The position numbers and the translations under genes are program-made. Below, piece by piece: positions 1 through 64,000 of a stretch of 64,000 bases of DNA. Numbering within the stretch: the first letter of the stretch is position 1; every line of letters starts with the position of its first letter. Under the pieces are notes generated by a model. It made no database searches and had not been told where the DNA came from. It saw only the letters and a program-made list of their open reading frames with translations. The stretch comes from Epiperipatus broadwayi (lineage: Eukaryota; Animalia; Onychophora), in NCBI GenBank assembly GCA_028023455.1, contig JAQFVV010000001.1, positions 1,612,001-1,676,000 on the forward strand. The letters run 5' to 3'.

Positions 1-9
1 TTGTCACAA

Positions 10-930
10 GAACATCTTCTTTTGCTCTGATCAAAGAAGTTAGTTCAGAAACTAGCAATTTCAAAAAAGAAAGACCTATATAGAACAAACTTTTATGAAA
101 AACAGTTATTCATCAAATATTATTAAGAAAACCTTAAATAGACAACAAAAAGAACCATCAAAAGAAAAAACAACTATTGGTACTGTATTGTACCAAAAAA
201 TAGCAGACAAATTAAAGAAAATCTGCAATCAGTATAACATTAAAACTTTCAGAGCCATACCACACTGCAAAAAATTCTAACATCTACAAAGCCTAAACTT
301 GAAATGCTAAAAAAAAAAACTGCATCTATGAAATATCATGTGAATATGGAAGAGCATATCTTGGTGAAATCAGTTATCCCATTGAAAAACAGTTGCAAGA
401 ACACAAACTAATGATTAAAAAATATATAACAAATATATCTAAGGTAACAGAAAATAAAAAAATATTGGATGGAGAAGAAAAGATAAGAAGAAAATTTAAA
501 GAATTTGTTTACATGATAATTGTGAAAACCCCAAAAGTCAACCTACTGTGACTATACACAATATATGGAAACTACTAATCAGCTTTGCTCTTAGGAAAAA
601 GTTGAGAAATCGGGAGGGACCTCATAGGTAAGTATATGAAATTTTTACTAATGGTTGCCTTTGGCAGGATGGCTCAGTTGGTTAGAGTGTTACCTTAAAA
701 TCCAATAATCAAGAATTTAAGAATCCAGGTTTAATTCCCATGGCTGAACAGGCCAGAAATACCTGAAAAAAAGGTGAGAATAATATATCTTGATATATTG
801 TGCATATACTAACCTGCATGCTATTACTAATAGCTGAATGTATTTGGAATATTTAAATAAAGTGAAATTTTTCTAAAAACATTAAATACTTATGTTAGAT
901 AATGGAAATAATTTAATATATAAATGCAAC
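10..930 (+). mobile_element. 5' partial copy of a Penelope-like element (EN region plus pseudo-LTR), tandemly preceding the longer copy
   Basis: 31-~890 aligns with 2620-3530 (e.g. gaacaaacttttatgaaaaa / gaacaaactcttatgaaaaa; ctttgctcttaggaaaaa; gaatgtatttggaatatttaaataaag). It carries a degenerate GIY-YIG coding segment around 320-410. Partial tandem repeats are the established PLE architecture. Confidence 0.85.
663..742 (+). other. tRNA-derived segment (A box/B box) inside the first PLE pseudo-LTR
   Basis: GGCAGGATGGCTCAGTTGGTTAGAG (D-arm/A-box-like) ... CAGGTTTAATTCCC (T-arm/B-box-like), with an extra AT-rich insert between them. Confidence 0.65.
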
Positions 931-979
931 TAAAACACCATCATCACGAACCTTCAGGAAAACACTGAGTATTTGGTAT

Positions 980-3190
980 CAACCCATCAAACTTCATTAT
1001 GAAAAATTATGTCTAAAGTTGATCAAAGTAGAAAATCACTTAACTTTCTTATGTAAATGTAAATCTGAAGGCAAAATTCCTACAGGCTTGCAACTAAAAT
1101 CTTTAATTCACTCCCAGAGAGCTGAGAAAAATATTCAGAGAGCAAGTGAAGCTCTGTTTAGAGAAAGAATAAATGCTCAAAGGTTTTTCAAGCATCAAAC
1201 CTTACAATCCATTAATAATATAGAATGTTTTCTAAAAAATAAACTTATTAATGAAGACTTCACAAGAGTTTCTCAATCAGTAAGAAAATCATATTCTATA
1301 TTATATGGAAAAATGAAAGAATACCAAAAGAAAAAACTTGCAAACCTACAAGGACATATCAAAAGTCATAATATATCAAGCAGTGTACCAGCTTCATCTG
1401 TTAAAATTTCAATTCTAAACATCTATCAGATGCTGAAATTTCCGTTCTTGAAAAAGGATTAAACTTCACCATAATATAATATAATATAATGACAGCCATT
1501 GAGGAAATCACTCAAAAATTTCCCATAGAAAAAGCAGAAGAAAGAGCACTTGACAAGCAACAAAAATTGAAGTCAAACATATCCTTGTATGAGATGAAAG
1601 CAATTACATCTCTTAAAGTAGATAAATCTATAATTATTTTACCTTCTGACAAAGGCAATGCAACAGTTGTAATGGATTCAACTGATTATGACAGCAAACT
1701 ACAAGAACTCCTCACAGCAGGCCAACACATAAAAATTGGCAAAAAGTCTGATGATGAGTACAGAAACCAAGTTACAAGCTTTACTCAGAAAGCATCGCAG
1801 GTATTTCAGTGATTCAGAAAAAAGTAAACAGATATCATATTTGGCAAAATTTTTCATCTTTAATTAAAGGCTAACTAAAATCCATAGGAATCATATTCCA
1901 TCAAGACTTATTGTTAGTTTTAAAATATTTTTTTTCAAAGTTCTTAGTCTTTTGGCATACAAGACCCAGTTCTTTGTCAAGGATTCTAGACACTTTGTAG
2001 AATTAATCAAGAACATAAAAGTTGAAAGAACTAACTTACTGGTAAGATGTATTGTGGAAACTTTATTCACAAGGGTATCATGTGAAGAAGCATTGTCTAT
2101 TGTAAGGAGAATATTAAGAGGTGATAATAACTTAGAAAGCAGAACAACTCTTCTTATTAATAGTATAATGGAATTACTAACAATCTGCATAAAAACAATC
2201 TGCTTTCAATATAACATGAAATTCTTCCAACAAAATCAAGGAATGGTTATGGGGTCATCATTGTCACCCCTGATTAGCAATATTTACATGGAAAAACTTG
2301 ATCCAACAGCCATAAATACTACTTCATATCCACCTAAAGTATAGTTTTGTTATGTTGATGATACACTTGTTATATGGCCACATAGTTACAAACTTTCTGG
2401 AATCACATAAACAACATATCCCCTTCAATTAAATTCACAATAAAAACAGAACAAAAAAAAGTTGGCGTTCTTAGATGTTTTTGTAGCAAGACTCCCTCGT
2501 GACCAAATCAAAACTATAGTTTACAAAAAATTCACAAATACAGAAAAATATTTAGCCTATACATCCAATCATACCAGAAATATAAAACATGGAGTTACAT
2601 TCTCACTGTAGAACAGAGCAAAAGAAGTTTGTTCAGAAACCAGCGATTTGAAAAAAGAAAAAAATCTATATAGAACAAACTCTTATGAAAAATGATTATC
2701 CATCAGGTGTCATTAAGAAAACCTTAAATAGATAGCATAAAGAACCACTAATAGAAAAAACCATTATTAGTACTGTAGTGTACCCATACTTACCAAAAAC
2801 AGCAGGCAATCAGTATACTATGAGAACAGCTTTCCAGAGTCATATCACACTATGAGGACTTCTAACATCTAGAAAGCTAAACTTGAAATGCTGAAAAGGA
2901 AAAACTGCATCTATGAAATACCAAGTGAATGTGGCAGAATGTATATTGGTGAGACCAGTTGTTCCATTAAAAAATGCTTGCAAGAACACAAACTGATGAT
3001 TAGACAAGAGAAAACAAATGTGTCAAAGGTAGCAGATCATGTATGTACCAATGAACATATGTTTAATTGAGAAAATACCAAAATATTAGAGAAAAAACGA
3101 TACAAAAAAAGAAAATTTAAAGAACCTGCTCACATAATAATGGTGAACAATTCCATAGTGTGACAATACATAATGAATAGAAACTACTAA
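980..3190 (+). pseudogene. PLE reverse transcriptase / GIY-YIG endonuclease ORF, disrupted by stops and frameshifts
   Basis: The motifs listed above are spread over several frames with in-frame stops. Confidence 0.85.
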
Positions 3191-3265
3191 TCAACTTTGC
3201 TCTTAGGAAAAAGTGGACAGTAGGAACCTCATAAATAAGTATATCAAATTTCTACTGATGCCTTT

Positions 3266-3346
3266 GGCAGGATAGCTCAGTTGGTTAGAGCATTGTCTTA
3301 AAATTCAATATTTAAGAATCTAAGGATTCAGGTTTAATTCCCGTGC
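3266..3346 (+). other. tRNA-derived segment (A box/B box) inside the second PLE pseudo-LTR
   Basis: GGCAGGATAGCTCAGTTGGTTAGAGCATTG ... CAGGTTTAATTCCCG, at the same position as in the first pLTR. Confidence 0.65.
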
Positions 3347-3371
3347 AAGTACTATCACTGGTCAGTCAGCA

Positions 3372-3415
3372 ACACTTGAAAAAGAGGAAAGAGTAATACC
3401 TCTCAAAATATTGTG
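3372..3415 (+). ncRNA. Degenerate minimal hammerhead-like motif in the PLE pseudo-LTR (paralogue at ~759-802)
   Basis: acac-TTGAAAA-AGAGG-aaagagtaata-CCTCT-C-AAAA-TATT-GTG. The other copy keeps CTGA and GATA-TATT-GTG. A merged consensus CAC-CTGAAGA-stem II-GAAA-TATT-GTG is inferred; neither copy is intact. Confidence 0.35.
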
Positions 3416-3719
3416 CATATACTAACCTGTGTGAATGTATTTGGAATATTTAAATAAAGTTAAAATTTTCTAAAGACATTCATTACTTATATTAGATTAT
3501 GTAAATAGTTCAATATATAAATATTTAAAAACATTAATTAATTTAAATACTTTACTTCTTTCTTTTACATTTTCATATTATACCTTCCTATTTTCATAAT
3601 TTATTATATTATTTATCATCATTATTATTAATAATCTCTCATAAAGATTATCAAATCCACCATATCCTTTATTTTGCTGTAATGTCTTATATAAATGTAA
3701 TTCATACACTTTGCTTTGA

Positions 3720-4760
3720 ACAATACTGGAAGACAGGGAATACTGAAAAAAACTGGAAGAAAAAAAATACTGAAAAGGTTCAATAGAAATGGGCTGAAAA
3801 ATTCACTAGAACTTCACCAAGTAGTCTTACAATTTACAGATTTTATCAAATGAGATCCATTTGTAATGCACCAAAAAGTGATTGACCAATCAATGTTACT
3901 ATCCATGAAAATGAAATGCTAGTTGCACAGACATTTATGAAAAGTCCCCCCTCCCAATAAAGAGCTTCTATTGAAGTAGACATTTTCTGTAGATCTTTGG
4001 GTTATCTGAAGCAATATTTAGATTTAAAAAATGCATCAGCCAAGATTACTTCATGGATTATTAGAGGATGATCCAGATCACTGTTAACAATTCTATGAGG
4101 TATTTTGAATGAAAAAAACAAGGCAATAGCCTCATTCAAAAAATTTGTTGGTATAATGAAGCAAATTCTAAACTATTCTGCACTGTAAATAGGTATAACT
4201 TTGTTTATTATTCAATTTAAAACCCCTATGTAACCATTGAAGAACAGTTGAATCAATTTGGTTTCACAGATTAGATCAATCTTTCATATAAGTGGATTGG
4301 ACCTCTCTTTTCAATAAAATTGTTACCCACATTCTGTATCTTAAAGTGTTGTGGGACATTATTATTTCCCAATTGCAGCTACAGCATGATAATGAATCCT
4401 TCTACTTGCAGCTAGATGGAACTCCCTCTCTGCTGTAACAGTGTATGAGTTTCTTGACAAAGAATTAACCCATAAATGGATAGGTCAATGAGGGCCATTT
4501 GAACGGCCACCACTAATACCAGACTTGCATTTCAATCGATTTCTTTTTTTGGGATATTGTCAAAGCTGAAGTATTTTCAAGAAAACCATGCACTATTGAT
4601 AATGTGTACATTCATAAGTGAAGCATATCAAGAAATTAATAATGGCAAAAACTTCTACGTCAAGGTATGCTTGTTTATAGAAACTACAATTAAGGAATAT
4701 GTAAATGCTGAAGGCCAGCAATGGTATACACACACAATCTTTGTTTTGACTGTCCTGCAA
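3720..4760 (+). mobile_element. Tc1/mariner-superfamily transposase remnant
   Basis: Degenerate translation FYLQLDGTP ... KWIGQ*GPFERPPLIPDL/IDFFFWDIVKAEVF ... EGQQW matches the QQDGAP...WPPRSPDLTPLDFFLWG..K pattern. An HTH-like region lies at ~3780-3950. TIRs were not identified. Confidence 0.75.
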
Positions 4761-4820
4761 TCTTTTGAGAGCCACTCCTATTTTAATTTCTTAAAACTTA
4801 AAAAAACACATTTATATTCA

Positions 4821-4853
4821 GATTTGCTATCTTAATATAAACTGATCATTGAT

Positions 4854-4891
<38 letters not shown>

Positions 4892-5095
4892 GGAGATAAT
4901 GATCTGAACCAACTGATGAGTAAGCATGAAATACGTATCTTGGAAATTATTTATCTTTTCACATATGTATGCTCATGTGCATCAGTTGCATGGGATAGAA
5001 TGGATAGCTGAAGAAAACTTGAAAGTCTGGGTTCAAATCCCCTATATTTTACATATAAACTCTAGGAATATAAAATTTACCTGTATTTAAATATT
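4821..5095 (+). mobile_element. HHR-bearing short repeat family (family H), copy 1
   Basis: Shares tttgctatcttaatataaactga...gggagat..gatctg.accaactgatgag...gaaatacgtat.ttgg...tgaaagtctgggttcaaatccc with the other copies. HHR core at 4909-4943, with stem II partly deleted. Confidence 0.75.
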
Positions 5096-5229
5096 ATAGA
5101 TTCAGCCATATTCTGCCCATCCCTCTTCTGTGTATTTAAATTAACGAGGTCCTATACATGAGGGGTCAGAGTGACTTAAAGTCAACATGGGCATGGCAAT
5201 AATAGTGATATCATCAAGGTGATTTTGGT

Positions 5230-5560
5230 GAACCATCATCAGACTTTCAATGGTATGAATGGCTGAAGAGTTGAAGGGTGAAATAGATTGAAGCCTGTCC
5301 ATAAAAGTTTAAAGATTTGCTATCTTAATATAAATTGAGCACTGATTATATATGTGTGTGGAGGAGATGATCTGGTCCAACTGATGAGTGCTGGTTCACC
5401 ATTAAATACATATATTGGAGATCATTTATCTTTTTACATGTGTGTTGTCATGTTTATATCAGTTGTATGGAATGGATTGCATAGCTAAAGAGATCTTGAA
5501 AGTCTGTATTCAAATCTCCTATATTTATATTTAAATTCCAGAGATATAAAATACAACGAT
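5230..5560 (+). mobile_element. Family H copy 2 (direct tandem partner of copy 1)
   Basis: Core at 5377-5418: CCAA-CTGATGA-GTGCTGGTTCACCAT-TAAA-TACATA-TA-TTGG (GAAA mutated). B-box-like gtattcaaatctc at ~5506. Confidence 0.75.
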
Positions 5561-6224
5561 ATTTAAATATTTTAGCAAATCTGTAGATCTTATCCTTTTC
5601 ATTCTCTAGCACAAAGATAATGTACCTATGTTACAATGATAAGGATCTATATCTAATGCTTTCAGAAAATAAATTTGGCAGAATAACAGTCCTATATATA
5701 AGTGAAATGGTTATATCAGTGAAATGAAATGCCTTTTTTTTTTTAAATGCAACAGCAACAAATTTAGATTTGTGCTGCACCTCATTATCCAAGTTTATTA
5801 AAAAGCTATCAAAATATAGATTTATGTTCTCAAAGTGATAATTTTTCAGCTAATAGTTTTTCAATATTTTTTTTTTACATTACTGATTAATAAAGAACTT
5901 GAGTTTTTGAAAATTAATTACTAAACCAAAAATTTTATAGGTTGAATATAAAACATTAAGAATATTTTGTAAATCATCTTTTGAATTATCATGTAAATCA
6001 AAAAATCAAGTAAATGTTTTTCCTTTGCTTTTAATCATTTGAATTAAAAACTTTACCATAAAATCTACATCACAAATTCAAGACTACTTAACACAAGTTT
6101 TCATCTTAAATGCTTCAAATTTTTTTATCAGCTATAATATTTTTTATCATACATCGATAATAAAAAGACTCTTCAGCCATCCATACCAACAATATTGGCA
6201 TCAGCATGGGATTTGGAAATTCTA

Positions 6225-6315
6225 TTATCAGATTTTCAATGGTATGGATGGTTGAATCCTGTCCATTAAAGTGTAAGGATTTGCTATCTTAATATAGACT
6301 GAATACTGATTATAC

Positions 6316-6375
<60 letters not shown>

Positions 6376-6560
6376 GAGATGGCAATCTGGACCAACTGAT
6401 TCTGGTTTAGTACAAAATACGGATATTGGTGATTATTTACTTGTCTGCATGTGTGTGGTCATGTGTACCAGTTGTATGAGATAGTGTGGGTAGTAAAAGG
6501 ACTTGAAAGTCTGAATTCAAATCCCCTATATTTATAATTAGGCTCCAAGTTTAAGAATGC
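6225..6560 (+). mobile_element. Family H copy 3, with an expanded internal (TA)n
   Basis: Degenerate core at 6392-6429; tgaaagtctgaattcaaatcccc at ~6504; (TA)n at ~6318-6372. Confidence 0.7.
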
Positions 6561-6929
6561 CTGGTATTTCAAATCTTGATAATAAAAAGTTAATTTCAAA
6601 CATTGGTACAAACCTTTTGAATTAATGTGTCAAATATCTTTTCTTACTTCAAGCCAATGTCATGAATTAGGAAGATTTAACTAGCAATAGTAGCAAAGTA
6701 GTAAGATATTTGGAAATCAAGTTTGAAATATATAATTAATGTTTAATGAACATGTGAATTGTACATAAATTAAAATGTTAAGAAATCAAAAAATTATAGA
6801 AACAATTTCCTGAGTTCTCAAGTAATTGTATATAAATTCATTTAGGAATACAAATACTAACCAAAAGTGGATTTGACTTTTGAGTTAAAAAATAATTTGA
6901 TAATAAACTCTTATTTCTGCCTCTTTGGT

Positions 6930-9470
6930 GTTTCAATGATGACAGTCAGAGACTGGAAATTGATAGCAGCAAATTGGATGAAATCCCAATATTAATGAAA
7001 ATGAATTTAAAGACAAAAGATTAATAGTATAAAAAGAAGGGGAAAGTTGTACCTGTAGAATTAAATCTCAAGGTCTGAAATTACCATTATATATAGTACA
7101 AGATGGTCTAAATCCCATTATAGATAGGGACTGGCTCAATGCTCTAGGAAACAAACATGTATGTTGAATAAGATTGCCATTGAACAAGAAACAAGAATAA
7201 AGACTTGCATATTATCATTTCACCAGTAGACATAGCTTTGCAGGATAGAGCAACCCCTATAGTTTGTTGGCTGTAGAGGCTTCCATTCATACTGCAAACA
7301 AATATTGAGGAAAAATTAAATAATTTATTTAGTAAAGGAGTTCTGATATCAGTAAAAAGTGCTGAATGAGCTACTCCAGTGGTAGTAATAACTAAAGTAA
7401 ACTGTGCAAGTCCTATTTGTGAAAAACTTTCCAAAAAATCAGCTTCCGGTGCCTAATATCAGAGAAATATTAGCTAACATGGAATAGACATCATTATTCT
7501 AAAATCTAAATGACTGTTTTTCCAAATGATATTCTGAATTTCTAATGATCACATTCAAGGGGTTGTTTACTTACAGTAGATTAGTGGCAACTAATATTTT
7601 TCAAGCCAAGATGGATATGTTGTTTCAACAGATAGTTGAGTAATATCACCACAATATTTTAATAGTTATGGACTCTGAAGAGAAATTGTGACAGCATCTT
7701 TTAAAAGTTTACAACAAACTAGCAAATTTTGCAACAAGAATAAATTTTGAGAAAAGCATCTAGGTTGCAATTGAAATAAAGTTCTTGAAACATATAATAT
7801 CTAGTAAAAAAAGGAAGCATGATTTGCAAAAAGTAGCAATTGTAAAAGGTGACCCAGGCTGAAAAATATGAAGGAATTAGAGGCTTTTTAAATCTAGTTA
7901 ATTATTTTGAAATGTTTCTAAAAGGTAAACTTATTAAGAAAGGACCAGAAATGATACTGGGATCAAGAATAAGAAAAAGCTTTCAATGAAACAAAAGATA
8001 TGCTGTAATTGAACAATTTCTTAGTGCATTGTGAAAGTAATCTTGGATTAATATTAACTATGTACACATCAGATTTTGGGATTAGGGCAGTTTTAAGTCA
8101 CACTGTAGTTAATGGTTAATGACCAATTATATGCAACAAGAATTCTAACCAGAGTGGAATGAAATTACATCCAATTAGATAAAGAAGCACTAGCTGTTAT
8201 GATTGTGGTAAAATATTTCACCAATACTTGTATAAGGTATCATTCTAAGTTAATATTGATTACAAGCCACTATTGGGAATTTGAGCTAAGAATAAGATAG
8301 CTAATCTCCAGAATGGTTTGTTGGCTAAATTTATTAACAGGATACAAATTTTGAATTATATTTTAAAAAAGGGAATGCAATTCAACATGCTAATGCACTT
8401 TTAAGAGTATCAATTAAGTCAGAACCAGATGCAACTGAATCAACAATTAACAATATAGATGGGTAGAAAACTGGAATAGTAGGCATAAAAAGTAGGAGGT
8501 TTGATGAAGGCTCATAAGGAAGTCAATTGCTAGCCAAATGAATCAGAAGAGGTTGGCCTAGCTTTCAATCCAAACTGTTCCATTAATTTATGTGAATGTT
8601 AAAAATAAATTATCTATAAATAAAGGATATGTATTTGTGGAAGATAAAGTGCTAATACTGATAACTAGTTGGCAATAGTTTTTACAATTGTTTCACCAAG
8701 ATTATCCTGGCATTGTAGGAACTATATGTGATTGCCTAGTATAAATAGACAGAAGAATTTATAAAAACTTATAATAAATATCAAGTGACAGTAAATGTAT
8801 CAGAAAAAATATATAGCATGGTCATCAGTCATAAAACCTTGGACTCATGTTCATATTAACCATACTAGACCTTTTCATGGATATATTTTCCTAATAGTAA
8901 TTGATGCATATTCAAAATGTATTGAATATAGGATATGAAAAACACCAGTTCAGATGAAGCAATAGAGAAACCTATTTGTGCTTTTCATGGATTTCCTATG
9001 ACGCTCATATCAGATAATGGCACTAGCTTCACATCTAACAAATTCGAGGAATTTTCTTAAAGAATGGAGGATTAGTCACATCATGCTTTTATATCAACTG
9101 GAGTTGAATGGCATTTCTGAAAAGACAGTACCAATGTTAAAATGAATACTAAGAAAGTAAGGGTTTGTAAATATTCAAGAAATGTTATATATAGCCCTCC
9201 TATATCAGTATAGTATGCCTTCAATTAGTACTGATAACCTCCCAATTGAGATGATTACATTAATTTACCCAGAAGAGAATTCTCAATTAGAATCAAACTA
9301 CACTGTGGAAAATTGCTATGTTGTTGGAGAAAATGTGTGGATTAGAGACTTCATTAAAATATACTAGATAAAAGGGAATTAAAAATCACCTATCTAAAAA
9401 AATTGTCATCTTTAAAAACAAAACTGAAAGAATTAGTAAAAAACACATTAACCATATTAGGTGAATTTAA
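6930..9470 (+). mobile_element. Ty3/Gypsy LTR-retrotransposon pol remnant (protease end, RT, RNase H, integrase), heavily degenerate
   Basis: RT GVLISVKSAE*ATPVVVITK from 7337; RNase H YATRILTRVE*NYIQLDKEALAVM at ~8130; integrase KPWTHVHINHTRPFHGYIFLIVIDAYSK at ~8835 and FPMTLISDNGTSFTS at ~8990. The order RT-RH-IN is Gypsy-type. LTRs were not found. Confidence 0.85.
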
Positions 9471-9504
9471 AAAAATATCATTCAAATGGGAAATATCAAT
9501 GTAC

Positions 9505-9720
9505 CTGATATTAGATCACCAAGTCCAAACAATCTTGAGAAATACAAAATAATGGAAATAGAAGAAAAGCACAATGAAGAAAAAAATAATATGAAGGAAA
9601 ATAATCCAACCAGACAGAAAATACTAATTATTTGATATTAGATCACCAAGTTCAAACAACATTGAGAAAGATAAAATAATGGAAGTAGAAGAAGAGCACA
9701 ATGAATAAAAGAATAGTACA
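9505..9720 (+). repeat. Imperfect direct duplication (period ~130 bp) downstream of the Gypsy integrase
   Basis: tgatattagatcaccaagt(c/t)caaacaa...gcacaatgaa occurs at ~9506 and ~9634. Confidence 0.8.
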
Positions 9721-12000
9721 AATAAAAATAATTCACAATTATGCAGTTCTCAAAAAAAATAGAAAGAAGTTAGACTATTTAAAAGATTATACTAAACTTC
9801 AAAAACTCTAATTTCTGGAATGAAGAGGTTATACTATGTTTGGACTAGAGTAAAAGTAATGTTGTAATTGAGTTTAAATAATGTTATAATTGAGTTAAAT
9901 AATTTTAATATGTTATATATTATTATTGGTTTAGGAAAACTATATATGAAACAAGTTTGTGCCTTAATTAAAATAATTGTTCTAGTTATAAAAATCAAAA
10001 CTACCATTGAATAATAATTATTTAGATTTGTAATATAATTAATTAGATTAGTAATTAGATTCTAAATTTTTCTTGGTAATGAAAAGTAATTAAAGGATTA
10101 TAGCATGGGTACTTAGACTGGTTCTGGAATAGAATAAAAGCCAACTTGAATGGAAAAACATATATGCACACACTCACATTGTAGAAGTTGCTACAGATAT
10201 AAAGTAAATATGAACCAAAAGAAAGATAAAGTACCCAATGAACTTCCACCACTGAAGGTGTCAAATTGGTCCAAGGGCTTTTGCAGGCCACACCAGCCTT
10301 ATTATCTTGTAAGTCCTATGGTTGTGTGCATGTAAGTACTAGCTTTTGTAGAACCTTAATTTGAACTTTTTATACATTGTTATATAGCTGGCTTAAAACT
10401 GATCACTCATTTGCCTCAGAGGCCATAACTTAACATTGGCTTAATACTTCATCTGATTTAATACAACCACTGGTAATAACTTTTTAAAACTCTGGTAAAG
10501 ACTTTTTAAAAAACTAGAACTATTTAAGTCTGAGTGCATCTTTTGTAGTGATCTATTTTAAAAACAAAATATAATGGATCTGCAATATCTACTATAATTT
10601 GTTTCCAAGTCTTCCTCAACAACATCATATATTACATATACTGTAATAGACCATATTTTGTTGATAAAGTTTGATCACAATAAAGAATTTATGGTTTATT
10701 GAACTTCAGTTGTACAATATTTTTCAACACATTTGTACAACCATATGCTTTTTTATATGTATGGTGTTCACATATAAATTAAGATTATGGTATAAACAAA
10801 ATTGAAAAAAATAAGAAAAATGTAGTTATTACTAATAAAATTGAGAAAGTACTTTTACATATGTATTTGTTGTATATGTGTACACTCATCACATTCATTT
10901 AAAAAATACAAATTTTACTATATTGTTCTTTATTTTTTTTAAATAAAATGAATAGCAAAGTGTAAGATTTTCATTACAAATAAATATGCTCTCTGTTCTT
11001 TTTTGAATAACTTTTCTTTTAACATAATATTCAATCTTGAACAAACAATGGTCTTTCTAGTTATTTTGATATTTTTAAGATTGTATCAGCTTTGGAGTTT
11101 GTACAGTCATTCTTAAATGCCACTATACATTTCAAATAAGTTAAAGGTTTCTGACACAATACAAGAAGGTTAACAGTTCTTAATTTTTGCCACTTTTAAA
11201 GAGATCATTTTTATTATACAACGAAGATATTTAATAAACTTTTTTTTTAATTTTATAAAACTTTTAACTTTATGATTAAGAAACATTTAATCATGTGAAA
11301 TACTATACCATACCAGAATAAAAAATAAAATGCATGTGCTTTCAATATTAGTCCAAAAAAATGTTATTAGTAAACATGATCATACAGTGCTCTGATATTA
11401 AAAAATAATTGCCACCATATTGAAAAATATTAAATTTATTAATTTTAATGTTTTTATTCACATTTTTTGGTAGTTATAAATGGAATAATATATATTGATT
11501 CAATGCATATCATGACTTTAGAGTAATTGACTTGTCAATAATAACAAACCTCAAGATGACAGGCTTGTTATCAAAACAAATTAATGTCACTCTTCAATCA
11601 TAGCTTCTTAGAGCATTTAATAAAGACAAGTAATTATTAAGGTTGACAAAAAAATTTTCTAATAATTAATTTTCGTTAATTGAAAATATACTTAACAGAA
11701 AATGCACAAAGTAAATGTATTGTAAAATTGATATTTAAAAAAATCAAAATTAAAAAAAAAAATCATTTATTCAATTTTTTCTTTTAGATTTAAAAAAATG
11801 AAAATGTTACAATTTTAATTAATGTTTATAGAAGTTTTTAATGAATTTATAATCATTAGATTTGTCTGTGTACTATCATATATATATAACAACCTGCTAT
11901 TTTTATAAGATAGAATTTTAATTTGTTAATATCAATAAATATTTAAACATCACATGATCATTATCTCCCATGCTTGCTCATAACTGTTGTTAAAATAGAC

Positions 12001-12098
12001 AAAACTCTCTCCGTACTGTAGGGCCACTCAAAGCAAGACTTATGGCATCCACTGATTACTCTGACTTGCTTTGAGTGGCACTACTGTATGGAGTTTTT
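12001..12098. repeat. Small hairpin/MITE-like element (related sequence at ~37686-37870 and its mirror)
   Basis: GCCACTCAAAGCAAG (12023-12037) pairs with CTTGCTTTGAGTGGC (12065-12079). The segment ggcatcca.tgattactctg.cttgc..tgagtggca recurs at ~37690. Confidence 0.7.
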
Positions 12099-12179
12099 TT
12101 TATCAATAAATATTATTGGCTATGTATGTGTGTGTATATATGAAAAACATAAAGCTAAACTATTCAATAAAATAATGCA

Positions 12180-14618
12180 ATTATTACATAAAAATTAAAC
12201 AAGATTAGCCAAAATTTAAAAAAACGAAAAAATTCCTTAATGCAACCAATAGTACCAAAGCAGATCTCAAGTGCAAAGGAATACAAAGTACATCAACAAA
12301 TGTATACTAAATACATCCCATTTTAATATTAAAAGAACTCTTAAATATATTTATTATTTCAGCATCATAAATTTTTAATAATAAAGATTATTTAATTCTT
12401 CTTTTCATTTCATTTCTTTCAAAGATGACAACCTTAGCATCCTCAAACATAATATTATGGCTTGTTTCTCTTTCATTGATATAAAATACAGAATTGAAAT
12501 ATTTTTAACTCTAAAAAAAATAAAATAAAGAGTTCTGCTAATTGCTTTAACAAGTTTTATTGATAAATGCCAGCAAAACAAAACATTTAAAAATCTCTAT
12601 CTAGAAATCACCCCCTAACCTCAGACCAATGGTTTCATGCTTTGGCACTCCTCAGTGAGGCACTAGGGTAGTTTCAGACACTAGGTCTAAAAATACTAAG
12701 TCAAAGCCAGCATTTATCTAAAAATTAACTATTAAGTAGAAAATCTGAATTTTTTAAACACCTATACGTCTTCAAACCCAGCTATCTTACTTAAAAAGCT
12801 ATATGGGGTTGAGAGATGTTTAGCCAAACCATATATTAATAGTCTTAGTAATATAACATTGCTTTAGAATTTGAAGCAAAAACTATAAATAGTCAAGAAA
12901 AGTTAATATATGGTTTGGCTGAAGATGTCTCGGTCTCGTCTCATGTAGTTATTTAAATTAAATAGCTGGGTTTGAAGACATATAGATATCTAAAAATTTC
13001 AGATTTTGTACTTAATAGTTAACTTTTAGATAAATGCTGGATTTGGTTTGATATTTTTAGATCTAGTGTCTGAAACTACCCTAACACCTCACTGAGGAGT
13101 GCCAAAACATAAAACCATTGGTCTGAGGTTGGGGAGTGGTTTCTAGATAGAGATTTTTAAATGTTTTGTTTTGCTGGCATTTATCAATAAAGCTTGTTAG
13201 AGCAATTAGCAGAGCTCTTTATTTTTTATTTACAAGCTTAAAAATCAATTTATGTGATATATGACTTTAATTTTTATTTTTAACTCTACATTAATGAATT
13301 TTTATTCTTTCATTTAAGCTTAAACTACTCTATCTAAGTAACATGCCTCTTCTAAGAAATTTCTGTATAACCAAAATATTACTTTTTAAAATTTTATATG
13401 AAGAGACTTTAAATGTTATTAGAAGTATTTTATTTAATAACAAACTTAATAGCATAAATTTGAAACTAGTTTTGGGTATATTGGATAAGACAGAACTGTA
13501 TAGGGATTTATTAAGCACTAACATCTGAATCTATCAATTACTAAAACTTGCAGTAAGTGGAATAGGTATGGTGAAAATAAAAAGTATCCTGCTGAAACAG
13601 CATTGAGTCTGAAGTCATGTGATAGATTCATATGACGTTTTATTGATTTAAAAGTATTTCTGACAACAGAATAGAAGTGCCTATAGTTGTTTAAAAAATA
13701 AAGGCAATATAATGTATAGAAATTGACCTGGTTTTAATTCTATATAACTATACAGGGAAGTTGACATAGATTGAAAACATTCATATGACTTTCAAATTGT
13801 GATGATAGTTTGACAGTGAAACAGAAAGATAAATGATGGTTGGCAGAATAAGGTGTATTAGATACTAAAGATTCAGATACTGATCCAAGCTTCTCATTGA
13901 TGAAAGTAGCTTGGTTTTAAGTATAATTCTGTTAATAATTGTAAAAATTTGAAAGAAACAAAAATATGATTTTATTTCATTGCCTTTTAAAATTACTTCT
14001 TATACAAATTTTAAAAATAATGAAAAATAGTTTGACAATAAAAAATTGATTAACAGAGGAGTACTATTTTGAATAATTTATTCACTAATACAAAGGAAGT
14101 TATTGGTATGAATGTTATTCCTAGAATAATATGCATGTGCTCTTGTTTTTATAAAAATGTTCATTGTTGGATAGTCTCTAATCTAATAAATAACTAATAA
14201 AAATTATTAAGACCGAATAGTTTGAACTTAAATGAAAGAATAAAAGTTAATAAAAGTAGGATTAAAAAATAAATATCTTAATTTTGCATTATACATCCAT
14301 GAAAGAAATACAGTTTCTAATATTATGTTTGAGGAGGCTAAAGTGGTCTTCTTTGAAAGAAATGAAATAAAAAGAATTATAGAATCTTTATTGTTAAAAA
14401 TTTATGATACTGAAACAATTAACTTATTTAAGAGTTATTTTAATATTAAAGGTGTATATTATATAATTTGAATTGTGGGAAATATAATTAGCAAATATTT
14501 GTTGATGTGTTTTGTATTCCTTTCCACTTGAGAAATCTGTTTTATCAGGGAAAACATTGGTTGTTTTATAAAAAAAAAAAACTGTTGTTTAAATTTTGGC
14601 TATACTTGTTTAATTTTG
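12180..14618. repeat. Old inverted repeat pair (12180-12510 / 14265-14618) enclosing a younger foldback
   Basis: For example, ttctttcaaagatgacaaccttagcatcctcaaacataatatta versus taatattatgtttgaggaggctaaagtggtcttctttgaaagaa; visibly diverged. Confidence 0.65.
12515..13232. mobile_element. MITE/foldback element with ~325-bp terminal inverted repeats and a ~60-bp spacer
   Basis: 12515-12840 is the reverse complement of 12902-13232 (e.g. tttggcactcctcagtgagg / cctcactgaggagtgccaaa). Confidence 0.85.
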
Positions 14619-14647
14619 AATTCATGATATATATATTTAAATATATG

Positions 14648-15050
14648 GAAAATTCCATTATATATTTTTAAAAAAAATTATAGTCAGAAAAACCACAGTC
14701 AGATATTAATAAGATGATGATCAATGAAAATAGCAAACTGTTAATGCTTTTTTGCATTCAAAAGGGAATTCTCTTTTTAAATGCTGTCCTTAGTTATCAT
14801 ATAGAGATAAGGCATTATGATATATATCTCTAAAAAACTTGTTAATGATTTCTTTTTTGTTTTCATGTATAAATTTATTGTAATGCTTTATCTCCATATA
14901 AGAATTACAAGCAGTATTTAACAGAGAGAATTCCCTTTTGAATGCAAAAAAAAAACAAACAAAAAAACATTAACAGTTTGTTATTTACATTGGTTACTGT
15001 CTTGTTAATATTTGACTGATTTTTCTAAACAAAATATAATGGAAATTTCC
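14648..15050. repeat. Foldback / MITE-like inverted repeat
   Basis: gcattcaaaagggaattctct pairs with agagaattcccttttgaatgc; aaactgttaatg pairs with cattaacagttt. Confidence 0.75.
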
Positions 15051-15504
15051 ACATTTCAAAATATTTTATCAATTACCTCTGTTAAAAATTATTAAATTAT
15101 ATGTATATAGATTCAGATCAAATTAAACAAATGTTTTATAATTAAGTAATATAAATAAAATACTAAAAACAAAACTTTAAAAAAAATCTGGATTCTGTCA
15201 ATATTCTTTGACTCAAATTATTTTAATATTTATTATTTCATTCATATATCTATTTTGATGATCTTAATGTAGAATTTCTGTAATATATTAGGTATTTTAA
15301 TAAATATTTGGTTATTCAAATTTAAAAACATATTAAAATGAAATAAAACAAATGCCTTGTCTATGGACCTTCTTGTCATTCTTAATAAAGTTTGAATCCA
15401 TAGAATAAAACTTTATGTTCTTCAAAGCTAATGCAACTTTAAATGTATAACACTGGTCAAGTAGCAGAAAAAGTATTTCAGATTTTATTTTAGCAATCAT
15501 GAAA

Positions 15505-15733
15505 GTGATGTGGGATTCGAACTCAGACTTTCACATGACCCACTACTCTCAGTGCCATCTCATATTGCTTACCCACCTGATCACACATATGTTGAAAAGA
15601 TAAATAATCACCAATATATGTATTTCATGCTAAACCATCAGTTGGTCTAGATTACTATTTTCACACATACATATATAATCAATGCTCAGCTTTATATTAA
15701 GATAGCCAATATTCATACTTTAATGGACAGGCT
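15505..15733 (-). mobile_element. Family H copy 4 (minus strand; head-to-head with copy 5)
   Basis: Reverse complement of the family consensus; core at 15611-15645 with a deletion in stem II; gggattcgaactcagactttca at ~15512. Confidence 0.75.
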
Positions 15734-16035
15734 TTTCAATGAAATGGAAGGCTGAAGAGTTGTGAGTTGGAATAGTTTGAAGCCTGTCCATTAAAGTATG
15801 AAGAGAGGCTAAATTAATATAAAGCTGAGCACTGATTATATATGTGTGTGAGAAAAAAAAATCTAGACCAACTGATGATTGCTGGTTTAGCATGAAATAC
15901 ATATATTGGTGATTATTTATCTTTTCAACATGTGTGTGATTAAGTGGGTCAGCAATATGAGATGGCAGTGAGAGTAGTGGGTCGTGTAAAAGCATGAGCT
16001 TAAATCCCGCATATATTACATATATAAATGCAGGT
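15733..16035 (+). mobile_element. Family H copy 5
   Basis: Starts tttcaatgaaatggaaggctgaagagttg, like copy 2 at ~5247. Near-intact HHR at 15868-15909. Ends ...aagcctgtacaatgtattaa. Confidence 0.8.
15868..15909 (+). ncRNA. Type I minimal hammerhead ribozyme motif (near-intact)
   Basis: Stem I CCAA/TTGG; core CTGATGA (15872-15878); stem II TGCT-GGTTT-AGCA with a T/T closing mismatch; GAAA at 15894-15897; short stem III TACATA; predicted cleavage after ATA (15905). Confidence 0.7.
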
Positions 16036-17244
16036 TTAAGCCTGTACAATGTATTAATTCATAAAAGTGATATAGTTTTAAGAATAATTTTAATCCCATG
16101 TATATATTCACTTTTTCAGTTGGATTTTACTTTTTTGGAATTAGATCTATATTAAGAGGAGATATAACACCAACATCACAGATAGTCAAGTGTTTTCAAA
16201 CAAAAACCATTTCTAGTTTCACATGTATAAAGGGCTTGACACCTTAGTTCAAGAAACCCTTTTCCTTTTAATCTACTTCCTTTCATTGCAATTTTGACAA
16301 AAAAATAGCACTTATATAGTTCTCCAGTTAATACACATTTAGTTATTCTTTATTGTGACAGAATATTGATTTATTAAATATTCCTTATTTTACTATATTG
16401 GAGACTTAGCAATACACTAGTTCTAAAATATATTATATTAATATTTAAAAAATATATAACATTCACTTGCTGTTTGTTTTTATTTGTGACAAAAACACAT
16501 GCATATGCTTCTCAGTTTGCTTTAAAGATTTGAATTTGAGCTGTAGTCTGGTATTTATAGGTACAGTTCATTTTCAAGCCACCACCATTCCTTTGTCTTG
16601 ATTTTAAATTTTTTATGTGAATTAAAAGTTAATAGTACTAATTAATGTTTAAATCACTTTGCTCTTATATCTTTTAAACATTTTATCTAATAAAATCTAT
16701 TTCATAAATTTATTATTTCTTTCCATAATTGTCTCTCTTTATTTTTTTCAGCATTGAATTTATTTCTTCTTACTTTTGAGTCATCAAAAAAATAAATACA
16801 ATTTGGAAAAATATTTTCTGCTTGTACTCAAATGTATTAAAATTGTAAACTATAAGAAGTTTATATCTTTAGCATTTCCCTTGCTGTAGCAACTATAGAT
16901 TTAACTACTGAGAATAATCTGGGTTAAATCTTAATATTTTCTTACTTAATCAATCATTTTCTGAAAAAATTATTCTTTTATTTTTCAAACTTTTGCTTAT
17001 TTCTTTATTTTCTATTTATTTTTTTTAAAAATCTCTACCACTAATTAATGTACATTCTTTAAGATAACTAGAATTTCAAGTTTTACTTTTTCCACAATCT
17101 TTTGTCAATATTCTCATGAGATGTTGAATAGTTATTATGTAGCAGCATATATATATATATATTAATTCCAAGGTTTTCACGGATAAAAGATGTCATATTA
17201 TTATTACTATTTGCGGGATATTCCATGTAGTGAAAAAGCTAAAT

Positions 17245-17284
17245 GCTGACGTTTCAGTACAATATCAAGTACCTTCCTCAGAGC
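17245..17284 (-). ncRNA. Minimal type I hammerhead ribozyme, inverted copy
   Basis: Exact reverse complement of 17592-17631. Confidence 0.8.
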
Positions 17285-17591
17285 GTCCTCTTTCTCAAAT
17301 CATAAGAATGCATGTGAGATTTAAAATCGTTTTTATTGTTTTCTTTCTCCTCATATTTAAATTCTATTGGTTGAGAAGTTTTAAAATTTATTTTCTCTTC
17401 CAATAGTTTCTTCCAAATGTTGTTAATCTTCTTTAACTCACACCTTAGATTAACAACATTTGGAAGAAACTATTGGAAGAGAAAATAAATTTTAAAACTT
17501 CTCAACCAATAGAATTTAAATATGAGGAGAAAGAAAACAATAAAAACGATTTTAAATCTCACATGCATTCTTATGATTTGAGAAAGAGGAC

Positions 17592-17631
17592 GCTCTGAGG
17601 AAGGTACTTGATATTGTACTGAAACGTCAGC
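17592..17631 (+). ncRNA. Minimal type I hammerhead ribozyme (PLE-type)
   Basis: GCT-CTGAGGA-A-GGTAC-ttgatatt-GTACT-GAAAC-GTC-AGC: stem I GCT/AGC, conserved core, GUC cleavage triplet, palindromic ACGT stem III. Confidence 0.8.
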
Positions 17632-17925
17632 ATTTAGCTTTTTCACTACACAGAATATCCCACAAATAGTAATAATAATATGACATATATATATAAATTT
17701 CATAGATTACAAGAGTCTCTTTTTTTAAATGCACATTCTAGTGGAGTTTCTACTCACCAGTAAGATTTCTGCTCAAAGCTTTGGTTAGTTTTCAGATTCC
17801 CTTATTGTCTGTCTGCTAGGAAGTATATTAGTATCTTCTACTGAGTCTAAATGAAAAGTCATAATATATATTCCTTTGAAAATCTTTTCTAACATATAAA
17901 AAATACTTTCCATCTCATATAAGTG

Positions 17926-18010
17926 ATTCTTAGATCTCTAATATATATATATATATTGCCCTTATATATAAAATATTCTTAGATCTCTAATATATATATA
18001 TATATTGCCC
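17926..18010 (+). repeat. Short tandem duplication containing (TA)n
   Basis: attcttagatctctaatatatatatatatattgccctt occurs twice. Confidence 0.85.
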
Positions 18011-18529
18011 TTGGTTCAAAATAACTAGTCCCTAAAGAAATAGGTTTTATGATCCTACACCTATGTCTTAAAAGAATCCATATAACTCAGGAATCTCTGA
18101 GTCTCTCTATATATTGGGAATTCTATATGATTAAATAAATTGTATTATTCTCCTTCTATGAAATATATAATCCTTTAAAGCCATATGGCTGCAGAAAGGA
18201 GTTTGCTATTAACTGAAAGGAGACCCTTTGATTCCTTTTGGAGGCCTTAAAGGAATTGAGCAGGGCAAATTCCTAATGTCCACTCCATATGTTCTTGTCA
18301 TTGCAGCTGTTATTGCTATGTGATTATTCATATAGTATACGGATATGGATGGGCAGCTCAACACCATGCCTTAGCCAGCGTGGTGAGTTTATTGGCTTTT
18401 TACCTCTGAATTTCAGATCAAGAAACACCATGGTCTTTTTTCTCAGTTGCCTGATAAGGCAGAATGAAAGTTTGTGTAAATGATAAATATTTTTCCAATA
18501 CATATATACACTTATGAAAAACAAAAATA

Positions 18530-21440
18530 AATCATGGACCTTATTCCCAGGAGGCTGTAAAGTCACCAACCAGAGTCGGATGGTGCTAAGAAACCCCTGA
18601 TTGTGGACCCAAGCTGCCATTTGATGATGACTTTTTATTTAGGTACTTACAACTGCAAATCACTTTCAAGTGAAGGAAGATTGCAAGAATTAGAAGAAAA
18701 ACTGTCTTATATTTAATGGGACATTATTGGACTTTGTGAAGCTAGAAGAAAAGGTGAAGAAACAATTGATTTAAAAAGTGGACATGTACTGTACTATAAA
18801 GGCACAAATATTGGAAATACAAGTGGAGTAGGATTCATTATAAATAAAAAGTGGAAAAACAACATTGTGGAGATTGACGGTGTATCAGATAGAGTGTCAA
18901 GATTAGTTATATAACTTAATAGCAGATACCAAATGCAGATAATTCAGGTTTATGCCCCAACAAATTCTCATAGTGATGAAGTAGTGGAAGATTTTTATAT
19001 GGATGTACAAAAGGCTTTTGATCAGAGTAAACAACATTTTAAATTTTTTATGGGAGACTTTAATGCTAGAATTGGTAAACAAATGAAAGATGAAAGTGCT
19101 GTAGGTAATTTTGGTTATGGTAATAGAAATGAGAGAGGACATAAACTTGTGGAGTTTGCAGAAAAAGAAAAACTTTATATTATGAATTCTTTTTTTGAGA
19201 AAAATGTTAAAAGGAAATGGACATGGAAGCATCCAAATGAAGGTACAGCAGAATTGGATTATATTTTGATTAACAGAAAATACATATTTCAAGATTGTAA
19301 TGTTCTTAATAAATTTAACACAGGAAGTGATCATCGATTAGTAAGATGTAAGATACGTGTTAATGTAAAACTAGAGAGACAAAAATTATTAAGAAAAATA
19401 ATATTTACAGTTGATATTCATAATCTTCAGAAACGTTCTAATGAATTTAAATTAGAACTTACAAATCAGTTTCAAGTATTAGTAGATTTTGAACATGATT
19501 CAGATTTGAATGAAATTAATATGAAAATAACTGATACACTTTTAAAAACTGCAACAAAGATAGCTGGTAGAAAAAAGTAACAATTGACCAATAAAATTTC
19601 TACTGAGACTAGAGAATTTATGAAGAAAAGAAGGAATATGAAGATATACAAAAATGATTCATTAAAAAGGATTGAATATCTTGAATTTTATAAAATGGTA
19701 CAGAAAAACATTGAAAATGATATAAGAAAGTATAACTGTGAACTAGCAAGGATAGTTACAATGTAGAAGAAAATAAAAGTTTCAAGAATGTAAAACAACA
19801 TTTTGGTATTGGTAGGAAATTTATATCTGCAATAAGAAAAAAAGATGGAATTATTACTAAAAAGAGAGATGACATCATGAAATGGGTAGAAGACTTTTAT
19901 CAAGAATTATATAGTAATAAAGAACAAGTTCCTCCTATATATATTATATCTTCTGAATTGCCCAGAATTTTAAATGAAGAAGTGAGACATGCAATTAAAT
20001 GTATGAAGAAAGAAAGGCTCCAGATAATGATGGAATTATAATTGATATATTAAAAGAAGCAGGTGAAGAAATGGAATTTTTTTTTAGCAAGGTTATATTT
20101 GAAATGTCTAAATGATAAAGATGTACTAGATGATTGAAAGAATGCAGCATTAATATTTTAAAAGGTGATAAAGAAGATATTAAATATTACAGACCTACCA
20201 CTCCTTTTATCAGTTTTATACAAAAATTTTACCAAGATAATTACAACTTGTATACAGAGAACATTGGATTTCCACCAACCAAGAGAACAAGCTGGATTTA
20301 AAAGTGGTTTTAGTACAGTAGATTATATCCAGGTATTGAGAGAAGTTATAGAAAGGACAAATGAAATATGAGTCGCCATTGTGCTTTGGATTTGTAGATT
20401 ATGAAAAGGCATTTGATTCTATAAATATTTCTTCAGTGATTAAAGCATTGGTTCATCAAGGTATAGATCCAGGATATTATCATATTTTAAAGAATATTTA
20501 TAAAAATGCAAAGCAACAATTAGATTACATAATGATACTGGGAAAGTCAACATTGAAAAGGATGTAAGACATGGTGACTCCATATCTCTAAAACTTTTTA
20601 CAGCAGCACTGCAAGAAGTATTTTGTGGATTAAAATGGGAAACTAAAGAAGTGAAAGTAAATGGAGATTATTTAAGTCATTTAGATTTTGCAGATAATGT
20701 AGTTGTTTTTGCAAATAATGCTTCAGAGCTGCAGGAAATATTGCAGGAGTTATCAGATAAAAATAGGACTAAAGATAAATGTTAAAAGACTAAAGTAATG
20801 TTTAATCGATTTGCTCAAAATATAAAAATAAAGATTGATTATGATGAATTAGAAGAAGTTAACATTTACAAATACCTTGGTCAGATTATTAATACAGATG
20901 GAAACATAATGGATGAAATTAATCATAGAATTAAACTTGGTTGGAGCGCTTTTGGTAGAAATAACCTGATACTAAAAGGAAATATGTTTATGTGTTTGAA
21001 AAGGAAGGTTTTTAACAAATGTGTATTGCCAGTTCTTACTTGTGGATCTGAGACTTGGACATTTAATAGAAGAGCAATACAGAGACTTCAGACCACTCAA
21101 AGAAGTATGGAGAGATGTATGCTGGGAGTAACAAGAAGAGATCGAAATCACAATGTATGGGTAAGAGAACAAACAGGTGTTACTGACCTCATTGAAAAAT
21201 TAAAAGATTGAAGTGAAGTTGGGCTGAATATATTGCTAGATGACAATAGATGGACAATTGAAGTCTTAAAAGGATTCCAAGAGATTATAAAAGACCCAGA
21301 AAGAGACCACATGTGAGATGGATGGATGAGAAAGTATGCAGGGGTGATGTGGAGAAGAGAAGCTAAAGATCGGAGATGGATTGAACTTGGAGAGACCTTC
21401 ATCCTGCAGTGGAATGATAATGGTTGATGATGATGATGAT
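18530..21440 (+). mobile_element. RTE-clade non-LTR retrotransposon (APE + RT), degenerate, with (GAT)n tail
   Basis: APE: TFYLGTYNC..., WDIIGLCE, IIQVYAPT, FMGDFNARIG, ELDYIL, GSDHRLV. RT: QAGFKSGFST, FVDYEKAFDS, LRFAD(N)V, YKYLGQ, CVLPVLTCGSETW. 3' gatgatgatgatgat at ~21426-21440. The 5' boundary is uncertain and may extend to ~18190. Confidence 0.92.
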
Positions 21441-22616
21441 AAAAGCCACATGGATTTCATTTGATTACAAAAGATTTTCATTGTCCCTTTATCATTTTCT
21501 CTATATATCTTTATTATTGTACTCCAATATCTATATTATAAGGCCATGGTTGATGCTATAATTTTATTTTAATTTTATATCAGTAAATAAGATACACTGT
21601 AAAGATAAACCAATAGCAAGAACTTCCTATTCCAACATATGTTTCTTCTAAGTTACAGAAAACATTTAAATCCAAAATCTGATTTGATCCAAAATCTGAT
21701 TTTATGAATGCCATCTCTTTTGGCTTGTTTGAACTCTTTTATAGTGTAATCTGAAGCATTAAAAAATATCCACCATGATTTAGAAAATTTTAACACTTTG
21801 CTAATAAAATATATTTAATATATACTTGAAAGCCTTTTCAGAGTTGTGTGAACATTGAAATCTGCAGAGTTTTGTCTATTATATTATATAAAGATTTTAT
21901 ATTTGATTCAAATTAATTATAATTTGCCCAGAGTAAAATTAATCATTTTATAAAAAAAGCAGACTTCCTTTACCTTCTTACAATGATTAATTTTTTTAAC
22001 TCTAATATCAATTAATAAACAATTTAATACCATTCACATCATATTTTGTATTCTATAAACTAAATATTAGTTTTAAATAAGTGACCAATGCATGATTTGT
22101 TCTTTTCAATTTATTATATACAATCATTACATCCAAGATATAATCCAAAAAGCTTTCAGTGAATACTAAAATGCAGTCATTTGGCATAAAACTGCAATAT
22201 GAATGAGCAATTTAAGATTTTTCCATGATTTGTTGCAAACAAAAAAATATTTTTTTTTGTATTTTTCAGTATTTTATTTAGCTGCATTTTTCCTATTACA
22301 AATTATTTCCTACTTCTATGATGTAAAAGTATAAGATATTATTCTGCACTTATATCAAAAACATTAAACCATCTAACTATAGGCAATTTCATAATCTTTA
22401 TCTATTTGCACTAAGAATGATCTACTGCCTTAGTGTTCTCTTTGATTTCTTATTTAAATCTATTACCAACTTAATTTTTTAAATTCTTTTATTTTTTTTA
22501 GACAGAACATAAAGCTAATATGAGATCTGCATCAGCTATTTTATATTTTGATTAACCTTCATCCATCAAAAGAGTGAATAGGATCATTCAACTCTTCAAT
22601 ACCAACAACGTATAAA

Positions 22617-22708
22617 TAATGAAATATCAATACATGAAGTCTTACTCATAAAGATTTTCTAATAATGAAATATCAATACATGAAGTCTTACTCATAAGGA
22701 TTTTCTAA
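22617..22708 (+). repeat. 46-bp tandem duplication
   Basis: aataatgaaatatcaatacatgaagtcttactcata(a/g)gattttct occurs twice. Confidence 0.85.
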
Positions 22709-23116
22709 GACTTAGAGGCTGTTAAATACAACACTTGAAAGTTAAGTCTTGTCTTTTTGAGACAGAAGCTGATAAATACCACAAACACTTTGGATCTTTC
22801 CTTGTTTCCTTCTGAGCTTTATAGGTGGGTATATTTTAGCCTGCATTTGACATATACACTCCATGAAGTCACATGACAGCATTATTCAAAGCTATGATCA
22901 AAACCTCCATCCACCCCCAGAAACTGAAATTACAATTAAACAAACAAAATTTTTCTAATCTCTGCAGAACCAATATAATTATTGTTTTTTTTCCACTCAT
23001 GACTCAGTATGTTATGTATACTTTCATAATTGCAATCATTTTAATATCTTTTTATCATTATTAACTTTTAAATTATCAATTATTTTCTGGATTAGGTTTT
23101 TTTTTTCATGTGTCAA

Positions 23117-23188
23117 AGCGTTGACCGGGCAGCGAACCTGGGCCAGCTGCTTGGAAGGTGGCTATGCTAACCACAAGGCCACCAACGC
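23117..23188 (-). pseudogene. tRNA-Gly(TCC) pseudogene / tRNA-derived copy
   Basis: Minus strand GCGTTGGTGGCCTTGTGGTTAGCATAGCCACCTTCCAAGCAGCTGGCCCAGGTTCGCTGCCCGGTCAACGCT resembles metazoan tRNA-Gly(TCC), with substitutions in the A box, anticodon stem and T-loop. Confidence 0.8.
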
Positions 23189-23649
23189 TCGACTTTTCTG
23201 GCTTAGTTTTGTTTAAATTTTGATTTTAACTAGTCACTTTCAGATGTTGGCCATATATTTATAATTTATTTTCTCATAAAAAGCATTTATCATTGCAACA
23301 AATTTTAGATCATCAAAAGAAAAAATCATCATAATTTATCCTTCTTATATGGGTCAATTTTTGCACCAGTGCTAATACTTTTTCAGCAGTGACAATGTTC
23401 TCATTTATGTTGATTTGAGATATATTTTGCTATCTTTATGGTTCACTTCTAATTTCTTCACAATAGATTGGATTTCTCCATACACATTGTCTAGATCCAC
23501 ACATATCCCATTCTATTCCAGTGTTGGTACTTGGATATAATTCCAAAGTGATTTGTTAGAAATGCTAGATTGCTTTGGGATTGGATAACTTGTTTTGTGT
23601 TGATATTACCAGTGCTCTTTTTTACTTCTGTTTATAAATCTGAATCTTT

Positions 23650-24900
23650 GATAACTGTTTCACTCCTAAATTTGTTGCCTACCTGATGTGGTAAGCTTGT
23701 TTTCCTTACTACATGTTCCTTCCTGGTTGTGGAAGCTCATGTTGATGACATTTAAAAACTCCACCACCTGTTTTATGCTTATTATCATTTGTTCCTTGTA
23801 AAATGCAAATTGTAACAAATAATTCTAATGACTTGACTTTCTGCCATGCACTATGCAGAGAGTATTCATAATTTTTCCACCCACCTCTGAAAAAATTGGG
23901 TATAATTTTCTTCACTTCTGATGTGAAATCTTTCTTGCATAATTTGATACATTATTTCTTCTGGCATTCATCTGACCAAAAGTTATTTTAAAATTGACTC
24001 TCTCCATTTAGACTAGGCTAAAAGCTTTGGTATCAAGGAATTCCACTATTCCTTGCAAATCCTTGAAGATTATATGCAACAGCTACTTGTTATGTTTTCA
24101 TTAATTGATTTAAGTGAAAATAATTCTCAAAGCTATCAAAGTGTTCCATGTGAATTTTACCTGCATCATCTCTGAAAACATGAATTTTGAGCAATTAATT
24201 CTAAGTATCTTTTAATTTTCATTTTTTCTTGTTTCTGCTCTATTATTCTCATAGCTTTCATTAGGTTTAGTCTTTTTTATATTCTCACTTCTTCCATCTC
24301 CCTTAGATTCTTTTGTCCATTCTGCCAACCAGTTCATCTTTTCTTTCATCTTAGCATAATCAGATTTTATTTTATTCATGGATACTCAAAACTTTTTTCT
24401 TTTTACTTTCTTGCATCTTCTTTTTCTTGAGTCTTCACAATTTTCATTGAGTCTTTCTGTTTTTCTTCAAATAATGGATTCTAAATTTGATCATCATCCT
24501 TTTTTTCTTAATTTCCTCTTTCATTTGAAATTTTTCAATCTTTTCTATAACACCTTTTTTCTTGTATTTTTTATCACTAGACTCAAGTTTTGGATGATTT
24601 CCTTCAAATCAGTTAGTAATTTTCTTTCTACAAACTCCATTTTTTATTGCACGTGCTCTTATATTTGAAGTTCTATTTTCATCTTCATACTGCTTATAAT
24701 CTTTCACTGCCTCAAACTTTTCTTTCATTTTTTGATACATTTATTTAAATTCTTCTTCCCTCTTTAAATTCTCTATCTCTTCTCTGTTGAATTTTATTTT
24801 TTTGTTATATATTTTTCAATATTCTAATATTAAATGTGATTGGTATCTCTTCTATAGGCTTTTGCACTATCTGAACTGATTGTTTTTTTAGTTTTGACAT
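23650..24900 (-). mobile_element. Probable degenerate Gypsy-type gag (coiled-coil region plus capsid-like segment)
   Basis: Minus-strand K/E-rich segment followed by FRDDAGKIHMEHFDSFENYFHL...VAVAYNLQGFA... and EIMYQIMQERF...YTQFF, reminiscent of retrotransposon capsid. Many stops; recognition is by eye only. Confidence 0.35.
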
Positions 24901-27900
24901 TGTTTGATTCTTTGTGCTTGTGTTGTTGATTGCTTCATCCTTCTTGCTATTGAACATGTTATTATCTATGTCTCTAACTAAATGCTTTATTACATTATTA
25001 TATTCTTGTTAATTGATCCCTACTATTATTTTTATTTATGCTTTCTTTTGGATTTATTATATTCTGTTTTCAAATTAGACCATCAATCTCAACTTTTCCC
25101 ATGCAATTCTCTCCAGTATTATGTAATATATCTGCATTTATTATTATTTTCTTTCTAATTATTCTGACATATATCAAGCTTTCTTCTGCCTATGTGGAGT
25201 CAAACTATAACTGTATTACAATGTTGGTCTATATCTTAAATTCTTGATGTTTATTTCCCATTCCAAACACTTTAATTCAATTTAGACATGCACATATTGC
25301 ATGCAATATAAAACATTATCTTCCACTATGTGTTCAACTTATTCATGGCCTAATGTTTGATACAACATATAATTCTAGAGATGGGGTGAAGCAGAAATAA
25401 GAAGATATTTCAAGCCACATATTGGTTGCACCAAATGTATCAGTTTTATCTATAATTATACATTTCTTACAATGCCTGTGACAGTAAAATGAAATGGTTC
25501 AGATTAAGTGTAATAAACACTGTAATGATAATGATCAAAATGATATTTGCACTCAGAAGATTAAATTCAGTCTAATTACTCCAAAAGCATTTATATTTCT
25601 TTTTTTAGGTTCTATTTAAATTAACATTAAACACTACTTTCTTTATAGAAAGAATATTTCCAGATGAATTATTATTTCGATGTATGTTTCTTATCCCAGA
25701 AATATCCCCCAGAAGATTGCATGACTTCTTAGATTTAGTGATATATTAATTGCATATGTTTGGAAAGAATTTGGGAGCAGCAAAATAACTAAATTTGATA
25801 ACAAAATAACAATACATTTATAATAATCATAAAATAAAATAAAAATATTGCTTATTTATTCTCAATTATTTTAAAATCATAAAATAAATACAAAACATTG
25901 AAATTAAAAAATATTCCTAAACATTAAATTTAAATATAGTTATAAATATACATAAGCCATACTAATATTAATTCTAATGTCTTATATTCAAATATAAAAG
26001 AACAATTTTATATAAAAAATATTTTTACCATGATTTTTGTTATTGCTATAATCTTACATTCTACCTAGTGTGCTAATCTTTAATAATAGTCCTTTAATGT
26101 TCTTAGATATCAATGACTGTAGACCAAGGAAATGAATGTTACTATAGGCAAGTGCATAATAGATCTCACAGCAGAATCATCTTCTTTTCTTATAACATGA
26201 TTTTCTTCTTGTAATCAGGCAAAGTTGTATTCTATGCACAAACAATATTCATATCTAAATAAAACTACATAGTTGTAGGTGTCTGAGTGGTTTTTCTTCA
26301 GTTCTTTAGCCACACATGACAAGTTGTTTTCTGGTAGAAAATATTGTCATAATTGCTATTAGACATAGTATGAAGAATACTTCTTAAACAGTCAGCAATG
26401 TAAAGCTATTCTAATCTGTAGAAAAACTATTTTAATTAATAGTCTCCCTTTTCAACTAAAGATAAAATTACATCACCTGCTGCATACTTATTCTTTGGCT
26501 GGTTGTAATCTTTCATCTTTTCTGATATCTTGCTGCTAACAACTGCTCTATTTCTCTTGGCATTTTCTCTCTTCTCTTCTGAAATCAGTCTGCACTGTTT
26601 TCTCTGATTCAAGACTAAAAATTACTGTTGTTCTCAGACTTATTTATAATTTTGTCTTATAGCAATGGCACCATATCCCATTATTTTCAGCTTTTGGATA
26701 TATTCTCCCACACTGGACAAACTAATTGATCCTGGATTAATTTACATTGGAACAATTCCCAAAACATCTTTATCTCGATTTTAAATACAATATTTTAATT
26801 ACAAAAAAAAAAACATGTTTCGTTCACATTCAGATTTTAATAATAGTTGTTTTCTAAATAATTATAAAATATCTTTTATTTATGGAGAGTGGGAAAAAAA
26901 ATAGAAAAAGAAAAAAATTATGACTGCACTGCAACATTCTTTTTCTAGGCTTTACATTAATCTATAAAACACCTTACTTTTTTTTAAATCCATATAACTA
27001 TATGCTTTGCATATATGTCTAACATATGCAGATATATATTGCAACCTATAAAATTACAAATCGATTTATATTATTTTATTATCTGTCTTTAATGTGACAA
27101 GTCAGCTTCATAATGCAAATGATGGTATTTACAATCAATTTGTATTGTTACAATATATAAATATATATGATCACATGGTTTTATTGCATAAATTACTTAA
27201 TGCATTATTAGACAGACAGTATTTTAAAACATATTGCAGGTCATTATTTGGATAAATAGAACAATATCTCTTATATTTTAATTAAAATAAAAAAAGCATC
27301 AGGACTAAAAATTTCCTTAAATATTATGTGTCCCCAGAACTAGTTTGGTTAGAATAAAAAATTCAGATAAAGGGCCATCGTATGAAGGTGTGCCAGTTGA
27401 GCAGGGCACAAAGGCATTTATCTACTGGGGCATCAAGACACCAAAGTAATAAATAAAATTTATATGCAAATAAAATTGTTTACATTTTCAAATCATTTCA
27501 TTGTTAGAAATATGTTCTGAAATATAAATGTTTTTTATTTAAATATAAATGAATACTTTTTGACTTAAACTTATTTGTGACAATTATCCAGGCTTCAAGT
27601 TTCTAGGCACGAGCTCAAAATTTACTACATATATACTCTTATCATTATGCCAAACCAAATGGATCGATGCCATTTTGTTTTGATAATTAATAAAAATTAT
27701 ACAAAAATGTTTAGATTTCTGAATCCCTTTATTCCTAGAAACACATTTTGATCATAAATATTTATTATTTAAATTATAAAAGAAAAAAATTTCTTTATTT
27801 AAACTTATTGTGGCAGTTACTCTAGCCTCAAAGTATATTTCATGTATACTGTGCCATTGCACAAAACTGAACAAGCTGATGCCCTTTCATCATTATAATT

Positions 27901-30900
27901 AATAAATTTATATGTACATTGTAATATATGTCTTGTTTTATAAGCAATCAAACTTTGCATGTTATTTCAATACATATGCTTACAATAAAAACTAACAGAA
28001 ATATGTAACAAAAAAAGAAATACAATAAAATAACTAAATGTTGAAATATAAAAAATAAATTTAAGTTTATGATTAGATTATGGCTTTTTTTCCTAAATCT
28101 TGATGAATAATGATGCCAAAATTCACTGATAAATCTTGATTTTAATTGCAATTATTCTTTGGGAGTACAAAAGATAGTCAATTTATTTGATTATATGATT
28201 TAGAAACTATGAATTTAGCTTTAGATCTGAAATATATGACTTTTAATCAGTAGTTTATATATGCCAATAAACATCACATGATCATCATTTCTTATGCTTG
28301 CTATGCAAAGCACTTTGGTTAGTGATATTATTTGAAAATGTGAAATTTTCATAATTGTTCGCAATTTCCAGTTTTTATATTTACAATAACCATGAAGTGT
28401 AAGGTCTTCTATTGCCAATAATTTTTCCATTATAAAGAATTTACAGACTTTCAGTTCCAATTTTTTTAAAAAGTAAAACTATGATGAGTTGCTTGAATGA
28501 TATTTACATATATATGCTTTTGGAGGAAGAATAATTGGTCACATTCATTCATTCTAATGACAATAAATTCAGATTCCAGCATATCTGATAAAATATAAAA
28601 TAATATTAAATTGTAAGATCTGACAAAATAGAAAGGTTTTATGTATTTATAACAAGAATTCTGTTCTAAATAAGAAAGGAAGAAAAATCAAATTCACTCT
28701 AAAAAAAGATCAGATTTAATAACCAATAGTTAAACTTTTAATGACTTGAGAAAAAATGTTTCAAATGTTCTATATTTGTAGCAATACATAACTTTGTATT
28801 TATTTAACTTTATATAATTCTTTATGTAATGAATGTATATTTTGCCATATATGGCTGTCACTTTAGTATTAATTATTTTATTTGTTGAATTAATGTTGAT
28901 TTTTTTTTATTAAAAATGTTTGATGAGATTTCATAAATGTGTGTGCACATTTATTCTTTACGATTTATATTCATTTACATAGTAATGAAAACTTTGGTAT
29001 GTAATATAAATAAATAATTATTATTTAGGTATTACATTTTTCCTGTCAAAAATGAAGTACAAATATCTTAATTCACATTATTTTAAAATCTCATGGAATT
29101 ATTACTATTATTACTTATAATCCCCCCCCCCCAATTCATTATCAGTCTAATTATATTGATATTTGTTATTTAATGATCTCATGAAACTAAATTCAGTAGT
29201 CATTGCATTGAATCTATTTCAATTTATCAGTTCACCTCTTTTATCAATGTACTTGAATAGAAATTAATCAGACATGAGAAAGAGAGAACAACAGATGGAA
29301 TCAAACAAGAGATAATGGATAATGTAAATTCTACCATTTTTGTTTACAAAATAAACAAATTAATTATCTCTAAGCATATTATTTGCATTGTTATATTACA
29401 TGGTGTCATTATGAGATTTGTTTTGTTTTAACACAGTGACATAAAGATAACAAGTGCAAGTTGTATTTAGTTTGATATAAATATTCTATCTGAATGCTAA
29501 ACTTTAATAAGAAATTGAAATTTTTTTATCCTTGTTTACACAATGAAATGTTCACTTTGTTGAGCAATACTGTATCTGTGTTTGGATTCAAAATAGAGAT
29601 CACACCAACCTGTCCTATCATTTCATACTTAAGTTGATATTTACACTGTATAATTAATTAAACTTTTTCAAATGCTTCATCTGCTATATTCCACCTTCTC
29701 AAGAATAGATACATGCTACTTATAGCTTTAATCATATCTTCAGTTGAACAAAAAAGTCTAATTTAAAATAAATACTAAAGCAAGATTTTGTTTAGATAAG
29801 TTATTTCCTTAGACTTTATAATCAATTATAATGGTAGTGAGAAACATATTAATTAAAAAATATAAAGAAAACATATTTTAAGACTCTTAATGATATTTTG
29901 ATTTTTATTATTAGATTCTCACGAATGCTGTCAGACTGGTTTTCTTTTTTATTTAGAAACGTTATTACAATTATTCAAAGTATGTGCAATTTATATAGTT
30001 TTAATTTTGAAAATATTTATTAGAAAGCATCAAACGTCTTATAATGTCGATGCATTGTATAAGCATACACTTTCTATAAATAGTATGTATAATTGGAGCT
30101 AAAATAGAAAATTTTATGTCTACATATCTAATATTGTTGTTGACTGTCTTGTTCTAATGCATATAAATCATGTAATTTTTATATAGTGACTAAAATACAT
30201 TTTACAAACATTCAAAAAATTCTTGTCATTAACATTTTCTCTAGTCTTAAATAGAACTGAATATTAATTAAACCTTTTTTGTTCTTGGTTTTTCAATAAT
30301 TTTGTTCTTAATAATTGGTTGGATATTATTTTCTTTTTCATCATCCATTCATGCTGAGAGTGAAGATATGTCTAGAGTCATCCATATTTTTTATTTTAGA
30401 TATGTCTAGAGTCATCCATATTTTTTATTTTAGTCATAGTATAAATATATTTTTAACTTATTGATAAACTTGAGATGAAATTTTTACTATGCATTTCCTT
30501 GTGTATTCACAATATACAGCTTATTTCATAAATAGATCTAATCATTTGTATTTCCAAAACACCCACTTGAACATTTATTAATTCCAGAATGATACTTCCA
30601 CATGTTTACATCATGACTATTATCCAAATATTAATATTTTTTTACATATTTATATGTTAAAGGTGCTCTATTTACACACATGCAATCATATTTCTAGTTA
30701 TGAAAACCTTCATTAATATAAATGAATAAACTTGGAGCATATGTATATATGCTTAATGAGGTTTTAATAAGAATGGCTATGATTATGATGGTTGACAATA
30801 ATAATGCATTAAACTAAATAAAACGAGACTGTTTCTTATTTTATACCTTGTAAAGCATATCTATATATGTGTGCTCCAAGTTTATTTTAATCATAATAAT

Positions 30901-32034
30901 AAGTATTATAGAAGCATTTGTTATCAAATTTCAGGCATTTAATGCTGACACCTTTTTAGGCAAAGTTTTGTCTGTGCACGTATATAAACCACTTTTAAAA
31001 ATATTCTCACTTTACTTCATATTTTATTAGTATTGGTAAATTTATAAGTGATAATAATTTATAGTCTGTCATAGTTTTAATTTTTTTTTATTTAAATAAC
31101 TTTTAAGGTTAAACATTCTTAAAGTAAATTTTCTAATGAAGATAAAGAAATTTAATTAGAAATACATTCAACAAGGGTGTTATTTAAATAGGATCGTAAT
31201 TATTTTATGCTTCTTTGAAAATCAACTTTATTATCAAAATAACATATGTTCAATTAAAATAAATCAACTTGATAAAATAGAAACATATTGTAAGGATTGA
31301 CATCATCCTCAAACAACCATCATTCATTCATTTTTGCTATTTAAAATAAACTTTATTTCTAAAATCATACTTTAATAACTATTATTTTATTTCACTTTTA
31401 AAGACATTTTTTTTCCTTTCGACAATTCTCATGGCATATCATTTATGTTTTATAAAATTTGTTTAAGAATACAATAAATTAATTTCACCTATATACTTCA
31501 CTGGCAAACATGTTTTAGTGTGATTTCACTTTTCTTTTATCTATTTTAAACAAATAATTTAATAACAAACTATTTTTTTTTCATTTATCCTTTAAAATAT
31601 TTCCATTTACATTTAATTTAGCAGTTCCACAAATTAATCTCTTATGTTTATTTAAAAAGACCAGAATTAATTATATAAACATTATAATAGGTAAATAATT
31701 TTAAAATGATACCTAAAACCAGTATTTTTATTTGCCATTTCAGATTTTAACATAGAAAAAGTCTAAATATTTTTACTACTTGGTAGATAATGGTAAATTT
31801 ATTCCTCTTTAATCTCAAAAGTGTTAGTTTCAGTGAATGAAAATAACTTAAATTTGATTTTTCTATATATATGTCTTCCTTTTATTAAGAATAAAAATTT
31901 TATAATTCATTGGAACAAATTATTTCAAGTACAGGAATAAAAATTTCAAAATATTTTTACTGTTTTATTTAATGACATATTATAATTAGCTTATAAATCA
32001 GTGTAATATCTATACATAATGAATTCCAAATACA

Positions 32035-32185
32035 ATACAAATACTTAGTATTTTCCTGAAGGTTTGTGATGATGGTGTTCTAGTTGTATTTTTATATTGG
32101 ACTATTTCCATCATCTAATATGTGTATTGAATGTCTTTAGAAAAATTTAACTTTATTTATATATTCCCAATACATTCAACTGTTA
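32035..32185 (-). mobile_element. Fragment of the same PLE pseudo-LTR as 830-975 (mirror at ~51630-51775, +)
   Basis: aacaccatcatcac(g/a)aaccttcaggaaaa and gaatgtatt.ggaatat.taaataaag are shared with 830-975. Confidence 0.75.
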
Positions 32186-34559
32186 TACTTTCCTATTTTG
32201 AGAGGTTTTAATATATTTGAGCCAAACAAGTCAGGTGAAAATCTTTTGAAAATTTATCTAGGAATATCATTTTATTCTTAAACCACTTTTATTTATCATT
32301 TGTATAAACAAATGAAGATAATAGAGTCAAATTGTTTTAAGAGATATTTGGTGATAGAAATGCAATAATCATTTTATGTTTCAATAAAAACTTTTTTTAG
32401 ACTGACTCATATTTTTAATCACATACTTTTTTTTATCTATTCATTGTCTAATTTTCACATTCTCTATTTATCTTTCCCCTTTTTATAAGCAGAACTATTT
32501 TTACCACAACTATAAAATAATGTATATGTAACTAAGTGAGAGGTCTCAAGAAATTTTGATTGAAAGGGTTTTAAAATGTGTTTTATAACTTAAAAAATGT
32601 TTTAAAACAGTGACATATGTATGCACACATATACATTTAAAATAATACAACTTAAACATTATTATTAGTGTTATTAAATAATAATTAAATTTAAAAATTT
32701 GTTTATTTTTGAAAATTAACCTGATATTTATTTTAAATATTTAATATTTTTCCTCTGATTTTATTTAATTTTAAATTGAATTCAAATTAAATTTAAACAA
32801 ATGTCATTACTCAATTCTTTTAGGATTATAGAAAAAAAAATGTAGGTTACCAAAATATTAAAATTTAAATTAAAATATTTTTTTTCTTTTTCAATTATAC
32901 CTTTTAAAACATAATGTATTTCGATATATAGCTTGGCCAGATTAAGCTCTATCATCTCTTATTCTCTTTAAATATAACAGATTACCAAATTTTCAATTAA
33001 TAAAATCTAATGTTTAAAAAAATAAAAATTGAGTAGAGAAAATTTATATAAAATTCAGATAATTTCAAATAAATATTTCAATTCCATTTAAAAAATGTTT
33101 ATGAAAAGTACATCTAAAAATATAATTAGAGGTCAAGTCAAAATTATATCTTTGTAACTTACGCAATTTTGTTAAATACTTGACAAGCTACAGGCATTTA
33201 TTTAAGCATGGATATTTTCACATAAGTTATGAAAAATTTAATTTTTCTTTAGTCTATATTATTAGTTGCTGAGATTGTCAATAGCTTAAGAATTGTTATT
33301 ATCATTTAATTTATAAACCTATTAAAGCCTTGAATAATTGGCTTTATTGTCTTAGTAAATTATTAGTTGTATATGTTTTATATAAAAGGGAATGGGGAAC
33401 TACTATTCATGGTGCAGTATATTTAGATCTATTCAATACTAATGAAGTAATAGCTTTACAAGTATTCGAAGAAATGTTTTGAATCTTTAATTAATACACT
33501 AATTATAGTATAAGTTTCCTACTAAGGAAGTTAAGAATGACTGAATAAATAAACAGAAAATCTCTCCTGGAAACTTGCTTTAGAATGTTAATGCATATCT
33601 GCATCTATAAAATGATATCAGAAGCCATAAAAAAAAAAAAAAACTATAGTCAGAAGTAATTAAATAGTGAAATAATGACATTAGCCATAAAAACCTATAG
33701 CTAGAATCAAAATGTAAAAAAAAAAAAAAACTAGTCAAAGTTATTTAAATGTAAATTGCTTATTTGACACACTAAGTGATCAATAATGTAAACTAGAAAT
33801 ATTTGAAAAATTTCTTGGCAAAATAATATCGCCCAAGCAAACAGCCCATGTTTTGTCATAATTCATCAAAGCTGTGGTTTTAGTTAGAAAAAAATTAGTC
33901 AATAAAATATACAACTTAATATAGCATGTTTACCAAAATAAATTAATAATACCATAACATCAAAGCTACAATACATAATAAACATTTTTGTAAAAAATTT
34001 CCAAATCATTATAATCCAAGATTTACTCCAAGAAAATAAACTATAGGTGATTTTTTGAACTTAAATTTAGGCTGATAAAAGTTTTTCTCTCTTGAATAAT
34101 TTCACAAATAATTTATATATTTTTTATGCTTTGTTTAGAATATATATTAAATATTTTATTATAAGTTTTTTTTTTATGTATTATAATGTAACAAGAAGTG
34201 ATGTATATTTGAAATGGGCATTATTAATGTATAAAAAAAGAACATCGAAAGACAGTAATTTGTATCTTTTTTTTTCTCTCTTTCTTGTTAAACAATTATA
34301 TTTAAATATGCATTCTCTCTTAATTTTTATTAAAAATGAAAACAAATATAGATTACATATATATAAATAAATAGATAGATAAATGGTGAAAGAAAAGTAT
34401 TCACAAACATATTAACAGGCAAAATTTTGATTTAGTGTTTAAAAGTAATATAATAATATAAAAATGTAGAATAGGTAGCTATTATATTTTAGTATTTATA
34501 AATTTCAATCAAAATGCTTAATAATTTAATGATAAAAATAGAAAATTAAAAGTTTATAA

Positions 34560-34990
34560 AAAACTAAGACCTTTTAAAACTAATTTGTATACATAACAAA
34601 TATATACTATCCAGATATGAAAACCTACATCAGTGTAAGATCAGAGAAGCTATTGAGATACTAAAAAGATCTAACTGTATCAACAAATGCAATGACACAT
34701 GTAAATTTCCTTCTATTTGGAAATTTTTTTGAAAAATAATTTACTCTGAAGATTCTGAATTTTTTTATTTGTTGTTTATTAATTTTTATTTATTTTTCAA
34801 TTTGTTCAATTTTATACACTTGTCTTTTCTAGTTGTGAAACTTTAATAATTATTGTAAACACTATTTGCAGCATCTCTACAACTATCTTTATAGACACTA
34901 TTTACAGCACCTTTACAGTTATAGAGTATTCATTTCTAGTTGAGGGCTTGTGTGATCAAGTCAAAACGTTGGAATATCTAATAAAAATCT
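34560..34990 (+). mobile_element. Another PLE 3' fragment (GIY-YIG C-terminus plus degenerate HHR); mirror at ~48820-49250
   Basis: ENLHQCKIREAIEILKRSNCINK...FPSIWKFF, then TTGAGGG-CTTG-tgtgat-CAAGTC-AAAACGTT-GGAA at ~34940-34974 (a decayed CTGANGA/stem II/GAAACGTT). Confidence 0.6.
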
Positions 34991-35559
34991 TACATGGATG
35001 TACCCACAAAATACGATTTTTATATGTTGAACCAGGTAGGAGATAGTTCGAATAAAAAAAAATATTCTATAATTTTTTTTACTTTAATAAAAACAAATTG
35101 TGAAAAACATTGTTGACTTCTTTTGTATATAAAATATGACAAATTATTTATTATAAATTCGATCTATTCCAGCTGCAATTTAGTATTGCATCACACCGGC
35201 CCCTCAGGCAGAGAAAAATACCCAGAGGGTACCTATAGCCAGACTGAAATTATACAAGGTATAATTTAGTCACATTTCTAAGCTGCAGGACTTCTCCTGC
35301 TGCTGAATTCAAACCCTGTCATTCAAAGCACTTTGTTTTGCAGTAAACTTTGTAGGCCAGTTAATTACAAGAAGTAACTAACATGCTCTGTATGACAGCC
35401 ATCAACTCAGCAGCTGAATATCCCAACTAACTCAATCAAAAAAATATATATAATAAATTGCTTTAATTAGTGGTATTAGTAAAAGAATTGACTGACAAAA
35501 TTTATTTAAAACTTTAAATTAACTTAAGACCCAATTTACCATCTCTTCCCTAAATAAAA

Positions 35560-36120
35560 CAATAATTACGTATTATATATCAGGCACACATATTATAAAT
35601 TCACATACAGCATTAAAAATATTATATATGCCAAACACACATTTTATCATACGCTATTTTTTTGTACGATTCGGAAAGTTCTAGAAATATTTTTGCTGAT
35701 TATACTAACTCTGCATATAAAGTTCTTTTATGCTAGTTAAGAGTTCAGTTCTGTTAATTCTGAATATTTCAAAGATTGAAATGGCTACAATAATAAATTA
35801 CTGACACGATAGGAATGGGAATAAAGAATAATTAATATTACCTATAGGTTTTCATATACATGATCCTGGATAGACGGCTGCTTCTTTCTCCTGTGTGATG
35901 CGTGTTGTATCAACCGGTTGGAATTTGGATAGCTGACGAAAGTTATTCCTTGCTGCATTTCAGTCCGGCAGACATATGTTCGAATAGCCCAGGTTGTTAT
36001 ATGTTCATTGTGTCTAGTTATAGACCTTCAGATATTCTACGGTGATCAAAGATTGGAGTACAGTGGCATACTTTGACTTCTGATTAGCAACGCATGTTTT
36101 CTTGGAGTTCACAAAAAATA
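35560..36120 (-). promoter_or_regulatory. CpG-enriched island, candidate promoter/5' exon (mirror at ~47690-48245, +)
   Basis: About a dozen CpGs in ~550 bp against a CpG-poor background; AG|GTAATA donor-like site at 47967/47968 (mirror 35842). There is no direct evidence of transcription. Confidence 0.3.
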
Positions 36121-37989
36121 ATTTTATTTTTACAAACTGGAATAAGCTAAAAGATCTGATCTGCTGCTGACAAAGTTTTTTTTTACAAACAAATTTTATT
36201 TTAAATTTTGCATATTTATTTAGTTTTTACTTTATAAAAGCTCTTTTTTTTAAAAAGAGAGAAAAAATTTTAACCTTTCTTTAGTTCTATCATAAACATT
36301 TCCCCCCCCCCCTCTCACTAAGAAGTTTTATTCTAAGAGAAAACTATGATGTAGTTTATTTTTTTAAAAAATCTTTAAATTAAGCCACTTATAATTTATT
36401 TTTATCTTAATTTTTTAATAAAAATTACAGACATGTAATAACAGTGCAATATATATGTGTGTGTGAATAGAAAAAAAATTATCAGAATAAAGTTATTTTT
36501 AATTTAATAAAATGAGCTATAAATAAATGTAATACTATGATAAAAATGTTTTATTAATAACAAGATTAGAATATAAAATGCAAAATTGAAGTAATTAAAT
36601 TTACTCATTATTGATTAGATACTCATCAGTGGTAGTGACTGTTCATTTTGTTCACTTCTGGTATATTATGAAGTAATAATCACTTCATCAATCTGATTTT
36701 CTCCTGGTCAAGTTTTTTTTTTTATAAATATGAATTTATATGGTTTGCATGGAGATGTCAAGTCTCCTCAAGAAAGCAAAAAATTCTTAATTCACAAACT
36801 CCCAGCATAATGCAATTGAAATATTTTACATGATGCTTGTAAAAAAAAAAAGTTATTTAATTTAAAATTTTATTTTTATATTTAAACATTTTAATGGTAA
36901 TTTTATTAATTAAATAATATTTATTTAATTTTATGTGCATTAATGTTTTCAGAATTTAAAACAACCCATATAGCATATGAAAAAACCTAATAAAGTGGAG
37001 ATTCAGACTTCTAACTTTTTAATATAAAAACTTAACATATTCTAAAATTATTTCAGTTTTTAAAATATATTTAATAACTTTTAAAATATTGTAGAAAATA
37101 ATTTAATTTTTTTACAAATTAAATTCAACTGAAGGTTAAATATATACAATTTACAAATTAAATTCAATTGAAAGTTAAATATATACAAGATTAAAACTAA
37201 CATTTTAAGTCTTATTTTAATTATGTTTGATCTGCTTTGTAGGGTGATAGTCATTATATATAATTTATTATTATATGAAAATTAAGTTGATATTTATTAC
37301 AATATGAATAATACCCAACTAAATGATGAATACATTGTCATTATTTTTCCATCTTATAATGGTTAAGGAATGGTGTAATCAAAATTTTTAGTATATTGCA
37401 TACCATTAAGTGGGCCAGAATGAGAATACATCCTTAAAAATGTTAAGAAAATAAGAGAAGTTATACTTCAATGAGATAAAAAGAAATATTGAGTGCCATG
37501 CATTGTATATAATCTGCCCAGAACAGTTCAACTCAGTAGCTAATTTATTTAGAATCTGTAGATATGAGATATTCAGTCATTTCATATTAGTTTAATAGGA
37601 ATCAATTGTGAATAGAAAGTTTAAAAATCAGTGATAACATATTTAGAAAGTGAGTAGGCACTAGATGGGGATTATATGCATAAGGCTTCTGGCATCCATT
37701 GATTACTCTGGCTTGCACTGAGTGGCAATACGTATAGAGAGTTTTGCCTATTTTAATATTTAGAAAGTGATAGAGTAAAAAATTTGAAGTTATAATTGAA
37801 CTACATATATTCCTTAAAACAGACAAAACTCACTATATATATTGCCATACACAGCAAGCTGGAGTAATCAATTCTTTAAGTAGTCTGAAATTCATTAATG
37901 ATAAATGAGAACATTTTAAATATATTGAGGGATGTTATTATTTGTTCATTTAATTCAGTTAATGAAGTTTAAATTGCCACTAGTTATTT

Positions 37990-39480
37990 TGATTACCATT
38001 ATATTTCCTTGATAAAAACAAGCACAAAATACTGTATTAAAAATATATATAGTTGATGACAATTAAGTAAAAGCAATCCATAATAATGAAAATACAGGTA
38101 TAAGACCAAATGCAAATCCATAAAAGAAACCCATTCATAGCACAGCAAGTGTATTAAATAAAAGTACATGTATTTTAAATGAAAGCAATCCACAACAAAT
38201 AAAATGCAAGTAACCCCCCTCCCACAAAGCATATATTTCTTACATTATAGACAATCTAAATTTCATGGTTCTTATGAAGTAAGCATGATAGTCTAGTGTT
38301 TTAAGTTAATGTTATAGTACCATTCTGTAGTGAAGTGTGAAATTTTTGCTGATTGCAATTTAAGAAATGTATGCTTTGGCCTGTGCTCATTTTTTGATAT
38401 GCATATCTTTCATTATTTTCCTAAATGCATCACGTTTTGGCTCATATGTGCATTTTATTTGTTATGAATTGCTTAATTTGAAATATCTGATGCTTTTATT
38501 TAATACACTTGCTGCTATGCTATGAATTGGTTTATTTAAGAATTTCATTTCTTATGGATTTATATTTGGTCAGTCATCTGGAATTTATGGACTGCTCTTA
38601 GCTAAAACACCTATTGCCATTGAATACCATTAGTTTTTTTATTTATACATATTTTGTGCTTCCTTTTATTTAATACACTTGCTGCTGAGTTTTGAACTTC
38701 ATTATTTTTATGGAATTACATTTTTGCATATATTTTATTTATTGTAATTATAAATAATCATACTTTAATGATAAGTAATTGAAATGGAATTAGAATTTCC
38801 AATGAGCTATGTATAAACTAATAATCAAATGTCAATAAATTAGAAAAAGAACAGAATACTAATTTATTCTTGTTGTATTTAAATATTATTGAAGGTGTGA
38901 TAAAGCAGAGAGTGAACTCAGTATATTAGTTTGATTTATGTAGAGGATAAGTGATCTGAAACAGCAGTGCCTTATTTTTAACAACTTCCAAATTAAATGT
39001 CAGTTTAATAAATGTAAATAATCCTAACTTAACAATATAAAATTGAACAAAGCTTAAGGAATAAATTGATATCATTTTGTTCTTTTCTTAATTTAATGAC
39101 ATTTGACTATTAGTTTGTACATAGCTCATTGGGAGTTGCAGTTATTTCCATTTCAATTTCATATCATTAAACTATGATTATAGTTACATTTATTAAATAG
39201 ATGTTTCATTTAGGGTTTATTAAAAATAACACACTGCCTTGATTCTCTTATTAGTTAAATAGTGATTTCACATTATTTATGTTATACATAAATCAAATTT
39301 ACAGATTTCCTCTCTGATTTATAACATCAATAAATGAATGCCTGAATACCATTAAAGCTAAAAGATTAGATTGGTATCATTTTGTTCTTTTCTTAATTTA
39401 CTGACATTTTACTATTATTTTATACATAGCTCATTGGGAATTGCAATTACTTCCATTTCAATTTTATTTATTAATATAAT
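37990..39480. repeat. Complex foldback region with internal sub-repeats (mirror at ~44340-45830)
   Basis: cagcaagtgtattaaataaaa (~38140) is inverted at ~38495 and ~38665. aatgagctatgtataaa (~38800) is inverted at ~39115 and ~39420. Confidence 0.7.
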
Positions 39481-40568
39481 TTTTTGATAAATAAATTATT
39501 TTTATTGCTAAATATATATTATTTTTTAGATTTTATTTTTGATGTAAATTCAAAAATAAATTCATAATTTTATTAATTTTTTTAATTATTGTCATGCACA
39601 ATGTAGCTCTGTCTAATGGTCAGACCTCAGACTACATGAACACTCAAAGAGCATTTTTAATTTCAAAAATAATCATTTTTGAAATCAAACTTTCATGGTC
39701 TACCAATTCCCTTTTGATAAAATGGAAATTCCCACTTTTTTAAAATAAATGAATGAATAAATAAAGCTATTATAGAAGTAATTTCCACTGTCTTTCACAA
39801 AAAACAACAACTCAGGATTAAAATACAGTACAAAACAATTTGGATAGGAAAAACAAAACCATAAAAAATAATTCTAAGCTGAAGCAAAAAATGAATAATA
39901 ATAAGCCTTTATCTGCATTAATAAAAAAACAAACAGATGTGCTTGATAGTATAAAATAAGTCATATGGCAATGGAAGATGAATAGTAAAAGATATAGTTG
40001 AGATGAAAACTAGAAAATTACAAAGAACTGATGAAATTGTTGTGGAATTACTACAGGCTAGGAGAAAAAATATATGCTAATATTTGTAATATTGTTATGG
40101 AACATAGATAATATATTTTCTTTCAATAATTATTATTCTTTTAAAGAAAAATATAATGTGAAGAATTTATGGAGATTGAATCTCAAAATGCAGCTAAGAT
40201 ATTACTGAGAGTATAGTATACATGTTATAAAATATTAGACCAGTTATCTAAAAATATGCTATTGAAGTGGTGAAGATTATTATTAATACATATAAAAACA
40301 AAAAAAAGAGCTAATATTAATAATGAAATAACAATAAATTGAATTATTTTGTTGAAGAAAAATATAAATAGAAAGAAAATGAAAAAAATATTATGAAATA
40401 TATTTTTTAAAAAAGACTTCATGAAAAAAAAACTTTTCTTTTTAAATTGAATTATGAATATAAGTTTATACTTTCTTTTAATAATTTATATTGTAATAAC
40501 CAGCCTATCTGAGGATATCTATTCATTAGAATAGAATATTATAAAAAGGACCAATGATGAGCAATGTT

Positions 40569-42239
40569 TAGAGACTGAAAACCGTTTTTTTCCGCATTAA
40601 AAAAAGTTTGCAATTTTGACCGCAATAGCATGCAACCCGTATACGTCACAGTTACGGTTTTTTTCCTTTCTCTCCGCCATTTTTCTATCTTTTTGCACGT
40701 CTAAAAATTTTTTCTGTGCGATGAAAATTAGATTTTTTATAGCAATTTTTGTAAAGTACATTATTAAAATTTTATAATTTTTTTTATCTTTCTAGATTTT
40801 ATCAACGTATAAACAAAATAACCGCACAAATGGCTTCTTTCGCCGCTGAACGTAATTTTGATTGATTCTGACGAAGACTTTTTTGTTTGTGTTTGATTCT
40901 GAGGTTTCGTCATATTTCACCATTAGCTGTGAGTATTCAATTCCTGATCTATTTTATTTATTTTTTATACAAAATTATATATTTGCAGCTGATCTATTTC
41001 ATTTATTTTTTATACAAAATTATATATTTGCACTGAAAGCAATAAGTATGTTTCAGAGTGGAAGGCATTACCGAAGTAGGTTGGTCTGTCACCCGCTGAG
41101 TTGAATGCATTTTTTGGTATGATTATTCATGTTTGTACTATATCACGCATACCAAAACTAAAATTTATTTGGTCTAAAAATGAATATTTGCATCAATCGG
41201 TACTTGCTAACTTGCTAGAGTTATAACCCGAGATCGATTTTTTGGTATTCTAAATAATTTACAATGCTGAATCAACAGTCATCATCATCATCTCCCACTG
41301 ATATATAATAATTGCTTGTAATTCCTTTGGGTTATTTTATTTTATTTACTGTTTTTATTCATTTCATTGTAGATAAGTTTTTAATTACTTTGAAACATAC
41401 TTTGCTATTATGGTCTCCTGTGAAATAATGCATAATTTAGCTCACCCTCATGATATTTCAATAATATAATAATTATTTTTTATAGCCATAACTTAGAATT
41501 TACTATGTTTTTATTCATTTTATTTTAGAAACAAATTTTTAATTTATTTCATCACATACTATGTTTTTATTCATTTCATTGTAGATAAGTTTTTAATTAC
41601 TTTGAAGCATACTTTGCTATTATGGTCTCCTATGAAATAATGCATAATTTAGCTCGCCCTTTCTCCCATGATATTCCAATAATATAGTAAGTATTTTTTA
41701 CCCCCATAACTTACACTTTACTAAAGTTATTAGTTTTTTTTTTTTTTTTGATCCACACTAAAACCTTGCATTTCTAATAGATATCCTGCATAGAGGGCCT
41801 AGAAAAACAACTGCTTGCAAAAATTGAACATATAGGCTGGTTAGTAAAAAAGTGAAACTGAAATTGTCACCTTTTGCCACATTACTCCAACAAACTGTAA
41901 CTCGGGTAGGTCATGTTATATATATATTTTTTTCTGCATTTTATGACGAATGTGATGCTGTCTATGAAATTGTAATTTTAGGTTATACATTTCAAAATTG
42001 AGAGTTTGTGAACCAATATAAAAATAAAAATTTTTAAAATGTGAAAAATATCCTTTTTTTTTTATTATTTTTTTGTGGTAATGACTACTTTATCAGCTTT
42101 ATTACATTCTTTCATATTTGCACTTTATAAAAATATATATATTTATTTATTGTAATAAATTAGACATTTCATTTAAAATTGTATGTCCTGTAATTTTTTC
42201 TGGGAATTCAAAATGGCCATTCAGGCCTCTAAGGGTTAA
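40569..42239. mobile_element. Probable non-autonomous piggyBac-like element at the palindrome centre
   Basis: The right end ...ggccattcaggcctctAAGGG-TTAA (42236-42239) fits piggyBac termini. Its reverse complement TTAGAGGCCTGAA resembles TTAGAGAC-TGAA at 40569. The interior is CpG-rich with no transposase ORF. Confidence 0.45.
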
Positions 42240-42287
42240 TTGGCTGATGATCAGAAGGGATTCATATGATATATTGGTTAGCATTCA

Positions 42288-45200
42288 TATGTGATGAAAT
42301 AAATTAAAAATTGTTTCTAAAATAAAATGAATAAAAACATAGTAAATTCACAAGTTATGGCTATAAAAAATAAGTATTACTATTATTGAAATATCATGAG
42401 GGGTAAGAGCTAAATTATGCATTATTTCAAAGACCACATAATAAAGTATGTTTCAAAGTAATTAAAGGCATATCCTACAGTAGGAAATTAATTAAAAAAC
42501 AGTAAAAATAAATAAAATAACTTAGGAATTACAAGCAATTATTATATATCAGTTGGAGATGATGATGATGACTGTTGATTCACACATTGTAAATTATTTA
42601 GAATACCAAAAAATCGATCTCGAGTTATGACTCTTAAAAGTTAGCAAAGTACCGATTGATGCAAATATTCATTTTTGATTAAATAAATTTTAGTTTTGGT
42701 ATGCGTGATATAGTACAAACATGAATAAGTATGCAAAAAAATGCATTCAGCTCAGCGGGCAAGCAGACCAACTACTGCTTCGGTAATACGCTTCCACTCT
42801 GAAACATACTTATTGCTTTCAGTGCAAATATATAATTTTGTATAAAAAATAAATGAAATAGATCAGCTGCAAATATATAATTTTGGCAACAAAAATAAAT
42901 AAAATGAATCCAGAATTAGATAAAAAAACAAATGTTGAGGCATAGGCGAAACCTCAGAATCAAACACAAACCAAAAAGTCTGCATCAGAATCAATCAAAA
43001 TTACGTTCAGCGGCAGAAGAAGCCCATTTGTGCGAGATTATTTTGTTTATACGTTGATAAAATCTAGAAAGATAAAAAAAATTATAAAATTTTAATAATG
43101 TACTTTCAAAATTGCTATAAAATCTAATTTCATCGCACAGGAAAAATTTTTAGACGTGCAAAAAGATAGAAAAATGGCGGAGAGAAAAGGAAAAAAACCG
43201 TAACTGTGACACGTATGCAAGGTTGCGTGCATTGCGCAGTCAAAATTTTAGGCTTTTTTTAATGCGGAAAAAAACGAGGGACGGTCTCTCTAAACATTGC
43301 TCATCATTGGTCCTTTTTATAATATTCTATTCTAATGAATAGATAACTCCTCAGATGAGCTGGTTATTACAGTATAGGTTGTTTTTTGTAAGTACAAGCT
43401 TGTATTCATAATTCAGTTTAAAAAGTTTTTTTTCGTAAAGTCTTTTTTGAAAATATATTTCATAATATTTTTCATTTTTCTTTCTATTTATATTTTTCTT
43501 CAACAAAATAATTCAATTTATTGTTGTTTCATTATTAATAATAGCTCTTTTTTTTGTTTTTATGTGTATTAATAATAATCTTCACCACTTCAATAGCATA
43601 TTTTTAGATAGCTGGTCTAATATTTTATAACATGCATACTATACTCTCAGTAATATCTTAGCTGCATTTTGAGATCAATCTCCATAAATTCTTCACATTA
43701 TATTTTTCTTTAAAAGAATAATAATTATTGAAAGAAAATATATTATCTATGTTCCATAACAATATTACAAATATTAGCATATATTTTTTCTCCTAGCTGT
43801 AGTAATTCCACAACAATTTCATCAGTTCTTTGTAATTTTCTAGTTTTCATCTCAACTATATCTTTTACTATTCATCTTCCATTGCCATATGACTTATTTT
43901 ATACTATCAAGCATATCTGTTTGTTTTTTTATTAATGCAGATAAAGGCTTATTATTATTCATTTTTTGCTTCAGCTTAGAATTATTTTTTATGGTTTTGT
44001 TTTTCCTATCCAAATTGTTTTGTACTGTATTTTAATCCCGAGTTGTTGTTTTTTGTGAAAGACAGTGGAAATTACTTCTATAATAGCTTTATTTATTCAT
44101 TCATTTTATTTTAAAAAAGTGGGAATTTCCATTTTATCAAAAGGGAATTGGTAGACCATGAAAGTTTGATTTCAAAAATGATTATTTTTGAAATTAAAAA
44201 TGCTCTTTGAGTGTTCATGTAGTCTGAGGTCTGGCCATTAATAAAATTATGAATTTATTTTTGAATTTACATCAAAAATAAAATCTAAAAAATAATATGT
44301 ATTTAGCAATAAAAATAATTTATTTATCAAAAAATTATATTAATAAATAAAATTGAAATGGAAGTAATTGCAATTCCCAATGAGCTATGTATAAAATAAT
44401 AGTAAAATGTCAGTAAATTAAGAAAAGAACAAAATGATACCAATCTAATCTTTTAGCTTTAATGGTATTCAGGCATTCATTTATTGATGTTATAAATCAG
44501 AGAGGAAATCTGTAAATTTGATTTATGTATAACATAAATAATGTGAAATCACTATTTAACTAATAAGAGAATCAAGGCAGTGTGTTATTTTTAATAAACC
44601 CTAAATGAAACATCTGTTTAATAAATGTAACTATAATCATAGTTTAATGATATGAAATTGAAATGGAAATAACTGCAACTCCCAATGAGCTATGTACAAA
44701 CTAATAGTCAAATGTCATTAAATTAAGAAAAGAACAAAATGATATCAATTTATTCCTTAAGCTTTGTTCAATTTTATATTGTTAAGTTAGGATTATTTAC
44801 ATTTATTAAACTGACATTTAATTTGGAAGTTGTTAATAATAAGGCACTGCTGTTTCAGATCACTTATCCTCTACATAAATCAAACTAATATACTTAATTC
44901 ACTCTCTGCTTTATCACACCTTCAATAATATTTAAATACAACAAGAATAAAAGAATAAATTAGTATTCTATTCTTTTTCTAATTTATTGACATTTGATTA
45001 TTAGTTTATACATAGCTCATTGGAAATTCTAATTCCATTTCAATTACTTATCATTAAAGTATGATTATTTATAATTACAATAAATAAAATATATGCAAAA
45101 ATGTAATTCCATAAAAATAATGAAGTTCAAAACTCAGCAGCAAGTGTATTAAATAAAAGGAAGCACAAAATATGTATAAATAAAAAAACTAATGGTATTC

Positions 45201-48200
45201 AATGGCAATAGGTGTTTTAGCTAAGAGCAGTCCATAAATTCCAGATGACTGACCAAATATAAATCCATAAGAAATGAAATTCTTAAATAAACCAATTCAT
45301 AGCATAGCAGCAAGTGTATTAAATAAAAGCATCAGATATTTCAAATTAAGCAATTCATAACAAATAAAATGCACATATGAGCCAAAACATGATGCATTTA
45401 GGAAAATAATGAAAGATATGCATATCAAAAAATGAGCACAGGCCAAAGCATACATTTCTTAAATTGCAATCAGCAAAAATTTCACACTTCACTACAGAAT
45501 GGTACTATAACATTAACTTAAAACACTAGACTATCATGCTTACTTCATAAGAACCATGAAATTTAGATTGTCTATAATGTAAGAAATATATGCTTTGTGG
45601 GAGGGGGGGTTACTTGCATTTTATTTGTTGTGGATTGCTTTCATTTAAAATACATGTACTTTTATTTAATACACTTGCTGTGCTATGAATGGGTTTCTTT
45701 TATGGATTTGCATTTGGTCTTATACCTGTATTTTCATTATTATGGATTGCTTTTACTTAATTGTCATCAACTATATATATTTTTAATACAGTATTTTGTG
45801 CTTGTTTTTATCAAGGAAATATAATGGTAATCAAAATAACTAGTGGCAATTTAAACTTCATTAACTGAATTAAATGAACAAATAATAACATCCCTCAATA
45901 TATTTAAAATGTTCTCATTTATCATTAATGAATTTCAGACTACTTAAAGAATTGATTACTCCAGCTTGCTGTGTGTGGCAATATATACAGTGAGTTTTGT
46001 CTGTTTTAAGGAATATATGTAGTTCAATTATAACTTCAAATTTTTACTCTATCACTTTCTAAATATTAAAATAGGCAAAACTCTCTATACGTATTGCCAC
46101 TCAGTGCAAGCCAGAGTAATCAATGGATGCCGGAAGCCTTATGCATATAATCCCCATCTAGTGCCTACTCACTTTCTAAATATGTTATCACTGATTTTTA
46201 AACTTTCTATTCACAATTGATTCCTATTAAACTAATATGAAATGACTGAATATCTCATATCTACAGATTCTAAATAAATTAGCTACTGAGTTGAACTGGC
46301 TTATGTTCTGGGCAGATTATATACAATGCATGGCACTCAATATTTCTTTTTATCTCATTGAAGTATAACTTCTCTTATTTTCTTAACATTTTTAAGGATG
46401 TATTCTCATTCTGGCCCACTTAATGGTATGCAATATACTAAAAATTTTGATTACACCATTCTTTAACCATTATAAGATGGAAAAATAATGACAATGTATT
46501 CATCATTTAGTTGGGTATTATTCATATTGTAATAAATATCAACTTAATTTTCATATAATAATAAATTATATATAATGACTATCACCCTACAAAGCAGATC
46601 AAACATAATTAAAATAAGACTTAAAATGTTAGTTTTAATCTTGTATATGTTTAACTTTCAATTGAATTTAATTTGTAAATTGTATATATTTAACCTTCAG
46701 TTGAATTTAATTTGTAAAAAAATTAAATTATTTTCTACAATATTTTAAAAGTTATTAAATATATTTTAGAATATGTTAAGTTTTTATATTAAAAAGTTAG
46801 AAGTCTGAATCTCCACTTTATTAGGTTTTTTCCTATGCTATATGGGTTGTTTTAAATTCTGAAAACATTAATGCACATAAAATTAAATAAATATTATTTA
46901 ATTAATAAAATTACCATTAAAATGTTTAAATATAAAAATAAAATTTTAAATTAAATAACTTTTTTTTTTTTACAAGCATCATGTAAAATATTTCAATTGC
47001 ATTATGCTGGGAGTTTGTGAATTAAGAATTTTTTGCTTTCTTGAGGAAACTTGACATCTCCATGCAAACCATATAAATTCATATTTATAAAAAAAAAAAC
47101 TTGACCAGGAGAAAATCAGATTGATGAAGTGATTATTACTACATAATATACCAGAAGTGAACAAAATGAACAGTCACTACCACTGATGAGTATCTAATCA
47201 ATAATGAGTAAATTTAATTACTTCAATTTTGCATTTTATATTCTAATCTTGTTATTAATAAAACATTTTTATCATAGTATTACATTTATTTATAGCTCAT
47301 TTTATTAAATTAAAAATAACTTTATTCTGATATTTTTTTTTCTATTCACACACACATATATATTGCACTGTTATTACATGTCTGTAATTTTTATTAAAAA
47401 ATTAAGATAAAAATAAATTATAAGTGGCTTAATTTAAAGATTTTTTAAAAAAATAAACTACATCATAGTTTTCTCTTAGAATAAAACTTCTTAGTGAGAG
47501 GGGGGGGAAATGTTTATGATAGAACTAAAGAAAGGTTAAAATTTTTTCTCTCTTTTTAAAGAAAAGAGCTTTTATAAAGTAAAAACTAAATAAATATGCA
47601 ATATTTAAAATAAAATTTGTTTGTAAAAAAAAACTTTGTCAGCAGCAGATCAGATCTTTTAGCTTATTCCAGTTTGTAAAAATAAAATTATTTTTTGTGA
47701 ACTCCAAGAAAACATGCGTTGCTAATCAGAAGTCAAAGTATGCCACTGTACTCCAATCTTTGATCACCGTAGAATATCTGAAGGTCTATAACTAGACACA
47801 ATGAACATATAACAACCTGGGCTATTCGAACATATGTCTGCCGGACTGAAATGCAGCAAGGAATAACTTTCGTCAGCTATCCAAATTCCAACCGGTTGAT
47901 ACAACACGCATCACACAGGAGAAAGAAGCAGCCGTCTATCCAGGATCATGTATATGAAAACCTATAGGTAATATTAATTATTCTTTATTCCCATTCCTAT
48001 CGTGTCAGTAATTTATTATTGTAGCCATTTCAATCTTTGAAATATTCAGAATTAACAGAACTGAACTCTTAACTAGCATAAAAGAACTTTATATGCAGAG
48101 TTAGTATAATCAGCAAAAATATTTCTAGAACTTTCCGAATCGTACAAAAAAATAGCGTATGATAAAATGTGTGTTTGGCATATATAATATTTTTAATGCT

Positions 48201-51200
48201 GTATGTGAATTTATAATATGTGTGCCTGATATATAATACGTAATTATTGTTTTATTTAGGGAAGAGATGGTAAATTGGGTCTTAAGTTAATTTAAAGTTT
48301 TAAATAAATTTTGTCAGTCAATTCTTTTACTAATACCACTAATTAAAGCAATTTATTATATATATTTTTTTGATTGAGTTAGTTGGGATATTCAGCTGCT
48401 GAGTTGATGGCTGTCATACAGAGCATGTTAGTTACTTCTTGTAATTAACTGGCATCCAAAGTTTACTGCAAAACAAAGTGCTTTGAATGACAGGGTTTGA
48501 ATTCAGCAGCAGGAGAAGTTCTGCAGCTTAGAAATGTGACTAAATTATACCTTGTATAATTTCAGTCTGGCTATAGGTACCCTCTGGGTATTTTTTTCTG
48601 CCTGAGGGGCCGGTGTGATGCAATACTAAATTGCAGCTGGAATAGATCGAATTTATAATAAATAATTTGTCATATTTTATATACAAAAGAAGTCAACAAT
48701 GTTTTTCACAATTTGTTTTTATTAAAGTAAAAAAAATTATTCTATATTTTTTTTTTATTCGAACTATCTCCTACCTGGTTCAACATATAAAAATCGTATT
48801 TTGTGGGTACATCCATGTAAGATTTTTATTAGATATTCCAACGTTTTGACTTGATCACACAAGCCCTCAACTAGAAATGAATACTCTATAACTGTAAAGG
48901 TGCTGTAAATAGTGTCTATAAAGATAGTTGTAGAGATGCTGCAAATAGTGTTTACAATAATTATTAAAGTTTCACAACTAGAAAAGACAAGTGTATAAAA
49001 TTGAACAAATTGAAAAATAAATAAAAATTAATAAACAACAAATAAAAAAATTCAGAATCTTCAGAGTAAATTATTTTTCAAAAAAAATTTCCAAATAGAA
49101 GGAAATTTACATGTGTCATTGCATTTGTTGATACAGTTAGATCTTTTTAGTATCTCAATAGCTTCTCTGATCTTACACTGATGTAGGTTTTCATATCTGG
49201 ATAGTATATATTTGTTATGTATACAAATTAGTTTTAAAAGGTCTTAGTTTTTTATAAACTTTTAATTTTCTATTTTTATCATTAAATTATTAAGCATTTT
49301 GATTGAAATTTATAAATACTAAAATATAATAGCTACCTATTCTACATTTTTATATTATTATATTACTTTTAAACACTAAATCAAAATTTTGCCTGTTAAT
49401 ATGTTTGTGAATACTTTTCTTTCACCATTTATCTATCTATTTATTTATATATATGTAATCTATATTTGTTTTCATTTTTAATAAAAATTAAGAGAGAATG
49501 CATATTTAAATATAATTGTTTAACAAGAAAGAGAGAAAAAAAAAGATACAAATTACTGTCTTTCGATGTTCTTTTTTTATACATTAATAATGCCCATTTC
49601 AAATATACATCACTTCTTGTTACATTGTAATACATAAAAAGAAAACTTATAATAAAATATTTAATATATATTCTAAACAAAGCATAAAAAATATATAAAT
49701 TATTAGTGAAATTATTCAAGAGAGAAAAACTTTTATCAGCCTAAATTTAAGTTCAAAAAATCACCTATAGTTTATTTTCTTGGAGTAAATCTTGGATTAT
49801 AATGATTTGGAAATTTTTTACAAAAATGTTTATTATGTATTGTAGCTTTGATGTTATGGTATTATTAATTTATTTTGGTAAACATGCTATATTAAGTTGT
49901 ATATTTTATTGACTAATTTTTTTCTAACTAAAACCACAGCTTTGATGAATTATGACAAAACATGGGCTGTTTGCTTGGGCGATATTATTTTGCCAAGAAA
50001 TTTTTCAAATATTTCTAGTTTACATTATTGATCACTTAGTGTGTCAAATAAGCAATTTACATTTAAATAACTTTGACTAGTTTTTTTTTACATTTTGATT
50101 CTAGCTATAGGTTTTTATGGCTAATGTCATTATTTCACTATTTAATTACTTCTGACTATAGTTTTTTTTTTTTTTTATGGCTTCTGATATCATTTTATAG
50201 ATGCAGATATGCATTAACATTCTAAAGCAAGTTTCCAGGAGAGATTTTCTGTTTATTTATTCAGTCATTCTTAACTTCCTTAGTAGGAAACTTATACTAT
50301 AATTAGTGTATTAATTAAAGATTCAAAACATTTCTTCGAATACTTGTAAAGCTATTACTTCATTAGTATTGAATAGATCTAAATATACTGCACCATGAAT
50401 AGTAGTTCCCCATTCCCTTTTATATAAAACATATACAACTAATAATTTACTAAGACAATAAAGCCAATTATTCAAGGCTTTAATAGGTTTATAAATTAAA
50501 TGATAATAACAATTCTTAAGCTATTGACAATCTCAGCAACTAATAATATAGACTAAAGAAAAATTAAATTTTTCATAACTTATGTGAAAATATCCATGCT
50601 TAAATAAATGCCTGTAGCTTGTCAAGTATTTAACAAAATTGCGTAAGTTACAAAGATATAATTTTGACTTGACCTCTAATTATATTTTTAGATGTACTTT
50701 TCATAAACATTTTTTAAATGGAATTGAAATATTTATTTGAAATTATCTGGATTTTATATAAATTTTCTCTACTCAATTTTTATTTTTTTAAACATTAGAT
50801 TTTATTAATTGAAAATTTGGTAATCTGTTATATTTAAAGAGAATAAGAGATGATAGAGCTTAATCTGGCCAAGCTATATATCAGAAATACATTATGTTTT
50901 AAAAGGTATAATTGAAAAAGAAAAAAAAAATATTTTAATTTATATTTTAATATTTTTGGTAACCTACATTTTTTTCTATAATCCTAAAAGAATTGAGTAA
51001 TGACATTTGTTTAAATTTAATTTGAATTCAATTTAAAATTAAATAAAATCAGAGGAAAAATATTAAATATTTAAAATAAATATCAGGTTAATTTTCAAAA
51101 ATAAACAAATTTTTAAATTTAATTATTATTTAATAACACTAATAATAATGTTTAAGTTGTATTATTTTAAATGTATATGTGTGCAGTACATAGTGTCACT

Positions 51201-54200
51201 GTTTTAAAACATTTTTAAAGTTATAAAACACATTTTAAAACCCTTTCAATCAAAAATTTCTTGAGACCTCTCACTTAGTTACATATACATTATTTTATAG
51301 TTGTGGTAAAAATAGTTCTGCTTATAAAAAGGGGAAAGATAAATAGAGAATGTGAAAATTAGACAATGAATAGATAAAAAAAAGTATGTGATTAAAAATA
51401 TGAGTCAGTCTAAAAAAAGTTTTTATTGAAACATAAAATGATTATTGCATTTCTATCACCAAATATCTCTTAAAACAATTTGACTCTATTATCTTCATTT
51501 GTTTATACAAATGATAAATAAAAGTGGTTTAAGAATAAAATGATATTCCTAGATAAATTTTCAAAAGATTTTCACCTGACTTGTTTGGCTCAAATATATT
51601 AAAACCTCTCAAAATAGGAAAGTATAACAGTTGAATGTATTGGGAATATATAAATAAAGTTAAATTTTCTAAAGACATTCAATACACATATTAGATGATG
51701 GAAATAGTCCAATATAAAAATACAACTAGAACACCATCATCACAAACCTCAGGAAAATACTAAGTATTTGTATTGTATTTGGAATTCATTATGTATAGAT
51801 ATTACACTGATTTATAAGCTAATTATAATATGTCATTAAATAAAACAGTAAAAATATTTTGAAATTTTTATTCCTGTACTTGAAATAATTTGTTCCAATG
51901 AATTATAAAATTTTTATTCTTAATAAAGAAGGAAGACATATATATAGAAAAATCAAATTTAAGTTATTTTCATTCACTGAAACTAACACTTTTGAGATTA
52001 AAGAGGAATAAATTTACCATTATCTACCAAGTAGTAAAAATATTTAGACTTTTTCTATGTTAAAATCTGAAATGGCAAATAAAAATACTGGTTTTAGGTA
52101 TCATTTTAAAATTATTTACCTATTATAATGTTTATATAATTAATTCTGGTCTTTTTAAATAAACATAAGAGATTAATTTGTGGAACTGCTAAATTAAATG
52201 TAAATGGAAATATTTTAAAGGATAAATGAAAAAAAAATAGTTTGTTATTAAATTATTTGTTTAAAGTAGATAAAAGAAAAGTGAAATCACACTAAAACAT
52301 GTTTGCCAGTGAAGTATATAGGTGAAATTAATTTATTGTATTCTTAAACAAATTTTATAAAACATAAATGATATGCCATGAGAATTGTCCGAAAGGAAAA
52401 AAAAATGTCTTTAAAAGTGAAATAAAGTAATAGTTATTAAAGTATGATTTTAGAAATAAAGTTTATTTTAAATAGCAAAAATGAATGAATGATGGTTGTT
52501 TGAGGATGATGTCAATCCTTACAATATGTTTCTATTTTATCAAGTTGATTTATTTTAATTGAACATATGTTATTTTGATAATAAAGTTGATTTTCAAAGA
52601 AGCATAAAATAATTACGATCCTATTTAAATAGCACCCTTGTTGAATGTATTTCTAATTAAATTTCTTTATCTTCATTAGAAAATTTACTTTAAGAATGTT
52701 TAACCTTAAAAGTTATTTAAATAAAAAAAAATTAAAACTATGACAGACTATAAATTATTATCACTTATAAATTTACCAATACTAATAAAATATGAAGTAA
52801 AGTGAGAATATTTTTAAAAAGTGGTTTATATACGTGCACAGACAAAACTTTGCCTAAAAAGGTGTCAGCATTAAATGCCTGAAATTTGATAACAAATGCT
52901 TCTATAATACTTATTATTATGATTAAAATAAACTTGGAGCACCCATATATAGATATGCTTTACAAGGTATAAAATAAGAAACAATCTCGTTTTATTTAGT
53001 TTAATCATTATTATTGTCATCCATCATAATCATAGCCATTCTTATTAAACCTCATTAAGCATATATACATATGCTCCAAGTTTATTCATTTATATTAATG
53101 AAGGTTTTCATAACTAGAAATATGATTGCATGTGTGTAAATAGAGCACCTTTAACATATAAATATGTAAAAAAATATTAATATTTGGATAATAGTCATGA
53201 TGTAAACATGTGGAAGTATCATTCTGGAATTAATAAATGTTCAAGTGGGTGTTTTGGAAATACAAATGATTAGATCTATTTATGAAATAACCTGTATATT
53301 GTGAATACACAAGGAAATGCATAGTAAAAATTTCATCTCAAGTTTATCAATAAGTTAAAATATATTTATACTATGACTAAAATAAAAAATATGGATGATC
53401 GAATTATTGGAAGATTTAAGGTTGTCACCATAAAAAGAAATTTATAATATTGACTCTAGACATATCTTCACTCTCAGCATGAATGGATGATGAAAAAGAA
53501 AATAATATCCAACCAATTATTAAGAACAAAATTATTGAAAAACCAAGAACAAAAAAGGTTTAATTAATATTCAGTTCTATTTAAGACTAGAGAAAATGTT
53601 AATGACAAGAATTTTTTGAATGTTTGTAAAATGTATTTTAGTCACTATATAAAAATTACATGATTTATATGCATTAGAACAAGACAGTCAACAACAATAT
53701 TAGATATGTAGACATAAAATTTTCTATTTTAGCTCCAATTATACATACTATTTATAGAAAGTGTATGCTTATACAATGCATCGACATTATAAGACGTTTG
53801 ATGCTTTCTAATAAATATTTTCAAAATTAAAACTATATAAATTGCACATACTTTGAATAATTGTAATAACGTTTCTAAATAAAAAAGAAAACCAGTCTGA
53901 CAGCATTTGTGAGAATCTAATAATAAAAATCAAAATATCATTAAGAGTCTTAAAATATGTTTTCTTTATATTTTTTAATTAATATGTTTCTCACTACCAT
54001 TATAATTGATTATAAAGTCTAAGGAAATAACTTATCTAAACAAAATCTTGCTTTAGTATTTATTTTAAATTAGACTTTTTTGTTCAACTGAAGATATGAT
54101 TAAAGCTATAAGTAGCATGTATCTATTCTTGAGAAAGTGGAATATAGCAGATGAAGCATTTGAAAAAGTTTAATTAATTATACAGTGTAAATATCAACTT

Positions 54201-57200
54201 AAGTATGAAATGATAGGACAAGTTGGTGTGATCTCTATTTTGAATCCAAACACAGATACAGTATTGCTCAACAAAGTGAACATTTCATTGTGTAAACAAG
54301 GATAAAAAAATTTCAATTTCTTATTAAAGTTTAGCATTCAGATAGAATATTTATATCAAACTAAATACAACTTGCACTTGTTATCTTTATGTCACTGTGT
54401 TAAAAACAAAACAAATCTCATAATGACACCATGTAATATAACAATGCAAATAATATGCTTAGAGATAATTAATTTGTTTATTTTGTAAACAAAAATGGTA
54501 GAATTTACATTATCCATTATCTCTTGTTTGATTCCACTTCCTGATTTTTAAATGCTTTCCATCTGTTGTTCTCTCTTTCTCATGTCTGATTAATTTCTAT
54601 TCAAGTACATTGATAAAAGAGGTGAACTGATAAATTGAAATAGATTCAATGCAATGACTACTGAATTTAGTTTCATGAGATCATTAAATAACAAATATCA
54701 ATATAATTAGACTGGATAATGAATTGGGCCCGGGGGATTGTAAGTAATAATAGTAATAATTCCATGAGATTTTAAAATAATGTGAATTAAGATATTTGTA
54801 CTTCATTTTTGACAGGAAAAATGTAATACCTAAATAATAATTATTTATTTATATTACATACCAAAGTTTTCATTACTAGTAAATGAATATAAATGTAAAG
54901 AATAAATGTGAACACACATTTATGAAATCTCATCAAACATTTTTAATAAAAAAAAATCAACATTAATTCAACAAATAAAATAATTAATACTAAAGTGACA
55001 GCTATATATGGCAAAATATACATTCATTACATAAAGAATTATATAAAGTTAAATAAATACGAAGTTATGTATTCTACAAATATAGAACATTTGAAACATT
55101 TTTTCTCAAGTCATTAAAAGTTTAACTATTGGTTATTAAATCTGATCTTTTTTTAGAGTGAATTTGATTTTTCTTCCTTTCTTATTTAGAATCAGAATTC
55201 TTGTTATAAATACATAAAACCTTTCTATTTTGTCAGATCTTACAATTTAATATGGTATTTATATATTTTATCAGATATGCTGGAATCTTAAATGTTATTG
55301 TCATTAGAATGAATGAATGTGACCAAATTATTCTTCCTCCAAAAGCATATATATGTAAATATCATTCAAGCAACTCATCTAGTTTTACTTTTTAAAAAAT
55401 TGGAACTGGAAAGTCTGTAAATTCTTTATAATGGAAAAATTATTGGCAATAGAAGACCTTACACTTCATGGTTATTGTAAATATAAAAACTGGAAATTAA
55501 GAACAATTATGAAAATTTCACATTTTCAAATAATATCACTAACCAAAGTGCTTTGCATAGCAAGCATAAGAAATGATGATCATGTGATGTTTATTGGCAT
55601 ATATAAACTACTGATTAAAGAGTCATATATTTCAGATCTAAAGCTAAATTCATAGTTTCTAAATCATATAATCAAATAAATTGACTATCTTTTGTACTCC
55701 CAAAGAATAATTGCAATTAAAATCAAGATTTTATCAGTGAATTTTGGCATCATTATTCATCAAGATTTAGGAAAAAAAGCCATAATCTAATCATAAACTT
55801 AAATTTATTTTTTATATTTCAACATTTAGTTATTTTATTGTATTTCTTTTTTTGTTACATATTTCTGTTAGTTTTTATTGTAAGCATATGTTTTGAAATA
55901 ACATGCAAAGTTTGATTGCTTATAAAACAAGACATATATTACAATGTACATATAAATTTATTAATTATAATGATGAAAGGGCATCAACTTGTTCAGTTTT
56001 GTGCAATGGCACAGTATACATGAAATATACTTTGAGGCTAGAGTAATGTGCCACAATAAGTTTAAATAAAGAAATTTTTTCTTTTATAATTTAAATAATA
56101 AATATTTATGATCAAAATGTGTTTCTAGGAATAAAGGGATTCAGAAATCTAAACATTTTTGTATAATTTTTATTAATTATCAAAACAAAATGGCATCGAT
56201 CCATTTGGTTTGGCATAATGATAAGAGTATATATGTAGTAAATTTTGAGCTCATGCCTAGAAACTTGAAGCCTGGATAATTGTCACAAATAAGTTTAAGT
56301 CAAAAAGTATTCATTTATATTTAAATAAAAAACATTTATATTTCAGAACATATTTCTAACAATGAAATGATTTGAAAATGTAAACAATTTTATTTGCATA
56401 TAAATTTTATTTATTACTTTGGTGTCTTGATGCCCCAGTAGATAAATGCCTTTGTGCCCTGCTCAACTGGCAGCACCTTCATACGATGGCCCCTTTATCT
56501 GAATTTTTTATTCTAACCAAACTAGTTCTGGGGACACATAATATTTAAGGAAATTTTTTAGTCCTGATGCTTTTTTATTTTAATTAAAATATAGGAGATA
56601 TTGTTCTATTTATCCAAATAATGACCTGCAATATGTTTTAAAATACTGTCTGTCTAATAATGCATTAAGTAATTTATGCAATAAAACCATGTGATCATAT
56701 ATATTTATATATTGTAACAATACAAATTGATTGTAAATACCATCATTTGCATTATGAAGCTGACTTGTCACATTAAAGACAGATAATAAAATAATATAAA
56801 TCGATTTGTAATTTTATAGGTTGCAATATATATCTGCATATGTTAGACATATATGCAAAGCACCTAGTTATATGGATTTAAAAAAAAGTAAAGGTGTTTT
56901 ATAGATTAATGTAAAGCCTAGAAAAAGAATGTTGCAGTGCAGTCGTAATTTTTTCTTTTTCTTATTTTTTTTCCCACTCTCCATAAATAAAAGATATTTT
57001 ATAATTATTTAGAAAACAACTATTATTAAAATCTGAATGTGAACAGAAACATGTTTTTTTTTTGTAATTAAAATATTGTATTTAAAATCGAGATAAAGAT
57101 GTTTTGGGAATTGTTCCAATGTAAATTAATCCAGGATCAATTAGTTTGTCCAGTGTGGGAGAATATATCCAAAAGCTGAAAATAATGGGATATGGTGCCA

Positions 57201-58188
57201 TTGCTATAAGACAAAATTATAAATAAGTCTGAGAACAACAACAGTAATTTTTAGTCTTGAATCAGAGAAAACAGTGCAGACTGATTTCAGAAGAGAAGAG
57301 AGAAAATGCCAAGAGAAATAGAGGCAGTTATTAGCAGCAAGATATCAGAAAAGGTGAAAGATTACAACCAGCCAAAGAATAAGTATGCAGCAGGTGATGT
57401 AATTTTATCTTTAGTTGAAAAGGGAGACTATTAATTAAAATAGTTTTTCTACAGATTAGAATAGCTTTACATTGCTGACTGTTTAAGAAGTATTCTTCAT
57501 ACTATGTCTAATAGCAATTATGACAATATTTTCTACCAGAAAACAACTTGTCATGTGTGGCTAAAGAACTGAAGAAAAACCACTCAGACACCTACAACTA
57601 TGTAGTTTTATTTAGATATGAATATTGTTTGTGCATAAGAATACAACTTTGCCTGATTACAAGAAGAAAATCATGTTATAAGAAAAGAAGATGATTCTGC
57701 TGTGAGATCTATTATGCACTTGCCTATAGTAACATTCATTTCCTTGGTCTACAGTCATTGATATCTAAGAACATTAAAGGACTATTGGTAAAAGATTAGC
57801 ACACTGGGTAGAATGTAAGATTATAGCAACAAAAATCATGGTAAAAATATTTTTTATATAAAATTGTTCTTTTATATTTGAATATAAGACATTAGAATTA
57901 ATATTAGTATGGCTTATGTATATTTATAACTATATTTAAATTTAATGTTTAGGAATATTTTTTAATTTCAATGTTTTGTATTTATTTTATGATTTTAAAA
58001 TAATTGAGAATAAATAAGCAATATTTTTATTTTATTTTATGATTATTATAAATGTATTGTTGTTTTGTTATCAAATTTAGTTATTTTGCTGCTCCCAAAT
58101 TCTTTCCAAACATATGCAATTAATATATCACTAAATCTAAGAAGTCATGCAATCTTCTGGGGGATATTTCTGGGATAAGAAACATACA
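42288..58188 (-). repeat. Right arm of the ~32.5-kb inverted repeat, ending at the assembly gap
   Basis: Same anchors. The inner end tatgtgatgaaataaattaa (42288) pairs with ttaatttatttcatcacata (ending 41558). Confidence 0.95.
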
Positions 58189-58688
58189 NNNNNNNNNNNN
58201 NNNNNNNNNNNNNNNNNNNNNNNNNNNNNNNNNNNNNNNNNNNNNNNNNNNNNNNNNNNNNNNNNNNNNNNNNNNNNNNNNNNNNNNNNNNNNNNNNNNN
58301 NNNNNNNNNNNNNNNNNNNNNNNNNNNNNNNNNNNNNNNNNNNNNNNNNNNNNNNNNNNNNNNNNNNNNNNNNNNNNNNNNNNNNNNNNNNNNNNNNNNN
58401 NNNNNNNNNNNNNNNNNNNNNNNNNNNNNNNNNNNNNNNNNNNNNNNNNNNNNNNNNNNNNNNNNNNNNNNNNNNNNNNNNNNNNNNNNNNNNNNNNNNN
58501 NNNNNNNNNNNNNNNNNNNNNNNNNNNNNNNNNNNNNNNNNNNNNNNNNNNNNNNNNNNNNNNNNNNNNNNNNNNNNNNNNNNNNNNNNNNNNNNNNNNN
58601 NNNNNNNNNNNNNNNNNNNNNNNNNNNNNNNNNNNNNNNNNNNNNNNNNNNNNNNNNNNNNNNNNNNNNNNNNNNNNNNNNNNNNNNN
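58189..58688. other. Assembly gap (500 N)
   Basis: Run of exactly 500 N. Confidence 1.
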
Positions 58689-58726
58689 AAACTTCTTCGT
58701 TCAGTTACGTATTGCTAAAACACTGA

Positions 58727-59912
58727 TTTCCACCAACCAAGAGAACAAGCTGGATTTAAAAGTGGTTTTAGTACAGTAGATCATATCCAGGTATTGAGAG
58801 AAGTTATAGAAAGGACAAATGAATATGAGTTGCCATTATGCTTAGGATTTGTAGATTATGAAAAGGCATTTGATTCTATAAACATTTCTTCAGTGATTAA
58901 AGCATTGGATCATCAAGGTCTAGATCCAGGATATTGTCATATTTTAAAGAATATTTATAAAAATGCAACAGCAACAATTAGATTACATAATGATAGTAGG
59001 AAAATCAACATTGAAAAGGGTGTAAGACAGGGTGACTCCATATCTCCAAAACTTTTTACAGCAGTGCTGCAAGAAGTATTTTGTGGATTAAAATGGTAAA
59101 CTAAAGGAGTGGAAGTAAATGGAGATTATTTAAGTCATTTAGATTTTGCAGATGATGTAGTTGTTTTTGCAAATAATGCTTTAGAGCTGCAGGAAATGTT
59201 GCAGGAGTTATCAGATGAAAGTAGGACTAAAGATAAATGTTAAAAAAACTAAAATAATGTTTAATGGATTTTCTCAAAATATGAAAATAAAGATTAATTA
59301 TGATGAGTTAGAAGAAGTTAACAGCTACAAATACCTTGGTCAGATTATTAATACAGATGGAAACATAATGGATGAAATTAATCATAGAATTAAACTTGGT
59401 TTGAGTGCTTTTGATAGAAATAACTGATACTACAGAGGAAATATGCCTATGTGTTTTGAAAAGAAAGGTTTTTAATAAATGTGTTTTGCCAGTTCTTACT
59501 TATGGATCTGAGACTTGGACACTTGGCAGAAGAGCAATACAGAAACTTCAGACCACTCAAAGAAGTATGGAGAGATGCATGTTGGGAGTAACAAGAAGAG
59601 TAGAAAAACTGTAATGTATGGGTAAAGAAGACAAACAGGTGTTACTGACCTCATTTGAAAAAATTAAAAGACTGAATGGAGTTGGGCTGGACATATTTAC
59701 TGAAGAGATATGATAATAGATGGACAATTGAAATTTTAAACTGGATTTTAGGGGGTTGTAAATGACCCAGAAAGAGACCAAATGTTAGATGGATGGATGA
59801 AATAAGAAAGTGTGCAGGGGTGATGTGGAGAAGAGAAGCTAAAGATAGGAAAAGATGGATTGAACTTGGAGAGACCTTCATTCTGCAGTGGATTGATAAT
59901 GGTTGATGATAA
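58727..59912 (+). mobile_element. Second RTE copy, 3' RT portion (same family as 18530-21440)
   Basis: Aligns with ~20268-21440; FVDYEKAFDS, GVRQGDSISPKLF, LRFADDV; ends gataatggttgatgataat. Confidence 0.92.
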
Positions 59913-60699
59913 TAGTTGCAAAACACCATTAGAATAATTACAAACTAATTATTAATATATTAAGAATTAACATACATAGAACAAGCATATGTTATTGTAC
60001 TTGGATCAAACAACTTGTCAGTTACCATAGAACTTTGAAATTCTCTTTGTCTAAAAGAAGTATTACAAAATAAGTCACTATTTCTGCTTTTTCAGTAACT
60101 GCAACTCTGTGTTGTGCTTCAATGGTATGAAAGTAAAGCCTCTTGGGGCTATTGCATATTTGAATTCACATTATTCATAAAACAGGCCACAGTAAAGTTG
60201 TGCAAATGCATATGGATTATGAGCTACAGATTGGTACATCTCTGGTTTAAGAGACATAAATCTTCTAATAACATAAACATAATTTACTTTGAGTCTGACT
60301 TAAAAATGCATTATTATTGAGCTTTATTGCATCATGTCTTTTCAAAGAAAGAAAAATGTTAAATAATAGATATTTATTGTCTCTAAATCTATCTTGAAAG
60401 ATTGTTTCCTGTAAGTATGCCCTGACTTGAATAGAATGAATATTATTTTGGTTAATAGGAGTAGTTAATATAAATATGAAATGACTATGAGCTTTGTAGT
60501 ATTTATTATCTAATTGTTTTTTTTTTTTCCATGTTGCTGTTGAAGTTTTAGGTTGTCATATATTTGATTTCACTGTGCACTGCATATAAATTCTAAAATT
60601 TTAATTTTTATTTTCCTGATTATCAAAGATGGCACAAAGTTGAAAATTTATTTTCAAAGAGGTCTTAAAATGAATTTATATTTATTATATTGGATATTG

Positions 60700-61500
60700 T
60701 AAATGGTAATGCAGAAGTTATAGTAGTCTGTAAAATGTACATTGTTTTATAACTTATGAAATTGAAGTATATTAGTCAACATTAGAATGCAGAAAAAACT
60801 TTGTCTTCCATTGCAAATTAATGATTATTATTATTTTTTTGTTCAATGTGGTGAAAAAATTATAAAATCATGTGAAGCTCTGTTTACCTCTTACTGTTTG
60901 TATCATAATCAATTATCAAACAAATAATTATTCTTTTTATTTATTTATTTATTGTAAATGAGTAAGTATAGATATTATCAAAAAAGTTATCATTCTTCCT
61001 GTCAGTATAAAATATTTTTTCATTTAAAAAAAATAAGAATTTTAGATTTTGTATCTTTGTCAGGTGAAACATTAGATTTACATCTTGATATATTAGAAAA
61101 ATGCAATAAAGAGAAATTTAGTTTAAGAAATAAATTTGTAGGTCTTTATGCCAAAAATACAAATTTGAATGTCAAGAAGTATTAAAAATAATGTTTGAGG
61201 ATAAGTTGACAATATTTTAAAACATTATTGATATTGGTTTTAGTGCTTGCATAATTCATAACTCTCTCTAGTATGTTGTATAGATTGTTTGCCTAGTAAT
61301 GTTAAATGTTTTAATGCTCAGAAAGAATCTAAGAACAGAAAGTGTTTTTGAATTTTTATAAAAGAAGTAATGTCAATTAATTTAAGCACAGAAAAATATT
61401 TTTTACATTACAACCATTATTAAACATATTTGGTGGCCTTAAATCATAATCTTATGTTAAGTTATGCTGAAAAAACGCATTTGAAAATCTTGCTTTTAAT
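60700..61500 (+). mobile_element. Probable hAT transposase remnant
   Basis: GETLDLHLDILEK...KFVGLYAKNTNLN, then in another frame KNNV...IIDIGFSACIIHNSL, resembling the hAT A.SADNTNTNFG...NVF.KL...GIGC.AHIIHN block. Confidence 0.4.
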
Positions 61501-61597
61501 CTATATATTAGATGTGTTTCATAAATCAAATTTCAGGATTTCAAATCATGGTATAGCTTCTAAAACCTAACGAATCTGATAAAATTAATGTACTTAA

Positions 61598-61830
61598 ATA
61601 GAGGAATTTGAACTCAGGACTTTCCAGTCTATTCATCCTCCACTCTATCTCAAGCAATTGAAACACATGACCACACACATGTGAAAAGATACATAATCCC
61701 CAATATACATATTTTATGCAGAACCAGCACTTATCAGTTGAGCCCGGCCATAATCTCCACACATATATACAATCAGTGCTCAGTTCATATTAAGATCACA
61801 ATTCTTTAAACTTTAATGAACAGAGTTAGA
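61598..61830 (-). mobile_element. Family H copy 6 (minus; head-to-head with copy 7)
   Basis: Degenerate core at 61700-61740; ggaatttgaactcaggactttc at ~61602. Confidence 0.7.
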
Positions 61831-61904
61831 TTAATGTAATGTCTACATGGATATAACTATAATATTAAATCAACAAGACCTTTAAGCATTCCATCATTGG
61901 TTTT

Positions 61905-62150
61905 GCAATGAAATGGATAGTTGGAAGGGTGAGAACATTGAAACCTGTTTATTAAAGTTTGACAAATTGCTATCTTAATATAACCCAAGCACCAATTGTA
62001 TATATGTGTGGGAGATTGATGAGTGCTGATTCTGCACAAAATACATATATTAAGGATCTTTTTTTTTTCCACATATGTGTGGTCATGTGTATCCGTTGTT
62101 TGAGATATAAATAAACTGAAAAATCATGACTTCAAATCCTTTTATTTACA
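61905..62150 (+). mobile_element. Family H copy 7
   Basis: ttgctatcttaatataa...TTGATGAGTGCTGATTCTGCACAAAATACATATA (~62016-62052). Confidence 0.65.
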
Positions 62151-62481
62151 CATACAGGAAACATTCAGTATAACCAAATTGCATACTGCCTTAGAATTAA
62201 TGTAGTTACATTTTCTGAATTTGTTAGATATTTTTATGATATTGAATTGGATGCTATTTAGGAAATGTTCAACTTTAATTGGATATTACAAACAAAATAC
62301 CTGAATGAAGAAGTTTTGGAAAATATAATGTAATTTAAAAATTTATATTAGCTAATAACTATATATTTAACTAATAAATATAATATTTAGGAAAGTGGAG
62401 CAGAGAAGATATTGCTATATCAGATAGATGGTTTAAATATCCAAACTCAACCACAATATTTGTATTTTAAAGATTTTTTTT

Positions 62482-62690
62482 TTCTTAATATAAACTGAGC
62501 ACTGATTATATATATATATGTATGGGAGATGATGATCTGGACCAACCGATGAGTCTGGTTAAGCATGAAATATGTATATTGGAGATCATTCATCTTTTTC
62601 ACATGTATGTTGTCATGTGTGTTGGTTGTATAAAATGGAGTGGATATATGTAGAGAGCTTGAGAGTCTGAGCTCAAATCCTTTCTAATTA
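62482..62690 (+). mobile_element. Family H copy 8
   Basis: Core at 62542-62582: CCAA-CCGATGA-GTCTGGTTAAGCAT-GAAA-TATGTA-TA-TTGG; gagtctgagctcaaatcc at ~62663. Confidence 0.75.
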
Positions 62691-62944
62691 CATTAAGTTC
62701 AGGGTACTGTGGTATTAGAGCTGTGACATGAAGAATTATAATCGTTTAATCATTAAATTAATTAGGTTATTAAATCAAAAACATAAAATCTACATTAAAA
62801 AAAAAAAAACAATTTAACAACAAAAAAAATAAATAGGAAAAGCATTAGTGTAAAGAATAGTTAAAATGCATATTTAAATCAAATTGAGTGTGTGTTTGCA
62901 CGTGCATGTTCTGCATAATCTATTTTAATACATTGTACAGGCTT

Positions 62945-63189
62945 ACACCTGCATTTATATATGTAATATATGCGTGATTCGATCTCAGACTTTCACACGA
63001 CCTTCAACTCTCAGTGCCATCTTATATTGCTGACTCACCTGATCACACACATGTTGAAAAGATAAATAATCACCAATAGACGTATTTCGTGCTAAACCAG
63101 CAATCATCAGTTGGTTCAGATTACCATCTCCACACATATATACAATTAGTACTCAGCTTTATATTAAGATAACTAATTTTCATACTTTA
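62945..63189 (-). mobile_element. Family H copy 9 (minus) with near-intact HHR at 63073-63114
   Basis: Minus strand: CCAA-CTGATGA-TTGCT-GGTTT-AGCAC-GAAA-TACGTC-TA-TTGG. Confidence 0.8.
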
Positions 63190-63345
63190 ATGAGTACTGG
63201 TTTAGCACGAAATACATATATTGGTAATTATTTATCTTTTCAATATCTGTGTGATCAGGTGAGTCATCAATATAAGATGGCACTGGGAGTTGTAGGTCAT
63301 GTGAAAGTCTGAGTGCAGGTGAAAGCCTGTACAATGTATTAAAAT
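63190..63345 (+). mobile_element. Family H copy 10 (5'-truncated; head-to-head with copy 9)
   Basis: ATGA-GTACT-GGTTT-AGCAC-GAAA-TACATA-TA-TTGG at 63190-63224; ends aagcctgtacaatgtattaa. Confidence 0.75.
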
Positions 63346-64000
63346 AGATTATGCAGAATATTCATGTGCAAACACACACTCAATTTGATTTAAACACGCA
63401 TTTTAACTATTTTTCACATTAATGCTTTTTCTATTTTTTTTTTTTTTTGTTAAATTGTTTTTTTTTTTAAAAAAAAATGTAGATTTTATGTTTTTGATTT
63501 AATATCCTAATTAATTTAATAATTAAATGATTATAATTCTTCATGTTGCAGCTCTAATACCACAGTACCCTGAACTTAATGCTATTAGAAAGGATTTGTA
63601 TAGACAATATACTTGTATTTAAATATTAAAATAGAATTTGTATTTTATCTAGGAGGAACTTCAATTCTTAAGGAAGACTATTTTCATTATAAATAATAAT
63701 AGGTAAACTATTAAAAAACAGATTATATAAGTAATGCTAATTTTAAGGCAAAAGTATGATCCTGAATGTGGTCATTTAAATGAAAAAAAATTTTAAATAA
63801 TAATTTAAGAAATAAAATAAAATTTCCAGATAAATAGCTGAAATGATATTCACTGTTACTGGATGCCAAATTGATTAGTATAGGTGTAGTATTAAATTAT
63901 TTTTTTTCTATTTGTATTAACTTAATTTATAAAATATTCAGACTACTTATAATTATTAAGACAAATATCTCCTGCACACAACACAGTAAATAAGTAACCT

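What the first reader, a model, noticed from the sequence alone, without database searches (positions are those of the whole stretch)
25681..58188. Giant (~32.5 kb) palindrome with ~15.9-kb arms and a 729-bp spacer
Half the window is one inverted duplication centred near 41,920. The outer arms look roughly 98% identical by eye but differ by substitutions, homopolymer indels and several 25-55 bp indels, which looks more like biological divergence than raw read error. The right arm stops exactly at a 500-N gap and the sequence beyond the gap is not a continuation. Two readings are open: a real large palindrome (hairpin-primed duplication or gene-conversion-maintained arms), or the assembler turning back at the central inverted repeat into the other haplotype.
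Basis: partly seen in the sequence, partly recalled or inferred. Interest (0 to 1): 0.78.

Follow-up and report, generated by a model that had tools for sequence, protein, structure and literature searches.

The report
Fold-back assembly artefact at contig end
The 32.5-kb "palindrome" is really in the sequence, but it is most likely a single-copy, gene-free stretch of an AT-rich animal genome written twice, the second time backwards, because a nanopore assembly folded back on itself at the end of a contig; it is probably not a biological palindrome.

Summary
Observation confirmed: 25681-41558 pairs in reverse complement with 58188-42288. The spacer is 729 bp and the right arm stops at a 500-N gap.

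Interpretation: most likely (about 0.8) an assembly artefact.

1. The centre is a piggyBac-like non-coding transposon (40568-42239), 48 unique bases, then an inverted partial copy of that transposon.
2. With 24 family copies and a 98.8%-identical paralogue (contig C3185) as outgroups, the right inner arm has 105-120 private substitutions and the left arm has 1. The private changes are clustered and have no donor elsewhere. Arms that diverged naturally would share the changes about equally.
3. The excess divergence starts at 40212, where high-identity repeat copies begin. The unique sequence next to it is about 99.5% identical between arms.
4. The contig after the gap opens with an untrimmed Oxford Nanopore adapter. 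The same 22-mer occurs 159 times in the assembly, many at contig tips, so contig ends here rest on single raw reads.
5. The arm DNA occurs nowhere else in the 5.6-Gb assembly.

Outer-arm differences (0.48% substitutions, microhomology-flanked indels) look like real variants and fit the other allele.

Read depth and junction-spanning reads would settle it. The scan's earlier notes hold no similar case on other DNA.

The parts
25681..40211 (+). Left arm, unique part. Gene-free, AT-rich DNA with two old embedded repeat fragments (27372-27928 and 35013-36186).
   Evidence: Found only twice in the 5.6-Gb assembly, namely the two arms. No ORF longer than 92 aa.
40212..40567 (+). 356-bp segment upstream of the transposon. 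It is shared at about 99% with unplaced contig C3185. The excess arm divergence begins here.
40568..42239 (+). One copy of a dispersed, non-coding, piggyBac-like DNA transposon family of about 1.7 kb. Family copies begin CCCTTAGAG and end CTCTAAGGG, mostly next to TTAA-like tetranucleotides; this copy lacks the leading CCC. Its 3' 681 bp form almost all of the 'spacer'.
   Evidence: 93-97% identical to dozens of copies genome-wide. Termini seen in 18 copies. No Pfam hit and no Rfam family.
42240..42287 (+). 48 unique bases after the transposon's TTAA, probably the true downstream flank. The fold-back junction lies between 42287 and 42288.
   Evidence: No other copy in the genome apart from a 32-bp chance-level hit. 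No adapter remnant. No microhomology visible at the junction in the printed sequences.
42288..43643 (-). Right inner arm: an error-dense reverse copy of 41558-40212 (the transposon's 5' 990 bp plus the 356-bp segment).
   Evidence: 89% to the left arm and at most 87% to any other copy. Private substitutions 105-120 against 1. Changes are clustered. The changed patches have no donor elsewhere.
43644..58188 (-). Right outer arm: reverse copy of 40211-25681, differing by 0.48% substitutions plus indels. It ends at the contig end.
58189..58688 (.). 500-N scaffold gap.
58689..58716 (+). Untrimmed Oxford Nanopore ligation-adapter read start at the first bases of the next contig (exact 22-mer at 58695-58716).
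   Evidence: Adapter sequence as printed in bioRxiv 10.1101/2022.07.07.499093. 159 exact copies in the assembly against 0 for the reversed control.

Best explanation
This is an assembly artefact. The organism most likely has one copy of the 14.5-kb unique stretch, followed by a piggyBac-like transposon and then unknown downstream DNA. In this Oxford Nanopore assembly the contig was extended past the transposon by one, or very few, fold-back (inverted chimeric) molecules. Such a molecule reads the locus forward to 42287 and then reads the same locus backwards from 41558 out to 25681, where the molecule and therefore the contig end. The junction lies at 51% of the 32.5-kb structure, as expected if both strands of one 16.6-kb fragment were read in a row. 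Later consensus and polishing cleaned the right arm wherever reads could be placed. The right arm there carries a mix of real allelic variants and residual 1-bp errors. The part with near-identical copies elsewhere (the transposon plus the 356 bp shared with C3185) stayed at about raw-read accuracy. Shown: the anatomy, the one-sided excess of changes, the coincidence with the repeat boundary, the ONT adapters at contig tips, and the absence of any third copy. Inferred: that only one or a few reads support the junction, how the chimera formed during library preparation, and that the right outer arm represents the other allele.
For: (1) Relative-rate test on 40274-41558. With contig C3185 as outgroup there are 120 right-private and 1 left-private substitutions. 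With 24 family copies (majority at least 70%) the counts are 105 and 1. The binomial p is about 3e-30 for the 1-in-106 split seen with the family copies. 15-17 shared derived sites show that the two arms are sister copies. (2) The left arm is 98.8% identical to C3185 but only about 89% to its own partner, while flanking unique DNA is about 99.5% identical between arms. (3) Right-private changes come in dense patches separated by clean runs of up to 96 bp. There are 54 neighbour distances of 3 bp or less, against a simulated mean of 31.5 and a maximum of 49 in 2000 simulations. Two test patches match nothing better than 76-81% anywhere in the genome. (4) The excess divergence begins between 40200 and 40400, at the edge of the high-identity repeat (40212). 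(5) The right arm ends exactly at the contig end. The next contig starts with an ONT adapter, and the same exact 22-mer occurs 159 times, many at contig positions 4-28, so contig tips here are untrimmed single reads. (6) Error-like 1-2-bp indel differences rise towards the contig end: 39 in the outer 6 kb against 18 in 8.5 kb (p = 4e-5), although homopolymer runs are fewer there. Substitutions stay flat. (7) There is no third copy or overlap of arm DNA anywhere. The flank left of 25681 is single copy. (8) Literature: fold-back artefacts are about 0.55-0.6% of ONT genomic reads, are symmetric about the read midpoint, and can carry sequence between the two halves (PMC12870357). False duplications typically sit next to gaps (PMC9516828).
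Against: No reads were available, so neither depth nor junction support was measured. The two halves are offset by 729 bp. This is outside the 200-bp default used to call ONT fold-back artefacts in PMC12870357. No adapter lies at the junction, so this is not a simple template-then-complement read-through. The outer arms differ by clean, microhomology-flanked 18-40-bp indels and an 8-bp tandem duplication. The few outer differences that could be polarised are symmetric, 3 left against 4 right. That pattern fits two alleles but would equally fit two real paralogous arms. Assemblers also tend to break contigs at the outer edge of real long repeats.
Confidence: 0.8

Rival explanations
1. A real, young germline palindrome. 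A fold-back inverted duplication of about 16 kb occurred 48 bp beyond a transposon. The arms have diverged by about 0.5% or are kept similar by arm-to-arm gene conversion. The assembler broke the contig at the outer repeat boundary, and the poor right inner arm is only a local consensus failure.
For: The structure is in the sequence. Outer-arm differences look biological and are roughly symmetric. Contig breaks at repeat edges are common. An earlier scan note (s1-085779, not checked by me) reports a real 8.6-kb palindrome elsewhere in this genome.
Against: Real sister arms should share private changes about equally, not 105-120 against 1. In a real palindrome both transposon copies would have equal read support and equal mappability, so only one being degraded is unexpected. 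A paralogue on another contig is closer to the left arm than its own partner is. No neighbouring contig overlaps the outer arm end.
Confidence: 0.12
2. A real but rare fold-back rearrangement, somatic or present on only a small fraction of molecules in the sequenced tissue. It was captured by a few reads and then promoted into the contig.
For: It explains low support at the junction together with a genuine 729-bp offset and no adapter at the junction. Fold-back inversions with spacers of this size are a known product of break repair (general knowledge).
Against: It cannot be told apart from a library-preparation chimera using sequence alone. No microhomology is visible at the junction. The prior is low compared with about 0.5% artefactual fold-back reads in ONT libraries.
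Confidence: 0.05
3. Two independent insertions of the same transposon family in opposite orientation form a real central inverted repeat, and the assembler turned back at it by false overlap.
For: The family is abundant. The right copy is more diverged from the family (about 86%), as an older insertion would be.
Against: 17 of the left copy's 18 departures from the family majority are shared with the right copy. The right copy also continues through the same 356-bp non-family segment and the same flank as the left copy. It is therefore a copy of the left locus, not a separate insertion. Seven family loci examined with 1.5-kb flanks have no inverted partner.
Confidence: 0.03

Closest known systems
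Fold-back (inverted chimeric) artefact reads in Oxford Nanopore genomic libraries (Heinz, Meyerson and Li 2026, PMC12870357; see also PMC13141652)
   Same: ONT data. The second half maps back on the opposite strand of the same locus. The junction is near the midpoint (51.1%). No adapter is needed at the junction. The paper's example read B has about 2 kb of sequence between its two halves.
   Different: The halves are offset by 729 bp, against the paper's 200-bp calling default. Here the artefact is seen after assembly and polishing, not in a read, and read-level support could not be checked.
False duplications in genome assemblies, heterotype (retained allele) and homotype (read error) (Ko et al. 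2022, PMC9516828; Rhie et al. 2021, PMC8081667)
   Same: Two copies of single-copy DNA on one scaffold, abutting a gap. The differences resemble heterozygous variants in one part and read errors in another.
   Different: The copies here are inverted and joined without a gap inside one contig. The classic cases are separate contigs placed side by side.
Genuine large genomic palindromes, such as the ampliconic palindromes of primate sex chromosomes (general knowledge, not tested here)
   Same: Arm length in the tens of kb and a short unique spacer.
   Different: Those have arm identity above 99.9% maintained by gene conversion, unique sequence beyond both arms, usually genes, and both arms equally well supported. 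Here the arms are 98.4% identical, falling to about 89% near the centre. The divergence is one-sided, there are no genes, and one arm ends at a contig tip.

Membership tests
ONT fold-back artefact (Breakinator definition, PMC12870357) | The data come from Oxford Nanopore ligation libraries. | tested here: met
   An exact 22-nt ONT adapter read start lies at 58695-58716. The assembly holds 159 copies against 0 for the control.
ONT fold-back artefact (Breakinator definition, PMC12870357) | The second segment lies on the opposite strand within 200 bp of the end of the first. | tested here: not met
   The strand is opposite, but the offset is 729 bp (42287 to 41558). The paper does show a read with about 2 kb between its halves.
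ONT fold-back artefact (Breakinator definition, PMC12870357) | The junction lies within 10% of the midpoint of the molecule. | tested here: met
   16,607 nt lie before the junction and 15,901 nt after it, so it sits at 51.1%. A real palindrome cut at its arm end would also meet this test.
ONT fold-back artefact (Breakinator definition, PMC12870357) | The junction is supported by one or very few reads and is absent from other data. | not testable with these tools
   No reads were available. Indirect evidence only: junction-proximal sequence at about raw-read accuracy on one arm.
False duplication (Ko et al. 2022) | Half or lower read depth on the duplicated copies. | not testable with these tools
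   No reads or k-mer spectra were available.
False duplication (Ko et al. 2022) | A gap adjoins the duplicated pair on the same scaffold. | tested here: met
   A 500-N gap starts at the last base of the right arm.
False duplication (Ko et al. 2022) | Copy-specific variants behave as alleles (1-copy k-mers). | tested here: inconclusive
   The variants look biological: microhomology-flanked indels and a tandem duplication. They are symmetric in polarity. Allelic and paralogous origins cannot be separated without reads.
Genuine evolutionary palindrome | Both arms are flanked by unique sequence. | tested here: not met
   The right arm ends at a contig end. No contig overlaps or continues it.
Genuine evolutionary palindrome | Divergence since duplication is shared about equally by the arms. 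| tested here: not met
   1 against 105-120 private substitutions in the part that can be polarised well. The outer arms give 3 against 4, too few to carry weight.
Genuine evolutionary palindrome | Arm identity is uniform or highest where gene conversion acts, and independent of whether the DNA is repeated elsewhere. | tested here: not met
   Identity drops from about 99.5% to about 89% exactly at the boundary of the sequence that has copies at least 95% identical elsewhere.
Penelope-like or hammerhead head-to-head insertion (lead from earlier scan notes) | The family inserts as an inverted pair with a short tail and a target duplication, and carries a hammerhead motif. | tested here: not met
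   Seven other loci of the central family examined with 1.5-kb flanks have no inverted partner. No Rfam family was found in the window at gathering score. The termini are piggyBac-like.

The most novel reading that the evidence does not exclude
The palindrome is real: a young 32.5-kb fold-back inverted duplication of gene-free DNA in an invertebrate genome. Its turn-round point would lie 48 bp beyond a piggyBac-like transposon, which could point to a transposase-made break repaired by fold-back replication. The right inner arm would be degraded only by assembly problems specific to inverted repeats.
Probability: 0.12. Interest if true: 0.45.

Novelty: not a real feature. Interest (0 to 1): 0.1.

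Why it matters
For biology it matters little: the arms carry no genes and the duplication is probably not in the animal.

It matters as quality control. About 16 kb of this scaffold is probably spurious. The true sequence downstream of 42287 is missing or displaced. The assembly also retains at least 159 raw ONT adapter copies at contig tips. Other contig ends may therefore carry similar fold-backs, which would be miscounted as inverted segmental duplications or palindromes.

The relative-rate test used here takes dispersed repeat copies inside the arms as outgroups. It is a read-free way to flag such artefacts in other windows of the scan.

Tried and rejected
1. Penelope-like or hammerhead head-to-head insertion, a lead from earlier scan notes. 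Seven family loci examined with 1.5-kb flanks have no inverted partner, there is no Rfam hit, and the termini are piggyBac-like.
2. Independent older insertion of the same transposon as the right inner arm. Rejected by the shared flank and the 17 shared derived sites.
3. Right-arm patches copied or mis-polished from other family members. No donor better than 76-87% exists.
4. Left copy artificially pulled towards the family consensus. It keeps 17 private sites, and it matches C3185 in a segment that is not part of the family.
5. Adapter remnant at the junction or at the pre-gap end. None above the null distribution.
6. Search for the true downstream sequence using the 48 unique bases. Only a 32-bp chance-level hit was found.
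7. Third copy, haplotig or debris continuing the palindrome. None found.
8. Excess of non-homopolymer insertions in the right outer arm. 13 against 7, not significant, so it is not used as evidence.
9. Sampling other small contigs and contig ends for fold-backs.
10. Earlier scan notes on similar giant palindromes at gaps. None found.
11. Species identification was not attempted, since no named reference was within reach. The window is not human-like: 26% G+C in a 5.6-Gb invertebrate-type genome.

Full report
OBSERVATION

The inverted duplication exists as described. The repeat finder returns 25 collinear inverted blocks. BLAST and a global alignment pair 25681-41558 with 58188-42288 around a 729-bp spacer at 41559-42287. 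The window's only N run is 58189-58688, exactly 500 N, and it begins immediately after the last base of the right arm.

The window is 26% G+C. It lies at 1.61-1.68 Mb of a 35-Mb scaffold in a 5.6-Gb assembly of 18,588 pieces. This is a large AT-rich animal genome, not a human one.

ANATOMY OF THE ARMS

- Outer 13.9 kb (25681-39577): 98.4% identical, with 67 substitutions (0.48%) and 68 indels, 49 of them 1 bp. Over the whole arm alignment 72 of 114 indels are homopolymer-type.
- Larger indels: these are clean events. They comprise an 8-bp tandem duplication and 18-, 25- and 40-bp indels flanked by 4-6 bp of microhomology. They are real sequence variants, not base-calling noise.
- Coding content: no ORF exceeds 92 aa in the arms.
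- Copy number: the arm DNA occurs exactly twice in the whole assembly, namely the two arms. The exceptions are two old embedded repeat fragments. The flank left of 25681 is single copy.

THE CENTRE

- 40568-42239 is one copy of a dispersed, non-coding family of about 1.7 kb, 93-97% identical to dozens of copies.
- Family copies begin CCCTTAGAG and end CTCTAAGGG, mostly next to TTAA-like tetranucleotides, so the family looks piggyBac-like. This copy lacks the leading CCC. This classification is tentative.
- The family has no Pfam or Rfam match. Seven loci of the family examined with 1.5-kb flanks have no inverted partner.
- A further 356 bp upstream (40212-40567) is shared, together with the element, with unplaced contig C3185. 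That contig is 98.8% identical to the left arm over 1,294 bp and then diverges.
- After the element's 3' TTAA come 48 unique bases (42240-42287) found nowhere else.
- The right arm then starts at the reverse complement of 41558, inside the element.
- The 'spacer' is therefore the element's 3' 681 bp plus those 48 bases.

KEY TEST

Divergence between the arms is not uniform. It is about 0.5% out to 40200 and then jumps to 9.2% difference events over 40212-41558. That stretch is exactly the part with near-identical copies elsewhere in the genome.

I used those copies as outgroups to polarise the differences.
- With 24 family copies: 105 substitutions private to the right arm and 1 private to the left.
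- With C3185: 120 private to the right arm and 1 private to the left.
- The binomial p is about 3e-30 for the 1-in-106 split seen with the family copies.
- 15-17 derived sites are shared by both arms.

The right inner arm is therefore a sister copy of the left one that carries essentially all the change. Several further results agree.
- It is 89% identical to the left arm and at most 87% to anything else.
- Its changes come in dense patches separated by clean runs of up to 96 bp, more clustered than any of 2000 simulations.
- Two test patches have no donor anywhere in the genome.

Two arms that diverged naturally would share the changes about equally. They would also not be less alike than a paralogue on another contig while their adjacent unique DNA is 99.5% identical. 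The pattern is what one expects if the junction-proximal right arm rests on one or very few raw reads, and if later polishing worked only where reads could be placed.

TECHNOLOGY AND CONTIG TIPS

- The contig after the gap begins with AAACTTCTTCGTTCAGTTACGTATTGCT.
- Its last 22 bases match exactly the Oxford Nanopore ligation-adapter read start, as printed in bioRxiv 10.1101/2022.07.07.499093.
- That 22-mer occurs 159 times in the assembly, against 0 for the reversed control. Many copies sit at contig positions 4-28.

This is therefore an ONT assembly whose contig tips are untrimmed single reads, which is the setting in which a chimeric read can extend a contig.

In addition, error-like 1-2-bp indel differences between the arms increase towards the contig end. 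There are 39 in the outer 6 kb against 18 in the inner 8.5 kb (p = 4e-5), despite fewer homopolymer runs in the outer part. Substitutions stay flat.

MECHANISM (INFERRED)

One fragment of about 16.6 kb (25681-42287) was read forward and then backwards from 41558. This gives a 32.5-kb fold-back read with its junction at 51.1% of its length. The assembler used it to extend the contig, which ends where the read ends.

Fold-back artefacts make up about 0.55-0.6% of ONT genomic reads. They are symmetric about the read midpoint, they arise in library preparation, and they can carry sequence between the halves (PMC12870357).

The outer-arm differences are symmetric where they can be polarised (3 left against 4 right) and look biological. 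They fit the right arm representing the other allele, or a differently resolved mixture of alleles. This is the heterotype false duplication described by Ko et al. (PMC9516828).

WHAT DOES NOT FIT NEATLY

- The 729-bp offset exceeds the 200-bp default used to call such artefacts.
- No adapter lies at the junction, and no microhomology is visible there. A simple template-then-complement read-through is therefore excluded. A library-preparation snap-back or a rare real fold-back molecule has to be assumed.
- Without reads I cannot measure depth or junction support.

A real young palindrome therefore keeps about 12%, and a rare somatic fold-back about 5%.

However, there is no independent central inverted repeat. 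The inner arms are the same fold-back running through one transposon copy and its flank.

VERDICT

The feature is most likely not real biology (confidence 0.8). Interest is low, apart from its use as an assembly-quality flag and as a read-free test for such artefacts.

Noticed in passing
window 58689-58716; also G000-wide (for example C49:6-27, C215:7-28, C432:4-25): Untrimmed Oxford Nanopore ligation-adapter sequence at contig starts and ends. The assembly holds 159 exact copies of the 22-mer against 0 for the reversed control. This is adapter contamination of the deposited assembly.
   Followed up: partly
window 40568-42239; loci L005-L010 and L023-L042: An abundant, non-coding DNA transposon family of about 1.7-2.2 kb. 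It has CCCTTAGAG...CTCTAAGGG termini next to TTAA-like sites (piggyBac-like) and an internal array of about 160-210-bp tandem units whose number varies between copies.
   Followed up: partly
G000:C3185:1-1995 (L004, L043): A 13.6-kb unplaced contig starts inside a copy of the same element. The copy, together with 356 bp of upstream non-family sequence, is 98-99% identical to the window's copy, and the contig then diverges. This is either a longer composite element or a small segmental duplicate.
   Followed up: partly
window 18933-21431 and 58719-59910: Two LINE fragments of one family, 91% identical. Pfam finds the endonuclease domain (Exo_endo_phos_2) at 18933-19577 and a reverse-transcriptase domain at 58794-59096. 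A further weak reverse-transcriptase hit, below Pfam's cut-off, lies at 1952-2341.
   Followed up: partly
window 17190-17686: A near-perfect hairpin with 240-nt arms, 99% complementary, and a 17-nt loop. An earlier scan note calls it a Penelope-like hammerhead pair. Rfam at gathering score found no hammerhead anywhere in the window.
   Followed up: partly
window 12503-13244: An inverted repeat with 303-nt arms, 87% complementary, and a 136-nt spacer. It was not examined.
   Followed up: no
window 27372-27928 and 35013-36186 (mirrored in the right arm): Fragments of two older dispersed repeat families, 80-86% identical to many copies genome-wide, are embedded in the arms. They served as outgroups for polarising outer-arm differences.
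   Followed up: partly
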